From contig CM075988.1 of the NCBI GenBank assembly GCA_038087875.1, positions 9,860,001 to 9,924,000 on the forward strand: 64,000 nt of DNA. The letters are read 5' to 3'. Made by a program: the position numbers and the translations under genes. The notes beneath the pieces were generated by a model, which saw nothing but the letters and a program-made list of their open reading frames with translations, ran no database searches and was not told the origin of the DNA. Numbering within the stretch: position 1 is the first letter of the stretch; the number at the start of each line of letters is the position of its first letter. Below are positions 1 to 64,000 of this stretch, piece after piece. The stretch is from Malacoraja senta. Lineage: Eukaryota.

Positions 1-49
1 GGGGATGTAGTATAGACATTGTAAGATGTAATTGTCTGCCAAGCAACTG

Positions 50-412
50 GGTCAAGAGGATGCTATGTGGCTACTATAGAGCTTAAAGATGTGGATTACT
101 CATTGTCCGTTCATTTACAGGATAGAGGATATTTGAAATTCACCTGGATGGATCAACTATGGCACAAAATTGTTAAAACCTATAATAGGCATGCTGAGAG
201 GCCAGGGTCAGTTGCTCATGGCTTATCTCGATGATATCTTGATTACAGGGGTATCCAAGAGAACAGCTGAAGTAACCGGTGGTAGTTGTTAAATCCAATT
301 TTTAAAGATTGGGCATTATTCATCCAGTGAAATCCAAATTAACACCTGACTATTTGGGTCACAATTGATTCAATTAAGTGACTCTGCCCAGGGAAAAAGG
401 GTAGAGCTTGTT
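50..412 (+). pseudogene. DIRS reverse transcriptase relic
   Basis: Manual translation gives ATIELKDVDYSLSVHLQDRGYLKFTW...KLLKPIIGMLRGQGQLLMAYLDDILITG (YLDD at 224-235), with a deletion and frameshifts. Confidence 0.85.
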
Positions 413-552
413 GACAGCGGTATCAGAGTTGGGACTGGACGGAGAGGTGACTGAGTAGAGAGGTAGCTCCAGACCAGGACACTGAGAGTAGGAGAGAGAG
501 TAGAAATTAATGACCGACCGTACGACCGTCCGGAGAAAGATTCTAGAGGCCC

Positions 553-1752
553 ATGGCTTCAGGGAGTGGTGGTTCTGAGGGTGGTGGGTGGCAGACTGTA
601 GGTAAGGAAAAGGGGGGCTCTAAGAGAGAGGCATCGAGCGAAAGACCTGAAATGTCAGGAGATGAAGGAAGTAAAGTTAGGAGAACTAAAATTATTGAAG
701 AATTCGTCGTGCTGTTTAAAGTTAAAGGAACAAATCACGGAGATGCAGGATTTAGAGCAGTGAATCCATTAAAAATTACCACCGCTTTGGAGAGCCAGAT
801 AGGTAGGGATTTTCAGGCCAAGATTCTGTATAATGGGATGTTAAGAGTTTGTTGCAAAGACAGAAAACAGTTTAATGACGCTAGGGGTGTGGGGAAGTTG
901 GTGGTCAAGGTGGAGAGTTTGGTCCCTAGAGGAAGAGAGCAGGGAATAAAGGGAGTGGTGTATGGGATGTATGATGGCTTGTCTGAGAAGGAGATCTTAG
1001 AAAATGTTAAGGGGGCCCAGGTAATTGATGTTGTGAGATTTAAGAGTAGGAATGGAGTCAGGGACCAGCCGGTCCTGCTTACGTTCAAAGATGGAGTACT
1101 GCCACAGAGAGTGTTTCTTGGGAGTATGGCGTATCAAGTGAGGGAGTACATTAAACCACCGTTGCGCTGCTATAACTGTCAGAGGTTTGGACATGTTGCT
1201 GGGTCTTGTCGGGGTAAAAGAAAGTGCGCAAAGTGCGGTGGAGATCATGCAATAAAAAATTGCAAGGCAGAGGCTCCTAAGTGCCCTAACTGTGATGGGG
1301 ATCATGCAGCAGGGTTTCATGGTTGTAAGCGCTTTGTTCAGGCGAAGCGAGTACAGGAAGTGAAGGATCAGAACAACGTGTCATATGCAGAGGCAGCTCA
1401 AAGGGTGGCTAGAGAACGCGGAGATGTGAGCGCTGGGACTAGAGTGGTGCTAGGAAGCCAGATCACTGTGCCAAACTTGCCGTCGGCTTTTCCATCTGAT
1501 ATGTTGATTTTTAATAAGGAGTCATTTCTGTCTTTTGTTTCTGATGTGCTGGTAGGAGCTAAGAAAGCAGCTAACCGGTCAGATATCATCAGGTTAGTGG
1601 TGGGGGCAGCTGAAAGGTTCCTCAGTGTAAATCAGTTGCCAGAAAAGTTGCATCAATACATGATGGAGAGTCAGTGTATGGAGAGGTCACAGTTGTCGAG
1701 AGCTAGCAGTATGGAGTATGTCAGTGAGGTGGATGATGGTGATCCTCATTAA
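553..1752 (+). CDS. LINE ORF1p, gag-like nucleic-acid-binding protein with three zinc knuckles
   Basis: 399 aa; CYNCQRFGHVAGSC, CAKCGGDHAIKNC, CPNCDGDHAAGFHGC followed by the SYAEA motif typical of I/Jockey-group ORF1. Confidence 0.93.
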   Translation: MASGSGGSEGGGWQTVGKEKGGSKREASSERPEMSGDEGSKVRRTKIIEEFVVLFKVKGTNHGDAGFRAVNPLKITTALESQIGRDFQAKILYNGMLRVCCKDRKQFNDARGVGKLVVKVESLVPRGREQGIKGVVYGMYDGLSEKEILENVKGAQVIDVVRFKSRNGVRDQPVLLTFKDGVLPQRVFLGSMAYQVREYIKPPLRCYNCQRFGHVAGSCRGKRKCAKCGGDHAIKNCKAEAPKCPNCDGDHAAGFHGCKRFVQAKRVQEVKDQNNVSYAEAAQRVARERGDVSAGTRVVLGSQITVPNLPSAFPSDMLIFNKESFLSFVSDVLVGAKKAANRSDIIRLVVGAAERFLSVNQLPEKLHQYMMESQCMERSQLSRASSMEYVSEVDDGDPH

Positions 1753-4700
1753 CATCATAATGTTTTATATACTTCAATGGAACGCCCGGAGTCTGATTGG
1801 AAATGGTCAAGAGTTAAAGAGATTTGTTGATGAATTTAAAGAAGCACCAGAATTAATATGTATCCAAGAGACATGGTTAAAGCCCTGTTTAGATTTTGTA
1901 ATCCCAGGTTATGAATGTGTGCAATTAGATAGGTCTGATAGATCAGGTGGGGGTTGTGCAACTTTTGTTAAGACTGGGTTGCAGTATAGGAAAGTTGATA
2001 TTAATTCTAATCTTGAAGTTTTGGCTGTGGAAGTTTGGAGCAGCCAGAATTCTATCATTGTGATAAATTATTATAACCCCTGTCAACCCTTGATATTGTC
2101 AGATTTTGATGAGATAATGGAGAAGGTAAGGTGTCCTGTTCTATGGATTGGAGATTTTAATGCGCATAATCCTTTATGGGGTAGTGATCACAGGGATAAA
2201 AATGGTGTTATTGTTGAAGAATTTCTAGACAAGTATGAGTTGGTATTGTTAAATGATGGAAGGCCGTCTAGGTATAATATTGTGAGAAACACCTGCAGCC
2301 ACATAGATTTATCAATTGCTTCATCAAATTTCGCAAGAATTGGTGAATGGGATGTAATGGATAGATATACACTGGGTAGTGATCATTATCCAATTTTATG
2401 TAGGTTTGGTAGGGATTTGAGGAGAGAAGTGGAAAAGAAAGTCCCTAGATATAACTTTTATCAGGCCAAATGGGATAAATTCCAAGAGAAGGCTCAAAGT
2501 TTAGTTGGAGAGGTTAATAGTGAGGGTTCTGTAGATAGTTGGAATACTTCCATTAGTCTCATGATTCATGAGGCAGCTTGTTGTACTATTCCTGTGAAGC
2601 AGGAACTTAGGTCCCGTATGTCTGTTCCTTGGTGGAATAAAGAATGTGATGAAGCTGTAAGGAATAGGAATATAGCCTATCGAAAATTAAGAAAGTATCC
2701 AATTTTGGTCAATGCAATGGAGTACAAGAGGCTAAGGGCAGTAGCAAGACGAGTTGTAAAGGATGCAAAGAGGAATAGTTGGAGGAAGTTTTGTGGTACG
2801 CTAGGCCCGGAAACTCCAGTAAGGCATTTGTGGTCAGCTGTGCGTAGAATGTCAGGAGTATATAAAAGAAGTTTGTTACCAGTGTTGCAGAAGGGTGAGG
2901 TGGTAGCAGTCACCAATAAGGAAAAAGCAGACATGTGTGTTGACAGTTTTCAAGCAGTGCATAGATCAGAGAGCATGGGAGTGGAGAGGTGTAGAAAGAG
3001 AACCGAGATGATGGCAGTTAATCAGTGGAAGCTGGAGAGGAGTTTAGTAAATGATAATACCTTTAATTTGTTTTTTACCATAAAAGAGTTGAAGGATGCA
3101 ATTATGTCTGGGGCAAATACCACCCCGGGGAGAGATAGGTTGTCGTATGAGTTATTTAAACATCTGGATGATATTGTACTTGATGAAATCTTAGCTTTGT
3201 TTAATACTGTGTGGGCAGAGGGTTATTTACCAAAGGAATGGAAACATGCAGTCGTGGTCCCTATTTTAAAACCGGGTAAAGAGGCATCTGACCCTAGTTC
3301 ATATCGCCCTATAGCGCTCACAGCAGTGCTCTGTAAAATTATGGAGAGGATGGTAACCAACAGACTAGTTTATTTTTTAGAAACCAGAGGACTATTTGTT
3401 GATGTACAGAATGGCTTTAGGAATGGAAGGTCTACAATGGAGTCTGTATCAGTTTTGGATCAGGATATTAAAAGGGCATTTAGAAGCAAGGAAACAGTAG
3501 TGAGTGTATTCCTTGATATTGAGAAGGCATATGATTCTTTGTGGAAGGAGGGATTAATGATTAAAATTTTTGACTTGGGAAACAGGGGACGAATGTTCAA
3601 CTGGATTAAGGATTTTTTATTGAATAGAACAATACAAGTAATGGTTGGTAGTGTCAGATCGGAGTCTGTAGAAATAGAGAATGGAACCCCGCAGGGAAGT
3701 GTTATCAGTCCAGTTTTATTTAATATCATGATAAATGACATATTTTGTAAATTAGAGAGAGGATTTGGTCTGTCTTTGTTTGCAGATGACGGGGCCATCT
3801 GGAAAAGAGGTTGTAATGTAGAGTTTGTTTTAAAACAGATTCAAAGAGTGTTAGTGTCTGTAGAGGAATGGGGGAACACATGGGGCTTTAAAATCTCTGC
3901 CTCTAAGACTAAATATATGGTATTTGGTTTTAAAAGAAAGTTACCTAAGTTAGGGCTGTATATGTATGGGTCTCTATTGGAGAAGGTAAAGGTTTTTAAG
4001 TTTTTGGGTGTTTGGTTTGAAGAGCGTATGACTTGGGCTGTGCATGTAGGTAAAATTGTGTTGAAGTGTGAAAAAGTTCTGAATGTTATGAGAAGTCTGG
4101 TTGGGTGTGAGTGGGGGGCCAACAGGGAGACAATGTTGCTAATTTATCAGGCCATGATCAGATCTTCTCTTGACTATGGGTGTTTTGTGTATGGGTCTGC
4201 GTCTAAAACTGTTCTGGCTAGGCTAGATGTGTTGCAGGCAAAGGCTTTGAGGCTTTGCTGTGGAGCCTTCAGGACTTCCCCAGTCCCTGCCCTGATTGTT
4301 GAAATGGGAGAAATGCCCTTATGGTTAAGGCGCATTAAGCTAGGGTTACATTATTGGGCTAAACTTTGTGGGTGTAATGTTACCTTCCCAGCAAGGTGTT
4401 TGTTGCAAGAGGTTGATGATGGTAACAAATATAACACATTTTTTGTCGTTATAAATCAGTGGGCTAGGAAGCTGGGTTTGGAACAAGGGGGTATTATAGA
4501 GCATACAATAAGGCTACCTGTGCCCTATTGGGTTCTTCCTGAACTGTTTATTGAGCTTGCTTTTCTTCAGGAAAAAGATAAGCGCGAGGTGACTCCAAGA
4601 ATAGTGGAATATCTTAATTCAATCAGTGAGAGTACTTTGATTGTTTTTACAGATGGATCTAAAGATCCAGTTAGTGGGAGAGCTGGGTTTGGAGTGTATG

Positions 4701-5497
4701 TGGAGCAGCTTGGGTTGAAGATTGGCCGGCGCATTTCTGATGGAAGTTCTGTTCTCACGACTGAATTAATGGCAATTCAATGGGCTCTATGGTGGATTGA
4801 GGAAGCCAGTTTTAGAGAAGTCATTATCTGTTCTGATTCTGCAGCTGCTCTTGAAACTTTAAGAGTAGGGAAATCTAAAGCTCGTCCTGACATTCTAAAT
4901 GAAATCTTGAGTGTGTTTTCTAGAATTGGGTTTGCGTGTAACATCACTTTTTGCTGGGTTCCCGGGCATGCTGGGGTGAGGGGGAATGAGCAGGTGGACC
5001 TCATAGCAAAGGAGAGTTTAAGAAGAGAAATAGATATCCATGTATCATTGGGGAGAGTGGAACTGAGAGAAATAATTAAAGAGGGCTTAACAAAAGAATG
5101 GCAGAGAGGATGGGAAATGGAAGTCAGGGGTAGACACTACTTTTCTATACAATCTGAAGTTAGGAAAATATGTTTCTGTACATCTCTGTCCCGTAGGGAC
5201 TCAGTTAAACTGTGTAGATTGAGGTTGGGACACTGTGGGTTAAATTACTATTTGTGCATTGTAGGGAAACATGTTTCTGGCTTGTGTGAATGTGGGAGTA
5301 ATGAGACAGTTAAGCATGTTTTCCTAGAATGTAAAAAGTATAGGGTAGAAAGAAAAGTATTATTTGTTAGACTGACAGGACTTGGAGTTGAGGCTTTTTC
5401 TGTTTTATCTTTGTTTGGACACAATGAGAAACATCAACTGATATCCAGGGCTGTTCTTCAATTCCTGCAAGTTACAGGACTGTATATAAGAATTTAG
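1718..5497 (+). CDS. LINE ORF2p: AP endonuclease - reverse transcriptase - RNase H - C-terminal CCHC (true start may be ATG 1733 or 1760)
   Basis: 1259 aa open frame; APE (QWNA, QETW, GDFNAH, SDHYP), RT (YRPIAL, QNGFR, DIEKAYD, GTPQGS, FADD, KFLG), RNase H (FTDGSK, CSDS, WVPGHAGVRGNEQVD), CECG..ETVKHVFLEC. Confidence 0.96.
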   Translation: MSVRWMMVILINIIMFYILQWNARSLIGNGQELKRFVDEFKEAPELICIQETWLKPCLDFVIPGYECVQLDRSDRSGGGCATFVKTGLQYRKVDINSNLEVLAVEVWSSQNSIIVINYYNPCQPLILSDFDEIMEKVRCPVLWIGDFNAHNPLWGSDHRDKNGVIVEEFLDKYELVLLNDGRPSRYNIVRNTCSHIDLSIASSNFARIGEWDVMDRYTLGSDHYPILCRFGRDLRREVEKKVPRYNFYQAKWDKFQEKAQSLVGEVNSEGSVDSWNTSISLMIHEAACCTIPVKQELRSRMSVPWWNKECDEAVRNRNIAYRKLRKYPILVNAMEYKRLRAVARRVVKDAKRNSWRKFCGTLGPETPVRHLWSAVRRMSGVYKRSLLPVLQKGEVVAVTNKEKADMCVDSFQAVHRSESMGVERCRKRTEMMAVNQWKLERSLVNDNTFNLFFTIKELKDAIMSGANTTPGRDRLSYELFKHLDDIVLDEILALFNTVWAEGYLPKEWKHAVVVPILKPGKEASDPSSYRPIALTAVLCKIMERMVTNRLVYFLETRGLFVDVQNGFRNGRSTMESVSVLDQDIKRAFRSKETVVSVFLDIEKAYDSLWKEGLMIKIFDLGNRGRMFNWIKDFLLNRTIQVMVGSVRSESVEIENGTPQGSVISPVLFNIMINDIFCKLERGFGLSLFADDGAIWKRGCNVEFVLKQIQRVLVSVEEWGNTWGFKISASKTKYMVFGFKRKLPKLGLYMYGSLLEKVKVFKFLGVWFEERMTWAVHVGKIVLKCEKVLNVMRSLVGCEWGANRETMLLIYQAMIRSSLDYGCFVYGSASKTVLARLDVLQAKALRLCCGAFRTSPVPALIVEMGEMPLWLRRIKLGLHYWAKLCGCNVTFPARCLLQEVDDGNKYNTFFVVINQWARKLGLEQGGIIEHTIRLPVPYWVLPELFIELAFLQEKDKREVTPRIVEYLNSISESTLIVFTDGSKDPVSGRAGFGVYVEQLGLKIGRRISDGSSVLTTELMAIQWALWWIEEASFREVIICSDSAAALETLRVGKSKARPDILNEILSVFSRIGFACNITFCWVPGHAGVRGNEQVDLIAKESLRREIDIHVSLGRVELREIIKEGLTKEWQRGWEMEVRGRHYFSIQSEVRKICFCTSLSRRDSVKLCRLRLGHCGLNYYLCIVGKHVSGLCECGSNETVKHVFLECKKYRVERKVLFVRLTGLGVEAFSVLSLFGHNEKHQLISRAVLQFLQVTGLYIRI

Positions 5498-5588
5498 TTC
5501 AAACTTTGACCTGTGGAGGGCAGTAATACGCTTAGCAGCGTCTACACTGCCGGAATCCTACAAGAAGAAGAAGAAGACAGCGGTATCA

Positions 5589-6517
5589 AGCTAATGGAGG
5601 CACTAAGGATACATTTGGGTCATTATAATAGACCCATGCAGTTATCAGCAGAGGCTGTTTCTGATTTGCAATGGTGGATTCACCATGTGTCTAGGAGTTC
5701 TAGCAAGGTAGTGCTTGACCAGCCTTCCATGATTTTGCAGATGAATGTCAGTGCACTCGGGTGGGGTGTCACGGATATGAGTTTCAGCTGTGGAGGCAGA
5801 TGGACTGAGCAAGAGGCATCGCTTCTGCAGACATGGAGAATTAACTATTAAGAGCTTTTTATGGATAAGGCTCATTGCTCTAACAAAGGTATCCTGCATG
5901 TTCAGTTTCAGATTGACAATACTATGGCAGTGGCATATATATTAATCACATCGGTGGAATCAAGTCGGTATCTTGTGACAGATTGGCTAATCAAATTTGG
6001 GCCTGGTGCATTGAAAAAGATATTTGGTTTTCAGCTATTTATCTACCAGGTAGATTCAACATAGTAGCAGACGCCAAGTCACGAAAGTTCCATGACAACA
6101 CAGATTGGATGTTGAACCAGGAGGTGTTCAATAATATAGTACTTATATATGAATGCCAAATATCGATTGTTTTGCATCGATGTTTAACCACCAGCTGCCT
6201 AAATATGTTTCATGGGAACCAGACCAGGGGGCAGTTGCAATTGATGCTTTCTCGCTACATTGTGGTGGTATGTTTTTATATATTTTCCCACCATTCTGCC
6301 TCATAGGTCGGAGTCTGAAAAAATCAAGCAGGATGCCACTTTGGGGGTGCTTGTAATACTTAATTGCCCGACTCCAGCATGGTTCCCTTTGATGTTACAG
6401 TTAGCGATCCAACCTCCTTTGGTGGTTCCCAAGCATAGGAATTTACTGGAGCATCCGCTAACACGGGAAAGTCATCCGTTATGTGATCGTATTGACTTGT
6501 TAATTTGCAGGATTTAA
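5589..6517 (+). pseudogene. DIRS RNase H and Dam-like methyltransferase relic (frameshifted)
   Basis: LQWWI, (D)VSALGWG, IDNTMAVAYI, YLPGRFNIVADAKSR, then IDCFAS..NHQL..Y, DAFS, YIFPPF, AWFP across ORF fragments 5513-6517. Confidence 0.88.
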
Positions 6518-6539
6518 GGCCATACCTGGGGCGAGGACT

Positions 6540-6742
6540 GTGTGGGCGAACGGTGGACATGCTCACTGCAGCCTGGAGAAAGAGTACTCAAAAGCGTTAT
6601 ATTACTTATGTAAAAAATGGGAGCAATATTGTGTACAAAATAATATTGACTATAGTACTGCAGGTATTGTGGATATTTTAGAGTTCCTGTCGACACTCTA
6701 CAATGATGAGGGGCTCAGTTATAGCACCATTAATTCAGCTTT
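6540..6742 (+). pseudogene. DIRS tyrosine recombinase relic, N-terminal piece
   Basis: KKWEQYC...ILEFLSTLYNDEGLSYSTINSA; continues at 7512 after the L1 insertion; same text as ORF 21449-21781 of copy B. Confidence 0.85.
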
Positions 6743-7511
6743 TTATTTATTTATTTATTTATTTATTTTTAATTTATTAGAAGTACATTACATTACAACC
6801 AATTACATTAGTACTCGTCACGTATATCTTATTACAATTAATGTACGTCATTTTTTACACTAATAAAGGGAGAGGATGAGTGAGAGAAAGGAGAAAGTGA
6901 AGGAAAAAAGTGAAAGTGTAAAAAACGTGACAACAAAAAAGAACAAAGACCCTATAAGAAAGAAATTTAAAAAACAAGAATTAAGAAATAGACCCTAAAA
7001 AATAAGAAAAAAGAGAAAGAGGGAAAAGAGAAAAACAAATACTTTGTTGTAAGCATCACGTAAATGGGATATACCAACTCTCCAGCTTTCATCCCCCCTT
7101 ACCTGACCACAGGTTTTTTTTAAGTACTTTTGCACCCTATACTTGTAATAATTCTATAAATGCAGACCACGTCAGGTGGAAGTGATCTGGTTTAACTGCC
7201 AGGAGGAGTCTTATCTCTTCTAGGTGTAATGTTTCGAACATATTTGAAATCCACATGTTTATAGTTGGTATTAGAGCGTTTTTCCAGAATTTTAGGATTA
7301 ACTTTTTTTCAGTTATTAACCCATAGTCTATTAATTTCTTTTGGAACACTATAGCGCACTCTTTTGTTTTCTGTACAAAAATTCAAAAGTTTTGGATTGA
7401 AATTTTTGAAATCTTTACAAAATTATTTAAAATAAAACTGATACCCAAAGCAGAATGGATTATCTTCGGAACAACGGAAGATGGTCCAGAACTAAATGTG
7501 TTCCAAAAGAA
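6743..7511 (-). mobile_element. 5'-truncated L1-clade LINE with 5' inversion
   Basis: (TAAA)n tail at 6743-6770 on minus; minus-strand ORF2 C-terminus LILKFWKN..PTINMW..LEEIR..F..TW (7137-7349); plus-strand segment 7350-7511 translates as TIAHSFVFCTKIQKFW...; 14-bp TSD ATTAAT(T/A)CAGCTTT at 6729-6742 and 7512-7525. Confidence 0.85.
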
Positions 7512-7664
7512 ATTAATACAGCTTTAAGTGCTTTGTCCTCGTATATTTTGTTGGGACAGGAAAAGATCCTATTGGGTTTTCATCATCTCATAGCTCGATT
7601 GATGAAAGGAATTTCAACTCCAAACCTCCTAAACCCAGGAATAGGGCGATCTGGGATGTAAGTG
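7512..7664 (+). pseudogene. DIRS tyrosine recombinase relic, middle piece
   Basis: INTALSALSSY...HHLIARLMKGI; matches copy B about 21445-21600 (reverse complement). Confidence 0.85.
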
Positions 7665-7816
7665 GAACGCGGGGCTTGCTTCTTACAGAGGCCCGAGAGC
7701 CGTTGGAGAGGTCACAGAGGGAGGAGCTACACCCGAGCGGTAGGAGTTAAAGTGGAGCGCGGGGCTTGCTTCTTACAGAGGCCCGAGAGCCGTTGGAGAG
7801 GTCGCAGAGGGAGGAG
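7660..7816 (+). repeat. CR1 5' UTR tandem repeat, 90-bp period, about 1.7 copies
   Basis: AAGTGGA(A/G)CGCGGGGCTTGCTTCTTACAGAGGCCCGAG... begins at 7660 and 7750. Confidence 0.9.
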
Positions 7817-7965
7817 GAACCCAAATCTGCAACGTTCCAAGTTCCACTCGCACTTCAAAAACAAGTGGGCTTAAGGAAGCCGCTGATTGGTGGAAGTAGA
7901 CAAGAGGGAGCAGCTGATTGGGAGTCAGATCCCTGCTGATTGTACTGTATTGTAGCAGTTTGTTT

Positions 7966-8281
7966 TGTATTGTATCCTAGGTAAGGGGAGTATGAGGGCC
8001 AGGGCAGTTTACTGTTCTGGATGTTAGATGTATTGTATCCAGGGTAAGGGGAGTATGAGGGCCAGGGCAGTTTACTGTTCTAGATGTTAGATGTATTGTA
8101 TCCAGTGTAAGGGGAGTATGAGGGCCAGGGCAGTTTACTGTTCTGGATGTTAGATGTATTGTATCCTGGGTAAGGGGAGTATGAGGGCCAGGGCAGTTTA
8201 CTGTTCTAGATGTTAGATGTATTGTATCCATGGTAAGGGGAGTATGAGGGCCAGGGCAGTTTACTGTTCTGGATGTCAGAT
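7966..8281 (+). repeat. Five tandem 63-bp units spanning the CR1 ORF1 start
   Basis: GTAAGGGGAGTATGAGGGCCAGG begins at 7981, 8044, 8107, 8170 and 8233. Confidence 0.95.
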
Positions 8282-9176
8282 GTGGGAAGTCATGGAGTCT
8301 GATAGCCCTCCAGACGTCCACATCTGCGCCAGGTGCATCGAGATGGGGCTCCTAAGGGACCGTATTAGGAACCTGGAGCAGCAGCTTGATGACCTCCGTC
8401 TGGTCAGGGAGAGCGAGGAAGTCATTGAGAGGAGTTACAGGGAGGTGGTCACTCCAAGACCACAGGAGGCAAGCAAGTGGGTCACGGTTGGGAGAGGCAA
8501 GAGGCACAGGCAGGGACTAGAGAGTACCCCGGTGGCTGTACACCTTGACAATAAGTACTCCTGTTTGAGCACTGTTGGGGGGAACAGCCTACCTGGGGGT
8601 AGCGACAGCGGCTGGGCCTCCGATACAGAGACCAGTCCTGTTGCTCAGAAGGGTCAGGAAAAGAAGAGGAGGGCAATACTAATAGGGGAATCTATAGTTA
8701 GGGGGTCAGACAGGCGATTCTGTGGACACAGTCGGGAGACCCGGATGGTAGTTTGCCTCCCTGGTGCCAGGGTCTGTGATGTGTCTCAACGTGTCCAAGA
8801 TATCCTGAAAGGGGAGGGAGCGGAGCCCGAGGTCGTGGTACATATAGGTACCAATGACATAGGTAAAAAAAGAGAAGAGGTCCTGAAAGGAGAATTTACG
8901 CAATTAGGAGGGGAGTTAAAGAGGACAGCAAAGGTAACAATCTCGGGATTACTGCCTGTGCCACGCGACAGTGAGAGTAGGAATGGAGCGAGGTGGAGGA
9001 TAAATGCATGGCTGAAGGACTGGTGCAGAGGGCAGGGATTCAAATTTCTGGATCATTGGGACCTCTTTTGTGGAAGGTGCGACCTGTACAAAAAGGATGC
9101 GTTGCACTTGAACCTGAGGGGGACCGATATCCTGGCGGGGAGATCTGCAAAGGCTACTGGGGAGACTTTAAACTAG
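8217..9176 (+). CDS. CR1 ORF1p: Cys-rich finger, coiled coil and SGNH esterase-like domain (likely start ATG 8244)
   Basis: CSGC...CARC, heptad LRDRIRNLEQQLDDL, IGESIVRG, CLPGA, VHIGTND, ISGLLP, DALHLN. Confidence 0.88.
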   Translation: MYCIHGKGSMRARAVYCSGCQMWEVMESDSPPDVHICARCIEMGLLRDRIRNLEQQLDDLRLVRESEEVIERSYREVVTPRPQEASKWVTVGRGKRHRQGLESTPVAVHLDNKYSCLSTVGGNSLPGGSDSGWASDTETSPVAQKGQEKKRRAILIGESIVRGSDRRFCGHSRETRMVVCLPGARVCDVSQRVQDILKGEGAEPEVVVHIGTNDIGKKREEVLKGEFTQLGGELKRTAKVTISGLLPVPRDSESRNGARWRINAWLKDWCRGQGFKFLDHWDLFCGRCDLYKKDALHLNLRGTDILAGRSAKATGETLN

Positions 9177-9493
9177 AATGGTTGGGGGGAGGGACTCAAA
9201 TAGAGAAAGCTATTAGACAGTGTGTGAGGCAGGAGGCAGAGAAGGAAAGCACTCAGCCCCAACATGTAGGGGGGAAATAAGAAAACAATAATAAACAGAG
9301 AAAAAGAGGTGGTGGGTTTCTTAAATGGGTGAGCAGAGAAACTGAGGGGTGTAAAATGCGGGTGGAAGCAATAGGTAGCAAGGTGAAAAGTAAAAGTGGC
9401 AGGCAGATAAATCCAGGGCAAAAATGAAAAAGGGCCACTTTTCAACATAATTGTATAAGGGGTAAGAGCGTTGTAAAAACAAGCCTGAAGGCT

Positions 9494-12291
9494 TTGTGTC
9501 TCAATGCAAGGAGCATTCGTAATAAGGTGGATGAGTTGAACGTGCAGGTAGCTATTAATGATTATGATATAGTTGGGATCACGGAGACATGGCTCCAGGG
9601 TGACCAAGGCTGGGAGCTGAACATCCAGGGATATTCAATATTCAGGAGGGATAGAGAGAAAGGAAAAGGAGGTGGGGTAGCGTTGCTGGTTAGAGAGGAG
9701 ATTAACGCAGTGGAAAGGAAGGACATTAGCTTGGAGGATGTGGAATCAGTATGGGTAGAGCTGCGAAACACTAAGGGGCAGAAAACGCTGGTGGGTGTTG
9801 TGTACAGGCCACCTAGCAGTAGTAGTGAAGTTGGGGATGGCATCAAACAGGAAATTAGAAATGCGGCAACAAAGGCAAAACAGTTATAATGGGTGACTTC
9901 AATCTACATATAGATTGGGTGAATCAAATTGGCAGGGGTGCTGAGGAAGAGGATTTCTTGGAATGTATGCGGGATAGTTATCTAAACCAACATGTAGAGG
10001 AACTAACGAGAGAGCAGGCTATTCTAGACTGGGTATTGAGTAATGAGGAAGGGTTAGTTAGCAGTCTTGTTGTGCGTGCCCCCTTGGGCAAGAGTGACCA
10101 TAATATGGTTGAGTTCTTCATTAGGATGGGGAGTGACATTGTTAATTCAGAAACAATGGTTCTGAACTTAAAGAAAGGTAACTTTGAGGGTATGAGACGT
10201 GAATTGGCCAAGATTGACTGGCAATTAGTTCTAAAAGGGTTGACGGTGGATATGCAATGGAAGGCATTTAAAGACTGCATGGATGAACTACAAAAATTGT
10301 TCATCCCAGTTTGGCAAAAGAATAAATCAGGTAAGGTAGTGCATCCGTGGATAACAAGGGAAATCAGGGATAGTACCAAAGCAAAAGATGATGCGTACAA
10401 ATTAACCAGAAAAAGCAGCATACCAGAGGACTGGGAGAAATTCAGAGACCAGCAGAGGAGGACAAAGGGCTTAATTAGGAAAGGGAAAATAGATTATGAA
10501 AGAAAACTGTCAGGGAACATAAAAACTGACTGCAAAAGTTTTTATAGATATGTGAAGAGTAAGAGATTAGTTAAAACAAATGTAGGTCCCTTGCAGTGAG
10601 AAACAGGTGAATTGATCATGGGGAACAAGGATATGGCGGACCAATTGAATAACTACTTTGGTTCCGTCTTCACTAAGGAAGACATAAATAATCTGCCGGA
10701 AATAGCAGGGGACCGCTGGTCAAAGGAGATGGAGCAATTGAGTGAAATCCAGGTTAGTCGGGAAGTGGTGTTGGGTAAATTGAATGGATTAAAGGCCGAT
10801 AAATCACCAGGGCCAGATAGGCTGCATCCCAGAGTACTTAAGGAAGTAGCTCCAGAAATAGTGGATGCATTAGTGATAATTTTTCAAAACTCTTTAGATT
10901 CTGGAGTAGTTCCTGAGGATTGGAGGGTAGCAAACGTGACCCCACTTTTTAAGAAGGGAGGGAGAGAGAAAATGGGGAATTACAGACCAGTTAGTCTAAC
11001 ATCGGTAGTGGGGAAACTGCTAGAGTCAGTTATTAAAGATGGGATAGCAGCACATTTGGAAAGTGGTGAAATCATTGGACAAAGTCAGCATGGATTTACG
11101 AAAGGTAAATCATGTCTGACGAATCTTATGGAATTTTTCGAGGATGTAACTAGTAGAGTGGATAGGGGAGAACCAGTGGATGTGTTGTATCTGGACTTTC
11201 AGAAGGCTTTCGACAAGGTCCCACATAAGAGATTAATATACAAACTTAAAGCACACGGTATTGGGGGTGCAGTATTGATGTGGATAGAGAACTGGCTGGC
11301 AAACAGGAAGCAAAGAGTAGGAGTAAACGGGTCCTTTTCACAATGGCAGGCAGTGACTAGTGGGGTACCGCAAGGCTCAGTGCTGGGACCCCAGCTATTT
11401 ACAATTTATATTAATGAACTGGATGAGGGAATTGAAGGCAACATCTCCAAGTTTGCGGATGACACTAAGCTGGGGGGCAGTGTTAGCTGTGAGGAGGATG
11501 CTAGGAGACTGCAAGGTGACTTGGATAGGCTGGGTGAGTGGGCAAATGTTTGGCAGATGCAGTATAATGTGGATAAATGTGAGGTTATCCACTGTGGTGG
11601 CAAAAACAGGAAAGCAGACTATTAACTAAATGGTGGCCGATTAGGAAAAGGGGAGATGCAGCGAGACCTGGGTGTCATGGTACACCAGTCATTGAAAGTA
11701 GGCACGCAGGTGCAGCAGGCAGTGAAGAAAGCGAATGGTATGTTAGCTTTCATAGCAAAAGGATTTGAGTATAGGAGCAGGGAGGTTATACTGCAGTTGT
11801 ACAGGGTCTTGGTGAGACCACACCTGGAGTATTGCGTACAGTTTTGGACTCCAAATCTGAGGAAGGACATTATAGCCATAGAGGGAGTGCAGAGAAGGTT
11901 CACCAGATTGATTCCTGGGATGTCAGGACTTTCATATGAAGAAAGACTGGATAGACTTGGCTTATACTCGCTAGAATTTAGGAGATTGAGAGGGGATCTT
12001 ATAGAAACGTACAAAATTCTTATGGGGTTGGACAGGCTAGATGCAGGAAGATTGTTCCCGATGTTGGGGAAGTCCAGGACAAGGGGTCACAGCTTAAGGA
12101 TAAGGGGGAAATCCTTTAAGACCGAGATGAGAAAAAACTTTTTCACACAGAGAGTGGTGAATCTCTGGAACTCTCTGCCACAGAGGGTAGTTGAGGCCAG
12201 TTCATTGGCTATATTTAAGAGGGAGTTAGATGTGGCCCTTGTGGCTAAAGGGATCAGGGGGTATGTAGAGAAGGCAGGTACGGGATACTGA
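9494..12291 (+). pseudogene. CR1 ORF2 (APE-RT) with one frameshift and two nonsense codons
   Basis: NARS, ITETW, YRPP, GDFN, SDH; NYRPVSL, QHGF, YLDFQKAFDKV, GVPQGS, FADD; frameshift near 9865, stops at 10597-10599 and 11623-11625. Confidence 0.95.
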
Positions 12292-12379
12292 GTCGGATGT
12301 TCAGCCATGATCATATTGAATGGCGGTGCAGGCTCGAAGGGCCGAATGGCCTACTCCTGCACCTATTTTCTATGTATCT

Positions 12380-12990
12380 ATGTAAGTGTGGTCCTCAAGA
12401 TGCTTCGACAGTAGGTTCCTGTCACATCTCTGAATTTGCCAAACTAACCATGAAGGTGGTCATGCTCATGGTATTGGTTCAGCATAGCGAGTGCAGATTT
12501 TGCAAAAGTTTCAGCTAGACAGGATGGAAGTGGCTGAAGAGAATGTTATGTTATATATTTGCGCCCTGCTCAAACAGAGCAGGCCAGGTGTCACAGGTTT
12601 GTTAAAATTGTGTTTTCAGCATAACCTACTGATCCATGTTTATGTGTAATGGCACATTTATTTTCATTATATTGAAACTACAAGGACCTTAAGAAATGTG
12701 GAAACAGGATTGTTTATCAGTTACATAAAGCCACACAGGAGAGTGTCAGTGCAGACTATCTCAAGGTGGTTTAAAGCAAATGTTGATTCAGGCAGGTATT
12801 AACACTGACGTGTATATATCTTTTTCCACTAATGCGGCAGCAACGTCGTCAGCTAGGGCGATGGATGTTCCCATCGACCATATTCTTACAGGTGCCGGGT
12901 GGTCAAATGAATTGCTTTTTCAATTTTTTTTTACCATCGGCTGATTGCCGATCGGGGAGAGGCTGTTTGCAAATTGCAAAATCAATGCAG
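12380..12990 (+). pseudogene. DIRS tyrosine recombinase relic, catalytic C-terminal piece
   Basis: KLTMKVVML, KQSRPG, LFISYIKPH..VS.QTISRW, degenerate HSTR region and AGWS; colinear with copy B about 20870-21450. Confidence 0.82.
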
Positions 12991-13040
12991 TGAGAAGCCG
13001 AGATTTGAATCTGCGGCATAAAATCACAGAGCTTTGAACT

Positions 13041-13151
13041 CTTCACAGAATCACTAAAGTGACTCCGAAGTAAAATAGTAAGATTAAACGAGAACTTACC
13101 AGTTTGAAGTTTGATCTTTATTTTATGAGGAGTTGCGTTGGTGATTACGTG
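13041..13151 (+). other. DIRS internal complementary region (ICR), copy A
   Basis: 13074-13151 is the inverted complement of the right terminus 13300-13377; 13041-13076 is the complement of the left terminus seen in copy B. Confidence 0.88.
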
Positions 13152-13269
13152 CCCCCCACGCCCAACCCTCTCTCTCATAAAGGTCATATGGTAGTTCTCA
13201 TGTTGCTGATCTTACTATGTTACTTCATATTTTCTGTTATCTGTGATTTCATACCGCTGCTTTGAAGAT

Positions 13270-13377
13270 TGACGTGCATGCGCCCTGATGGGTCTTCTTC
13301 ACGTAATCACCGACGTAACTCCTCATAATATAAAGATCAAACTTCAAACTGGTAAGTTCTCGTTTAATCTTACTATT
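13270..13377 (+). repeat. DIRS right terminal inverted repeat plus extension, copy A
   Basis: TGACGTGCATGCGCCCTGATGGGTCTTCTTCACGTAATCAC is the inverted complement of the left ITR of copy B in element orientation; ends in ATT. Confidence 0.88.
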
Positions 13378-13614
13378 TATGCTGTCAAGGTGTCCCCAAT
13401 GAGTCATACCCTTCAAGTTTGTTAAAAATGTTTGGAGACAAAAGGAACTGGTTTTCAAAAAAAGAGACAAAGTACTGGAGTAACTCTGCGGATTATGCAG
13501 CATCTGAAACATGGATAGGTGACTTCTCGGATTGGGATCCTTCATCAGACTGAAACATCACCTAGCCATGTTCTCCAGAAATACCGCCTGATCCATTGAG
13601 TTACTGCAGCAATT

Positions 13615-13930
13615 TGAATGAATGAATGAATGAATGAATGAATCAAAGATACTTTATCGTCAAGTGACATGTCCCAGTGATATTCTGTGTTTTGCATACC
13701 CACGGTATGCAAAGAGTCGCCACATAAAGGATGCTGACAAAGTTACAAAGTATTCCAATTTACACAAACCAGTTTTAACACATCCCATTTTGGTCCCTCT
13801 TAGTTATCGGCAGTGCCCGCACACCGCCCCCCCCCCCTTTGTTTTCCCCCACGACGGTTCCCCCACGCTGGGCCCCCCTTTGTTCTCGGCAGCCATTCCG
13901 TTTGTTTGTGTCCTCTTTTGTGGAAAAGCC
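13615..13930 (-). mobile_element. 3' fragment of a LINE or non-autonomous derivative (Rex1/Babar-like tail) with (TTCA)n tail
   Basis: Related to 38235-38640 (+) and 55600-55850 (-): GTAACTTT...CAGTGACA...ATAAAGTAT followed by a microsatellite tail. Confidence 0.55.
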
Positions 13931-14422
13931 TGTAATGTGGCACCTTATTGAAGGGTTTCATGTTGGTTTCTTTTCAAATGTTCTGATGGCCTCTTGTGGT
14001 AATTATTTCTCTGTCTGCTATCTGACCAGAGTATTTCCAGCATTTCCTATTTTTTTTTATTTTAATATTTCTGAGTCCAATATGTGTTCATCACAAGCTT
14101 TATTTGCTGCAGTCTACAATGGCTTCACCGAACCAATTTGTCCTTCAAAGTTCATTGGCTAGCAGGAGCACAAAAGTTACTTTTCCTTTTGCGCCTGATT
14201 ATCAAATAGTCAGCTCATCACATACTTTATAATGAAGCCTGATCTGGTAAGAGTTTGATGACATGTTAATACACAGAATTACAGTTACACTAATTCTTTG
14301 TGTTTACAGATTCCTATGAAATCAGATGGGCAAGCTGAACAATCATAGAAACTCACACCACTATTGTTTCATATTTGACTTCATTTCTCATATTCAGCCA
14401 TTCAGACAAGACATCCAGCCCT

Positions 14423-14512
14423 TCGAAGAAGGGTTTCTACCCGAAACGTTGCCTATTTCCTTCGCTCCATAGATGCTGCCTCACCCGCTGAGTTTCTCCA
14501 GCATTTTTGTCT
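14423..14512 (+). mobile_element. Short Penelope-like terminus with hammerhead-like core
   Basis: GAAGAAGGGTTTCTACCCGAAACGTTGCC...; flanked by ACAT(C/T)CAGCCCT at 14411-14422 and 14513-14524. Confidence 0.75.
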
Positions 14513-14819
14513 ACATTCAGCCCTGCGATCTGTGCCAGTTCCCTAATCTTCCACATCAGTCCCAATCCCCTGCTTATTTTCCTGTAACCTATCCTCTCTC
14601 AAATGTCCATTAACTCCCTTTAGTTTTCCTGTCACCCATCTATGTGAGGGGTAATTTACAGTAACCAATTAATCTACAAAGCAGCTCACCTTTGGAAACA
14701 TTGTCTGTCCATGCCCTCCAGAGATGCTGCCTCATCTGTTGAGTTACTCCAGCTCTTTGTTGTTTTACAGTGGACTATTGATAATCAATAGTCCATCAAA
14801 CACATTGATGTTTCAAGTG

Positions 14820-14938
14820 AAGATGGACACAAAATGCTGGAGTAACTCAGCGGGACATTCCTATCCCGCTGAGTTACTCCAGAATTTAGTGTCTATCTTG
14901 GGTTTAAACCAGCATCTGCAGTTCCTTCCTACACATGT
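14820..14938. mobile_element. Palindromic Penelope-derived mini-element
   Basis: About 30-bp arms GACACAAAATGCTGGAGTAACTCAGCGGGA / TCCCGCTGAGTTACTCCAGAATTTAGTGTC around an 8-nt loop; ATGTTTCAAGTG duplicated on both sides. Confidence 0.8.
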
Positions 14939-16561
14939 CATGTTTCAAGTGTTTAGTACTTACTGGAACCCTCTCCCAGTTCACAGAAGTTCAGCTCAGT
15001 TTAGTTTATTGTCACGTGTACCAAGGTACGGTGTGTTGCTTGCTAATCAGTCAGCGGAAAGACAGTACATGATTACAATTGAGCCATTTATAGTGTATTG
15101 ATACATGATACAGGAAATAACGTTTAGTTAAAGGTAAATCCAGTAAAGTCCGATCAAAATGGCCACCAATGAGGTAGATGGTAGTTCAGGACTGCTCTCT
15201 AGTTTGTTTCTTCCTCACTTATTCAGTGAGCACTTGCTCACATGACTGCAGTGCTTTCTGAGTCCCAGCATTAAGTAACTTCCACTCTCGTCCTTGTACA
15301 ATGGATCAGCTCCTTCCTTGGTCCCCATCCAATTTTTGAAGGCTGCTCACCTTCAGGCCTCAGATGTCGTGACCTGATAATTGACGCTTCGAGCACAATC
15401 TCCGCGGAGCTCCCGTGAGCTGCACTGAAATCGTCATGTTTCGAGAATAACTCCGAGGGCAGAAATTTTATTTGTACCAAAGTAATGTCAGGTCACAAAA
15501 GGCAATTACGAAATGTCCCACTCAAGCGTGGAGTCGCCCACACTAGCCACATGCTGCAACTAATTTAGCTGAGTGGAATTTCTATCTCAGCTAAATTAAT
15601 TAAATGTCTTACAAAAGCCACATAAAAAATAATGGAAGAATTTATTCATGGCATACCTAATTAAAAATCTCATCTGCATAGAGCAATGTTCAGATTACTT
15701 GAAGCAAAATTTAAATTTGCAATCCTGTGATCCAAATCTACATCACAGTAATATTACAGTATGGCGACTTTCTGCATTTATTCTTTGAGCAGTGGCTTGA
15801 AAGTGGCTCTAGAGGTGAGCACCAGTTAATGCTGCTGCCACAATTCCAACAGCCCAGGATTGATCCTGAACTCTAATACTGTCGGCATGAAATCTCCCAT
15901 TCACTGCATGAGTTTCTCCTGAGTGTTCTGGTTTCCTCCCACATCTCAAAGTCATGCTTCTTGATAGGTTCATTGGCCACTGTAAATTACTACTAGTAGG
16001 AGTGCCTATCGTGGGCAAAGTCAATGCACAGGGTGTGAGAAGGGACAGATTAAAGGGAAATGAGGAGAATGGGACTGATAGGAATTCTCCTCAAGGTATG
16101 CCTACTTTGAAGATGTTCTCCTCTTCTCTACGATCAGAGTTCTGCAACATCCTTTCTTGCTGCACCCCCCCTCTGTGCTTTTCAGACCTTTCATTCATTT
16201 GTTCTTTGTACCCTTTCATACCTCTGGTTTCCCTCTCCCTGACTCTTGATCTGAAGAAGGGCCTCGACTCTTCTCTTAGGGGTAACGGAATCAAGGGATA
16301 TGGGGAGAATGCAGGAACGGGGTACTAATTTTGGATGATCAGCCTTGATCATATAGAATGGCTGAAGGACTCGAAGGGCCAAAATTGCCTATTCCTGCAC
16401 CTATTTTCTATGTTTCTATGACCCAAAACATCACCTATTCCTTTTCTCCAGAGATGCTGCCTGACCCGCTGAGTTACTCCTGCATTTTGTGTCTATCTGA
16501 GGATTTTTTGTGAGTTGGCATAGACCTGCTGTGCTGAAAGGCCTCACTTCATGTCAAGAGA

Positions 16562-16615
16562 AGGGCGGGAGATTGCAACCTTCACATGGTCCACCCTGTT
16601 TCGACTAATGCAATT
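16562..16615 (+). ncRNA. Minimal HDV-like ribozyme motif
   Basis: P1 AGGGCGG/CCACCCT (1 mismatch), P2 GATTGCA/TGCAATT, P3 ACC/GGT, L3 TTCACAT, G for P1.1, stub P4 TTTCGA, J4/2 CTAA with putative catalytic C16605. Confidence 0.75.
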
Positions 16616-16702
16616 AACCCGACGTGCACAAACAAATAGATGTCGTTTTTCATGCCACTTGATCTACAACTTTAGGCTGTGCGCGGCATACGCAAGAAGA
16701 AG
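16563..16702 (+). mobile_element. 140-bp non-autonomous retroposon with 5' HDV-like ribozyme and (AAG)3 tail
   Basis: Perfect 12-bp TSD ATGTCAAGAGAA at 16551-16562 and 16703-16714; AAGAAGAAG tail; HDV-like fold at the 5' boundary. Confidence 0.85.
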
Positions 16703-17779
16703 ATGTCAAGAGAAATATGAAGCAATATGAGAAAATATCTGTCTTTCTGTTGCAAAATAAAGCACTGGAGGAACTCAGCAGATCAGACAGAATCTGTAAA
16801 GTGTATGGTAAGGTGATGTTTCAGGCTCAAAAGTATGGAGAAGGGTTTTGACCTGAAAAGTCACCTCTCCATTGTCTCCACAGATGCTGACTGACCCTAT
16901 GAGTTCCTCCATCACTTTGTATTTTGCTCAAGAATCCAGCATTCGCAGTTTCTCGAGTCTCTCTCTGTCTTTGTGCTGGTAGTTGTCATCATTTACCTGT
17001 AGGCTGCTGTCATTGAGAACATCCAATGGAGATTCTTTTTACCCATTTTGCCTGGTGGAAATTATCTGATAAGGTTTTGAAGCAAGGTGACATCCACATT
17101 TGGGAATAGTTGCACAACGACAGCAGAGTGCACCCACAGGCTCATTGGTTCTGCCTCATTTAGCACTGTTTATTCAACCTGACAATCTGAATTCATAAAG
17201 TCATACAGCGCGGAAACAGAGCTTTAGCCCACAGAGCCCACGCAACCCATGAAGCACACATGAAGCTATGAAATAGAGCTACCAAGTAAATTGTTCCATC
17301 TATAAATCAGTTTCAAGAAACTAATAAAAGGTCTTTATGCAATACCTCTCACAACATTCAAAGTAGCTCCAGAGAAAAAAATATATTTAGGGAAATATGG
17401 ATCCAATTAATGTTCAGTAAGATCGTATCAACAACAATAATATTAAAGATCAAATAGGTAGATACAAAGACCAGAAATTTTATTTAATTACTAACTGAAT
17501 GATAATAATGTCCAGGAGCTCAGTATAATTTCCACCTCTTAATTGTCACCCTTTTAAGAATTCAAATGTTTAAACTTCCACCCTGTCCAATCTGCCTTCC
17601 ATGGCATTATATGTTTTTATCTCATTAAATGAAATGAGATGCACTCTGTTCATCTTTCCCTGATATTTACACCCTATTTCTTGTGCCAGTAAATCCTCTC
17701 CGCGTCCTCTCCCAGTGCCACATTATTATTTTCCCAATATGAGGACTAGAATTGTGCACAGTACCAGCATGTGGTCTAT

Positions 17780-17987
17780 AGGGCCTGTCCCACCAGGGCG
17801 TCATTTGCGTGTCATTTACGCGGTATTAATTCCGCGTCACGACGCACGACGCAAGCGTCGTGACGCGCACATGATACGCGCATGGTGCGTGGTGATGTAG
17901 GCAGTGACGTGCGGTCACGCGCAGCGCCCCAGGATTTTGGGATTCACAAAATCTTTGCGCAAATAATGCCCAAGTGGGACTGGCCCT
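17780..17987. mobile_element. MITE (non-autonomous DNA transposon, PIF/Harbinger-like termini)
   Basis: TIRs AGGGCCTGTCCCAC / GTGGGACTGGCCCT in TA-rich flanks; same family as 43700-43975. Confidence 0.8.
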
Positions 17988-19265
17988 TAACAAAGATTTG
18001 TTAGAAGTTTAGCATAATCTCACTACTTTCCTACTGTACCTTGCTGGAAATAAATCCTATAGCTTGAGTAGCTATATTTATGAATTTGCTCACCTGTGGT
18101 ATAACTTCTAGTAATTGGTGTTTTTATTTTCTGAGATCCCATTAGTTATTTTCCATAAGGGTGAACCCTCCCACCTTCTCAAGTAACAAGTGACTATGTG
18201 AAGATATTGTTACTTGATTTACCACTTAATAACGATGGGATCTATGAGCATTCATTGCTATATTTGTGGTATGAGTTTCACTAATACCGAGAACACAACA
18301 TTATTAACTGCTCCTTTTCTTTCTCTTATTTCATTTTTGCTGCTGTTTCTGCAAATCAGTGTTTGCTCATTATTGCATTATTTCTATTCCTGTTCTTTTC
18401 TGCTATAACTATTCCATGTGGAATATCCAATATCTTTTTCCTGAAGGGAACGGTGAAATAACTAACCCAGATGAGCTCGGAGACATACACTAACTATCAC
18501 TCCCACCCACATAAGACATGTTTTTTCCATTAATTGTGAAGGGATAGGGTGTTAGGAAGTTCAGATTCACTGGGGACATTTTCACAGAATTATGGCTTAC
18601 GCCACATGCAGACACAAAGCCAATAACCTCTGTAACAATGGCACCGATGGGGGCTGTTAAACCTACAAGCACATTCAGCTGCTGTGAGTTTGAGTTAATT
18701 CCTTCTGTTACTGGGAATATTGCGATGAACAGCATAGATACGGAAAGCAAGTAACTTTGTGATCTGCAACTTGGCCATTATATTTGTCGACATTATGTCT
18801 TGCTTGATTATGAAGTGCTTTCGATACTCCGATGAGACAAACGCAATATATAAATACAACCTTTCTCTTAGACTCTATATAAATCCAAATTTTCAGTTTT
18901 CCCTTAACGCAGACTACTGAGTAAAAATACTTCTTGATCATACCCGTGTTCCTCTAAATGATAAGCACAGGCCAGATTTCAAGTGCAAATTCACAGCATG
19001 GGGCTCATAAAGGAAGAATAGGCAGTGAGTACTCTCAAGGCATTAGTGACTATTTTCCACTTGTAAAGAAGCTTGCTCTTGGGTTTCCACCCTGCAGTGA
19101 CAATAGGTTAGTTTCTGCTCATTCAATATCTACTTGTATTTATACAATATTTTACTGATATCATCATAAATGTCCAACTATACTTCACAGGAGAAAGCAT
19201 CACGCTGAGACACACTGGAGCACTGAAAGTTTAACCACAAAAAGAGGCATTTTAATGAACTTTAT

Positions 19266-19850
19266 GTGGTGACAAGGAGGCACAACCAGTAGAACTGCTG
19301 CCTTACAACTCCAGCAACCAGTCAATCCTTATCCTGTATGTTTTCCATGTGCAGTTTGCACGCACCACCAGGTTCAGGGACAGTTTCCTCCGAGCTGTTA
19401 TCAGGCAACTGAACCATCCCATCAACAACTAAAGAGTCGTCCTGAGCCACTAGGCCAGTGGCCTCATTGGAGACCCTCAGACAATCTTTAATTGGACTTT
19501 ACCGGACTTTATCTTACTCTAAATGTTATTCCCTTCATCATGTATGTGCACACTGTGGATGGCTTGATTGTAATCATGTATAGTCTTGCTGACTGGATAG
19601 CATGCAACACAAGCTTTCACTGTACCTCAGTACATGTTACAATCAACTAAACTAATCTAAACATTCTCCCTGTGACCAAGTGGATTTTTTCCACTGCCTC
19701 GATTCCCCCCCTCCCCCCCCCTGCATATCTAAGACATGTGGACCTAGCTACTGTTAATTGCCTGTAGTGTGTAAGTGAGCGGGAGAAACTGGGGGGAAGT
19801 TAAGGGAATCTCGGGAGAATGAAATGGGATCAATATTGGTAAATGCTTAA
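19266..19850 (+). mobile_element. Old HE1/V-SINE interrupted by a Rex1/Babar-like 3' fragment (19360-19661)
   Basis: SINE split at GTTTGCAC|ATTCTCCC; insert reads RTTRFRDSF..AVIRQLN and ends in (AAACT)n. Confidence 0.65.
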
Positions 19851-20080
19851 GATAGACACCAAATACTGGAGTAACTCAACGTGTCAGGCAGCATCTCTGG
19901 AAAAAAGGAACAGGTAACGTTTCGGGTCAGAACACTTCTTTAGACTCAAGTCTGAAGAAGGGATCCAACCCAGAAATATCGCCAATTCCTTTTCTCCAGA
20001 GATGCTGCCTGACCCGCTGAGTTACACCAGCATTTTTATGTCTATCTTCAGTATAAACCAGCATCTGCAGTTCCTTCCTG
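19850..20080. mobile_element. Palindromic Penelope-derived mini-element
   Basis: Two inverted copies of the Penelope terminus meet at CTTCTTTAGACT-CA-AGTCTGAAGAAG. Confidence 0.8.
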
Positions 20081-20340
20081 CATGCTTTGTAGATACATGC
20101 TTGATGTTTGACTGAAGGCCAGCTTTGTGTGTAATTTGATGGTACATTAACAGGGAGAATAGAGGGTGAGAAACAAAGGATTAGGGTGAGAGCTTAGACT
20201 CAAGATTAAAGATAATTGGAGACAAGTGACAAGAATGGTCAAAAATACACAAAAAAAACCCTCCAAGTATTAATCCTGTAACAACATTCTTCTGGTATTC
20301 AACCCCTTTGTCCTACTCCCTTGTTAATTTTTGATTCATT

Positions 20341-23300
20341 AATAGTAAGATTAAACGAGAACTTACCAGTTTGAAGTTTGATCTTTATTTTATGAGGAGT
20401 TACGTCGGTGATTACGCGAAGAAGACCCGTCAGGGCGCATGAGCGTCAATCTTCAAAGCAGCGGTATGAAATCACAGACAACACAATATTTGAAGTAACA
20501 TATTAAGATGAGCAACATGAGAACTACCATATGACCTTTTTTTATGAGAGAGGGTTGGGCGTGGCGGGCACGTAATCACCAACGTAACTCTCATAAAATA
20601 AAGATCAAACTTCAAACTGGTAAGTTCTCGTTTAATCTTACTATTTTACTTCGGAGTCACGTGAGTGACTACGTGAAGGGTTCAAAGCTCTGTGATTCTA
20701 TGCCGCAGATCCAAATCCCGGCCTCACTGCATTGATTGACCTTCGATGAGAAACAATCAATAATCCGTTAAACATGAAATGTGAATATCATGCAGTAACA
20801 ATTGATTTGAATAATCAAAACAAACAGTAACCCGTCTATCCCAGGGGAAACTAAACAGGACTTAATACTGAATTTGCAAACAACCTCTCTGCGATTGGCT
20901 TATGGTAAAAAAAATTAAATAATTCATTTGACCACCTGCCACCTATAAAAATATGGCCGCTGTGAACATCCATCGCTCTAGCCGATGACGTTGCTGCTGC
21001 ACTAGTGGAAAAAAGATATATACACTTCAGTGTTAATACCTGCCTTAATCAACATTTGCTTTAAACCACCTTGAGATAGTCTGCACTGACACTCTCCTAT
21101 GTGGCTTCATGTAACTGATAAACAATGCTGTTTCCACATTTCTTAAGGTCTTTATAGCTTCAATATAATGAAAATAAATGTGCCATCCCACATAAACATG
21201 GATCAGTAGGTTATGCTGAAACACAATTTTAACAAACCTGTGACACCTGGCCTGCTCTGCTTAAGCAGGATGCAATTATATAACATAACATTCTCTTCAG
21301 CAACTTCCATCCAGTCTAGCAGAAGTTTTTGCAAAATCTGCACTTGCTACGCTGAACCAATGCCAAGAGCATAACCACTTTCATGATTAGTTTGGCAAAT
21401 TCAGAGACATGACAGGAACCTACTTTCGAAGCATCTTGAAGACCACACTTACATCCCAAATCGCCATATACCTGGGTTTAGGAGGTTTAGAGTTGAAATT
21501 CCTTTCATCAATCCAGCTATGATATGATGAAACTCAATAGGATCTTTCCTGACCCCATCAAAACCATACGAGGACAAAGCACTTAAAGCTGTATTAATGG
21601 TGCTATAACTGAGCCCCTCATCATCGTAGAGTGTCAACAGGAACTCTAAAATATCCACAATACCTGCAGTACTATAGTCAATATTATTTTGTACACAATA
21701 TTGCTCCCATTTTTTATGTAAGTAATATACCCCTTTTGAGTACTCTTTCTCCAGGCTACAGTGAGCAAGTCCACCGTTCACCCAGCCAGTCCTTGCTCCA
21801 GGTATGGCCTTCTTAAAACCTGCAAATTAACAAGTCAATACTATCACATAACAGATTACTTACCCGTGTTAGCGGATGCTCCAGTCAATTCCTATGCTTG
21901 GGAACCACCAAAAAGAGGTTGGATCCCTAACTGTAACATCAAAGGGAACCATGCTTGATTCGGCCAATTAGGTATGACAAGCACCCCCAAAGTGGCATCC
22001 TGCTTGTTTTCTTGCAGACTCCGACCTATTAGGCAAAATGGTAGGAAAATATATAAAACATACCACCCCAATGTAACGTCAATGTAATATCAATTGTAAC
22101 TGCCACCTGGTCTGGTTCCCATGAAACCTATTTAGGCTGCTGATGGTTGAACCTTGATGCAAAACAAATCGATATCTGGCATTTATATATAAGTACTATA
22201 TTATTGAACACCTCCTGGTTCAACATCCAATCTATGTTGTCATGGAACTTTCCTGACTTGGCGTCTGCTACTATGTAGAATCTACCTGGTAGATAAATAG
22301 TTGAAATATATTTTTCAATGCACCAGGCCCAAATTTGATTAGCCAATCTGTCACATCTCAGGTTGCTGCCTACAGCAGCCGCCAGGACTAGCCATGCAAA
22401 TCGATGCTCTGTTGGTATCCTCCTTCCCCTAACAGGCTGCACGTGCTAGCGACTCCAAATCGTGCTCCTTCCCGATGCCAACGGCGTCTATAGGGAAGAA
22501 TTGGTGTGCCTCTGGCCCTCGTACATCAGACATAGTGGGAAATGCTGGAACAAAACTTAACAGTTATTTGTCATAGGCAAAGACATTTATGTGAATGAAG
22601 ACGCCCATCCCAGTTAAACCTGGGATTTATTTACTTTTAATATGAATAATCCGGCGTTTTGGGGGAAAAAACATGCACAGTCCCTTTAATGAGCAGAATT
22701 ACTATGACGCCACCTGCTGTAACTCCCACAGGTGACTGATAATACAGCTCAACAAGGCTTCCTATTTCCTTAATTGAGTAAATGATAATCATCTGTCTCG
22801 GTATGATAGTCACAATGTGACCAAGTGGTAACTATAATGTCTACCCTTTTGAACGCTTCCCAAAATTTGGTGGGCAGCACTGCCGGGATGCGTGAATTGT
22901 AAACCTAGACCTGAAACCTCCACAGAATTTGCAGAAAATGCTACTGCCATAGACACATAAGGGTGATAAAGCACTAATCTCACTTCCTGAGTTGGGACTC
23001 ATATGGGCTGCCAAAGTCGGGGTCCCTGCCTCAATGAGTCGTGTAGTAAACTATCTCGACCACCCCGACGACCACGCTCAGTCGGCATCCCGAACACCCT
23101 CGGGAGTCGCTGACCTTACTGTCAGCGACTTTAACAAGAGGTCCGACGGCCACCGGCTCCTCACTTTACCGCGGACCGTATCCGGTATCCCCGCGGTCTA
23201 GAGAAACCCTGCGGCCCATATTTAAATACATCTCGGGAGTCGCTGACCTGCCTGTCAGCGACTCAAAACAACGAGCCCAACAGCCACTTCTATCGTGACC

Positions 23301-23694
23301 GTAGCTTGCTTAACCCGCGGTCGACAAAACCCCACGGCCCGAATTAAACCTCGGGAGTCGCGGACCGTTCTGTCCGCGACTCAACCAGCAAAACCCACCG
23401 GCCGCCTGCTACCGCACTCCCGCAGTCCGAAGCCGGCATGCCCGCGGTCAACAATTTCCCCGCGGACCACCGGGTTATGCTGAATTCAATATCCAGCAGG
23501 AACCTGCGAAAAGAGATTCCTGCAACGGACAACCTGAAAAGTAAGTTTAAACTTACCTGCAGGATTTTTCAAACTTACCGCTGGAGAACTCTGTTCCTCC
23601 CAGCCTGTCTGCGCCAATGCGACCGACGTAATGACGCGCATGCGCCCTGACGGGTCTTCCTCACGTAGTCACTCACGTGACTCCGAAGTAAAAT
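20341..23694 (-). mobile_element. DIRS copy B, internally deleted (no RT), both termini and ICR present
   Basis: Right end AATAGTAAGATTAAACG at 20341, ICR 20569-20678, YR/MT/RNase H relics about 20870-22355, left ITR 23632-23694; no TSD beyond the shared AAT/ATT trinucleotide. Confidence 0.93.
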
Positions 23695-24159
23695 TAATAG
23701 TTTGCATTATCAACTGCCCCAATATTAAAATTATATAATATGTGGTCTTAACCTCTCTGAAAGCAGCTCTGTTGCACAAATATCCTAAATATTAATAAAA
23801 CCGAGTTAACCATCTTGTGATATTGATGCAATATTTCTTAAATTAGGTATCGTTCAAAATGAAATCATTTTAAAAATGATCTCATACAAATCTAGGCATT
23901 AAATCCAGATACCTTACGTGACTTAAAGCGTAGCAGTTAGTATTATACAATTAATAAAAATTATCACAAGATCCACACCTGCCACAAACCTAAATTACTC
24001 AGTTCATACTATCCCTTTTTTTTTAAATCCTATGTTTTTCTAAACAGTGGAAGTGTAATCATTTCAACATGAACATGTGGCTATTTTTTTTATATGTCTC
24101 CTGATTAAAGAGCAGTGGGAATTGTGTGTAAATGTTAAGTGACCGGCAAGACCAACAAT

Positions 24160-25310
24160 TATTTCTCATCTCCAATTGTCCTTGTGAAGCTCGTCGTGAG
24201 TCCCTTCAGTCCTCCTAGTGAAGGAGTTCTAAGTATTGGAACTTGGTGACAGTGAAGGATGTTGTGCAACACTGGAGGGGATCCCAAAGGGAGGGATGTT
24301 CTCATGCACCATGTCGTTCTTGGCAGTAAAGGTTGTGCAAAGCTTGTGTACTGTCAAAGTAGCCTGAGTAAGGAACGTCAGTGCGTTTTGTGGATGGCAC
24401 ATACTGCAGGCAACGGTGGTGGAAGGAAAGAATGTTTGGGATTGTTCATTGGGTATCAACCTAATGGGCTGATTTATCTTGGATGGTGTCAAGCTGTTTG
24501 AGAATTTTTGAGAAATCCATTATTTCCCTGACTTCCACCTCATGGATGGTAGAAAGTCTTTGGGGCTACAGGAGGTGAATCTCTTGCTGCAGGATACTTG
24601 GCTTCTAACCTACTATTGTAGTATGTTTTGTTTTATGTGGGTGGTTTACTTGTATTTCTGTTTAATATTGACCCGATAGCTGTTGATAATGGGTGGTGCG
24701 GGAAGGAGGTTGGTTGTTGATGTCAAGAGCATGGCACGGTGGTGCAGAGATAGGGTTACTGTCTTACAGCGCTTTCAGTGCCGTACGATCCCGACTACGG
24801 GTGCTGTCTGTACGGAGTTTGTACGTTCTCCCCGTGACCTGCGTGGGTTTTCTCCGAGATCTTTGGTCTCCTCCCACACTCCAAAGACGTACAGGTATGT
24901 AGGTTAATTGGCTTGGTAAATGGAAAAATTGTCCCTAGTGTGTGTAGGATAGTGTTAATATGCAGGGATCACTGGTCGGCACGGAACCGATGGGCCGAAG
25001 GGCCTGTCTCCGCACTGGTGTCTCTAATCTAAAGTAAACCAAGGTAGATGGTGAGGAGGCTCCCTTTTACTGGAGGTGTTCATAGTCTGTACTTCCATGG
25101 TGCCAATGTTTCTTGCCGATGATCACCCCATGCCCGCATATAGTCAAGGTCATGCTGCAGTCTGTTTTGTCATGTAAGGAGTCGCTGGTGGAATTAAATA
25201 TTGTGTAACTTCAATGAACTTTCCCACTTTTGACAAGGTCATTGATCAAGCAGCTTAATGTGGTTCAGCCCAAGACACTGCCCAAAATGATGCCCTAGGG
25301 CTGGAATGAA
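24160..25310 (-). mobile_element. Old CR1-group (Crack/L2B-like) LINE relic interrupted by an HE1 SINE
   Basis: Minus-strand remnants resembling RLSTIHEVEVR..M.FS and LDTIQDKSA; heavily decayed. Confidence 0.5.
24731..25040 (+). mobile_element. HE1 / V-SINE (tRNA-derived head, CR1-derived tail)
   Basis: A/B-box-like head, central TGTACGGAGTTTGTACGTTCTCCCCGTGAC...CCTCCCACACTCCAAAGAC, tail GGGCCGAAGGGCCTG..(CTAAA)n. Confidence 0.88.
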
Positions 25311-25446
25311 TGAGCTTTGTGTTACAAGGGAACAGGTTCAAGTATCTGACTCATAGAACACTAAAAGGCTCACTGGTCTGTTCACTTACAAATCTGTTTT
25401 ATTGTCAAAAGTGGACAAAAATAATACTTGTCTTGGTGTTTGTTTA

Positions 25447-25862
25447 CTCTCTCTCTCTCTCTCTTCCTCTCTCTCTCTCCCCCTCTCTCCCTCCCTCCCC
25501 CCCTCCCTCTCTCCCTCCCCCTCCCTCTCTCCCTCCCCCCTCCCTCTCTCCCTCCCTCTCCCTCTCTCCCTCCCTCTCTCCCTCCCCCTCCCTCTCTCCC
25601 TCCCTCCCTCTCTCCCTCCCTCTCTCCCTCCCTCTCCCTCTCCCTCTCCCTCTCCTCTCCCTCTCCCTCTCCCTCTCCCTCTCCCTCTCCCTCTCCCTCC
25701 CTCCCTCTCCCTCTCCCTCCCTCTCTCCCTCTCTCCCTCCCCCTCTCCCTCCCCCTCTCCCTCTCCCTCTCCCTCTCCCTCTCCTTCTCCCTCCCTCTCT
25801 CCCTCTCCCTCCCTCTCCCTCTCCCTCTCCCTCTCCCCCTCTCTCTCTCTCTCTCTCTCTCC
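25447..25862 (+). repeat. Pure C/T homopyrimidine low-complexity tract (about 415 bp)
   Basis: (CT)n, (CCCT)n and (CTCTCC)n mixture. Confidence 0.98.
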
Positions 25863-25865
25863 ACA

Positions 25866-27253
25866 TTGATCTTATATTTTACAAGTTATTGCCATTATAA
25901 ACTTTGAAAACATCGCAGTTGCGCTCCCACTTTCCGGCCGCGCCTGCGCAGTTGGTGGCTTTGGGTATGTGATGGAATATTGCGTTGGGGGAACGGGCCC
26001 AACAGGTCTGCACTTGGTCTGGTATATTACTAAAACTCTCTGTTTGATTGTTCGTTTGTTTGCGTGCGTGTGCGTGATATTTCAAAACCCCGCCAAAACG
26101 GTACTCAATAGCACTACAATTTTTGCCCGTCAGCCCCATTCGACATCACAATGGCGTCACAGTGGGATCCCGAATCCAATTTATATTAAAAATCGCGATT
26201 TCCAAAAAAGCTCTGTTTTAATCAAATACTTCCGTTTTCATTCACGATGACTTCACAATGCGATCCCAAATTTCATTTACATTAAAAAAAATCGCGATTT
26301 TCAAAAAAAAGTTTAAATCAAATCTTCCATTTTCATTGATAGCTAACATTGTGTTTAGGTTATTTTAAAGAAAAAAACACGATTTTCATTGAGAATTCGA
26401 TTTTAAACATACATTGAGATATTCATTGTGTGGGGGGGGGGGGGGGGTGGAATGGGGGAGGTGAGGATTGGGTAGAGGGACAGGAGGGGGGTAGGGAGGG
26501 AGAGGTAGGGAAAAGCGGGGGAGGTGAGGAGGGAGAGTGGGGGATGAGGGGGATAGAGGGAGAGGAGGGGGGGAGTGGGGGAGATAGTGAGTGGGGGATA
26601 GAGGGAGAGGAGGGCAGTGGGGGAGGTGAGGAGGGAGAGTGGGGGCTGGGATTGCGGGGAGGAGTGTGGGACCAGGGGGATAGAGGGAGAGAAGGGGGGT
26701 AGGGAGGGGGGAGGGGGGAGGGAGTGACTGAGGGTAGGGAAGGGAGAGGGAGGGAGAGGTGAGGGGAGGAGGAGACGGGAAAGAAGGAGGGTGAAGAAGA
26801 GGGGGAGGGAGTGCTGGGGGCTGAGGGGGAATGGAGGAGGATAGGGGTGGGAAGAGAGATGGCGAGGTAATGGATGAGGAGAGGGGAAGAGGATGGAGGG
26901 AAGGGAGGAGGTGAGGGGAGGAAGCAGAGGAGGGTTAGTGAAGGGTGGGGAGAGGGAGGATAATGGAAGAGGGGAATAAGGGATTGACGAGGGAGAGTGA
27001 GATATATGTGTTCATTTGATCTTATATTTTACAGGTTATTGCTATTTTGAACTTTAAAAACGTTGCAGTCGCGCTCCCACTTGCTGGCCGCGCCTGCGCA
27101 GTTGGGGAAGGGTTGCCGTCACTCGCGTCACAACGGGGATCTCTGGCGTCTTAACGGGAACCCGTCAGCCACACCTGCGCAGTTGGGGGCTATGGGTCAG
27201 TGGTGGAATATTGTCTTGGCGGACGGGTCCAATGGGTTTGCGCCTGGTCTGGT
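25866..27253 (+). mobile_element. Probable non-autonomous Helitron-like element in head-to-tail tandem
   Basis: 3' block duplicated at 25866-26023 and 27016-27253, each ending in a GC hairpin followed by CTGG|T (CTRR); second unit starts ATATTACTAAAACTCTC with (GTTT)n/(GCGT)n microsatellite. Confidence 0.55.
26430..27000 (+). repeat. G/A-rich purine tract with many G3+ runs
   Basis: GGGGAGGGAGAGG-type low complexity inside the putative Helitron unit. Confidence 0.95.
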
Positions 27254-28009
27254 GTATTTATAAAATCTAGTAGGAAAGAGATTGAACAAATTTGCTTTAT
27301 TGACTCTTTATGCTTTCCAGGTAAAGATGAGAACACAGAGAATGAAATGTGCATGAATATTTCTTCAAAGTACTGAATATATTTTTCAGCTTTTCTATAT
27401 CACACAGCAGGCATTATATGTTTTCCATATTTTACTCTCTCACGTAGAAAGATTTAAGCAGGAGAGAGTTTTACTGAAAGTATCTTGAGATTACTTTAAG
27501 TTTTTAAACATTCAAAGCTTATCTATGTTCACTTCCAATGTAGTTATCTGTTAGTGAAACCTGCCATTATAATTAAAGATCGAATAGCATTTTGTGTCTC
27601 AGAGGATGTTCTTGTATCTGCAGGCACAGTGAGCATCTATTTGAACTGACAGAAAATGAATGGTAAATCTACTGTTTAAATATTTAAATGACCGTTATGA
27701 AGTTGAAATTTGTATTAAAATATTCAAAGGCAAAACTACTAATGTAATCTGTAACAATAGAATCCTGGTCAATCCAGATTTTTTTGAACAAATTGCTGTG
27801 GGGTTGACGTGTGTGTGTGTTTCCACTGCTGAATACTGCTCCATTCACTTGAGGAGCAATTCCCTAAGCCGTGGGATCACACTAACTATTGTGTCAGAAT
27901 ATCGAGATGCTCTCTTGTACAGGAAGACTCGAGGGCCTCACCAGAGCAGTTTGTTGATCCTTCCAATGGAAAATGTCGCAACATATCATCTGTCTGTAGT
28001 CCGTGTCTG

Positions 28010-28620
28010 GTTTCATTCATTCATCGTTCATCATCGTTGAAAAAATTAGCGACGCAGTGGTGCTGGTTTCCTACGGGCACGGTGAGGGACGCACTACACA
28101 TCTCTGTCCCCCATGCAGCTGGCAAGCTCCTCTTTTGTCTCTACACATGCGTAATCCATCAACGTATTCAGCATCGTCTTGATCGTCCGTCCCGGGTCAG
28201 GTCTTCCATTGGTGGGTTCCCTCAGCACAACTTTGTCTGCTGGCATTTCTGCGTGGCCGTGCCAATGAACCAGCGAGCCTCATCCTTCTCCACTTGATCA
28301 TCTCGGTCAGAGGTGGAATCTCCCCTTAGAGCAAGGTGTGGGTGATGTGGTCCCTCCAACTGACATTTTGAACTTTTGTGAGCATTCGGGTGTAGGTACC
28401 ATGTAGGTACCACTTGGACAGTGCTCGAGTGAGAGTCCATGCCTCACACCCGTACAATAATATGGTCTCTACAGTTGCATGGAAGAATCTCAGTTTGAGA
28501 CCCTTAGACATCCGAGACGTTCAGATTTTCCCCATGTTATTGAGGTCTTTCCATGCGAGCGCTTTCCGGACCTTGATGTAATTCTCCGAACTCTGCATCC
28601 TCGCTGATACCCATTCTGTC
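28010..28620 (-). mobile_element. RTE-group LINE 3' fragment
   Basis: LKLRFFHATVETILLYGCEAWTLT...GTYTRML..VQNVSWRDHIT (ORF 28326-28511); (TGAA)n-like tail near 28013-28035. Confidence 0.75.
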
Positions 28621-28632
28621 ATTGTACTTTGT

Positions 28633-28845
28633 GTAAGAAGGAACTGCAGATGCTGGTTTACACCAAAGATAGACACAAAATGCCGGAGTAACTCAGCGGG
28701 ACAGGCAGCATCTCTGGATGGAAGGAATGGGTGACGTTTTGGGTCGAGTCTGAAGAACGGCCTCATCCTGAAACTTCACCCATTCCTTCTATTCAGGGAT
28801 GCTGCTTGTCCCACTGTGTAACCCCAGCATTTTGTGCCTATCTGC
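28633..28845. mobile_element. Palindromic Penelope-derived mini-element
   Basis: Inverted termini joined at TTTGGGTCGAGTCTGAAGAAC. Confidence 0.8.
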
Positions 28846-30069
28846 CATTTTACTCTTGATTCAATGGATGATCTGTCTTTGCCCTGACTTTCTGTGTAAT
28901 ACAGGCATACAGCAGCACCTCTCAGAAACAAGCCATTCGCTAAACCTTGGGTTTTTCTTGTGGAGACAAGGAACTGCAAATGCTGGATTTGTAAAGAAAA
29001 ACAAAGTGCCAGAGTAATTCAGCAAAACAGGCAGCATTTGTGGAGGGAATGAATTGGCAACGTTTCCGGTCAGGAGCTTTCTTCAAACTGATTGGAATGG
29101 GGAGGAGAAAGCTGGAAAAAATGTGAGGGCCTCCAGTTTCCTACAGACTTCACACATTTCTCCCACTATCCTATCCCCCTCTCGACCCTGTCTCCCTCTC
29201 TCTCTCTGGTTTTATTTTCACTCCTCTTCTCTCATTAGCTGACACCTTTTTTTCTCCTTTTCACCTCTAGTCTTTGTGACTTACTCTACTCAAATGCCAT
29301 GCAATCCCCCCACTTTACAGGTTAAAGAACAATTCTAATCACCTGCGCACAAAATCCATATCGATTCTTTTAATTTATTGTAACGCAATAATTTCTCACC
29401 ATGTGTGGCCTCATTATATTGGGCAGAATGAGTAACCAATTTGTAGAAGGTTGGTGTGCCTGGTTCTTCAACTACCCATCCTCACCACACTCTGTCCCTG
29501 TCGTGCTACATTGCCACACATTTCTGGTCAACCTCAACGGAAGCTTGGGAAACAGCCCTTCATCTTTTGATTAAACGCATTACTATCTTTTCAATTCAGT
29601 TTCAGATCATCTGCCATTCCAGCTTATTGTCTCGCATCCCCTTAATGCATTTTATTCTTCTTTCTTGGATAATTTCAGCTTTGATTTTCCTCTCCTTAAT
29701 TACACTTTCTCCAGCCATTTCCTGTCACTCATTGGCCTCCCCCTTTCTCTTTCAGCTTGCCCCGTGACCCAATGTGCTAGTCAATTACTCCTGACTTCCA
29801 TCCTGTCCTGGACCTTTGCTTATCTCTAACCCTCGACCCTTTCTCTACAACTTAAAACGTTCAATTCTAATGGAAGGTCATCGACCTGAAAAGTTAACTC
29901 TCTTGCTTTTCCTGTGGAGGCTGCTCTTTCCACCATTTCCTGACCTTATTAAACCATTAAGTTACCAGCAGTGGCTCAGTAGTTGCATCCATGCCACTAC
30001 GAGCCTACTGAAAGGTTACAGGTTAAAGAACATTTCTAATCACCTGCGCACAAAATCCATACCGACTCA

Positions 30070-30380
30070 TTATTGAACACTGAGAGAGCGGAGGGTTGCT
30101 TCAGACATGCTGTCTTTTGGTTGAATTATTTAACCAAAGCATATACGCAGAAGTCAGCTCCACAACATTCAAAATAGATTTGCTCTGATATCCCCATCAA
30201 CATTGACTTAGCAACCAACATTACTAAACCAGATTATTCTGCAATCTGTATCAATGCTGTATATGAACAACTTATTGTCCACAATTTGTCTGCCATACTT
30301 TTCATCAGTGACTAAACTTTAAACAGCACTTTGATTGAGAACTTGAAGCTGCCTTTACCTACAAGATTTATTTATTTGTA
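30070..30380 (+). mobile_element. Ancient Deu-domain SINE (SacSINE1/AmnSINE1-like) relic
   Basis: CAACCAACATTACTAAACCAGATTAT...AATGCTGT...CACAATTTGTCTGCC...CAGTGACTAAACTTTAAA resembles the Deu core from memory; not aligned. Confidence 0.55.
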
Positions 30381-30786
30381 TGTAGCAGTCTCACTGATGG
30401 ACATCCGTTTGGCATTCTTTTTATTATTCAGTTTCCTCTGTTTAACTGGCACTTGACATCTCTAAAATGGCTTTACAAATTGTTGTAAGTTTTCTCTTGC
30501 AAGCGTCAAGCGCCGCTAAGAGCTGTCACTTCAATATAAAAGAGATTGTTATTAGCATTTGTAGCAGCCGGATCCCTAACTTTTAAATATGACATTTACT
30601 GAACAAAAAACTGAGCGGTGCAAAATAAGAGTCATCTCTCTGCGTGCTTTAGCAACCATTTGTATCTGAATCTAATGGCAGGTTGAAGCTTCTATTAAAG
30701 CTTGTGCAGTTGTTGATGTGCCTGCAATTGTTCTGGGCAAAGTTTAAAGATGTGCAAGATAGTTTTTTGCAAGCACGCGTGATAGG

Positions 30787-31534
30787 CAGGCACGGAAATC
30801 GCTATCAAAATATGGAGGGGACCGGGGGACAGGGGGGACACAATTTCTTGGCGGCCGCGCACGCATGCGCACACTCACACATGCGAGGCTTCGGAGGCTC
30901 TGTCCAGCGCTAAACCCAGCTCAACTCTGCCTGTCTCGCCGGGTTAACCTACAGCCATGCCTGGACTGACGGGACACCAGCGCTGCTTCTCCGCGCTGGC
31001 TGTAAACCTGGGCCATATTTCCCGCAAGTCCAGGCAGGGTTGTAGGTTAACCTGGAGGGACAGGCAGAGTTGAGCTGGGTTTAGCGCTGCTTCTCTGCGC
31101 TGGCTGTGGGCCTGGGGGTACAGCTCCTGTCTGACCCCAACATCTCTGGCCACCTGGGGGGGGGGGCACTCGGGTGGGGGCAGGACAGTGCCGGAGACCC
31201 GGGATCGATCCTGGCTGCGGATGAGGCACAGGTCTGTGCCACGTCTCCCTCCAATCACCGCACTCTATCCTCAGTCCCACCCCCCCCACTCCTCCCTCCT
31301 CCAATGATCATGCTGAATCATCATGTCCCGCCCCCATTGCCTGCTGACCGACGTCTCTCTCTTCCAATCGGCGCTCTCGATCATCAGTCCCACCCCCACT
31401 GTCCCGTGGAGATGTCACCGGGTTTTAAAATCCGGATTATAAAAACTTGGGGGGGGACTGTCCCCCACCTCTCAAAACAGGGGGGGGGGGCATGTCCCAC
31501 CTGCCCCCCCCCCCCCCCGGGATTTCCGCCCCTG
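30787..31534. mobile_element. Non-autonomous hAT-like DNA transposon
   Basis: TIRs CAGGCACGGAAATC / GATTTCCGCCCCTG (12 of 14 match); imperfect TSD GTGATAGG / G-GATAGG; GGGGGACA subterminal motifs at both ends. Confidence 0.75.
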
Positions 31535-31894
31535 GGATAGGTACCTGGAGCGTGCTGCCAGGGGTTCAGATTTAATAGTGGCATTTAACAGGTGTACAGA
31601 TAGGCACATAGATTGCAGGGAATGGAGGGATATGGATCATGTGCAGGCAGAAGTGAATTGTTTAACTTGGCATCTGTTTGGCGCAGACATTGAGGGACGA
31701 AGGGCCTGTTCGTGCCTTATACTGTTCTATGCTCTCTATGACTATGCCTCATCTATGTCTATGACCATGCCTATGTCTATGACTATGTCTATGTCTGTGT
31801 CTATGACTATGCAATGGGAGCAATTTAATTCACTTCACTTACATTGGAGCATCAAAAAGGACAGCCATGCACAAACCACTGAAGTGAACTGTGT

Positions 31895-32105
31895 TATAAT
31901 AATAATAATAATAATACATTTTATTTATGGGCGCCTTTCAAAAGTCTCAAGGACACCTTACAAAGTTTAACAAATAGTGTAGAAACATGTAAGCGGAATG
32001 AAATAAATAGCAAAGACATCACCAGTACACAAATTAAAGATAGAATTAAATCCAAAAACAAAAATCAAAAACACAATATGGAAGAGAGAGCAGCGGCTGC
32101 TAAAG
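31895..32105 (-). mobile_element. L2 LINE 3' tail
   Basis: Minus strand GTAAGGTGTCCTTGAG...AAAGGCGCCCATAAATAAAATG(TAT)n. Confidence 0.7.
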
Positions 32106-32394
32106 TTGTTACACTTAAGTTGTTACCCCCCCCCACTGCAATTCCTTCAGCATAGTTGATTCTAAAATGTGTATCTGGGCACACTAGACCAATGTTCGTT
32201 GCAAATGAGTTTCCACCCCACAGCCTGAAATATCAATGTAGATGAGATAAAAAGAAACACAGTCACATGGATTCTGTTGGAAGGTGTCCACTGCGTTTGA
32301 TGTGAATTTTAGTGATAATGTATCAAAAATGTGTGTTCCACCAAATTATATTTGTAGTAATTGTTCAGGTTGTTCACAGTGTCCTGGGCCTCCT

Positions 32395-33025
32395 CCATTG
32401 TCAGAGTGGGGCCAATTGGAGGAACAGCAGCTCATATTTTGCTTAGGCAGCCAACAACCCAGCAGGATGAATTTGATTTCTCTAACTTCTTGAAGTAACC
32501 CTTGCTTTCCCCCTCTCTCTCCAGCCTTATCCCACCCTAGTTCACCTACACTCAAAAAGATAAAGGTAAGTAGGTAAATATCAAAGCTGTAGTTGGGTCC
32601 CAATCTAAAATATTGTCCAGGAAGGAACTGCAGATGCTGGTTTGCACCAAAGGTAGACACAAAATGCTGGAGTAACTCAGTGGGACAGGCAGCATCTCTG
32701 GAGAAATGGAATGGGTGACATTTCGGGTCAAGACCCTTCTTCAGACTGAGAGTCAGGGGAGAGGGAGTCCAGAGATATGGAAGGATAAGGTGTGAAAACA
32801 CAGATCAAAACGGATGATGATAAGGAAATGTCAAATGGTTCATTGTTAGCTGAGGGAAGGTGACAACATGGCAAACAATCAGTAATATTTAATCAGGAGG
32901 ACAGTAGAACTAGTCGAAGAACCAGGATCTGCCCATTTTCCTCCACAGAGACTGCTTGGCTTGCTGAGTTCCTTGAACAGTTTGTTTCTTGCTCAAGATT
33001 CCAGCATCTGCAGTCTCTTGTGTCT
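32395..33025. mobile_element. Cluster of Penelope-like terminal fragments in both orientations
   Basis: LEEQQLIFCLGSQQPSRMN (GIY-YIG C-terminus) at 32416-32475; inverted terminus 32620-32925. Confidence 0.75.
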
Positions 33026-33118
33026 CTGTCATTCATACACTCTTCACCTTCTACTTGAGTTTGATTTGATTGTATTTACGTATTCTGTTGTGCTGCTGCA
33101 AGTAAGAACTTCATTGTT

Positions 33119-33983
33119 AAAGAAGGAACTGCAGATGCTGGAAAATCGAAGGTAGACAAAAATGCTGGAGAAACTCAGCGGGTGCAGCAGCATCTATGAA
33201 GCGAAGGAAATAGGCAACGTTTCGGGCCGAAACCCTTCTTCAGACTGATAGGGGGTGGGGAGAAGAAAGGAAAAAAGGCGGAGGAGGAGCCCGAGGGCTG
33301 GGGGAGGGGAGGAGACAACCAGAGGGCTGATGAAGGGGAGGGGACAGCAAGGGCTAGCAGAGTTGGGAGAATTCAATGTTCATGCCCCCAGGATGTAGAC
33401 TGCCCAAGCAGAATATGAGGTGCATTTCCTCCAATTTCCGGTGTTGCTCGCTGTGGCCATGGAGGAGACCCAGGATGAGATGCAAGACTCCTCCCTCGAT
33501 TCCATTCAAGGACCCAAGCAGTCGTTCCAGGTGCGACAGAGGTTCACCTGCATCTCCTCCAACCTCATCTATTGTATCCGCTGCTCTAGATGCCAGCTGA
33601 TCTACATCCGTGAGACCAAGCGGAGGCTTGGCGATCGTTTCGCCGAACACCTCCGGTCGGTCCGCAATAACCTACCTGACCTCCCGGTGGCTCAGCACTT
33701 CAACTCCCCCGCCCATTCCATATCTGACCTCTCTGTCCTGGGTCTCCTCTATGGCCACAGCGAGCAACACCGGAAATTGGAGGAAATGCACCTCATAGTC
33801 CACTTGGGCAGTCTACATCCTGGGGGCATGAACATTGAATTCTCCCAACTTTTTTCCTTTTTTCCTTTCTTCTCCCCACCCCCTATCAGTCTGAAGAAGG
33901 GTTTTGACCTGAAACGTTGCCTATTTCCTTCGCTCCATAGATGCTGCTGCACCCGCTGAGTTTCTCCAGCATTTTTGTGTACC
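33119..33983 (+). mobile_element. Penelope-like element fragment (GIY-YIG endonuclease) with inverted 5' copy
   Basis: FTCISSNLIYCIRCSRCQLIYIRETKRRLGDRFAEH...VAQHFN...LEEMHLI..LGSLHPGGMN; inverted arm 33119-33475; 16-bp TSD TAAGAACTT(C/A)ATTGTT at 33103-33118 and 33984-33999. Confidence 0.92.
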
Positions 33984-35372
33984 TAAGAACTTAATTGTTC
34001 TGTCTGGGACATATAACAATAAAACACTCTTGACTCTTGAGTATCTGATCTGAATGGATAGCATAAAAAAGCTTTCCACTGTATCTCAGTACACATGATA
34101 AAATAAACCTAAACCGATTTCTACCTTTGTGTATAAAAACTATGAAACATCCCAGTAATGGGAGAGCAGATAAAGATTCTCCAGAAGGCTTGTTTGTGAT
34201 GACTAAAGAGTTTTATATCCGGCAGCCCCAATCTCTAGTGATTCAGTTCACAGTCACACAAACACTTTCAATTTGGGAAATACTGTATTTTCTTTTGTGC
34301 AGTATATGCATTTATTATTACATTTCCGATTGCAACATGTCCATTCATTCCGTCTTCCTCCTTGATCTTCGTGTGATTGCTTGATGGTGTGACCGATTTA
34401 TGTGAAATGCACGATCGTTTTCAAGCACCCTTTCTCTGCATCCAATTAATAGGATGTTTCTGTGGAGGTTGTCTGAAGTTGTGAGGCAAAAGAAGGACAG
34501 CTGCAAATGGAAGACACGTCAGGGTGGCTAATGGCAGGCAAAAGTGTCACAAGAACACATGTCCTTCAGCAGCATAGAAGAAAAAACACATTGATGGACT
34601 GAGCGTGGGTTGGTGACAGAGAAGGGAAGATGCAAAATAATGTGCGTCTCTAAGCAGGTAATTCTGAAATTGAGTTAAGTGATATTTATAATACCGGCAC
34701 CAACGTCTGATGTCAATTTCCTCTGCCCACTGTTTTAATACAATCATGAAATTGTATATGTTTCAGCCAATATTCTCCCTTAAGCAGATGAACGTGCCAT
34801 TTATTAATAACGTAGATGCTCTAACCAATTCATTCTTTGCATTGTGATTAATTAAAATTTCTATTGATTTCCTTTTGTTTAACAACACTAGGCTGTTATG
34901 TATACTTAAATGTTAATTAGTTGCTGCTTTGAGTTCTTAGAAATACCTTATTACTGTCAATGCTGCAAAAAACGGAGTAAAACTAATCAAAGGGAACTAT
35001 AAATTATGCATGACTTCAATCTTTGGCATTTTCTCCATTCCTCGATCTAATACATATTTTTCTTCCCTTGATATTTTATTCATTGAAACATGTTGGATTT
35101 ATATTTCTGCATTTTCTGGATTGGTCCTTTATTTTAACACTCTAGAATGGCCAGGTTTGGTTAAAAAAATGTAAAAATAAATCCATGGCCTACTTTATGG
35201 TTTTTTTTAATAAATGGAATATACTTCAGTATTGAATTTGATGTCTTTCCTAATCCATCTTTTGCAGCAAAGTGTAATGAAAGATGGGAAAATGAAACAT
35301 TCCCAAGTGGGACAGTTTGTGGGTGGTTCAGAGGGTTGTAGTGCTCGAAAGCCTCCACCCATGGAGAAACAC

Positions 35373-35675
35373 TGGGCGGCACAGTACCACAGCAGTAGTA
35401 TTGCTGCCATTCAGCGCCAGAGACCCAGGTTCGATCCTCACTACGGGTGCTGTCTGTATGGAGTTTGTACGTTCTCCCTGTGACCTTGTGGGTTTTATCC
35501 GGTGCTCTGGTTTCCTCCCACATTCCAAAGAAGTACAGGTTTGTAGGTTAATTGTCTACTGTAAATTGACCCTAGTGTGTAGGATAGAATGATAGAATTA
35601 GTGTATTGGTGATTGTGGTTGGCAGGGAGTTGGTGGGTCAAAGGGCCCATTTCCATGCTGCATCTCTAAGCTAAA
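35373..35675 (+). mobile_element. HE1 / V-SINE
   Basis: Same head, core and tail as 24731-25040. Confidence 0.88.
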
Positions 35676-35832
35676 ATATTATACAAAACTGAGTTTTTTC
35701 TCCATCTCAAAGGATGATGACCCTTGCGAGGATATGGCTTTATTTGGACATCTCATTCAACTGACCTAAGTCGGCAATGCTATCTCTTCAAAGCTGGCTC
35801 CTGTCTATATCTATTGCCTTATTCCTTCGGCA

Positions 35833-35985
35833 GAAACAAGGAACTGCAGATGCTGGTTTAAAATAACATGACATAAAGTGCTGGAGTAACTCAGCGGGTC
35901 AGGCAGCATCTTTGAAGAATGTCACCTATCCTTGTTCTCCAGAGATGCTGCCTGACCCGCTGAGTTACTCAAGCACTTTGTAACG
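35833..35985. mobile_element. Palindromic Penelope-derived mini-element (hammerhead core deleted)
   Basis: AAAGTGCTGGAGTAACTCAGCGGGTCAGGCAGCATCT / AGATGCTGCCTGACCCGCTGAGTTACTCAAGCACTTT arms. Confidence 0.8.
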
Positions 35986-36417
35986 TATTCCTTCCGATGT
36001 AATTGGAAGCATTTATCTCTATGAACTGTGCATGCATTTTCCTATTGCAAGTGTTAATAACTTGAGACTGGCCAAGTCATTGCAAACTGTATGATAAATA
36101 TTTGAGGTTTCAACATGTGCTACTCAGCACAGTGCATTTAATATATAAAATGTAATACCTTGTGTATGATCTAAAAAATATGAATGTAATCAATTCTCTT
36201 CTAAGCCTAGTGTTCATTCATATAAGGCCTCCTTGGCTCAGCACTAGGCATTGGAATTCAGAATTTAAAATTAAAGTGAGCAGGGTGGATTGCGGGCGAG
36301 CTTGTGTGTAAGGGGAAAGTATTAAGCTAATGGGAACAGGGCGGCATGGTGGCGCAGCAGTGGATTGGATATACAAAGCTTTTCACTGTATCTCAGTACA
36401 TGTGACAATCACGTGAT

Positions 36418-36729
36418 GGGGCGGCACGGGGGCTAAGCGGTAGAGTTGCTGCCTTACAGCGCCAGAGACCTGGGTTTGAACCTGACGATGGGTGCTTGTC
36501 TGTACGGAGTTTGTACGATCTCCCCGTGACCCGCTTGGGTTTTCTCCAGGTGCTCTGGTTTCCTCCTGCAATCCAAAGACGTACAGGTTTGTAGGTTAAT
36601 TGGTTTGGTATAATTGTAAATTGTCCCTACTGTGTGTACGAGAGTGTAAGTGTGCGGGGATCATTGGTTGGCACAGACTCGGTGGGCCGAAGGGCCAGTT
36701 TTTGCACTGTATCCCTAAACTAAACTTAA
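36418..36729 (+). mobile_element. HE1 / V-SINE (extra head fragment at 36339-36362)
   Basis: GGGGCGGCACGG...AGAGACCTGGGTTTGAACC head; (CTAAA)n tail. Confidence 0.88.
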
Positions 36730-37125
36730 CCTACCTCTTAATATACAGACATCAATTTCAATTTTGAATGAGCTCAGTAAAATACAGCTTCCACTGCCTT
36801 TTGTGGTGGAAAATCTCAAAGAAATCTCAACTCTGAATTGTCTGCCTTTAACTTTGAGACTTTCCCCCCTCTTTACCCTGATTAAAGAATCGGGGTGTAG
36901 TTTAGTGGAGGGATCAGGACCTGCATAATTGTGGCATGGGTTGGGAAAAGTTGGGGCCAAAATCAATTGCTGTTTAGGGGTATGGAGACCATTTTGTGTT
37001 GGTGGGAAGAAAAGCCTTTGACATTCAGGGATTTAGGGAATCATCACCTGAGAACCAAGGGAACATTTGGAATATTGGGGCTTCAAGAGGTTTGAAGGTA
37101 GTTCGGGGACCTGTGATTTAGAATG

Positions 37126-37660
37126 AGTTGAGTTTAGTTTATTGTCGGGTGTAACAAGGTGCAAAAGCTTTTGTTCCGTGCTAACATGTCAGCGGAAAGA
37201 CGATACATGATTACAATCGAGCCGTCCACAGTGTACAGATACACGATGAAGGGAATAACGTGAATAATGCTTAGTGCAAGATAAAGTCCTGTAATGTCCA
37301 CTCAAAGATAGTCTGAGGGTCTCAAATGAAGTAGATAGAAGCTCAGATCTGCTCTCTAGTTGTTGGTAGAATGGTTCAGTTGTGTTTTAGCAGCTGGGAA
37401 GAAACTTTCCCTGAATCTGGAGGTGTTCGTTTTCACACTTCTATTCCTTTTGTTCAATGGGAGAGGGTAGAAGGGGGTGGCCAGGATGTGACTTGTCCTT
37501 GATTATGCTGGTGGCCTTGCTGAAGCAGCATGAGGTGTAAATGGAGACAATGGAAGGGTGGTTGGTTTGTGTAACGGTCTAGTCTGCGTCTACAATTCTC
37601 TGCAATTTCTTGCGGTGTTGGATGGAACTGTTCTCAAACCATGCTGTGATGCATGCCGAT
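37126..37660 (-). mobile_element. Rex1/Babar-like LINE 3' fragment
   Basis: LSACITAWFENSSIQHRKKLQRIVDAD; 3' UTR shared with 14985-15205, 19360-19661 and 41822-42318. Confidence 0.75.
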
Positions 37661-38234
37661 AAAAAAAATGTCTGCAGGCAGGGTAATGGCTGGGGAAGAT
37701 TGGTATGGTGGAGGGGGGAGTGGGTGGTGGGTTGGGTCATGCTGAGGGTTGCTAAAATTGAAGGATTAAAATGATCAATGGCTCTTCCTTTTATGGGTGC
37801 TAGTCCAGCAAGCAAGTCACTGTGATAGCCCATTGTCCCAGGGTCATCTCTTGATGGTCTTATCTGGACAGATTGGTCAAACTTCCCCATAATGTTTCAA
37901 ATGAGGTGTGGCAAAAGAATGGTGTGATTTAATGTGGACCTGAAGTGCAAAGCTTGTCATATGTATAGGCATGACAATGTGCCGGGTCAAGGTGCTACAA
38001 TGATAATTGAGTTGACAAAAGTTGCAATTATCCATCACATCCGTCTTGTGCTTAGTTCACAACAAAAGCAATCATGACTGCTTATGCGTGACAGCAACAA
38101 TTTGTTTAGCACAGTCGACACAGAGACATAGGTTGAACTGTGAGAGGACAAAATGACTTGTACAAATTATTCAGAGCAGGAGAGTCAGAGGAAAAGACGA
38201 AAGCAAAAAACTGCAGATGCTGGAAATCTGAAAT

Positions 38235-38640
38235 AAGAGTGATAAGGGCCCCTTCAATAAGGGTCGACGAGGGCGCCGGTCGGGTTCGGCGGTCGATGAG
38301 GCGCTGAGGGCTCGACGCTGGGAACAAAGGAGTACCCGGTGTGGGGACCGCTGTGAGGGGGGGGGGGAACGAATGAACCGGCTTGGGGGATCGCTATAAA
38401 GGGGGGAGAGGGGAAGAACAAAGGAGAACCCGGCAAGGGTGATCCACCGAGAGGTTGGGGGGGCTGTAGAGAACAAGAGTGGATCCGATGAGGGATACTT
38501 TGTAACTTTCTCAGCGCCCTTTATGTGGTGACTATTGCATATCGTGGGTATGCAAGCAAAGAATTTCACTGTGACCTGGCACATGTGACAATAAAGTATT
38601 CAATTCAATTCAGAATTCAATTCAATTAATTCAATTCAAT
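38235..38640 (+). mobile_element. GC-rich LINE 3' UTR or non-autonomous element with (TTCAA)n tail
   Basis: GAATTTCACTGTGACC..CACATGTGACAATAAAGTA(TTCAA)n; interrupts a Penelope terminus. Confidence 0.6.
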
Positions 38641-38947
38641 AACAACAGAGAGAGCTGGACATAATCAATAGGTCAGACTGCATCTGGGAAGAGAGAAATT
38701 TATATTTTCAGGGCAATGAAAGCAGACAAACACTAAACTAGGAATACACAATAGACTGCAGATGCAGGAATTTTTTAGAAAAAAACCCCAAAAGGTAATA
38801 TTTGTGGAGTGAAATTGTGTTGGGACTTGTTCAGTCTAAATAATGCACGAGAATGGTAATTGTTTAAAGGAGAAAAAGAATGAGATGTGGTGGAATGGAT
38901 TAATATGAGGTTAACGCTTAGCGGTGGGGAAGAGTAGGGGCACCACA

Positions 38948-38999
38948 GAAGGAAGGAAGGAAGGAAGGAAGGAAGGACGGACGGACGGACGGACGGACG

Positions 39000-39030
<31 letters not shown>
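38948..39030. repeat. Compound microsatellite (GGAA)n(GGAC)n(AGAC)n
   Basis: Direct reading. Confidence 0.97.
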
Positions 39031-39814
39031 AATACATAGATTGCTGGGTTAACTCAGGGGGGCAGGCAGTATCACTGGAGAACATGGATAGGTGATGTTT
39101 GGACCCTTCTTCAGATATCTTCCATCCGTGTTCTCCAGGGATGCTGCCTGATCCGTAGAGTTACTCCAGCACTTTGTTTCATTTGTTTAAAACCAGCATC
39201 TGTAGTTTCTTGTTGATAGATAGACAGAGAGACAACAAGGAAAACAAGCATACACACAGGAAAAGGGAAAACTAAAATATTAGATCAGATTCAGATTAGG
39301 TTATTGTCATATACTTCTATACATAAAATTCCTACTTTGCATGAAGCTCATAGAGTATCAGTAAGTACAATAAGTACAACAATAAAAATGATAAATGCAA
39401 AACTGTAGAATGGTGCAGGTGGTGATGCAATCTGAAGTGGTACAAAAAAAGCAAGAAGCAATCAAATGTGTAAATGGGGTAAACAGCAAACTCCCAAATA
39501 GCGAAGACCTGGCAAAGAGAGTCATCCCTGAGTCTGAGAATGGAGACGGGACTCATCATAACGATATAACCAAAACTCAGCTGTTTGCTGCAGGATGAGT
39601 CCTTCTGCTCAGTCGCTAATGATTATCACCAAGGAAGATCCAGCTACTCCTATCACCACCAGCTGCTGAATCTTCAGGGATTTATACTCCACCAGCAATG
39701 AATGTAGAACCATGTTGGATAATGCTAAAAACACACCCACTGGCTATGCATGTGATTATTATTGTGCAACTTTGGTGTGCAAAGGAAGAGATACACCTTG
39801 CATTATAATGTGTA

Positions 39815-40040
39815 GCAAGGAACTGATGCTGGTTTAAACTGAAGACAGACACAAAAAGCTGGAGTAAGCTGGAGTAACTCAGTGGGTCAGACAGCATCTG
39901 TGGAGAAAAGGAATAGATCACGTTTTGTCAAGACCCATCTTCAGACACAGAAGAAGGGTCTCGACCCAAAAAGTTACCTATTCCTTTTCTCCACAGATGC
40001 TGTCTGACCCACTGAGTTACTCCAGCTTTTTGTGTCTATC
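39815..40040. mobile_element. Palindromic Penelope-derived mini-element
   Basis: Near-perfect arms GACACAAAAAGCTGGAGTAA..CTCAGTGGGTCAGACAGCATCTGTGGAGAAAAGGAATAG and their complement; CCTTGCATTATAA flanks both sides (about 39796 and 40045). Confidence 0.82.
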
Positions 40041-40934
40041 TTTCCCTTGCATTATAAACTGATACAATTTTCCTTCAAGCTTCTGCTGATCTACAGTTAA
40101 TTTAATGCCATAGCACATCACACACTTCATGATCAGCAATTTTTCAATTGCATTGCCCTGAACGTAGGTAGAGATGTGCAATCGAATTTCACAACACACC
40201 ACTGGCACAAATGTCATCTCGCAAGAGTTCAAGTTGTGATATTCATCTGGGAAGACAAAGGAAAAACATGCTTTATAACAATTTCCTCAAGTACTAATGA
40301 GATTGTTGGATTGCATTGGGATTCTTATGTATCAATTGTGACAAGCAGTGAATAGTAGCAATTAATCACAATGCTCCTGTAATAATCATCTTTTCATACT
40401 TCTGAAGCAAATAGAACATGGCTTGACCCCCTAGATAAATCAAACAATCTAAAAATTACAATTGTAAATGGCTGCAAGCCAAGATTACATGACCAGGCAT
40501 GCACTGCTCTGTCCCATATGACTTAGTTTATGTCATCACTTTCCAGCTCATGTGTACTTTGTTCATGAGGCTTGAACATACCTTATCGCAGAAAACGATT
40601 TTCTCCCTAACTTCCTCGAACTCTCTGATATTCTAATCTCTTATATATGGCAGTTTGAATTGCTCCATCACTGATGGCCCTGTATAATGCAACATGGAAA
40701 ATGCAATTTTGTGCATTCAAATATCATTCCTGAAATACTGACACCAACAGAATGACTCATTCTTCTCACATCTGGGAGAATGTGCTCACAGAAAGGAAAC
40801 TGATGCTATTTTAGAAGATATATATTATTAGTAATAGATATAACAAAGCAAAAAATGAGTCAGAAAATATGGCAAAGTGGGTGGCATTCAGAAGTTATGG
40901 GGAAATTATATATGATTGACACTAATGGAGGTAC

Positions 40935-41275
40935 TTTCTCTAACTTCAAGTAACCCCTACATTCCGTCTCTCTCCATCCCTTCCCCAACCTAGTCGCACC
41001 AGCTTCTTGTTCTCACCTAGCAAACAGCTAATAATGGCCTGCTTCCTTTATCATCGTTACTTTTTTGCATATCTTTCATTCATTTGTTCTATATCTCTCT
41101 ACATCACCATCGATATCCCTCGTTTCCATTTCCCCTGACTCTCAGTCTGAAGAAGGGTCTCGACCCAAAATGTCACCTTCTATTTCTCCAAAGATGCTGT
41201 CTGACCCGCTGAGTTACTCCAGCTTTTTGTGTCCATCTTCGGTTTAAACCAGCATCTGCTGTTCCTTCCTACACA
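40935..41275 (+). mobile_element. Penelope-like 3' terminus (pseudo-LTR) with hammerhead-like core
   Basis: CAGTCTGAAGAAGGGTCTCGACCCAAAATGTCACC near 41144-41178. Confidence 0.8.
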
Positions 41276-41821
41276 AATACTTGTGTGGTGTGATGTACCT
41301 CCCAGTTTAAAACCTTAATATGACTGGCTGTTATGTTTCCTGCTAAAATTAATAAAGAATATAAAAATCACATAATTGTATGAAAAAAAATCAAAATCTG
41401 AACATCCTCAACAGACATGTGTACTTCTGCATTCTAGCTGCATCAGTTTTCCCCTAACAACTGAGTTATCTGTCTATAATCTGTAAATTGTGTTTCTTAA
41501 AATATTATCTACTGTTGACCTGTCTTTCTCAACAACTCCCAATGCACAGAATTCTCAATAGTATCACATAATTGAATTTTATTAAAAAATAGCCAAAGGA
41601 ATTTAAAAATATTCTGGGGAAGGAATATTAAAAGTAATTTTTGGAAACTCCTATTTCCAATTTGGCAAACACAACGATTAAAGTGTTCAACTTGCATTCC
41701 TGATGGGCCAATTACTTATCCTTCAACAAATATTTCTGCTACTACTGCCACTCAAGCGCAGTGCCTCTCAATATTGTCCTAATCATTTATTTCTCATGGC
41801 AATTTTTGACCAATACCTTAT

Positions 41822-42318
41822 TTGAGTTTGAATTTAGTTTATTGTCATGTGTACCGAGGTACAGTGAAAAGTTTTTGTTGGGTGCTAACCAGCCAGTGAA
41901 AAGACAATACATCATTACAATTGAGCCATACCCAGTGTACAGATAGACACAAAATGCTGGAGTAACTCAGCGAGACAGGCAGCATCTCTGGGTAGATGGA
42001 ATGGGTGTCATTTCGGGTCGGGTCGAAACCCTTCTTCAGACTGAGTCAGGGGAGAGGGAGATACAGAGATAAGGAAGTGTTGGGTGTGAAAATGAAACAA
42101 AGGGGATGACCTCAAAGAAAATGTACATAGAATAGATCATTGTTAGCAAGGAGAAGGTAACAGTGTACAAATAGACGATAAAGGGAATAAAGTGAATACA
42201 TTTAGTGCTCCAGTAAAGTCCAGTAAAGTCCGATCAAAGGTAGTCCGAGGGTCTCAAATGAGATAGATTGTAGTTCAGAACTGCTCTCTAATGGCTGGTA
42301 GGATGGTTCAGTTGCCTG
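41822..42318 (-). mobile_element. Rex1/Babar-like 3' UTR interrupted by a Penelope terminus (about 41945-42160)
   Basis: CAGTGTACA(G/A)ATAGAC duplicated around the insert. Confidence 0.7.
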
Positions 42319-42764
42319 CACAATCGCAGGTTTGATGATCATCAAAAGAATCATTGAAATTACGATGTAGATTCATGGCAAAATACAATCTGGGTAATTG
42401 TTTCATCATTAGATTCAGCTTCTAAAATGAATAAATTAAAAGTAAATAAAAGATTAATAAACATAGATGCTGAAAAACTGTAATAAACCACAAAACATCA
42501 AGAGTCCAGAGTCAGAATTGTTTAGTCATTGGCAATGGGAATGGAACAATGACATTCTTACTTGCTTCAGCTTTATGGGCACATTAACACAACAACACAA
42601 CAAGTACAGTAAATAATGATACAATAAATTATCAGTTATATTTGATAACCAGACTATAATTGTGCAAGTCAAAGTACATGGTGCAATCTTTAAAAAGTCC
42701 ATTGTAGTTTGCTGCTGAGTTGGGGTTATAGTTAGGGTTGTTCAGGATGGTTCAAGAGCCTGAT

Positions 42765-42939
42765 TTGTGTTCTTCTTATCAAATCCACACACAAGATTAC
42801 TTGTTCAACTAGAGCTGAACACACTTCTCGGCATCTGCATACAATGGTGCCTGTCTTGCGCTTCTTGTGCTTCTTGTGCGTGGTGGTGGAAAGATTGGTG
42901 GAAACAGGGCCGCGACGTGAATGGTCTTTCCTTGACCCC
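42765..42939 (-). mobile_element. 175-bp non-autonomous retroposon with 5' HDV-like ribozyme and AAG tail
   Basis: TSD (C)AAGAGCCTGAT at 42753-42764 and 42939-42950; minus-strand 3' end GATAAGAAGAACACAA; inserted in an older Rex-like fragment (42500-43080). Confidence 0.85.
42888..42939 (-). ncRNA. Minimal HDV-like ribozyme motif (P3 damaged in this copy)
   Basis: P1 GGGGTC/GGCCCT with G1.U wobble, P2 GGAAAGA/TCTTTCC (perfect), P3 CCA/CGC, L3 TTCACGT, G for P1.1, stub P4 TTTCCA, J4/2 CCAA. Confidence 0.72.
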
Positions 42940-43216
42940 AAGAGCCTGATGGATGATAGGAAGAAGCTCTTCTTGAAGTTAGAAGTTCATGCTCCCGTCC
43001 TTTCTTCCTGATGATAGGAGCGAGATGAGAGCGTGGCCAAGGTGGTGTAGGTCTTTGTTGATTTAGGTTGCCTTCTTGAATTTCCTGTTATATTTCTAGA
43101 GTAAGTAAATTGAGAATAACAAAAATTAAAGCCTATAGGTCAGGCAGCATCTGTGGAAAGAATAATATTTTGGTTCATAGACGTGTTAGCAAAATATATT
43201 GAACTTTAAGAGGTTT

Positions 43217-43430
43217 GGGCAGCATGGTGGCACAGCGATAAAGTTGCTGCCTTGCAGCGCCAGAGACCCGGGTTTGATTCTAACTACGGATGCTGTTTGT
43301 ACTGAGTTTCTACGTTCTACACATGACCTACGTGGGTTTTCTCCGAGATCTCCGGTTTCATCCCACATGTCAAAGATGTTTTGATTTGTAGGTTAATTGG
43401 CTTGGTATAACTGTAAATTGTCCCTAGTGT
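43217..43430 (+). mobile_element. HE1 / V-SINE, 3'-truncated
   Basis: Head and core as in other copies. Confidence 0.85.
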
Positions 43431-43699
43431 GCAACATTTCGGGTAAAGACTCTTCTTCAGACTGATGGTCTGAACGATGATAAAGAAGACGGCTTGATTG
43501 AATCACACAAGATCCAGAGGAGTCTTGAACAATGGATTTGGAGTATTTCCGCTTGTGGAGGAATTCAAAACTAAGGGTCACGGTCAGTGTTTTTTTGCAG
43601 ACAAAATATGCTTCATGTCAAGGAGACACCAATTAAAGCAGAAATAAGATCATTGTTTTATTTTCTCAGTGTTGTGGATCTTTCGGATTCTCTTCCTAA

Positions 43700-43975
43700 A
43701 GGGCCTGTCCCACTTGGGCGTCATTTGCGCTTCATTTATGCGACATCATTTACGCGTCACGACGCACGACGCGCCCATCGTGATGTGCATGTGATGCACG
43801 CATGGCGTGCATTATGCGTGCATGGCGTGCATTATGCATGCATGGCGCGTGGTGAGGCGTGGTGGCATAGGCAGTGACGCGCGGTCACGCACGTCGCCCC
43901 AGGATTTTGGGATTCACAAATTCTTTGCGCGATACCTGGGTGACGCGCAAATGGCGCCCAAGTGGGACAGACCCT
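43700..43975. mobile_element. MITE, same family as 17780-17987, inserted in an old CR1 3' fragment (43520-44170)
   Basis: TIRs AGGGCCTGTCCCACTTGGGCG / CGCCCAAGTGGGACAGACCCT; TAA and TTA flanks; internal GCATGGCGTGCATTATGC duplication. Confidence 0.85.
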
Positions 43976-45761
43976 TTAAAATACAGCGGTAGAAAGGATT
44001 TTGAATGTTCTTAGGACAGAGTTGGATATATCTGTGATAAGTCAAGGTGTGGAAAGTTCCCATGAATAGATGGGAATGCAGAATTGTGATTAAAATTAGA
44101 TCAGCCAGGTCATTAAATAACAACACAGACTTGAAGAGTAAAGACGCATACTCCTGTGCCTACTTCACGTATCCATAAGGTGGGATCATTTGTTATTTTG
44201 AGTGGAACATGCAGGATGTGACTTTCTCTCTCATCTATTACCTATGTCCATTTTAATGGTAGGTCACAGGATTGGAAGGTGCTGTCAGAGTAACCAAGGG
44301 AGTATAATATAGGTTGCTCTGCGGTCAGTTACAAAGTGTCCCTGAGATTGTGTACTTAAACGCATAATCACATAATCCACAGATTCACCACCCTCTGACT
44401 GAATAAATTCCTCCTCGTCTCCTTCCTTAAAAAACATCCTTTAATTCTGAAGTTATGACCTCTAGTGATAGACTCTCCTACTAATGGAGAATCAACCCAA
44501 CTGCTGGGGTAATTGGAGCACAATTGATCCAATGGAGATCAATATTGTTAGGCTTCCACTGAGGAGTGGATCTTGTTAATATATTCAGGAATGTGAATTA
44601 GCTGATGTTAGACAAAGTGCTTTCAAGGTGTGCAATTTCCTACATCCCATTGTTCTGATCTCTACTTTGCAATCATCTACCCTGTGCATAGAGGGGCTAA
44701 GAATTAGAGGGGTCAATTCTATCCCTCATCCCTTCTGCTCACAAGGACACAACCACAACCACACTGCCCCCTCAGAAAGGCAATAAAACTATGATCTTAA
44801 TCTGAAGCAGCTTTTCAACTTTAATTACACTCACACATCTGGATATGCCAAGAATCATTATAACTATCCTAAAAGCTCTCCAAGGCCACCAACTACATTA
44901 AAAAAATAAATCATTTTGCAATCTCCAACTAGTCAAGTCAAGAGTCAAGAGAGTTTATTGTCATGTGTCCCAGATAGGACAATGAAATTCTTGCTTGCTG
45001 CAGCACAACAGAATATTTTAGGCATAAATACAGATCAGATCAGTGTGACCATATACCATAGAATATATATATACACACACATAAATACCCAGATAAAGTG
45101 CAATAGGTTGTTATAGTTCATAGTTTGTTTGTAGTAATAACTATAGATTATTACTACATTATCCACAATGTCTCAATTAACTATCCCTTATTCTGAAAAA
45201 TATTAAGTAACCAGTAATCAAATGTAGATTATTTTGGGTGACTAGCTATTTTATCTAGAAGTAGAAACAAAGAACTGCAGTTGCTGGGTTATACCAAAGA
45301 TAGACACAAAGTGCTGGAATAACTCAGCGGGATAGGCAGCATCTCCAGAGAAAAAGGATCGGTGATGTTTCAGTTTAGGAGCCTTCATCAGACTCTATTT
45401 TATCACTTTGGTCAAAGTTGGTTGTTGATATTCTGATTACATTTGTTTCAGAATTACTATGCAGGTTGGGAGTGAAAGTTTGTACAAACCTATAGTCTGA
45501 ATTTCGCAGAAAACTGGTGATTTTAGATAAAACAAAACATTGTTAAAGCCTGTGCTTTTTTAGTCTTAAAGTAATACTATGTTCTGCTGTAGAATGGGCC
45601 TTTAAAAAAATATCTCTCGAAGCTGCATACAGAATAACTCTATGCAGGGCAACTGTACAAAGTAGAGAGCAGTAGGGATGAGGGATAGAATTGTCCCCCT
45701 CTAGTTCTTTGCCCCTCTATGCACAGGGTAAATGATTGCAAAGTAGAGATCATAACTGTAT

Positions 45762-46091
45762 GGGCAGTCATGGTGGCGCAGCGGTAGAGTTGCTGCCTTA
45801 CAGCGAATGCAGCACTGGAGACCCGGGTTTTCGATCCCGACCACTGTTTCTGTCTGTACGGAGTTTGTACGTTCTCCCCGTGACCTGTGTGGATTTTTTC
45901 TGAGATCCTCGGTTTCCTCCCACACTCTAAAGACGTTCAGGTTTGTAGGTTGATTGGCTTGGTAAATGTAGAAATTGTCCATAGTGGGAGTAGGATAGTG
46001 TTTATGAGTGGGGATCGCTGGTTGGCATGGGGCCGGTGGGCCGAAGGGCCTGTTACCCCGCTGTATCTCTAAACTTAACTGAAAACTAAAC
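45762..46091 (+). mobile_element. HE1 / V-SINE
   Basis: Full head, core and tail. Confidence 0.9.
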
Positions 46092-46787
46092 TGCTGACTG
46101 GGATTGTTGCAATTGCAGAGGTAACCTTCATCTATATTGACAGGCATTTCTTACATCCATTAAAGACACAATTTTATTTCTAAAGTAATGAGAGATTGCT
46201 GTTTTGATCCTTTGTGAATGGACTCATCCATTTTGATGTCTATCTTCATTAGTTAAATGGAAATCTTGGAGGCGCTGAGACTTAGAGTGAGGTATGGAAC
46301 GTGTAATAAAATATGCCTCAAGCAAAACTGGCATCTACCCTATTTCAATTACTTCAGCAGAAGTGTAGTTGACACTGCAGGTGGCCTTTTTTACTCTAGA
46401 GGTTGGGCTCACCAAGAGACCAAAGTGATGGGATGAAAGTTTTACTTTGGTCAAATAGCTTTGTGAATCTAAAGTGTAATCAATCTAAGAGAGTGGAACA
46501 CAGTTATTTGGATCTAAAGGTATGCACTGTGAAATTGCTGCTAATTGACATTAAGCAGTGCTCAGGAAAAGAGATGAATCTTAATATATTTCATTAAGGG
46601 AATGCACTTTGAAAGTCTCTGAAGATTTTAACCATCGCATGGGGATCTGTGCCTGTTTCATAGGGTACTTCACTCATTTGAAATAAAAATACAAGAACAC
46701 TATAAGAAATTGCTTGACATACCAAGAGATTAAATTGTAGTCCATGGATTCTGCTCTATTTTAATCAAGAACCACATCAAAGTACAA

Positions 46788-47100
46788 GGGTGGCATAATG
46801 GTACAGCGGGTAGTGCAGCTGCCTCACAGTCCCAGAGACCTGGGTTCAATCCTGACCTTTGCTGCTGTCTGTGTGAAGTTTGTACGTTCTCCCTCTGACT
46901 GTGTGTGTTTCAACCAGAAGCTCCATTTTTTCCCCCTCACATCCCAAAGATCTGCTGGTTCATAGATAATTGGGCACTGTAAATTGCCCCTGGTGTGTAG
47001 ATGAGTGGTAGAATCTGGCAGATTTAGATGGGAATGTAGGGAGAATTGTGATTATTGCAAGATTAGTGTAACTTGGTTGGGAATGACCGTGTTGACTCAA
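46788..47100 (+). mobile_element. Older HE1 / V-SINE
   Basis: GGGTGGCATAATGGTACAGCGG...GGGTTCAATCC head and V-core. Confidence 0.8.
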
Positions 47101-47239
47101 TTGTGGAAATTAGTTATTTAGTTTCCGATAATATACAGGGAACAAACGTATTATTGACTGGGAGAAAAGAAAATGTTCAATATTCCTGGAGCACCATTAC
47201 AAGGACTGCAGTGTTCCACGAATCAAGGGGAATCAAGAA

Positions 47240-47640
47240 GTTTTAACATAGTTTTAACATAGTTTTAACATAGTTTTAACATAGTTTTAAGGTGAGGGGG
47301 AAAATATTTAAAAGGAACCTGAGGGGTAACTTTTTTACACAAAGGATGACATCTATATGGTACAAGCTGCTGGAGGAGGTGGTTGAGGCAGGTACTATCA
47401 CAATGTTCAAAACATATTTGGACTGGTACATGGATAGGATAGGGATGATCAGCCATGATTACATTGAATGGCTGAAGGGCTGAATGGCCTACTCCTGCAC
47501 TAATGTCTATTGTCTATTGTCTATTGTTTAGAGGTACATGGGCCAAAAGCAGGTGGAACTAGTGTAGATGGGGCACGTTGGTTGCTGTTGAAGGGCCTAT
47601 TTCCATGCTGTATGCCTCAATTTTTCTATAACTCTATGTA
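47240..47640 (+). mobile_element. CR1 3' fragment preceded by (GTTTTAACATA)4 and carrying a second CR1 tail insert (about 47445-47525)
   Basis: RGKIFKRNLRGNFFTQR..IW..L.EEVVEAG motif. Confidence 0.8.
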
Positions 47641-49094
47641 GAGTATCAATTATCACCTCGTTTGGGCAAAAAGTAACGAGCATCACATGTCCCCAATGTG
47701 AACAATGTTTGCATCTCTGGCAGAAGCAAAATGATATATTTAAATCTGATGATTTTCAACCAATTATTATCTAACTGTTACGACTTATCAAAAAGCATTT
47801 TAAAGCAGGTCAAAGCAACTAAATTGATCTCAGGTCCAAATAAAACTGTGACAATCACATCACGAAGGAAACTGAAATACTTGGAACACCTGGTTTGTGT
47901 ATTTGCCCAATTTTAACTGGAAGAAAATTGGAAGGGCTAAAATTACATTTGAAGAAAATATATTTGTGATACTTTCACCTTCTGTCTGTAAAAGAAAAGA
48001 AAATCAAGCAATCATGGTCACCATTTTCGATTTCCAAAGGAAATTGAATGGACAAGCCTTGGGAAGAATCATGGAGTCCTGTGTTATATAAAGAAAGCAA
48101 TTTACCTTTGGCTCACTACAAACCCTGCCCTGCAAATATTAAACTCCAGTACATAATGAAAAAAATAAGAATACTACTAAAAAGAGATGGGCCCCTAGGT
48201 CAGGCTGAAATAAGCCTTATTTTCCATAACCAATATCCAGAACTCGAAGAAATTTGTTTAAAAAAATCCAATTATTTAACTAAAGCTTCCAGCCTAAAAC
48301 CAACCGCAGCTGAAATCTTCCTTCAGCCTATAACTAGATTTAATACAATCAAGCTAAATGTTAACAATTTCAATCGTAACTATATGTCACATAAAGTCTT
48401 GAATAAATATAATGATATGTTAATGGTAGGACAGAAATGAGCCTTAATTAACTATAATACTGTGTAAATAAAATAAATAAATGGTCATGTACTTAATAAA
48501 CGCAAACATTAATGTCAGTCACGAGCTAGGCAGCAGTACATCATGACCCAGATTTTGTTGTTGTAATGTAGTCTCTATCATTCTTGGATAGTTATTTATA
48601 AAAATGAAAGCAAATCTTGTGCTTACAATTTCTTCATCATTTTACCGGCTAGCAGCATAAGCTACAGAATGCTCAGTGAAACACAAACAGAAGGAAATTC
48701 ACCAGGAATGTTCAGTCCTCGCAATTTCTGGGTTCTTGCAAATCTTTAATTGCTTTTACTTGATTAAATGTTGTAAATATTTCATTGTGAAAATGTTGCA
48801 GCCCCCTGGGGCTTACCTGGGCTTACCTGGATCAGGGGCAATCCCATACTTCCACCATGTGGACGGAACTTTGGACTTTTTTTATTTTTTATTTTTCTTT
48901 GTAAATGGTATTAAAATATAGTGAATGTGTAATTGTGGGTTAGGCAAAATAACTTCTCTATGCAGTGCATATGTGACAGTAAAGAACCATTGAACCGTTG
49001 ATCCATTAAATGAAGGCGAATTGGAATTTTACAAATGAAAGGAATAAGAAAAGGTACACAATTCTCTCATGCCTTACCTGATCTCAGAATGACA

Positions 49095-49655
49095 CATAGA
49101 AAGATAGAAACATAGAAAATAGATGCAGGAGTAGGCCATTCAGCCCTTCGAGCCAGCACCACCATTTAATATGTTCATAGCTGATCATCCAGAATCAGTA
49201 CCCTGCTCCTACTTTCTCCCCATATCCCTTGATTCTACTAGCCCTAAGAGCTATATCTAACTCTCTCTTGAAAACATCCAGTGAATTGAACTCCATTGCC
49301 TTTTGTGGCAGAGAATTCCACAGATTCACAACTCTCTGGCTGAAAAAGTTTTTCCTCATCTCAGTTCTAAATGGCCTACCCCTTATTCTTAAACTGTGGC
49401 CCATGGTTCTGGACTCACCCAACATCGGGAACATGTTTCCTGCATCTAGCGTGTTCAAAAAGGTTGTGAACCCCTGCTCTAGCGTGTCCAATCCCTTAAT
49501 AATTGTATATGTTTCCATAAGAAACCCTCTCATCCTTCTAAATTCCAATGAATACAAGCCCAGTCGCTCCATTCTTTCATCATATGACAGTCCCGCCATC
49601 CCGGGAATTAACCTTGCGAACCTACTCTGCACTCCCTCAATAGCAAGAATGTCCT
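49095..49655 (-). mobile_element. CR1 3' fragment
   Basis: ORF 49195-49632 QSRFARLIPGMAGLSY...FFSQRVVNLWNSLP; (TTTCTATG)n-type tail. Confidence 0.92.
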
Positions 49656-50469
49656 TTTGCTCAAATTTTCATTTCTCTGAGTGGCTGATGTTGTTTCATC
49701 AGGGTTACTGGAATATAATGCCCACGTAAAAATACTTCATTACTAAATAACAAGCACTTCTTTTATTTAATAAAAAAATTCTCATTAGGATTTCCCCTGC
49801 AGCTGGCAGTAATTTAATTACTGATCCAGAAAGAACAGTTCAAGTGGTTATTCGTGTATCTAATGCTCTTCCATCTTGAAACCAGTTAGCAAACAATTGT
49901 TCAGTCCATGCTGAAGAAAATACACAACAAAATGCACTTTAATTATGGCAAGGTTACACTGCCAAGGGGAAACAAGTGCTTCACAAAATGTAACTAAACT
50001 GTGGATCTGAAAGGAAACAATAAAACTAACCTTTTGGAAAGTGTTTTACTCTGTGCAGATGTTGCTGATTGAGAAATCATTGGTTGGTAGCTGAACATAA
50101 TGTTTCTGACCGAAAAAATTGAGTGTCTTCAAATATGATTTGACAGGAAATGCTTTAAAATATTTTGTTTCTGGTTCTGGACTCCCCCAACATTTGTAAA
50201 AAAAATCCTGCATTTAGTCTGTCCAAGCCTTTAAGAATTTTATAGGTTTCTATAAGATATCCTCTCATCCTAAATATAAGCACATTCGATCCATTCTTTC
50301 ATCATACTTCAGGTACAGAAATGGCTTGGATGCACAACCATTGCTGTGATATTAAACATGTAATAACTTGATCCCACAAAGAGCAAAGTGATAATCTAGT
50401 TTAGTGATGAGCAAAGTATAAAGTGCTGGAGCAAGTCAACAAGTCAGGCAGCAACTGTGGAGGGAATTG

Positions 50470-51480
50470 GACGGAGACACAAAATGCTGGAGTAACTCAG
50501 CAGGACAGGCAGCCTCTCTAGAGAGAAGGATTGGGTGACGTTTCAGGTCAATACCCTTCTTCAGACTGATGTCAGGGGAGTGTGCGGGACTGAGATAGAA
50601 TGTAGTCGGAGAGAACTGGGAAGGAGGAGGGGATGGAGAGAGAGGGAATACAAGGGCTATTTGAAGTTTGAGGTCAATGTTCATACTGCTGGGGTGTAAG
50701 CTACCCAAGCGAAATATGAAGTGGTGTTCTTCCAATTTGCAATGGGCAAGGGGGACTCTATCATTGTTACAAAAGGGGGGAGAGGGAGCAAGAGCAGAGC
50801 TGCGGGATATCAAGGAGACCCTAGTGAGAGCCTCATCTATAATGGAAGAGGGGAACCCCCGTTCCCTAAAGAATGAGGACATCTCCGATGATCTGGTATG
50901 GAAGACCTCATCCTGGGTGCAGATGCAGCATAGACGGAGGAATTGGGAGCAGGGGATAGAGTCTTTACAGGAACCAGGGTGGGAAGAAGTGTAGTCTAAA
51001 TAGCTATGGGAGTTAGTGTGTTTGTAATAGATGTCAGTCAATAGTCTGTCTCCTTTGATGGAGACGGTGAGATCAAGAAACGGTAGGCAGCAGTCGGAGA
51101 TGGGCCAAGTGAATTTGAGTGCAGGATGGAAATTAGTCATGAAGTTGATGAAGTCAGTGAGTTCTGCATGGGTGCAGGAGGTAGCATCAATGCAGTCGTC
51201 AATGTAGCGTAGGTAGAGTTCGGTAATAGGGCCAGTGTACGCCTGGAACAGGGATTGTTCAACGTTCCCTACAAAGAGGCAGGCACAGCTGGGGCCCATG
51301 CGAGTGCCCATAGCTGCGCCTTGGATTTGGAGGAATTGGGAGGAGTCGAAGGAGAAGTTGTTAAAGGTAAGGACCAGCTATGCTAAACGTGTTAGTAGAC
51401 GGAAATTGGCTGGTTCTGCGGTCGACGAAGAAACGGAGGGCTTTAAGACCTTCCTGGTGGGGGATGAAGGTGTAGTGTAG
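50470..51480 (-). mobile_element. Penelope-like RT fragment with internal deletion joined to the terminus
   Basis: MGTRMGPS.ACLFVG..E, YLRYIDD, LKFT, LPFLDL, YYK.T.SHSYLDY.S.HP, SQFLRL, RGFP. Confidence 0.92.
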
Positions 51481-54400
51481 AGGGAATTGGACCATCAGTC
51501 TGAAGAAGGGAGGGGAAGATTTAATAGGAGATGGGTATTTGGAACTAGCTACCGGAGGAGGTAGCTGAGGCAGGTACTATCATAACATTTAAGAGATATT
51601 TGATCAGGTGCATGGGTAGGATCGGTTTAGAAGGTTATGGACCAAATGCAGGCAAGAGGGCCTAGTGTAGATGGGGCATGTTGGTCGGCATGGGCAGGTT
51701 GGGCCGAAGGGCCTGTTTCCATGCTATATGACTCTATGTGTCTAACATACCTTCTCTACCATCGACAAATACAATGCTTTCAATCACAGATTAATTTCTT
51801 CCCGTGATCCACTGCTTGTGAGTAACTTGATTCTAAATTATTTAAAACCGACTTCTAAAGATTATTAATTGTAATATGTGGTTATATTTCATGGTTAACA
51901 TGGTTCAAAGTGCTCTTACACTCAGAAGAGCCAATTTAAAGTTTAGCGCCTCTATGGTCTGCAAAAGGGTGTAATTTGTGCAAATTCTAAAGATGACTAA
52001 TGCACTCATTGATGTGATTATTTCTGTGGACAGACCTGGTCTAGCACAATGTTCTACCACAAATTTGTTCTAAATTCCAGAGTCTGAGGGACTAGAAAAG
52101 ATGGAATACCAATTTGGAACTTTACCCTAATGCCTGTACGGACTGTATTTACTTCCACCCAATTGCCCAAACATGATATATAATGCAATCACATTCCAGT
52201 CATTAAACCTAACCTAATATAAGTAATGAACGTACCCAAACTAGCATCACTTATCAGACATTGTCCTGCCCCCATTTGTTTTCCAGCTTTCTCCCCTTAT
52301 TACAACCATTCTGAAGAACGGTCACAATCTGAAACATCGCCTGTCTCTCCGTAGAGTTGCTGCCTGACCTGATGAGTTATTCCAGCATTTTATGATTTAC
52401 TCAAAATTCCAGCATTTGCAGTTCCTTGTGTCTCGCTAATATAAGTTGTTGGCTGGAGACTACATGGAATGATCACCATCTGATTCCTTCCCTTCAGAAG
52501 ATACCAAAAATACCACAGCATTTTGGTTCAAACCTATTCAAATTCATTAACAGATCAAATTATTAACAGACGATAACAACAGCTTGCATTTACATTACAC
52601 CCTCATTGAAAAGAAGATCACAAGCCTCTATGTGCAAGAGGAAATGAATGAGTGCCAAGCCTTTGTGGGTTGTACTGGGAAATGTGTCTCCTTGTAAATG
52701 TGTTCATCCTTTGAGAAGCAAGCCCGTGCTTTAGTGTTCGGCAATGGAAGGTATATTTTTAGACAAGCACAACTGAAAGAACTTAAAAAGTAGAAGTGCA
52801 ACAAATGCCGGTACTTTGAGGAGAAACAATGAACGTTTGTTGAGGCTGATGATCCTCACAGCTTATATTGACGTGTTATCGTAATGTAGGCACTCACTTC
52901 TTCAACATCGACTTTTCTAAAAATTGAACAAAACCTACAAATAATAAATGTCTTATATCATTTTAATCTAAAAGCATTAAGTGAATAAAAAAAAATTATT
53001 TTTGATAAAATGCCGATCCAATGGTTTTCTGACACAATGCTAATTCATATTAATTGTGGTTTCCAACATTTCTTGTGGAGGAGAATGTTCAAAGAGTGTT
53101 AGTATCCTTTCGATGAGCATCAGTCCTAATTCCAGACCCCATTCTCCGACAAACACTATAATAACATTAGTCAGCTAGGCTGATAGATTGAACTCATGTG
53201 TGAAGGAAACGTGATCACATTAGCAATCCTGAATCCAGACTTTGTTCTTCTTTTGTTTGACAAAGTATGTCAGCTGTTCAGGTTGATCAGACAGTTGAGA
53301 CCTGAAAATTGTTTATTTAAAAATATATAATCCGCCTTATTAATGCCAAACATATGCCACTGGAATAATAAAGAAACCAAAACACTTGAGGCAATACAAG
53401 TCTTGCAGATTCATGAGCCCTTTCCAACATTTAATAACAGGTAACATTTCATTCCTAATACTAGTCAATAAAATATAAATAATTTAATTAATATTGAACA
53501 ATTCTCTTTTCTGAGGAAATGGAATAACAGTTTTGTATTTTTTCTTCTTACGTCATTGACCTTATTCCAGGACATCTTTATTGAATGCAGAATAAACTGA
53601 TCTGGTGCTGATGTTGATTCAGTGAAGAATGTTTAATACTGCAGCTATCTGATTCATAAATTTGTTTCATACTTTGCAATAAAATGATTATTCTGAAAAA
53701 CATTATCGTACAGAACATATGCAGGAATAATACAAACTTTCCATTTCACTCAGTGACTGAAAGTTTCCTAATAATGATTTGTCACTGCTCCTAATGTATA
53801 AGAGACACATTGTGAAATGGCTCCTGAGGTGTCTGCTGCTTATTAAAATTGAGGATGAATTCCTTTGCAGCAACACAGTTATAACACACATGGATGAATG
53901 GAGTAATATCAAGGGAGCAATGAAGTGATCAAATATTATTTTATACCAGACATGGTTCCAGGAAAGTTTAAATCTGTCCCATTTTGGACTGCAGAGACCT
54001 TTTTCTAGTTCTAAAACTTTCACATAAAGTCCAGATGAGATATTGGGATCCAGTGAGTGGAATGGTGAATAAAACTTTGGCACAGAAGCTTGAATAGAAA
54101 TTCAAAACTTTATATGAAATAAAGAAAATACAATAAGAATGGCATAGAGAGGGATTGATGAAGGATTGGAAGGATAGAAAATCCAAACATATTTTCTGCA
54201 GGCACTGAGAAATGAAAAGGATTGCAAGTGGAGATTGAGTGTGAATAAAAAACCCTGCAGAGAATGTACACAAGGAAGCAGAGGGAATGGCTGAAATACT
54301 AAGGGAGGACTTTTTCCCCAGGGCATAGCTTGAAGGATATAGAGGGAGTAAGTTTAAAGAGATGCAGGGCAGCTTTTTATTACACAGAAAGTGGTAGGTG

Positions 54401-54807
54401 CCTGAAACATGCTACAAGGATGGTGGTGGAAGCAGATATGATAGTGTTAATTATGAGACTCTCAAATCTAAAATGACACTAAAACCAGGCTTGAAACTAG
54501 GCAACTCTTTACTTGCTGGTTCCAGAAGAGGTTCTGCAATCATTCATGACAATTGCTACACTCTATTAAATCCTTATTTCAACAGCAATATTTCTTACAC
54601 TATGCAACAAAAGTTATGCCCTTTCCCATGTATCTGATGTCCAGATTGGAATCATGTATAGTCCAGAAAGGTGCACGCAAATCAATGGGAAATTTCCTGC
54701 ACACCACTTTACTTTTCTACTGCTATATACTTAAAATGAAAGTTTGCAAAATATTTGCCCTGATGTCTTCAGATATTACTCTACAGGCATCACACCTATC
54801 CCTAACC

Positions 54808-54945
54808 TGTCTGAAGAAGGGTCTCGAACCTGAAACATCACCCATTCCTTCTCTCCAGAGATGCTGCCTGTCCCACTGAGTTACTCCAGCATTTTGTGTC
54901 TATCTTCGGTTTGAACCAGTGTCTGTAGTTCCTTCTAACACATAC
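54808..54945 (+). mobile_element. Penelope-like terminus with hammerhead-like core
   Basis: GTCTGAAGAAGGGTCTCGAACCTGAAACATCACC. Confidence 0.8.
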
Positions 54946-56479
54946 CTGGATATTTTGTTCTCCCTCACCAATAAAAGTTCCTGGGCAGAAGTTCCATCTG
55001 CAACTTACCCAGTCATCCACTCAAGCACTTCCTAGCCATTTGCAGTCTCTTTGTATCATCAACAAACTTGGATACATTACATTTGGTTCTCTCATCTAAC
55101 TCATTGAAATGGATTACAAAGAGCTGAGGCCCATTTATTGATTCTTGTAGCAATCCTGAAAATGACTTATTTGTTGCTGCTCCCTGTTTTCTGTTCATTA
55201 TTATTAAGTATTCTATGATTTTGATTAATAAGCATTATAATGATGGAGAAACTAGCTAGACACTTAAACTTTCCATGATTTAGTAACGTATCATTGATAA
55301 CATATCAGTGTTAAATCTATCAGTGGGAAGTCATGCCAATCACTGTTATTAAAAAGAAGGTAAGAAGTGAAAATTTGTGAATTGTGGACCATTTGACAAT
55401 GGCTATTGGCAGAAAATAACTAGAGTCTATAATTAAGGGCAGAGCGACTAAACACCAAGAATATTTTCAACTCATCGATGGAGTTCCTTGTGATTTAGAA
55501 AAACAGGGATATGTTTAATGCATTTTGTGAAGAGGTGGGTAAAATTGAGGGCAGGGAAAACTTACTTTAGTGGACTTCCAGAAAGCTCACAAGGAAGTGG
55601 AAGTGAATGGAATACTTTATGTGACAAGGCACAGTGAAATTCTTTGCTTGCGTGAATGAAGCACATAATGCGCTCACGGCGGTCCCCCCACCCCCCCCCC
55701 CCCCCCCGCCGAGTCCTCCTTTGATCCTGGCACTGCCAAAAAGTTACAAAGTACCCCTGTCCGCTCCTCCTATGTTCTCCTCACACCCTCCCCACCCGGC
55801 AGTCCCCCCACACTGGGTCCTCCATTGTCCTTCTCCTTCCCCTCCTCACAGTGGTTCCAAGTGTGAACAAAGATGAAAGCACGTTAATATTTAATGTAAA
55901 TTATTGATCTGGTTAGGTCTGCTTAAGTGACAAAAATCATGGGGTAACGGTGATAGCGTTCGAAGTAGCAAGATGAGCTTAGTGCGGTCACACAAGAGTC
56001 AGTGTTTTGTGGTCTCAATGTATCCAAGTTTGACAATGGAGCCAAAAACAGGCTGTACCAGAAGCAGTGTTGATGGAAATGCAGGCACCTCGTGCCTTAC
56101 GCTGGGTATATAGGCTTGAAAAGCAGTGCATGATTCAGAAAGCGAGTCTCAAACCAATGCTGGTCATCGCATGCGAATACGCTACCAGTTGAAATAAATG
56201 AGGGTAAATCACATCATAGAACACTATAAAGCTTTCCCTTCCATCTGTACAATGCTTTACCTGTAATGCATGATGCTAACCATCATAGCATAAAACTGAT
56301 AAAACTACCTGTTTAAGCTCTGTAATTGGAAACATATATCTCAAAGGCAGATACATTGAAACATATACCTAATAGCTGCAGGCCATCATTTGAGTTTGCT
56401 TCCTGTAAAGCAAAACTGAACTTACAAGATAATTATGAAAGCTTTGAAAGATGCGCAAGTTTGCCAGGTATAAATCTGA

Positions 56480-57660
56480 GCAGGTTATTTCCCTCTACTA
56501 ACACTCTCCTCAACAAGTTAAAGGTGTAGCCATGGGCACTCACATGGGCCCTAACTACAGTATACCTGCCATTTTGTTAGTTATGTCGAACACTCCTTGT
56601 TCCAGGCAGACACTGGCCCTATCCGTCTTTTTCTGTTACATCGACTGCATCGAGAATGTCTCCAGCACCAGTGCAGAACACGGGGACTTCATTAACTTCA
56701 CCACTAACCTCTACCCTGCCGTCAAATTCACCAGGATTATCTTTAACAACTCTCCCCCCTTGCTTGATCTCTCTGTCTCCATCACAGGGGACAGAGTACT
56801 GACTGATGTCTACTACAAACCTACCATCTCCCACATTTGCTGCCACCCTACCTCTTGCAGTGATGCAACCCCCAACTCTTATTTCCTTCATCTCCGCCGC
56901 ATCTTCTCCCGAGAAGAGGCTTCCCATTCTAAGATATCCAAGATGTCCTGTTTCTTTAGTGAACGTGGTTTCCTCCTGACTGTCAGATGTATCCCTCACC
57001 CACATCTTTTCTCTGTCCTGTAGTTCTGCTCTCACCCCCTCTCCCCCCAGATGCAACAAGGATAGAGTACACCTGGTACTCACTTTTCAACCCATCAGCC
57101 TCCACATCCAACACATCATCCACCAATATTTCCTGTTAACTACAATGTGATCCCACCACTAATCACACCATCGCATCTCCACCCCTTTCTGCTTTCTGCA
57201 GGGATCGTTTCCTCCGCAACTCTGGTTCACTCATCCTTTCCCATCAAAACCACCCTTTCCCCAAATAATTCCCCGGCAACTGCAGGGGATATAATACCTG
57301 TCCCTGTACCTCCTCCCTTGCCGCCATCCAGGAACCCCATCAGTTCTTCCAGGTGAGACAGAAGTCCACGTAATCCTCTAATCTCATCTACTGTTCTCGA
57401 TATGGGCTCCTGTACATTGGCGAGACCGAGCGTAGACTCAGCGAGCGCTTTGTCGAACACTTACGCATGGTCTGCCAAGGCCTGATGGATCTATATATAT
57501 ATATTAGAGGATTAGAGGATATACATGTGGGACTCACCTGGAAGAACTGCTGGGGTCCCTGGATATATATATATATATGTCTCGACCCAAAACGTCACCT
57601 ATTCCTTCGCTCCATTGATGCTGCCTCACCCGCTGAGTTTCTACACCATTTTTGTCTAAC
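56480..57660 (+). mobile_element. Degenerate Penelope-like RT and GIY-YIG relic with rearranged 3' end
   Basis: MGTHMGPNY, VKFT, LDLSV, YYKPT, ERGF; YIGETERRLSERFVEH near 57413-57460; inverted piece 57526-57563 between (AT)n runs. Confidence 0.85.
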
Positions 57661-57864
57661 TTTGTATATATATATATATATTTGTGGTAATATTCCACGT
57701 GATGACAGAAGAGATTTGGATATTAGAGATGTACATTCGCTTTGTTAATTCTTGTCCTCATTTGTATTACTTTCTAAACTGGAGACTAAACATTTTGTCC
57801 AACTCAGAAGCACTACAGATATCATATCTGCTTTGAAATTTCATAGGCTTCATCCATATAAGAC

Positions 57865-58210
57865 CTTAAACATAGGAGCAGAATTTGGCCATTTGGGCCA
57901 TCGAGTTTATTCCACCATTCGATCATCGCTGACCTACTTTTCCATCTCAACCCCATTCTCCTACCTTCTCCCTGTAACCTTTGACACCCTTACTAATCAA
58001 GAACCTTTCAATCTCCGCTTTAAAGATACCCAATGACTCAGCCTCCACCGCCACCTATGACAATGAATTCCATAGATTCACCTCGCACTGGTTAAAGAAA
58101 TATCTCCTCATCTCCATCCTAAAGGTACTGTATGTCCTTTTATTCTGAGGCTGGGCACTATGGTCCAAGACTCTCCCACTACTGGTAAAATCCTCTCCAC
58201 ATCCATATAT
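57865..58210 (-). mobile_element. CR1 3' fragment
   Basis: Reverse complement of the CR1 ORF2 C-terminus and 3' UTR. Confidence 0.8.
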
Positions 58211-58899
58211 TCCACATACGATATTCCTCTTCTTCGTTTAAACTTATCTGTTCAGCTTTGTTCTGTATTCTGCCCCGTGGTTTTGTCCAAGGACTGCCAA
58301 CGTGCCACCACACACTTCAGCAGCGAACGAGGGTTGAGCCTTAACATTACACTATCACATCCCATATTAGCTAACATTCCATGGGAGAATGTGTTCTGAC
58401 AATAATAAAGCAATTCAGTTTGGTGGGACTTATCTCATCTCAGTGACTGTAGGAATACAGTGTAAAAATATTGCAACCCAAAATCACATCATTTTGAAGA
58501 ATGGTGCACAGAAATAGAAATAGATGAAGAAAGCAGACTTACATTTAATCAAATATAAAGTGCAGAACTCATGCACCTGGGGACAAAGGAAAAACTATTT
58601 CTATCCCAAACCTGTTTTCTGCTGGTTATACCTGGTTGTACAAAATCATCTTTCTATGGAGTACTTTGTCGTAGAAGTAAAGTTGAAGAATCAAATCTAT
58701 CACTTGGATATTACAATGTCTATTTACAGAACCTAAAGTCATTTTCATCAGCGTTGTGTCTGCATTCCCACCCAGTCAATCAGTCAACATTTCCCCAATT
58801 TTAGGTAACTTCTACAAACATCTCCCTCCCCTCCCTCTTCCAACCCCCCCCCCCCCCACCTCTCCCTCCCCCCCACCTCTCCCTCCTCCCTTTCCCCTC

Positions 58900-59220
58900 T
58901 TCCTCCACTAAAAGCCCGTTAATCAGCTCCACAGTTTGCAATGATGTATTCCTATTGGGCTCACACCATCTCTAGCCAACAATCCGCATATCAGAGAACA
59001 TCCTTTCCTGAAGTAATGTATTGCTGGTCCCGATTTGTCCTGGGTTTTTTTCTCGCTTCCAGCCCCCGCCCCCCAAACTCCCACTACAGTCAGTCTGAAG
59101 AAGGGTCCCAACCCAAAATGACACCTATCTATTTTCTCCAAAGATGCTGCCTGACCGCTTGAGTTATTCCAGCATTTTATGTCTACCTTTCGCATAAACC
59201 AGCATCTGCATTTCCTTTTT
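58900..59220 (+). mobile_element. Penelope-like terminus
   Basis: CAGTCTGAAGAAGGGTCCCAACCCAAAATGACACC. Confidence 0.75.
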
Positions 59221-59624
59221 ATTACAGACAACATTTTGAGTTTTTCCACCATGCAAAAGTATTCCAAATATGAATTGCCTGTTTTTCTGAATCTGTGCCT
59301 AGGGTGTCAAATCATGAAACTCCTTCAGGCTTTTGAAACAAAATCACGAAGATTAAAACTTATTACTACCTCAATTTACCTTTTCTATTTTCTCCAGTAT
59401 TGACATCTAAGCCTTGGGTCTTCATGGCATCTTAACTTGAACTGAGAAATGTTCATTGAAATTATAACAAACACAGCTGAATTACTTAATGTTGTGCGTA
59501 CAGTCTTATTATCCTTATCGTAGCAGTCTTACTGGAGAATGCAGCGTGAAGTGACAGCTGATGTGATATTAAATACCATCATTCTGCCTTCAAACTGGAA
59601 CATGAGACGAATGTTAGCATTGCC

Positions 59625-59875
59625 ACATTTAGTCAGAGGGTGGTGAATCTGTGGAATACATTGCCACAGACGGCTGTGGATGCCAAGTAAATGGATATTT
59701 TTTGAGGCAGAGCTAGAGAGATTCTTTATTAGTAAGGGTTTCAGGGGTTACAGGGAGAAGGCAGGAGAATTGAGTTGAGAGAGAAAGATAGATCAGCCAT
59801 GATTGAATGGTGGAGTAGACTTGATGGGCCGAATGGCCTAATTCTGCTCATATCGCTAATGAACTTATGAACATT
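59625..59875 (+). mobile_element. CR1 3' fragment
   Basis: TTTAGTCAGAGGGTGGTGAATCTGTGGAAT...GGGCCGAATGGCCTAATTCTGC. Confidence 0.85.
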
Positions 59876-60050
59876 GTCTGAACCGTTCTACAATGGCACG
59901 TGGTTATCATAGAATTCCCATCTGAATTGGACAGGTGCGCACTGTGCAAGGTCTGTCTGCAAACCAGTTTCAGTTGAGCTACTCATGCCATGATGAATCA
60001 AAGACAGTTTTCTGGGGTTGTCAATGTAGAAAGAATTCAGGAATCTAACC

Positions 60051-60617
60051 AGTAGCCTGGACCCTCTCCATTTTATATTACGGCCATTTGGCCTCTTTTG
60101 CATGTCATTGAGGATGGCATGTGCCTTTAAATTTTAGACGGCCCGTTATATTGTGGGTGGGATTTATGACATGTTTTGGGGCGTGTTTGGAGCTTAGATG
60201 CTTGCGCAGAAGTTTAGTTTTTAGTTTAGTTTGGAGAGCCGATAGGGAAGGTTAACCCTTCTACCATGTGAGATCATGCGGGCCATGCGGGGTCCATGGG
60301 AGATCTAAAGGAGATCATGCCAGATCTTGCCAGTGTTACGGAGACACGAGGAGTTTTCTAATGTCTAAAGTAATAAGTTGGAGTTCGAAGAAGATTGTAG
60401 TAACGAGTCGGAAGAAACTTGGATGTATTTTACTTTCTAGCAACAATAAAGCATTTATTCATCAAAAGACTGTGTTTTGAAGCCATATCTGAGAAGAAGC
60501 TCTGAAGGTCTCTGTGAGTGAGCTTGCATGCGTTTGGAAGACACCCCTTCATCCATTCTCATCCAAATAGCGGCTAGGGTGCTAATTACCTGAAAGATAT
60601 GAAAATCTGCCGCTACA
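60051..60617 (+). mobile_element. Candidate solo LTR
   Basis: Termini AGTAGC...GCTACA (TGTAGC...GCTACA with one change), CpG-retaining interior, AATAAA near 60445; TSD imperfect. Confidence 0.4.
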
Positions 60618-61089
60618 ACCGGTGATATCAAGGTTAGCCAAAGGGGAAAAACTTCACTGCACACCACTGTGTGGTGCCAGATATCTTACCTCCTGATATA
60701 ATATGGGGATACGGATATTCTATGTGGATATGGATATCCTGATAAGATATGGGAAAATCCATATCTCCATATCTTATCAGGATGTTGGATAACTGAGTGA
60801 TGCAAACATGGTTTCATAAGCATAAGATGTAGGAACAATATTAGACTATTCAGCCCATCAGGTCTGCTCCACCATTCAATCATGGCTGATTTCCCTCTCA
60901 ACCCTATTCTCTTTCCTTCCTATATCCTTTAACCCCTTACTAATCCAGGGTCTGGTTTCTTACTGCTTCCAGGATTTTTGATACAGCCTCATGTCTTAAC
61001 TTGATTGCTGCTTCTTTGGGTGGCATAGCGGACCAAAGGAGAACAGTGGGACACAAGATGCCAGAAACCTCCTACATCGTGTTTTTGAG

Positions 61090-61490
61090 ATGGTAGCATG
61101 GTATTGCAGTTAAGTTTGCTGGACTGATATTCCGAGCACAGATCATTAATGGAGCGAAGCCGCACCCGCTGAGTTTCTCCAGCATTTTTGTTTACCTTCG
61201 ATTTTCCAGCATCTGCAGTTCCTTCTTGAACAGGATCATTAATCCCGAGTCAGGTGTTCAAATCCTTCATAACAACCAGGGAACTTAATTCAAATATATC
61301 AATAACTCTGGAATTAAATCTGAATCCATGGTAACCATGGAATTATTGGATTTGCAATAAAAATCATTTGATTCACTAATGTTCTCAAGGCTGGGCATCT
61401 CCCATCCTTGTTTGATCTGAACTGGGTGTGACGTCAGACCCAACAATGTAAATTATTCTTAAATACCTCTTCAGTTCAAGGACAATTAGA
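61090..61490 (+). mobile_element. Old tRNA-headed SINE interrupted by a Penelope terminus (about 61151-61232)
   Basis: A-box-like TAGCATGGTATTGCAGTT and B-box-like GTTCAAATCC; GATCATTAAT duplicated around the insert. Confidence 0.55.
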
Positions 61491-61639
61491 GTCTTACAGC
61501 ATTGAAACCAAATGCCTTTTCAGTCCAACTTTGTCCTTGCTGTCCAAGATGCCCCATTTAAGCTTGTCCCATTTACACATGTTTGGCCCATATCCCTTTA
61601 AACCTTTTCCTATCATATGTACCTGTCCATATGTCTTCA

Positions 61640-62355
61640 TATACTTACTTTATTAACCAAGTATGTTTTGCAACATATGAGGAATTTGATTTGCCATACG
61701 GTCATACTAATAAAAAGCAACAAAACACACACATACATTTTAACATGAACATCCACCACAGTAACTCCTCCACATTCCTCACTGTCATGGAAGGCGGAGA
61801 AAAGTTCAATCTCTTCCCTGCTTTGTTCTCCCGCGGTCAAGGACCTCGAGCCTTCCATTGACGGGATGATCTTGACTCCCGTAGCCGGCGGCAGGCCCTC
61901 CGCGTCGGGGCGATCAAGCTCCTGCATCGGGGGGATGTCAGTTCCCCAGGTCGGGGTTTGTCGAACGTCGTGCGGTTTTGGAGCTCCCGACTCGGTCTCT
62001 CCCAAGGCTGCAACCCCTTGATGTCAATGTCTGCTAGCTGCAGTTGGAGCGTCAATCCCAGGCAAGGAATCGGCTCCGATGGTACGTACACGCCCCACGG
62101 TGGGGCTCAAAGTCAGTTCCGAGCAAGGCCTCCAGCTCCATAATATTAGGCTACAGCGCGACTGGAGATATGACCCAGAAAACAATTGCATCTCCGGCAA
62201 GGTAAGAGATTGAAAAAATAGTTTCCCATGACCCCCTCCCCCATTCCCCACATAAAGCAAACCAGAGAACATTAACACAAACTTGTAAAACACACTAAAA
62301 ATAGCAACAAAAAATGAGGAAAGGACAGACAGACTGTTGGCGAGGCACCCGATGG
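61640..62355 (-). mobile_element. GC-rich non-autonomous LINE-derived element inserted in a CR1 tail
   Basis: Minus-strand 3' end CAAATCAAATTCCTCATATGTTGCAAAACATACTTGGTTAATAAAG; CpG-rich body; host CR1 tail resumes near 62357. Confidence 0.55.
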
Positions 62356-62698
62356 TGTTTTAAATGTTGTTGCCGTACCTGCCTGAACTATTTCCTCCAG
62401 CAGCTTTAATTTAGCAGTAACAAAAAAATGGCAACATTGCGAGTGACGTCCACAAACCATTTGTGCAGGAAAAGAATGGGAACGTGAGGTGTCCCAGGAT
62501 GGAGTGCAGTGTTCCCCTAATGAAAAGTAGCAAGCTGCACCAGAGTCATAGAGTCATAGTCATACAGCATGGAACAAGGCCTTTCAGCCCAACTTGCCCA
62601 TGCTGACCAAAACGCCCCATCTACGCTAGTCCTACCTACTTGCGTTTGGCCCATGTCCCTCTAAACATCTCCTATCCATGCACCTGTCCAACTGTCTT

Positions 62699-63297
62699 CT
62701 ACTGCAGTTGTACAGGGTCTTGGTGAGACCACACCTGGAGTATTGCGTACAGTTTTGGTCTCCTAATCTGAGGAAAGACATACTTGCCATAGAGGGAGTA
62801 CAGAGTAGGTTCACCAGACTGATTCCTGGGATGGCAGGACTTTCATATCAAGAAAGACTGGATAGACTCGGCTTGTACTCTCTAGAATTTAGAAGATTGA
62901 GGGGGGATCTTATAGAAACTTACAAAATTCTTAAGGGGTTGGACAGGCTAGATGCAGGAAGATTATTCCCGATGTTGGGGAAATCCAAAACAAGGGGTCA
63001 CAGTTTAAGGATAAGGGAGAAGTCTTTTAGGACCGAGATGAGAAAATCATTTTTTACACAGAGTGTGGTGAATCTGTGGAATTCTCTGCCACAGAAGGTA
63101 GTTGAGGCCAGTTCATTGGCTATATTTAAGAGGGAGTTAGATGTGGCCCTTGTGGCTAAAGGGATCAGGGGGTATGGAGAGAAGGCAGGTACAGGATACT
63201 GAGTTGGATGATCAGCCATGATCATATTGAATGGCGGTGCAGGCTCGAAGGGCCGAATGGCCTACTCCTGTACCTATGTTCTATGTTTCTATGTTTC
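62699..63297 (+). mobile_element. Young CR1 3' fragment closely related to 11789-12379
   Basis: ORF 62678-63202 nearly identical to ORF 11656-12291; inserted in an older minus-strand CR1 tail (62545-63620). Confidence 0.95.
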
Positions 63298-64000
63298 TAA
63301 ATGTCTAGTACCTGTCTCAACTACCTCTTCTGGCTGCTCGTTCCATATACCAAACACCCTCTGTGTGAAAACGTTGCCCCTCAGGTTCCAATTAAATCTT
63401 CCCCCTCTCACCTTGATTGTAATCATGTATCGTCAGTCCACTGACTGGATAGAACACAACAAAAAGCTTTTCACTGTACCTGAGTACATGTGACAATAAA
63501 CTGAAGTAAACTAAACTAAACTAAACATGTCCTCTGGTTCTTAATTCCCCTGCTCTGGGTAAAAGACTGTGTGCATTCACCTTACAATTCCCCTCATGAT
63601 TTTATGAACCTCTATAAGACTTCTATGATCAAAGCCTATGGATATTTGAAGGCTGAGCTGTCTGTGTGTAGTGACATCAATAATTTTGTAGCCAAGGCCA
63701 AAGCTGAAAGTAAATCACGCACCATACACGAGGCATGGAATTCACTGAGGAAAATGGTCAGAATTACATTAAAGTAGTCACGAAGCTTAGCAAGAGTTAA
63801 AATAAAGACCAATATGTTCTATCAATTCCAGTGTGAAGCCACAGGCTCTACCGAAAATAAATCTCAAAGACTCTGAAAAGTAATTACCCTACTGTTTTGC
63901 TCCCAAATGAGGAAAGTAATGGTTCATCAGAAGACCCGGTGGCAATGTGTGGTGAACAATACAGCAATGTTCATTGAAAGTTTTAGTAATAATTAAACAG

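Follow-up and report, generated by a model that had tools for sequence, protein, structure and literature searches.

The question raised by this locus is which autonomous LINE copies the short, ribozyme-headed elements found in it. The locus, a stretch of 64,000 nucleotides from Malacoraja senta (hereafter, the window), holds one long retrotransposon and two short insertions, here called elements A and B. In the reading that best accounts for the evidence, to which a probability of roughly 0.7 can be given, A and B are probably non-autonomous elements that arose from Vingi (Ingi-related) LINEs by internal deletion, and the protein that copied them was probably that of a Vingi/Ingi element elsewhere and not that of the Nimb-like LINE at 426-5575. 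The latter is likely a bystander.

The LINE lies on the forward strand at 426-5575, and its description as an intact element was borne out by two full open reading frames, an AAG tail and a 13-bp target site duplication (TSD), which has the same sequence at 413-425 and at 5576-5588. ORF1 (553-1752) encodes 399 aa with three CCHC knuckles, and ORF2 (1718-5497) encodes 1259 aa with APE, reverse transcriptase (RT) and RNase H domains. This is the two-ORF layout expected of the Nimb clade, and in it lies the likeness of the LINE to that clade. The 3' UTR (5498-5575) contains a predicted stem-loop at about 5519-5551 (z -1.64; equal folding in 11 of 200 shuffles) and ends in the AAG tail at 5562-5575. 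In the RT tree, whose rows are unlabelled, this I-group element fell among the closest relatives found in the database (98/98), within a group whose members bear RNase H (90/97); I and Nimb are not separated by this tree, and the name Nimb-like follows the architecture. The closest named proteins were for the most part from teleosts, with relatives in fish and molluscs, while an Atlas search with the RT region returned RT clusters without names. Matches in the PDB comprised L1, R2 and other RTs, and were set aside as of no help in classification. No HDV-like fold was detected at the 5' end of the LINE by descriptor search, as the sequence-only reading had stated.

Element A occupies 16563-16702 of the forward strand (140 bp), between 12-bp TSDs at 16551-16562 and 16703-16714. 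It consists of a head of about 53 nt, predicted to be an HDV-like ribozyme with a very short P4 (16563-16615), a middle (16616-16663) and a family-wide 3' segment that ends in an (AAG)3 tail (16664-16702). Element B is found on the reverse strand at 42939-42765 (175 bp). Its TSDs, at 42940-42950 on the 5' side and 42754-42764 on the 3' side, measure 11 bp, or 12 bp if the first G of B is counted. The head of B (42888-42939) is a predicted HDV-like ribozyme with a Vingi-type core, whose P3 is decayed in the window copy, and it is followed by a body and degenerate tail (42765-42887). This tail (42777-42765) reads (AAG)2 and then AACACAA, that is, no clean AAG run. Both elements display non-autonomous traits (short length, no ORF, TSD and tail repeat), and many dispersed copies were seen for A; in the short frame of A, a stop codon lies 18 bases upstream of the tail. 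Neither contains a tRNA, 5S or 7SL head or A/B boxes. As a background, 0.62% of 5000 random positions had an exact 11-bp copy at a distance of 100-250 bp downstream, and the window holds 62 runs of at least two AAG units. Thus, of the earlier claim of three TSD-bounded, AAG-tailed insertions, the TSDs of 11-13 bp and the tails of the LINE and A stand, and the tail of B falls short.

HDV-like ribozymes are recognised by a nested double pseudoknot (P1-P2-P3), the L3 loop and a cytosine in J4/2. A descriptor of this fold matched the window at the heads of A and B only, and in none of 100 dinucleotide shuffles; it had been tightened after both heads were seen, the looser first version giving 4 matches, of which 2 AT-rich ones were set aside. 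In the predicted fold, 16 of 17 pairs are formed in A and 14 of 16 in B, the L3 and J4/2 cytosine features are present, and the broken pairs of the window copies amount to 1 of 7 in P1 of A and 2 of 3 in P3 of B. P4 comprises about 6 bases in both heads. The similarity between the two heads was reached by 1 of 300 shuffles, and 5 of the 7 pairs in P2 differ on both sides yet still pair. By adding the head of a metagenome locus (L036), it was found that 88% of cells pair and that 10 of 17 pairs carry two-sided changes, a level equalled by none of 500 shuffles, in a comparison of three sequences only whose structure was picked by the analyst. The likeness of the heads in part reflects function, because ribozyme cores are constrained. 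A search of Rfam gave 9 matches at E<=1, none of them HDV-like. Overall, the heads of A and B are predicted HDV-like ribozymes, with the cut expected just before the first G, and the earlier description of both short elements as HDV-headed is upheld at the level of predicted fold. At this predicted cut site, the first base of B takes part in a G-U pair. Where copies lie in sense direction, such predicted ribozymes could cut host transcripts.

It could be argued that folds, TSDs and tails are all coincidental, since nested folding showed no preference for the heads (z +1.43 and +0.90, by a method that cannot model pseudoknots) and P3 of B is broken. The shuffled windows speak against this, as do the match of the B head to published Vingi ends and the distribution of A, which makes coincidence barely credible for the set and refutes a chance origin of A. 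Element A belongs to an abundant family of about 135 bp with sharp ends, represented in all four sequencing runs by 2477-6031 contigs per run, from three organisms; this abundance is a count of contigs, summed depth being left out as a measure of copy number. Similarity among the family copies breaks off at exactly 16563, where flanks with an agreement of 0.36-0.37 take over (105-205 contigs per run); these flanks are AT-rich and mutually unrelated, as in dispersed copies. These family ends coincide with the TSD-defined ends of the window copy. The last base of the flank consensus is G in 4/4 runs, which would give a G-U pair at the cut site; in the window copy the preceding base is the A of the TSD, not G. 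Two family variants improve the predicted fold: 16615 T>C, carried by about 99% of depth, replaces a G-U pair of P2 with G-C, and 16593 A>G, at 38-55%, repairs the mismatch in P1. The window copy carries a minority form at 16634-16663, and depth over 16648-16656 is below 0.4% of head depth in 4/4 runs. If the best reading is correct, the family also supplies numerous natural versions of a very small HDV-like ribozyme within a vertebrate genome.

The origin of the heads is clearest for B, the start of which resembles Vingi heads and matches four 5' ends (Vingi-2_Gav, Vingi-2_SPur, Vingi-1_BF and Vingi-4_Crp). By eye, its core agrees with Vingi-2_Gav in 17 of 19 columns and with Vingi-2_SPur in 16 of 18 (supplement of PMC5786205). 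For A, the tie to Vingi 5' ends runs only through its likeness to B, namely the head core and the layout that the two have in common. Because P3 and P1 of the A head are unlike those of the four published Vingi heads, the assignment of A to Vingi/Ingi is weaker than that of B, and an RTE relationship is possible. Under such a reading A, perhaps not B, would be a bipartite element descended from an RTE-clade LINE, as its P3, unlike that of the four Vingi heads, could suggest. However, A has L3, the last part of P1 and a short P4 in common with the Vingi-like B, and a model built from these heads reached a best E of 0.64 in four assemblies, three of them rich in animal retroelement contigs, which counts as weak evidence; an RTE parent is rated as improbable. 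The 3' ends of both elements may be Vingi-like too. The proposal that the short elements derive from Ingi/Vingi-type LINEs by internal deletion is supported for B by its head and, more weakly, for A.

The alternative raised by the sequence-only reading, that A and B are parasites of an AAG-recognising ORF2p such as that of the Nimb-like LINE, found little support. Counted from the tail, identity to the one LINE copy compared was 10/30 for A and 11/30 for B, and the 3'-terminal sequence and stem-loop next to the tail of that copy are absent from both; compared over their whole length, A and B did not match the LINE either, their scores being reached by 74 and 123 of 300 shuffles, respectively. 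A relaxed form of recognition, in which the Nimb-like ORF2p would bind any AAG-ending RNA and would have moved both elements, could draw on the AAG units near the 3' end of all three insertions and on their TSDs of 11-13 bp. The tail is short, though, and degenerate in B, and AAG runs are frequent in the window. A review attributes relaxed recognition to poly(A)-binding L1 lineages only and cautions that sharing a type of tail does not indicate it; the 3' UTR of this LINE is structured, a property described for stringent elements. Such relaxed recognition is very improbable.

The absence of a visible match between the LINE 3' UTR and the short elements, as claimed earlier, was confirmed for B (1430 of 1988 background windows as high) and has to be qualified for A. 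The family-wide last 30 bases of A align with the first half of this UTR in 20 of 30 columns, a score reached by 6 of 1988 windows. On this basis A could be a hybrid, with an Ingi/Vingi-type ribozyme head and a Nimb-type LINE 3' end, moved by Nimb ORF2p. The family would then be an abundant vertebrate SINE-like one in which a near-minimal HDV-like ribozyme of about 53 nt replaces the Pol III promoter, the 3' end having been captured from a Nimb-type LINE, and the cross-clade hybrid would have outlived its Vingi/Ingi parent by means of Nimb machinery. The AAG repeats that end both A and the LINE, the lack of a Vingi partner among the listed contig pieces of the A family and the precedent of R2/R1 hybrid SIDEs of Drosophila (PMC3414825) would favour such a hybrid. 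Nevertheless, the 30-base segment was picked after the fact, and the score of the whole A body was reached by 14 of 300 shuffles and, among background windows, by 94 of 1988. The match also skips four bases of the 5' arm of the stem, extends neither to the 3' arm nor to the 30 bases adjoining the tail, and has no equivalent in B. We consider a hybrid origin of A unlikely; if true, it would be the more surprising outcome, namely a vertebrate element that changed partners between clades.

The autonomous partner expected from a Vingi/Ingi origin was sought in several collections. No long extension from inside A was seen among the 32 listed of 17,330 pieces or the 24 listed of 463 loose-end rows. 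The shared head pattern had no match in viral, metagenome and prokaryote collections, and four further head patterns gave 0, 0, 0 and 1 matches. A Vingi-core pattern retrieved 120 metagenome loci, of which one, L036, contained the full fold; none of the 120 had a tblastn match to ORF1 or ORF2, and no long ORF lies behind the full fold of L036. One search for related loci returned 78, three of them I-group-like LINE contigs, and another returned 4; in viral contigs there were none. When 40 top-profile contigs from host-contaminated assemblies were joined with 30 earlier loci, 68 of the 70 had an RT-type frame and none looked Vingi-like by eye; one weak HDV match, far upstream of an ORF, was set aside. 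Queried as DNA against these assemblies, A and B found no match below E 0.3, and motif scans gave counts near those of controls or zero. Protein searches with the short frames of A and B, which are weak searches, found nothing.

Under the preferred Vingi/Ingi reading, read-through of host transcripts would yield an RNA copy of the element, in agreement with the lack of Pol III boxes in A and B. The ribozyme would then cleave immediately upstream of the first G, thereby fixing the 5' end, a step consistent with the sharp family 5' end observed for A. Finally, the ORF protein of a partner would recognise the retained 3' end and start reverse transcription from a nicked target, with TSDs of the 11-12 bp observed as the result. 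Because the ribozyme core is the only part that A and B have in common, they form two families, likely with two different partners.

Regarding known systems, the earlier suggestion of an undescribed ribozyme/LINE parasite system does not stand in kind, as ribozyme-headed non-autonomous Ingi/L1Tc and R2 derivatives and non-autonomous Vingi derivatives have been published. It stands in so far as no description of the A or B families in cartilaginous fish was found in a literature search, and earlier Vingi or ribozyme papers may cover them. If the best reading is true, two families are added to a known class, which is extended to a lineage for which no description was found.

The nearest relatives are the Vingi derivatives, which in passages of PMC5786205 (citing Kojima 2011) include internal deletions of Vingi-1_EE and the elements SINE2-1_ACar and SINE2-1_AMi with Vingi 5' parts. 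Like A and B, the non-autonomous Vingi derivatives are short and keep LINE 5' and 3' ends; SINE2-1_ACar and SINE2-1_AMi have a tRNA head, whereas A and B do not, and the P4 of about 6 bases is shorter in A and B than in the four published heads, the ribozyme fold of which is our own reading, those passages not calling them ribozymes. In trypanosomatids, the NARTc, RIME and SIDER elements of the L1Tc/ingi clade are short and non-autonomous with a 5' HDV-like ribozyme, and NARTco and several SIDERs cleave (PMC4035085). These are protist elements with a 77-nt hallmark, in contrast with the heads of about 52-53 nt described here, which reside in an animal genome and for which cleavage is predicted. 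The R2 SIDEs combine a ribozyme with a LINE 3' end and are moved in trans (PMC3414825), but they are rDNA-specific and rare, while A is abundant and dispersed in unrelated AT-rich flanks. Among sharks and rays, HE1, SacSINE1 and SINEX-1_CM/SINE2-1_CM are all tRNA-headed SINEs with CR1-group partners (PMC3747384); they are short and non-autonomous like A and B, which differ in lacking both a tRNA head and Pol III boxes. Vingi elements are also under development as RNA gene writers, in which a template supplied separately carries both UTRs (PMC13708176); under the best reading, a natural template of about 135 bp would be a clue to the minimal cis signals.

Three insertions bounded by target-site duplications (TSDs) of 11-13 bp lie in the window, as the sequence-only reading had described without giving positions for the two short ones: an intact two-ORF Nimb-like LINE of the I group (426-5575, + strand; 13-bp TSD, AAG tail, 5150 bp), short element A (16563-16702, + strand; 12-bp TSD, tail (AAG)3) and short element B (42939-42765, - strand; 11-bp TSD). 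The accompanying claim that all three end in AAG repeats holds for the LINE and A and is true only in part, since B ends in (AAG)2 followed by AACACAA. In the window, AAG runs of at least two units occur 62 times and those of at least three units twice. A also contains a short frame ending 18 bases upstream of the tail, which may resemble the end of a Vingi ORF.

Both short elements begin with a head predicted to adopt an HDV-like fold. A loose HDV descriptor returned four matches in the window, both heads among them, while a tighter descriptor, defined after the heads had been seen, found the A and B heads alone and nothing in 100 shuffles. Pairing in the A head amounts to 6/7 in P1, 7/7 in P2 and 3/3 in P3, and in the B head to 6/6, 7/7 and 1/3, respectively. 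The two heads resemble each other (1 of 300 shuffles as high) and differ in P3 and P1; five of the seven P2 pairs differ on both sides with pairing kept. When the head from L036, a metagenome locus, was added, 88% of cells paired (66% in shuffles) and 10 of 17 pairs carried two-sided changes (3.7 in shuffles), values reached by none of 500 shuffles, for three sequences and a structure picked by the author. Chance as an account of these elements is scarcely credible. Rfam gave no HDV-like match for the heads, and nested folding, a model that says little on pseudoknots, yielded positive z-scores. The L036 head (4233-4168, - strand), HDV-like and of Vingi type, stands isolated on an animal-looking contig and is followed by no long ORF.

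The 5' ends of Vingi-2_Gav, Vingi-4_Crp, Vingi-2_SPur and Vingi-1_BF are printed in a published supplement; by eye, the same HDV layout fits these heads as fits B, and the core of the B head is identical to Vingi-2_Gav in 17 of 19 columns and to Vingi-2_SPur in 16 of 18 (Kojima, 2018; PMC5786205). The core motif alone is no rarity in large collections (120 loci, one with the full fold), so its weight lies in its location at the TSD-defined 5' end of B within a paired fold. Judged from sequence, the B head is Vingi-like.

Contigs of four sequencing runs from three organisms, of which X1 and X2 possibly include the window's own source and X4 and X8 represent other organisms, were aligned to 16495-16760, covering A alone. 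Between 2477 and 6031 contigs per run fell on A, with the flanks nearly empty. Unrelated flanks start exactly before 16563 in 105, 126, 164 and 205 contigs of the four runs (agreement 0.36-0.37) and, on the 3' side, after 16702-16703, where further AAG units stand. The last base of the 5' flank consensus is G in all four runs, which would supply a G-U pair at the predicted cut site. The T>C change at 16615 (~99% of depth) turns a P2 wobble into a Watson-Crick pair, A>G at 16593 (38-55%) repairs a P1 mismatch, and T>G at 16606 (11-23%) varies J4/2 beside its conserved C. Because short internal loose ends (medians 12-20 bases, one row 43) join 16633 to 16664, the main form of A is ~135 bp and the middle segment of the window copy (16634-16663) is a minority form. 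Within this segment, the 16658 variant is deep only in the two runs of the organism designated A, which suggests a small lineage-specific subfamily. A joint from 16705 back to 16563, in one contig each of X1 and X2, suggests occasional head-to-tail tandem copies. Among the entries listed (32 pieces from a total of 17,330, and 24 loose-end rows from 463), no long partner extended from A.

The TSDs, the tails, the covarying pairs and the sharp ends and spread of A are observations. The reading we favour, at a probability of roughly 70%, is that A and B would be read through from an outside transcript, that the predicted ribozyme would cut at the 5' end of the element, and that a Vingi/Ingi protein would then bind the 3' end and carry out target-primed reverse transcription. 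An RTE origin is quite unlikely.

The LINE itself carries ORF1 (553-1752) with three CCHC knuckles and ORF2 (1718-5497) with APE, RT and RNase H domains. A protein search with the RT region returned 736 relatives at E<=0.001; the closest among the matches listed is a JGI metagenome protein at 89% identity, with up to 67% for named teleost proteins, which may point to horizontal transfer of the LINE; the named relatives among the 120 listed are nearly all teleost proteins. The contigs that carry several of the full-length relatives measure 5.1-5.4 kb, approximating the LINE's 5150 bp, so this copy is likely close to full length. In an RT tree of 30 regions the LINE groups with its nearest database relatives (support 98/98), nested in an RNase H-bearing group that also includes mollusc-associated contigs; as the tree has no labelled clade references, "Nimb-like" is based on architecture and on the Nimb description in the locust paper. 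A distant RNase H-bearing LINE at L274 (G001:C74, after 2839) has a 3' UTR stem motif similar to that of the window LINE, a hint of 3' signal conservation in which A would not share.

This LINE is likely not the driver of A and B. None of the 15 matches (E<=5) to a model derived from the three heads lies at the LINE's 5' end, in agreement with the earlier observation of no HDV fold there, and comparison of the whole elements and heads with the LINE gave no match beyond shuffles. The sequence-only reading saw no likeness of the 3' UTR to either short element beyond the tail; this stands for the 30 bases before the tail (10/30 identical in A, 11/30 in B) but not for the family-wide last 30 bases of A, a segment chosen post hoc, which agree with the first half of the UTR in 20 of 30 columns (6 of 1988 background windows as high). 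This match speaks against the Vingi reading and hints that A may be a hybrid with a Vingi head and a Nimb tail; however, for the whole A body 14 of 300 shuffles score as high, as do 94 of 1988 background windows, and the match lacks the 3' arm of the stem-loop predicted in the LINE. A hybrid origin is unlikely. Of the two options first proposed, descent from Vingi/Ingi-type elements is preferred, whereas relaxed recognition of AAG tails by an ORF2p such as that of the Nimb-like LINE is very improbable.

Other repeats in the window would fit a cartilaginous fish as host. The LINE splits a decayed coding element (1-412, 5589-6500), presumably DIRS-like, whose frames hold RT- and RNase H-like text, and parts of 6029-6742 are repeated inverted at about 21585-22306. 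In a CR1-type LINE (7966-12370), ORF1 is of the esterase (GDSL) kind and has a five-copy 63-bp tandem at its start, and ORF2 is broken into fragments. A short repeat with at least 17 copies in the window (e.g., 16431-16490, 35880-35981) often forms inverted pairs, giving long hairpins; similar sequence flanks remnants of RT-like/GIY-YIG-like ORFs at 33459-33959 and 50436-51311, which we assume to be Penelope-like. In the prokaryote assemblies G002, G003 and G001 (behind L122, L202 and L121), RVT_1 was matched 150, 66 and 8 times, often within long frames of LINE or LTR type, which is likely host-animal contamination.

A and B are real elements of a kind already known. No description of either family was found in the literature searched, and it is quite possible that both are already catalogued. 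A tRNA head and Pol III boxes were looked for in A and B and neither element has them, in contrast to the shark and ray SINEs, which the available part of one survey lists as tRNA-headed only (PMC3747384). Mollusc SINEs that have Nimb-derived heads, not tails, are on record (PMC4758252), as are R2 SIDEs and R2/R1 hybrids (PMC3414825). HDV-like or hammerhead ribozymes are noted in metazoan LINEs and SINEs (PMC6765202), and the HDV-like ribozymes of NARTco and SIDER elements are active (PMC4035085).

What the first reader, a model, noticed from the sequence alone, without database searches (positions are those of the whole stretch)
16551..16714. 140-bp retroposon that begins with a minimal HDV-like ribozyme
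Seen: perfect 12-bp TSD (ATGTCAAGAGAA), (AAG)3 tail, and no tRNA or 5S-like head. The first ~54 nt can be drawn as the HDV double pseudoknot in the correct order: P1 AGGGCGG/CCACCCT, P2 GATTGCA/TGCAATT, P3 ACC/GGT, L3 TTCACAT, G, stub P4, J4/2 CTAA. The two deviations (A16586, A16593) are what CpG decay of G would give. Established: HDV-like ribozymes cut immediately 5' of P1 and define the 5' ends of R2, RTE and Ingi/L1Tc elements and of their short derivatives (RIME, NARTc, SIDEs); Ingi/RIME make about 12-bp TSDs. Inference: a promoter-less, ribozyme-headed SINE released from read-through host transcripts by self-cleavage. The predicted cut site coincides with the insertion boundary to within 1 nt.
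Basis: partly seen in the sequence, partly recalled or inferred. Interest (0 to 1): 0.88.

Follow-up and report, generated by a model that had tools for sequence, protein, structure and literature searches.

The report
Ribozyme-headed short retroposon family
A 140-base jumping-gene copy belongs to a family of roughly nine to ten thousand short elements whose first 54 bases look like a stripped-down self-cutting RNA of the hepatitis-delta/CPEB3 type, which would trim the element's own front end; the cutting itself has not been tested.

Summary
Window 16563-16702 is a 140-bp insertion with a perfect 12-bp target-site duplication and an (AAG)3 tail. It belongs to a large family: a 24-nt head motif matches 9,192 times in the 1.94-Gb genome and a 24-nt tail motif 9,861 times. 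The 5' boundary is sharp.

The family consensus fits the HDV-like fold better than the window copy. It has P1 of 7 bp starting at nt 1 with a G1.U36 wobble, P2 of 7 Watson-Crick pairs, P3 of 3 bp, L3 UUCACGU and J4/2 CUAA or CGAA. There is no P4.

On two consensus-like copies, the only Rfam hits at E<=10 among 4,227 families are HDV-like ribozymes (F. prausnitzii type and mammalian CPEB3). Both are full-length and in register but below threshold. L3, J1/4 and J4/2 are identical to the CPEB3 model consensus.

A motif this good did not occur in 2.5 Mb of simulated sequence.

Subfamilies keep the head and tail and vary in the middle.

A young LINE in the same window (426-5576) has the same (AAG)n tail and 12-bp duplications. 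It has no ribozyme and no other similarity to the short element.

Catalysis, transcription and the partner are inferred. No covariation and no RNA-end data were obtainable.

The parts
16551..16562 (+). Left target-site duplication ATGTCAAGAGAA. Its last A occupies the place of family nt 1.
   Evidence: (12-bp exact repeat).
16563..16702 (+). 140-bp short retroposon copy of the subfamily called 'A' here. It lacks consensus nt 1 and has about 7 private changes.
16563..16615 (+). Head: candidate minimal (P4-less) HDV/CPEB3-like ribozyme, family nt 2-54. P1 16562/3-16568 with 16591-16597; J1/2 16569-16570; P2 16571-16577 with 16609-16615; P3 16578-16580 with 16588-16590; L3 16581-16587; J1/4 plus linker 16598-16604.
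16605..16608 (+). J4/2 CTAA. C16605 is the predicted catalytic cytosine (family nt 44, C in 74 of 76 heads). The second base is the family's main polymorphism (T 46, G 26, A 4).
   Evidence: (catalytic C is the first position of J4/2).
16616..16663 (+). Variable middle. It differs by deletions and replacements between subfamilies. This subfamily carries a TTTTT run (family nt 85-89).
16664..16693 (+). Conserved 3' module (CTACAACTTTAGGCTGTGCACGCCATACGC in the consensus), shared by all subfamilies seen.
16694..16702 (+). (AAG)3 tail.
16703..16714 (+). Right target-site duplication.
426..5576 (+). Candidate autonomous partner: a full-length LINE with ORF1 547-1752 (CCHC knuckles), ORF2 1664-5497 (endonuclease, RT, RNase H), an (AAG)5 tail at 5562-5576 and 12-bp duplications ACAGCGGTATCA at 414-425 and 5577-5588. 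It has no HDV-like motif at its 5' end.

Best explanation
The element is one decayed copy of an abundant family of short, non-coding, LINE-mobilised retroposons built from three modules.

1. A 54-nt head that folds as a minimal, P4-less HDV-like (CPEB3-type) self-cleaving ribozyme.
2. A variable middle.
3. A conserved ~30-nt 3' module followed by (AAG)n.

Proposed mechanism (inferred): a source copy is transcribed as part of a longer host transcript. The head folds co-transcriptionally and cuts immediately 5' of G1. This releases an RNA whose first base is element nt 1 and which still carries the ribozyme. A LINE reverse transcriptase that primes on (AAG)n copies this RNA to its 5' end and creates 10-13-bp target duplications. 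The most likely source of that enzyme is the young endonuclease/RT/RNase H family present at window 426-5576. The ribozyme therefore takes the place that a Pol III promoter head has in ordinary SINEs: it defines the 5' end and is inherited by each new copy.

Shown here: the family, its boundaries and duplications, the fit of the fold, the module structure, and the LINE's matching tail and duplication length.

Inferred: catalysis, read-through transcription, and the identity of the partner.

The window copy itself is probably inactive. It has a C.A mismatch in P1, L3 G25 changed to A, and nt 1 missing.
For: Family and ends
- 40 of 2,650 first-look candidates were scored, at 89-100% identity; 25 of the 40 span query nt 1-140.
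- the head 24-mer (<=2 mismatches) has 9,192 hits and the tail 24-mer 9,861, with 0 hits for the reversed controls. Most copies are therefore full length.
- the flanks of 30 copies do not align.
- 65 of 76 loci have a duplication of >=6 bp, with the mode at 11-12 bp. It ends exactly before consensus nt 1 in 32 of 65, overlaps the G run by 1-2 nt in 19, and ends 1-4 nt upstream in 14.
- 5'-truncated copies (L018, L079) fix the orientation.

Fold
- the consensus meets a strict descriptor starting at nt 1, with P1 7 bp including G1.U36, J1/2 2 nt, P2 7 Watson-Crick pairs, P3 3 bp, L3 7 nt and CNRA directly before P2'. The window copy passes only with one P1 mismatch.
- the minimum-energy fold of the 55-nt head is exactly P1 plus P3.
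- P2 is the centroid helix in the full element.
- 0 motifs as good in 2.5 Mb of simulated sequence.

Likeness to tested ribozymes
- (copy L005): the single Rfam hit at E<=10 among 4,227 families is HDV-F-prausnitzii (17.5 bits, E 0.16, model 1-74).
- (copy L060): the only two hits are CPEB3_ribozyme (14.1 bits, E 0.15, model 1-78) and HDV-F-prausnitzii (14.6 bits, E 0.76).
- In both calls P1 starts at element nt 1.
- Against the CPEB3 model consensus printed, L3 UUCACGU, CCCUGU and CGAAU are identical. P1, P2 and P3 differ in sequence but stay complementary.
- (passages of PMC4836649): CPEB3 has a U20.G25 wobble, C22 in P1.1, a P1.1 of one G-C plus one U-U, and a 4-nt J4/2. The consensus here offers the same residues at the same numbers.
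- (passages of PMC10879173): minimal HDV-like ribozymes lack P4 and are active in vitro.

Subfamily changes tolerated by the fold
- The only frequent head polymorphisms are nt 8 (J1/2, G/A), nt 32 (A/G, both pair with U5) and nt 45 (the N of CNRA).
- Contigs of four other coded organisms show the same pattern, plus nt 42. There the match also stops sharply at nt 1.

Not a Pol III head
- No tRNA.
- A and B boxes match no better than in shuffles: 1,737 and 1,443 of 2,000 shuffles are as good.
- A T5 run lies inside subfamily A.

Partner
- The window LINE has (AAG)5 and a 12-bp duplication.
- Three more copies have (AAG)3-6 and 10-13-bp duplications.
Against: - No cleavage assay and no RNA 5'-end data exist.
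- Rfam scores are far below the gathering scores (14-17.5 bits against 35 and 44). The window copy itself gives no HDV hit.
- No covariation appears among 76 heads. 93.4% of cells are paired against 93.5% in shuffles, with one double change. This is expected for neutrally decaying copies, but it means the fold has no independent evolutionary support inside the family.
- No diverged second lineage of the head was found (10 hits, all single decayed copies).
- Pseudoknot-free folding energy is ordinary (z +0.48 and +0.90).
- P1.1 would have only one G-C pair. G37-C44 could instead close a small GU(UUCG)AC hairpin that sequesters the catalytic C (read from the sequence).
- The candidate LINE has no ribozyme and no sequence similarity to the element beyond the tail.
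- The LINE copies are 94-100% identical to the window's copy over the 5' region, most of them 99-100%. The short elements differ from their consensus by about 2-8% in a similarity-selected sample.
Confidence: 0.75

Rival explanations
1. The head is a conserved structured 5' module with a non-catalytic job. It could be a binding site for the LINE proteins, a stabilising 5' pseudoknot, or an internal Pol II promoter as Pr77 is in L1Tc. Its HDV-like topology would then not give self-cleavage.
For: Head and tail are kept while the middle is rearranged, which shows selection on the module but not what for. Rfam scores are sub-threshold. There is no P4, and P1.1 has one G-C pair. There is no covariation. 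The abstract of PMC3383444 (listing) states that the L1Tc 5' 77 nt is both a promoter and a ribozyme, so dual or other roles are real.
Against: The unpaired core positions that matter for catalysis (L3 UUCACGU, J1/4 GU, J4/2 C-N-A-A) match the CPEB3 and F. prausnitzii model consensus. The fold starts at the exact first base of the element, with a G.U wobble. A protein-binding role does not predict either feature.
Confidence: 0.15
2. It is an ordinary Pol III-transcribed SINE whose head comes from an unrecognised small RNA gene. The sharp 5' end would be a transcription start and the HDV-like drawing a coincidence.
For: Most SINEs work this way (PMC4494074, abstract and passages). The commonest subfamily, with 96 nt between the head and tail motifs, shows no run of four or more T in the copies read.
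Against: ARAGORN finds no tRNA. Rfam finds no tRNA, 5S, 7SL or snRNA at E<=10. A and B boxes are no better than in shuffles (the box consensus sequences are recalled, not from a call). Subfamily A amplified with an internal T5 run. A motif this good occurred 0 times in 2.5 Mb of simulated sequence.
Confidence: 0.06
3. It is an internally deleted derivative of a ribozyme-headed LINE, of the RIME/NARTc/R2-SIDE type. Its parent would be extinct, or was missed here.
For: All known HDV-headed short elements arose this way (abstracts of PMC3414825 and PMC4035085, listing). My search for a parent was limited to patterns of <=35 places and 30 loci per call.
Against: Patterns anchored on the head (72 hits) or the tail (151 hits; 45 hits), while excluding the known middles, returned only further short subfamilies and single odd copies. 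No long ORF follows the head in L033, L036, L039 or L040. The (AAG)n LINE in the window shares no sequence with the element.
Confidence: 0.2

Closest known systems
Mammalian CPEB3 ribozyme (Rfam RF00622)
   Same: Same fold order. L3 UUCACGU, J1/4 GU after ...CCCU, and J4/2 CGAAU are identical. P1 starts GGGG with a G.U wobble at the cut site. P1.1 is one G-C plus one U-U (alignment; passages of PMC4836649).
   Different: There is no P4 helix: a 6-7-nt linker replaces a roughly 20-nt hairpin. P1, P2 and P3 have different sequences. The motif is multicopy at the 5' end of a retroposon rather than single-copy in an intron. The score is 14.1 bits against a gathering score of 35.
Minimal (P4-less) HDV-like ribozymes: drz-Mtgn-1 and theta ribozymes
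   Same: A double pseudoknot without the P4 domain. Such RNAs cleave in vitro, and a C-to-U change at the first J4/2 position kills them (passages of PMC10879173).
   Different: Those come from metagenomes and gut phages, often next to tRNA genes. This one heads a eukaryotic retroposon.
L1Tc/NARTc, ingi/RIME and SIDER of trypanosomatids; R2 and its SIDEs
   Same: An HDV-like ribozyme forms the first bases of a non-LTR element and of its short non-coding relatives, and releases the RNA from a co-transcript (abstracts of PMC3185411, PMC3383444, PMC4035085 and PMC3414825, listing).
   Different: Those short elements are deletion derivatives that share both the 5' and 3' ends with their LINE. Here no LINE with this head or 3' module was found, and the candidate partner has no ribozyme. 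The ribozyme here is much smaller than the 77-nt L1TcRz.
Classical SINEs (tRNA, 7SL, 5S and snRNA heads)
   Same: Short, non-coding, with a head-body-tail design, mobilised by a LINE, and thousands of copies with duplications (PMC4494074).
   Different: The head is not derived from a Pol III-transcribed RNA gene and has no A or B boxes.
Ribozyme-bearing SINE-like elements with other ribozymes (Schistosoma Sm-alpha with a hammerhead; twister variants in S. mansoni non-LTR elements; metazoan retrozymes)
   Same: A self-cleaving motif processes a short retroposon RNA (abstracts of PMC8501958 and PMC7229834, listings; Sm-alpha is recalled).
   Different: A different ribozyme class. Retrozymes are tandem and circularise. 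This family is dispersed, with single heads, duplications and a microsatellite tail.

Membership tests
HDV-like (delta-like) self-cleaving ribozymes | Nested double pseudoknot in the order P1-P2-P3-L3-P3'-P1'-(J1/4, P4)-J4/2-P2' | tested here: met
   The consensus meets the strict descriptor from nt 1. The minimum-energy fold is P1 plus P3. P2 is the centroid helix. Rfam alignments are in the same register.
HDV-like (delta-like) self-cleaving ribozymes | Catalytic cytosine at the first position of J4/2, followed by N-R-A directly before P2' | tested here: met
   C44 is C in 74 of 76 heads. J4/2 is CUAA, CGAA or CAAA. The position rule comes from passages of PMC10879173.
HDV-like (delta-like) self-cleaving ribozymes | Cleavage site immediately 5' of P1, usually a G1.U wobble | tested here: inconclusive
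   G1.U36 is present in 50 of 63 distinct heads, and element nt 1 coincides with the insertion boundary. Cleavage itself was not observed.
HDV-like (delta-like) self-cleaving ribozymes | L3/P1.1 core: U20, C22 pairing with a J1/4 G, and G25 | tested here: met
   L3 UUCACGU plus G37 is identical to the CPEB3 model consensus. Residue roles come from PMC4836649. The window copy has lost G25.
HDV-like (delta-like) self-cleaving ribozymes | P4 helix | tested here: not met
   Only 6-7 nt lie between P1' and J4/2. P4 is dispensable in the minimal subclass, so this places the motif among the minimal variants and does not exclude it.
HDV-like (delta-like) self-cleaving ribozymes | Score at or above an Rfam gathering threshold | tested here: not met
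   17.5 and 14.6 bits against 44 for RF02682, and 14.1 bits against 35 for RF00622. Nothing in the whole window reaches a gathering score.
HDV-like (delta-like) self-cleaving ribozymes | Covariation supporting the helices | tested here: inconclusive
   None within the family. The only polymorphic pair is U5-A32 (38 heads) versus U5.G32 (20 heads). All three helices differ from CPEB3 while staying paired.
HDV-like (delta-like) self-cleaving ribozymes | Divalent-ion-dependent self-scission abolished by C-to-U | not testable with these tools
   A bench assay is needed.
LINE-mobilised non-LTR retroposon | Target-site duplications, a 3' simple-repeat tail, dispersed copies and occasional 5' truncation | tested here: met
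SINE with a Pol III head (tRNA, 5S, 7SL) | Head derived from a Pol III gene, with an internal promoter | tested here: not met
Internally deleted non-autonomous LINE (RIME, NARTc, SIDE type) | 5' and 3' ends shared with an autonomous LINE of the same genome | tested here: not met
   No such LINE appeared. The (AAG)n LINE shares only the tail repeat. The search was not exhaustive.

The most novel reading that the evidence does not exclude
This would be a new class of SINE. Its head is a free-standing, P4-less, CPEB3-type HDV-like ribozyme, not a Pol III promoter and not inherited from its LINE. It parasitises an (AAG)n-tailed LINE through the tail alone and relies on host read-through transcription plus self-cleavage. 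It would also be the first minimal HDV-like ribozyme placed in a eukaryotic genome. Because its catalytic core is letter-identical to the mammalian CPEB3 ribozyme, retroposon heads of this kind would be a concrete candidate source from which the intronic CPEB3 ribozyme was domesticated.
Probability: 0.35. Interest if true: 0.85.

Novelty: new variant of a known kind. Interest (0 to 1): 0.68.

Why it matters
HDV-like ribozymes are known to trim the 5' ends of some LINEs and of their deletion derivatives. Three things would be new here.

1. A minimal, P4-less form would be in a eukaryotic genome. Passages of PMC10879173 say the origin of minimal variants is undetermined.
2. The ribozyme would act as a portable head module of a roughly ten-thousand-copy short retroposon that shares no other sequence with its likely LINE. 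That would add a fifth kind of SINE head to the tRNA, 7SL, 5S and snRNA scheme (PMC4494074).
3. Its core is identical to that of the mammalian CPEB3 ribozyme, whose evolutionary source is unknown. The review PMC7761336 treats the few conserved small ribozymes of vertebrate genomes as likely co-opted from mobile elements.

The claim is directly testable with a 54-nt RNA.

Tried and rejected
- **RNA evidence.** No RNA holder was listed and no raw-read run was on offer. Only Logan contigs could be laid, and contigs cannot show RNA starts. Several short contigs end at nt 1, but that is what assembly does at a repeat edge, so I draw nothing from it.
- **Earlier findings of this scan.** Nothing by sequence or by words.
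- **Metagenome scan** for the core with a free P1': 0 matches.
- **A second, diverged lineage of the head** with another P1': 10 hits, all single decayed copies.
- **Parent LINE.** Head- and tail-anchored patterns that exclude the known middles gave only more short subfamilies. Odd copies L033, L036/L038, L039 and L040 have no LINE ORF downstream, or are two separate copies.
- **An HDV-like motif at the 5' end of the (AAG)n LINE.** None by descriptor or by Rfam.
- **Similarity between the LINE 3' UTR and the element.** None above shuffles.
- **Exact CPEB3 sequence in papers.** Not found in PMC9901934, PMC4836649 or PMC8233481. I used the model consensus printed instead.
- **Prior description.** Searches for 'HDV-like ribozyme' with SINE and retrotransposon, for HDV-like, ribozyme, non-autonomous and shark, and for three sequence strings of the element found no paper describing this family. 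Dfam and Repbase could not be consulted, and supplements were not read.
- **Taxon.** Not established. The whole-window Rfam search gave nothing.
Full report
**The observation**

One search shows ATGTCAAGAGAA at 16551-16562 and again at 16703-16714. These repeats flank 140 bp that end in AAGAAGAAG. ARAGORN finds no tRNA. An Rfam scan of 16400-16900 at E<=10 gives three unrelated weak hits and no HDV-like hit. So the anatomy is real, but this copy alone is not convincing.

**The family**

- The window's own genome is 1.94 Gb. It holds at least 2,650 first-look candidates for the 140 bp. 40 were scored, at 89-100% identity, and 25 of the 40 span nt 1-140.
- A 24-nt head motif with <=2 mismatches occurs 9,192 times and a 24-nt tail motif 9,861 times. 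Reversed controls give 0. There are therefore about nine to ten thousand copies, and most are full length.
- In an alignment of 30 copies with 60-nt flanks, similarity starts abruptly at one column and the flanks are unrelated.
- Of 76 loci, 65 show a duplication of >=6 bp, with the mode at 11-12 bp. It ends exactly before consensus nt 1 in 32 of 65, overlaps the initial G run by 1-2 nt in 19, and stops 1-4 nt short in 14.
- A few copies are 5'-truncated (L018; L079). This fixes the (AAG)n end as the 3' end.
- These loci were chosen by similarity or by head or tail patterns, so they are not a random sample.

**The consensus and the fold**

The head consensus printed is GGGGTGGGAGATTGCAACCTTCACGTGGTCCACCCTGTTTCGACTAATGCAATCAA. 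It gives these elements:

| Element | Positions and sequence |
|---|---|
| P1 | G1-G7 with C30-U36, seven pairs; the first is G1.U36 |
| J1/2 | GA |
| P2 | GAUUGCA with UGCAAUC, seven Watson-Crick pairs |
| P3 | ACC with GGU |
| L3 | UUCACGU |
| J1/4 | G37, then a 6-nt linker in place of P4 |
| J4/2 | C44-U-A-A, directly before P2' |

My descriptor accepts the consensus strictly from nt 1. It accepts the window copy only with one P1 mismatch.

The window copy differs from the consensus at seven places. Four are in the head:
- nt 1 is missing or replaced by the A of the duplication;
- T5 is changed to C, giving a C.A mismatch in P1;
- G25 is changed to A in L3;
- C54 is changed to T, giving a G.U pair in P2.

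A16593 is the normal base of this subfamily, and the true defect is C16566.

RNAfold gives exactly P1 plus P3 as the minimum-energy structure of the 55-nt head and P2 as the centroid helix of the whole element. The energies are not unusual (z +0.48 and +0.90). Pseudoknots are not scored by that tool.

**Chance**

The liberal descriptor is common. It has 21 distinct starts in the 64-kb window on both strands and 552 in 2.5 Mb of Markov sequence. One real hit is a tRNA-like SINE head at about 43217. A motif as good as the consensus (P2 >=7 bp and at most one G.U overall) occurred 0 times in 2.5 Mb. Here it begins at the first base of a retroposon consensus.

**Likeness to tested ribozymes**

- On copy L005, whose head equals the consensus, the only Rfam hit at E<=10 among 4,227 families is HDV-F-prausnitzii (17.5 bits, E 0.16, full model). 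P1 starts at element nt 1, and ACC-L3-GGU and CUAA align.
- On copy L060, of the commoner G32/CGAA form, the only two hits are CPEB3_ribozyme (14.1 bits, E 0.15, model 1-78) and HDV-F-prausnitzii (14.6 bits, E 0.76).
- All are well below the gathering scores of 35 and 44. This is expected without P4 and with P2 not modelled, but it means membership is not established by Rfam.
- Against the CPEB3 consensus printed, L3 (UUCACGU), the CCCUGU after P1 and CGAAU are identical. P1, P2 and P3 have other sequences that remain complementary.
- Passages of PMC4836649 give CPEB3 a U20.G25 wobble, C22 in P1.1, a P1.1 of one G-C and one U-U, and a 4-nt J4/2. The consensus here has the same residues at the same numbers.
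- Passages of PMC10879173 state that minimal HDV-like ribozymes lack P4, cleave in vitro, and are killed by C-to-U at the first J4/2 position.

**Variation**

Among 76 heads (80 found, 4 duplicated segments dropped) there is no covariation. 93.4% of cells are paired against 93.5% in column shuffles, with one double change.

The only frequent polymorphisms are:
- nt 8 (G 63, A 11), in J1/2;
- nt 32 (A 49, G 27), both of which pair with U5;
- nt 45 (T 46, G 26, A 4), the free position of J4/2.

Contigs of four other coded organisms show the same frequent variants, plus nt 42 in the linker. In them G32 is the majority, the match stops sharply at nt 1 with heterogeneous continuations, and the subfamily-A middle is almost absent. 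A search for a second lineage with another P1' found only 10 single decayed copies.

**Modules**

Patterns that fix part of the head or tail and exclude the known middle found 72, 151 and 45 places (reversed controls 2, 0, 0). Nearly all are further short subfamilies that keep the 54-nt head and the ~30-nt 3' module but differ in the middle by deletions or replacements. This shows selection on head and tail in the lineages that stayed active.

**Not a Pol III head**

The best A-box and B-box matches have three mismatches each. 1,737 and 1,443 of 2,000 shuffles do as well (the box consensus sequences are recalled). Subfamily A carries an internal T5 run. PMC4494074 uses internal oligo-T to rule out Pol III transcription of another SINE group.

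**The likely mobiliser**

- The window holds a full-length LINE at 426-5576. It has 12-bp duplications ACAGCGGTATCA, an ORF1 with CCHC knuckles, an ORF2 with endonuclease, RT and RNase H domains, and an (AAG)5 tail.
- Its family is young. 40 of 62 candidates were scored, at 94-100% identity over the 5' region and mostly 99-100%.
- Three more copies have (AAG)3-6 tails and 10-13-bp duplications.
- Its 5' ends are heterogeneous, with extra bases.
- They show no HDV-like motif.
- The LINE shares no sequence with the short element beyond the tail.

The link therefore rests on the tail repeat and the duplication length only. Its clade was not determined.

**Verdict**

This is a real, abundant, short retroposon family. 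Its 5' module is very probably a minimal CPEB3-type HDV-like ribozyme that defines the element's 5' end. Catalysis, read-through transcription and the partner are inferred. Relative to known cases it is a new variant: it is P4-less, it sits in a eukaryotic genome, and it is not shared with a LINE. I found no description in print. Dfam and Repbase could not be checked.

Noticed in passing
window 426-5576 (duplications 414-425 and 5577-5588): An apparently intact, very young LINE with ORF1, an endonuclease/RT/RNase H ORF2 and an (AAG)5 tail. Other copies are 94-100% identical over the 5' region, mostly 99-100%, and carry variable extra bases at their 5' junctions.
   Followed up: partly
L091, L098, L105 (5' flanks); window 200-425 and 5577-5640; L096: Several copies of that LINE sit in the same kind of host repeat, one that encodes a YLDDILI-type RT motif just upstream in the window. 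L096 looks like the uninterrupted form of the window's target. This may be a target preference.
   Followed up: no
window about 43217-43297 (+): A tRNA-like SINE head (GGGCAGCATGGTGGCACAGCG...GGGTTTGATTC) satisfies my liberal HDV descriptor. It is a clear false positive and shows that cloverleaf-like repeats can mimic the drawing.
   Followed up: no
window 16440-16500 and 16870-16930: Copies of another abundant repeat containing AGATGCTG(C/A)CTGACCC..GAGTT(A/C)CTCC flank the insertion. The same motif recurs in many fetched loci.
   Followed up: no
L036 and L038 (1466-1650); places C1828, C2299 and C6:68622818: A further subfamily has the same head, an unrelated ~95-nt middle (ATTACACGAGCTCGAATCAGGGG...ACAGGCCCTTTA) and the same 3' module. 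The head therefore recombines with different bodies.
   Followed up: partly
L007:1401-1740: In contigs of four other coded organisms, summed word depth over the head is about four to five times that over the 3' module. Contig depth cannot rank parts, so this is only a hint that the head may also occur without this tail.
   Followed up: no

What the first reader, a model, noticed from the sequence alone, without database searches (positions are those of the whole stretch)
42753..42950. Second, different HDV-headed retroposon whose helices covary with the first
Seen on the minus strand: a 175-bp insert with 11-12 bp TSD ((C)AAGAGCCTGAT) and GATAAGAAGAA tail. The body is unrelated by eye to the 16563 element, but the head has the same architecture: GGGGTC AA GGAAAGA CCA TTCACGT CGC GGCCCT G TTTCCA CCAA TCTTTCC. 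The loop and junction nucleotides are conserved between the two elements (TTCAC[G/A]T, CCCTGTTTC.AC.AAT), while the outer five pairs of P2 are replaced yet still pair 7 of 7 and P1 differs but still pairs with a G1.U wobble. Compensatory change between two independent families is the strongest in-window evidence that the fold is selected. P3 is broken in this copy (CCA vs CGC; GCG would restore it), so this copy is probably dead (inference).
Basis: partly seen in the sequence, partly recalled or inferred. Interest (0 to 1): 0.86.

Follow-up and report, generated by a model that had tools for sequence, protein, structure and literature searches.

The report
Ribozyme-headed retroposon, CPEB3-like, in fish genome
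This is a decayed copy of a short mobile element whose first 52 bases encode a small HDV/CPEB3-type self-cutting RNA fold, and the same genome holds a set of such elements whose heads closely resemble a ribozyme so far reported only from mammals.

Summary
Window 42753-42950 (minus strand) holds a ~175-nt retroposon copy with a 12-bp target-site duplication and an AAG-type tail. The family has at least 2,047 first-look candidates in this 1.94-Gb genome.

Its first 52 nt fit an HDV-like double pseudoknot without P4. The window copy alone has CCA, so it is a dead copy.

All 10 other copies scanned hit Rfam's mammalian CPEB3 ribozyme model at 26.9-36.3 bits (cut-off 35).

A genome-wide scan with that model found 39 places above the cut-off, up to 64.2 bits. 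These are full ribozymes with P4. They head a ~3.1-kb LINE with an (AAG)n tail and several older families.

Across seven families, 18 of 25 helix pairs change on both sides while L3 and the C-N-A-A junction stay fixed (0 of 500 shuffles reach this).

Most likely mechanism: the head cuts the element out of a longer transcript, which sets its 5' end, and an (AAG)n-tailed LINE copies it back into the genome. Cleavage was not tested and no RNA data were available.

This is a new variant of a known kind. It offers a possible outgroup and source for the CPEB3 ribozyme.

The parts
42939..42950 (-). Upstream copy of the target-site duplication, ATCAGGCTCTTG. T 42940 is position -1. G 42939 may be G1 of the element.
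   Evidence: An identical 12-mer lies at 42764-42753.
42888..42939 (-). 52-nt head with the HDV/CPEB3-type fold and no P4. P1 42939-42934 pairs with 42911-42906. J1/2 is 42933-42932. P2 42931-42925 pairs with 42894-42888. P3 42924-42922 (CCA, broken; family GCG) faces 42914-42912 (CGC). L3 TTCACGT is 42921-42915. G is 42905. The linker TTTCCA is 42904-42899. The putative catalytic C is 42898, followed by CAA at 42897-42895.
   Evidence: One search gives the sequence. RF00622, 16 bits, E 0.11 on 42949-42888; family consensus; covariation.
42781..42887 (-). Body of the family B element, with no coding potential. No similarity was found to the untranslated ends of either (AAG)n-tailed LINE.
   Evidence: conserved across 30 copies; local alignment z-scores at most 3.3.
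42765..42780 (-). 3' tail GATAAGAAGAA followed by CACAA. Other copies end GAT(AAG)2-4.
42753..42764 (-). Downstream copy of the target-site duplication, ATCAGGCTCTTG.
16563..16702 (+). The family head is GGGGTGG GA GATTGCA ACC TTCACGT GGT CCACCCT G TTTCGA C TAA TGCAATC, also without P4. The tail is (AAG)3.
   Evidence: 2,642 first-look candidates; 30 copies aligned.
426..5576 (+). Full-length LINE with both frames open: ORF1 547-1752 and ORF2 1664-5497 (endonuclease, reverse transcriptase, RNase H). Tail (AAG)5 at 5562-5576. Target-site duplication ACAGCGGTATCA at 414-425 and 5577-5588. It has no ribozyme head. It is one of two candidate drivers of families A and B.

Best explanation
The finding is one decayed copy of a ~175-nt non-autonomous non-LTR retroposon, called family B here. 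It carries no promoter. Its first 52 nt instead encode a minimal, P4-less HDV-like ribozyme of the CPEB3 sequence type.

Proposed cycle:
1. A copy lying inside any transcribed region is read through by the host polymerase (inferred).
2. The head folds into the nested double pseudoknot and cuts the RNA just 5' of G1. The released RNA starts at the element's first base and still carries the whole ribozyme. The fold and the fixed 5' boundary are shown; cleavage is inferred.
3. A LINE-encoded endonuclease and reverse transcriptase that uses (AAG)n 3' tails nicks a target, primes on the tail and copies the RNA. This leaves a 10-14-bp target-site duplication. The duplication and tail are shown; the driver is inferred.

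The driver is either the ribozyme-headed ~3.1-kb LINE C (my preference, about 55%) or the RNase-H-bearing LINE at window 426-5576 (about 35%).

The window copy has lost P3 (GCG to CCA) and should no longer cut.
For: Retroposon: at least 2,047 candidates, with 40 of 40 scored matching at 92-100%. Flanks are unrelated in 30 aligned copies. An exact-match script found repeats of at least 9 bp around 19 of 30 B copies and 21 of 30 A copies.

Fold: P1 is fully paired in 28 of 30 copies, P2 pairs 7 of 7 in 27 of 30, and P3 pairs in 27 of 30. 255 genomic copies carry the exact 52-nt consensus head.

Sequence type: 10 of 10 other B copies hit RF00622 at 26.9-36.3 bits, 1 of 10 over the 35-bit cut-off, and no other ribozyme family matched.

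Relatives with P4: a genome scan with RF00622 gave 51 matches at E<=1e-3 among 59 scored, 39 over the cut-off, best 64.2 bits. The 18 fetched fall into LINE C (9), families D (2), E (3), F (1), G (1) and B (2).

Covariation over 10 sequences of 7 families: 91.5% of cells are paired, against 77.1 +/- 1.6 in shuffles and 38-46% when partners are slid. 18 of 25 pairs change on both sides, against 8.3 +/- 1.8, with 0 of 500 shuffles as high. L3, the G after P1 and C-N-A-A stay fixed. Position N varies (C, U, G), as at the second position of the model's own CGAA (one search prints the model consensus).

5' end: family A copies begin at GGGG directly after the duplication in 6 unambiguous and 4 G-ambiguous cases. 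In contigs of 4 runs, loose ends pile up at 42939/42940 with unrelated flanks.

No alternative promoter: no Pol III A or B box in A or B, and family A has an internal T5 run (the box motifs are recalled).

Drivers: LINE C has a ribozyme head, an endonuclease plus reverse transcriptase ORF of 940 aa in the copy read, an (AAG)4 tail and an 11-bp duplication. Its 3' ends number 222 candidates at 98-100% identity. The LINE in the window has an (AAG)5 tail and a 12-bp duplication.

P4 is dispensable in known 'minimal' HDV-like ribozymes (PMC10879173, passage read).
Against: No cleavage assay was run and there are no RNA ends.

The window copy scores only 16 bits. 9 of 10 B copies stay below Rfam's cut-off, and 0 of 10 family A copies hit any ribozyme family at E<=10.

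Nested-only folding gives no energy signal: z is +0.60 (B), +0.20 (A), +0.90 (window copy) and -1.79 (LINE C). For B the minimum-energy fold is a different hairpin. This method cannot model pseudoknots.

In family B a T precedes G1 in 148 of 255 exact heads (58%), against about 29% expected from composition. The 5' junction is therefore not always exactly at the predicted cut site. Family A shows no such bias.

The families are related by descent, and I drew the tested structure from these same sequences. Both inflate the shuffle controls.

The driver is not identified. Two unrelated LINEs (24% identity) share the tail, and neither shares 3' sequence with A or B.
Confidence: 0.78

Rival explanations
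1. The head of families A and B is an inherited relic. It descends from a LINE C-type ribozyme, but after losing P4 it no longer cuts. The 5' end would be set by something else, such as a transcription start, with the head acting as an internal promoter as Pr77 does in L1Tc.
For: P4 is missing. Family A hits no Rfam ribozyme family. T at -1 is enriched in B, 148 of 255. There is no energy signal. A dual promoter and ribozyme head is documented for L1Tc/NARTc (PMC3383444, abstract in the listing).
Against: A and B differ at 5 of 7 P2 pairs, 2 of 3 P3 pairs and part of P1, yet both keep full pairing and the same unpaired core. That is hard to explain without selection on the fold in the source copies after P4 was lost. 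P4-less HDV-like ribozymes exist in nature. No Pol III boxes were found.
Confidence: 0.12
2. The fold is selected, but mainly as a binding site for the LINE protein or as a stabilising 5' cap substitute. Cleavage would be secondary.
For: In R2 the protein binds a pseudoknot inside the ribozyme region, and the fold is proposed to aid translation (PMC6765202, passages read).
Against: A and B encode no protein, so a translation role is moot. The residues kept fixed are those that are single-stranded in the CPEB3 model's core, including the C of C-N-A-A. The I-like LINE with the same tail has no such head, so the head is not required by that machinery.
Confidence: 0.07
3. The resemblance is chance: a short motif plus fortuitous complementarity in an ordinary SINE.
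For: The window copy alone scores E 0.11. The linear motif occurs by chance elsewhere.
Against: 0 of 118 chance motif hits carry the helices. 10 of 10 B copies hit the same model. Sister families score up to 64.2 bits. The covariation controls are clear.
Confidence: 0.01

Closest known systems
HDV-like ribozymes at the 5' end of non-LTR retrotransposons (R2, RTE, Baggins, L1Tc)
   Same: The ribozyme is the first thing in the element. The cut lies upstream of the catalytic core, so the released RNA keeps the ribozyme. The elements need no promoter of their own and ride on co-transcripts (PMC6765202 and PMC8256844, passages read). LINE C of this genome fits this pattern directly.
   Different: The host here is a fish-like vertebrate genome. 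The sequence type is CPEB3-like by Rfam. Insertion is dispersed with 10-14-bp duplications and (AAG)n tails, unlike rDNA-specific R2. The primary papers (Webb 2009; Ruminski 2011) were not held, so I could not check which vertebrate examples they list.
Non-autonomous elements that keep a LINE's HDV-like head: NARTc and SIDER of trypanosomatids, and R2 SIDEs of Drosophila
   Same: These are short, non-coding, LINE-dependent elements that begin with the ribozyme (PMC3383444, PMC4035085 and PMC3414825, abstracts in the listing).
   Different: Those are internal deletions that still share 5' and 3' sequence with their LINE. A and B share only the ribozyme architecture and the AAG tail with LINE C, have lost P4, and outnumber it: at least 2,047 and 2,642 candidates against 222 LINE C 3' ends.
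Mammalian CPEB3 intronic ribozyme (Rfam RF00622)
   Same: P3 GCG/CGC, L3 UUCACGU, the G after P1, J4/2 CGAA or C-N-A-A, a G-rich P1 with a G1.U wobble, and in family E even the P4 sequence (alignments).
   Different: It is a single copy in one intron and conserved in mammals. [quoted passage not shown] Here it is multi-copy and heads mobile elements. No listed hit lies on a contig carrying a CPEB ZZ-domain exon. A and B lack P4.
Minimal HDV-like ribozymes and theta ribozymes (P4-less)
   Same: No P4 domain; the same double pseudoknot core (PMC10879173, passage read).
   Different: Those come from metagenomes and gut phages, next to tRNA genes. These sit at the head of a vertebrate retroposon with thousands of copies.
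Hammerhead-bearing SINE-like elements and retrozymes (Schistosoma Sm-alpha, plant and animal retrozymes)
   Same: Non-autonomous retroelements processed by an embedded self-cleaving ribozyme (PMC6765202, passage read).
   Different: They use a different ribozyme class and depend on tandem or circular intermediates. Here there is a single cut site per element and the copies are dispersed.

Membership tests
HDV-like ribozyme (nested double pseudoknot) | P1 helix of 6-7 bp that starts at the cut site with a G1.U wobble | tested here: met
   GGGGTC pairs with GGCCCT. All 6 pairs are present in 28 of 30 copies, including the window copy.
HDV-like ribozyme (nested double pseudoknot) | P2 helix that crosses P1 (pseudoknot) | tested here: met
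   GGAAAGA pairs with TCTTTCC, 7 of 7 in 27 of 30 copies. 6 of 7 P2 pairs change on both sides across families.
HDV-like ribozyme (nested double pseudoknot) | P3 of 3 bp closing a ~7-nt L3 | tested here: met
   The family has GCG/CGC with L3 TTCACGT, and P3 pairs in 27 of 30 copies. It is not met in the window copy itself (CCA against CGC).
HDV-like ribozyme (nested double pseudoknot) | Catalytic C in J4/2, followed by N-A-A, just before the P2 3' strand | tested here: met
   C-CAA in B, C-TAA or C-GAA in A, C-GAA or C-TAA in families C to G. The two A's are invariant and the C nearly so in alignment A1.
HDV-like ribozyme (nested double pseudoknot) | P1.1 mini-helix between L3 and the base or bases after P1 | tested here: inconclusive
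   L3 and the following G are the same letters as in the CPEB3 model consensus. The pairing itself cannot be scored with these tools.
HDV-like ribozyme (nested double pseudoknot) | P4 helix | tested here: not met
   A and B have a 6-nt linker instead. P4 is present and covaries in families C to G. Known minimal HDV-like ribozymes also lack P4, so this does not exclude membership.
HDV-like ribozyme (nested double pseudoknot) | Site-specific self-cleavage 5' of position 1 | not testable with these tools
   This needs a bench assay or 5'-OH RNA sequencing. No RNA run with raw reads was available.
Rfam RF00622 CPEB3_ribozyme | Score at or above the gathering cut-off of 35 bits | tested here: not met
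   The window copy scores 16 bits. 1 of 10 other B copies passes, at 36.3 bits. Sister families C to G do pass, at 45.8-64.2 bits.
Rfam RF00622 CPEB3_ribozyme | Single conserved copy in an intron of the CPEB3 gene | tested here: not met
   The hits are multi-copy and head retroposons. None of the 51 listed matches lies on the four contigs with CPEB ZZ-domain exons. Only 59 of about 102,000 rough candidates were scored, so an intronic copy is not excluded.
Canonical SINE (Pol III transcribed) | Internal A and B boxes, or a 5S- or 7SL-derived head | tested here: not met
   No match even to loose box patterns in A or B, and family A has an internal T5 run (box motifs recalled). The element is SINE-like in size and dependence only.
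LINE-dependent non-LTR retroposon (target-primed reverse transcription) | Target-site duplications, a simple-repeat 3' tail shared with a LINE, many dispersed copies | tested here: met
   The (AAG)n tail is shared with two LINEs.

The most novel reading that the evidence does not exclude
The mammalian CPEB3 ribozyme is not a mammalian invention. It would be a domesticated 5' head of an old vertebrate retroposon lineage that is still mobile in this fish-like genome. That lineage has also produced natural P4-less 'minimal' HDV ribozymes, which drive SINE-like families with thousands of copies. These heads would supply the outgroups whose absence so far blocks reconstruction of the ribozyme's deeper ancestry.
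Probability: 0.4. Interest if true: 0.85.

Novelty: new variant of a known kind. Interest (0 to 1): 0.7.

Why it matters
HDV-like ribozymes at the heads of retrotransposons are established. Three points go beyond what I could find in print (literature searches).

1. Sequences that pass Rfam's CPEB3 model by a wide margin occur as heads of mobile elements in a non-mammalian genome. [quoted passage not shown] This makes the origin of the CPEB3 ribozyme by capture of a retroposon head directly testable.

2. Natural P4-less versions occur in a vertebrate at thousands of copies. This gives 'minimal' HDV-like ribozymes a eukaryotic context and a plausible function.

3. The set of seven families amounts to a natural mutagenesis series of the fold.

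The key primary papers (Webb 2009; Ruminski 2011) were not available to me, and I consulted no supplements. Part of this may therefore already be on record.

Tried and rejected
RNA evidence: the look-up of sequencing runs listed no holder on record as RNA and only Logan contigs. Contigs cannot show RNA ends, so nothing can be said about expression or cleavage. In read laying the contig from run X8 that reaches the head-flank junction has only 29 letters on the element side. That is under the tool's 31-letter rule, so I do not claim a shared orthologous insertion. No clean empty-site joint was seen.

More P4-less families: the pattern TTCACGTNHNN{2,3}CCCTGTTTC gave 328 genome hits against 1 for the control. 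All 20 that I fetched were decayed copies or subfamilies of A or B. A regex over the 253 kb in hand found no further family.

This serves only as a control.

Partner LINE by sequence: the A and B bodies show no significant similarity to the 5' or 3' untranslated ends of LINE C or of the I-like LINE, nor to each other.

LINE clade: the atlas look-ups gave only generic reverse-transcriptase clusters. Named relatives of the I-like ORF2 are teleost proteins at 40-51% identity. The clade of LINE C is undetermined.

Nested-only folding gave no signal.

Earlier scan notes: none.

The whole-window Rfam scan at gathering thresholds found nothing.

Papers PMC3308841 and PMC3159031 are not held. Searches were too loose to be informative.

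Full report
WHAT IS IN THE WINDOW. On the minus strand, ATCAGGCTCTTG occurs at 42950-42939 and again at 42764-42753. Between the two copies lies a ~175-nt insert. It begins GGGGTC AA GGAAAGA CCA TTCACGT CGC GGCCCT G TTTCCA C CAA TCTTTCC and ends GATAAGAAGAA CACAA. The last G of the upstream repeat can equally be G1 of the element, so the duplication is 10-12 bp.

The window is contig C12:9860001-9924000 of an unnamed 1.94-Gb assembly.

IT IS A REPEAT FAMILY WITH SHARP ENDS. A search of the window's own genome with the insert gave 2,047 first-look candidates. All 40 that were scored matched at 92-100% identity. I call this family B.

In 30 aligned copies the similarity begins at GGGGTC and stops at GAT(AAG)n, and the flanks are unrelated. 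An exact-match script found flanking repeats of at least 9 bp around 19 of 30 copies, and 17 of those 19 start with A.

The element at 16563-16702 (family A) behaves the same way. It has 2,642 candidates, with 40 of 40 scored matching at 89-100%. It has an (AAG)n tail, and repeats of at least 9 bp flank 21 of 30 copies.

THE P3 PREDICTION. The P3 5' strand is GCG in 26 of 30 copies, GCA in 2, ACG in 1 and CCA in 1, which is the window copy. P3 pairs in 27 of 30 copies, P2 pairs 7 of 7 in 27 of 30, and P1 is fully paired in 28 of 30. All three helices are intact, with a 6-bp P1, in 23 of 30.

The exact 52-nt consensus head occurs 255 times in the genome, against 0 for the reversed control.

THE FOLD AND ITS SEQUENCE TYPE. 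The family heads parse as follows.

- Family B: P1 GGGGTC/GGCCCT with a G1.U wobble; P2 GGAAAGA/TCTTTCC; P3 GCG/CGC; L3 UUCACGU; a G; a 6-nt linker where P4 would be; then C-CAA.
- Family A: P1 GGGGTGG/CCACCCT; P2 GATTGCA/TGCAATC; P3 ACC/GGT; the same L3; a G; a 6-nt linker; C-TAA, or C-GAA in a longer subfamily.

Rfam's gathering scan of the whole window finds nothing. At E-value thresholds, the only hit on the window copy is the mammalian CPEB3 ribozyme model RF00622, at 16 bits and E 0.11.

On other copies the signal is consistent. 10 of 10 B copies hit RF00622 at 26.9-36.3 bits, and one of them passes the 35-bit cut-off. 0 of 10 A copies hit any ribozyme family.

FULL CPEB3-TYPE RIBOZYMES IN THE SAME GENOME. 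Searching the whole genome with RF00622 gave 51 matches at E<=1e-3 among 59 scored candidates. 39 are over the cut-off, and the best scores 64.2 bits and is 84 nt long. The same search rings in 0 of 14 control genomes.

I fetched 18 of these places. Nine are the 5' end of one LINE, called LINE C here. Two belong to family D, three to E, one each to F and G, and two are B copies with an extra C.

A second scan of 8 of these loci against all 4,227 Rfam families returned only RF00622, at 45.8-64.2 bits, with full-length alignments that include P4. Family E aligns to the model consensus through the P4 sequence itself. It is old and rare, with 4 places in the genome at 86-100% identity.

LINE C. 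One full copy, read across two adjacent fetched stretches of one contig, runs about 3.14 kb. It consists of the ribozyme head; an open frame of 940 aa with endonuclease and reverse-transcriptase domains and no RNase H; an (AAG)4 tail; and an 11-bp duplication, ACAGAACAAAA.

Its 5' ends are few, with 22 candidates at 97-100% identity. Three places share only the first ~100 nt and then diverge, so the head has been joined to other bodies. Its 3' ends number 222 candidates at 98-100%, the usual 5'-truncation pattern.

Family B's head is close to LINE C's. They share J1/2, P3, L3 and the P3 3' strand. They differ in P1 and P2 by paired changes and by the loss of P4.

COVARIATION. I aligned ten heads from seven families: A1, B, C, D (two), E (three), F and G. 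I then counted pairs for P1, P2 (as a pseudoknot), P3 and P4.

- 91.5% of 224 cells form standard pairs. Shuffles give 77.1 +/- 1.6 (0 of 500 reach the observed value), and sliding the partners by 1-3 columns gives 38-46%.
- 18 of 25 pairs change on both sides, against 8.3 +/- 1.8 in shuffles (0 of 500).
- The covariation score is 0.465 against 0.201.
- By helix, both-side changes occur in 3 of 7 P1 pairs, 6 of 7 P2 pairs, 2 of 3 P3 pairs and 7 of 8 P4 pairs.

The unpaired core does not move. Six of the seven L3 letters, the G after P1, and the C and two A's of C-N-A-A are invariant or nearly so.

Caveats: I drew the structure from these same sequences, the families are related by descent, and several rows are single decayed copies. 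One of them (F) is shifted by one column in P1.

As a separate control, the linear motif TTCACGT-N9-10-GTTTCNACNAA does occur by chance in metagenome contigs, but 0 of 118 hits have complementary P1, P2 and P3.

THE 5' END. If the ribozyme sets the 5' end, copies should begin at G1. Family A does: GGGGTGG follows the duplication directly in 6 unambiguous cases, and in 4 more a G is shared with the duplication.

In contigs of four public runs from four coded organisms, loose ends pile up at 42939 and 42940, and the flanks have low agreement (0.35-0.41). This means many copies end exactly there.

One thing does not fit neatly. In family B a T precedes G1 in 148 of 255 exact heads (58%), against about 29% expected from base composition. 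In four clear cases the T lies outside the duplication. My first 30-copy sample overstated this, because the query itself began with that T. The excess T could reflect untemplated addition at the end of the cDNA, microhomology at second-strand joining, or a target preference. I could not decide between these.

WHO MOVES IT. Two LINEs in this genome have (AAG)n tails and 11-12-bp duplications that start with A.

- LINE C, described above.
- A full-length element in the window itself at 426-5576. Both of its frames are open. ORF2 carries endonuclease, reverse-transcriptase and RNase H domains. It has an (AAG)5 tail and the duplication ACAGCGGTATCA.

The second LINE has no ribozyme. Among 40 scored 5' ends, none extends upstream of window position 426. 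Its named relatives are teleost-fish proteins at 40-51% identity. The two LINEs are only 24% identical in protein sequence.

Neither shares untranslated sequence with A or B. I favour a LINE C-type driver because of the shared head, but this is inference.

WHAT ARGUES AGAINST, OR IS MISSING.
- No cleavage was tested.
- No RNA data could be used. No run is on record as RNA, and only assembled contigs were served.
- Nested-only folding gives no energy signal: z is +0.60 for B, +0.20 for A, +0.90 for the window copy and -1.79 for LINE C. For B it prefers a competing hairpin between the P2 5' strand and the linker. The method cannot model the pseudoknots.
- Most B copies stay just under Rfam's cut-off, and A is invisible to it.

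No Pol III A or B box is present in A or B, and A has an internal T5 run (motifs recalled). This removes the usual SINE promoter but does not prove read-through transcription.

COMPARISON WITH WHAT IS KNOWN. Ribozyme-first non-LTR elements are established. [quoted passage not shown] Non-autonomous derivatives that keep the head are known from trypanosomatids and from Drosophila R2 (abstracts in the listing). P4-less 'minimal' HDV-like ribozymes are known from metagenomes and phages, with their origin stated as undetermined (PMC10879173, passage). The kind is therefore known.

What I did not find in eight full-text searches is any report of three things: CPEB3-type heads on retroposons, such elements in fishes other than R2, or P4-less forms in a eukaryotic repeat. 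[quoted passage not shown] Domestication of transposon ribozymes has been proposed in general terms (PMC7761336, passage). The primary surveys by Webb 2009 and Ruminski 2011 are not held and I read no supplements, so prior mention cannot be excluded.

None of the 51 listed RF00622 places lies on the four contigs that carry CPEB ZZ-domain exons. Only a small sample of candidates was scored.

VERDICT. The finding is a dead copy of a ribozyme-headed, LINE-dependent retroposon.

The wider result is that this genome holds a radiation of retroposons headed by CPEB3-type HDV-like ribozymes. It includes a young LINE and two abundant P4-less SINE-like families, and the covariation leaves little doubt that the fold is selected.

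Whether the minimal heads cut, which LINE moves them, and whether the mammalian CPEB3 ribozyme descends from this lineage are open and testable.

Noticed in passing
window 426-5576 (+): A full-length LINE with both frames open. ORF1 has CCHC knuckles. ORF2 has endonuclease, reverse-transcriptase and RNase H domains. It has an (AAG)5 tail and a 12-bp duplication. Other genomic 5' ends are 93-100% identical and start at staggered positions. Named relatives are teleost proteins.
   Followed up: partly
G000 C1:217550485-217553634 (L082 plus L099) and about 220 other places: LINE C is a ~3.14-kb single-ORF LINE whose first ~73 nt are a full CPEB3-type ribozyme (57-64 bits), with an (AAG)n tail. Three places share only the first ~100 nt, so the head has been joined to other bodies (for example L088).
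   Followed up: partly
L091, L092, L094 and G000 C8:54074558-54074627: Family E is an old four-copy family. Its ribozyme aligns to the mammalian CPEB3 model through the P4 sequence, and its L3 is UUCUCGU. What it belonged to is unknown.
   Followed up: partly
L093:175-574: A family F head is followed, after ~150 nt, by sequence that reads like the C-terminal part of a LINE reverse transcriptase (...LQLYRALVRPHLQYCVQIWSP...). It may be an internally deleted LINE or a nested insertion.
   Followed up: no
Family B genome-wide; window 42940: A T precedes G1 in 148 of 255 exact heads, about twice the expected frequency, and sometimes lies outside the target-site duplication. Family A shows no such bias. 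This is unexplained.
   Followed up: partly
L055:700-796: Another short stretch ends in (AAG)4 (...TTTAATTCGC AAGAAGAAGAAG). It is unrelated to A, B or either LINE and may be a further family using the same tail.
   Followed up: no
window 42524-42667 and 43004-43075: Both flanks of the B copy are themselves high-copy repeats, judged by contig depth in four runs. The element therefore sits in repeat-rich DNA.
   Followed up: no
window 16449-16480 and 16870-16899: A motif ...CAGAGATGCTGCCTGACCCGCTGAGTTACTCC... recurs on both sides of the family A copy and in several fetched loci. It probably belongs to an abundant unrelated SINE.
   Followed up: no
L060:1501-1635 and 1744-1905: A family A copy and an older family B copy (85% identity to the window copy) lie about 110 bp apart.
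   Followed up: no
L061-L080: Family A has at least three subfamilies. A longer one has J4/2 CGAA and P1 3' strand CCGCCCT (a T.G wobble), where the window type has CTAA and CCACCCT (T-A).
   Followed up: partly
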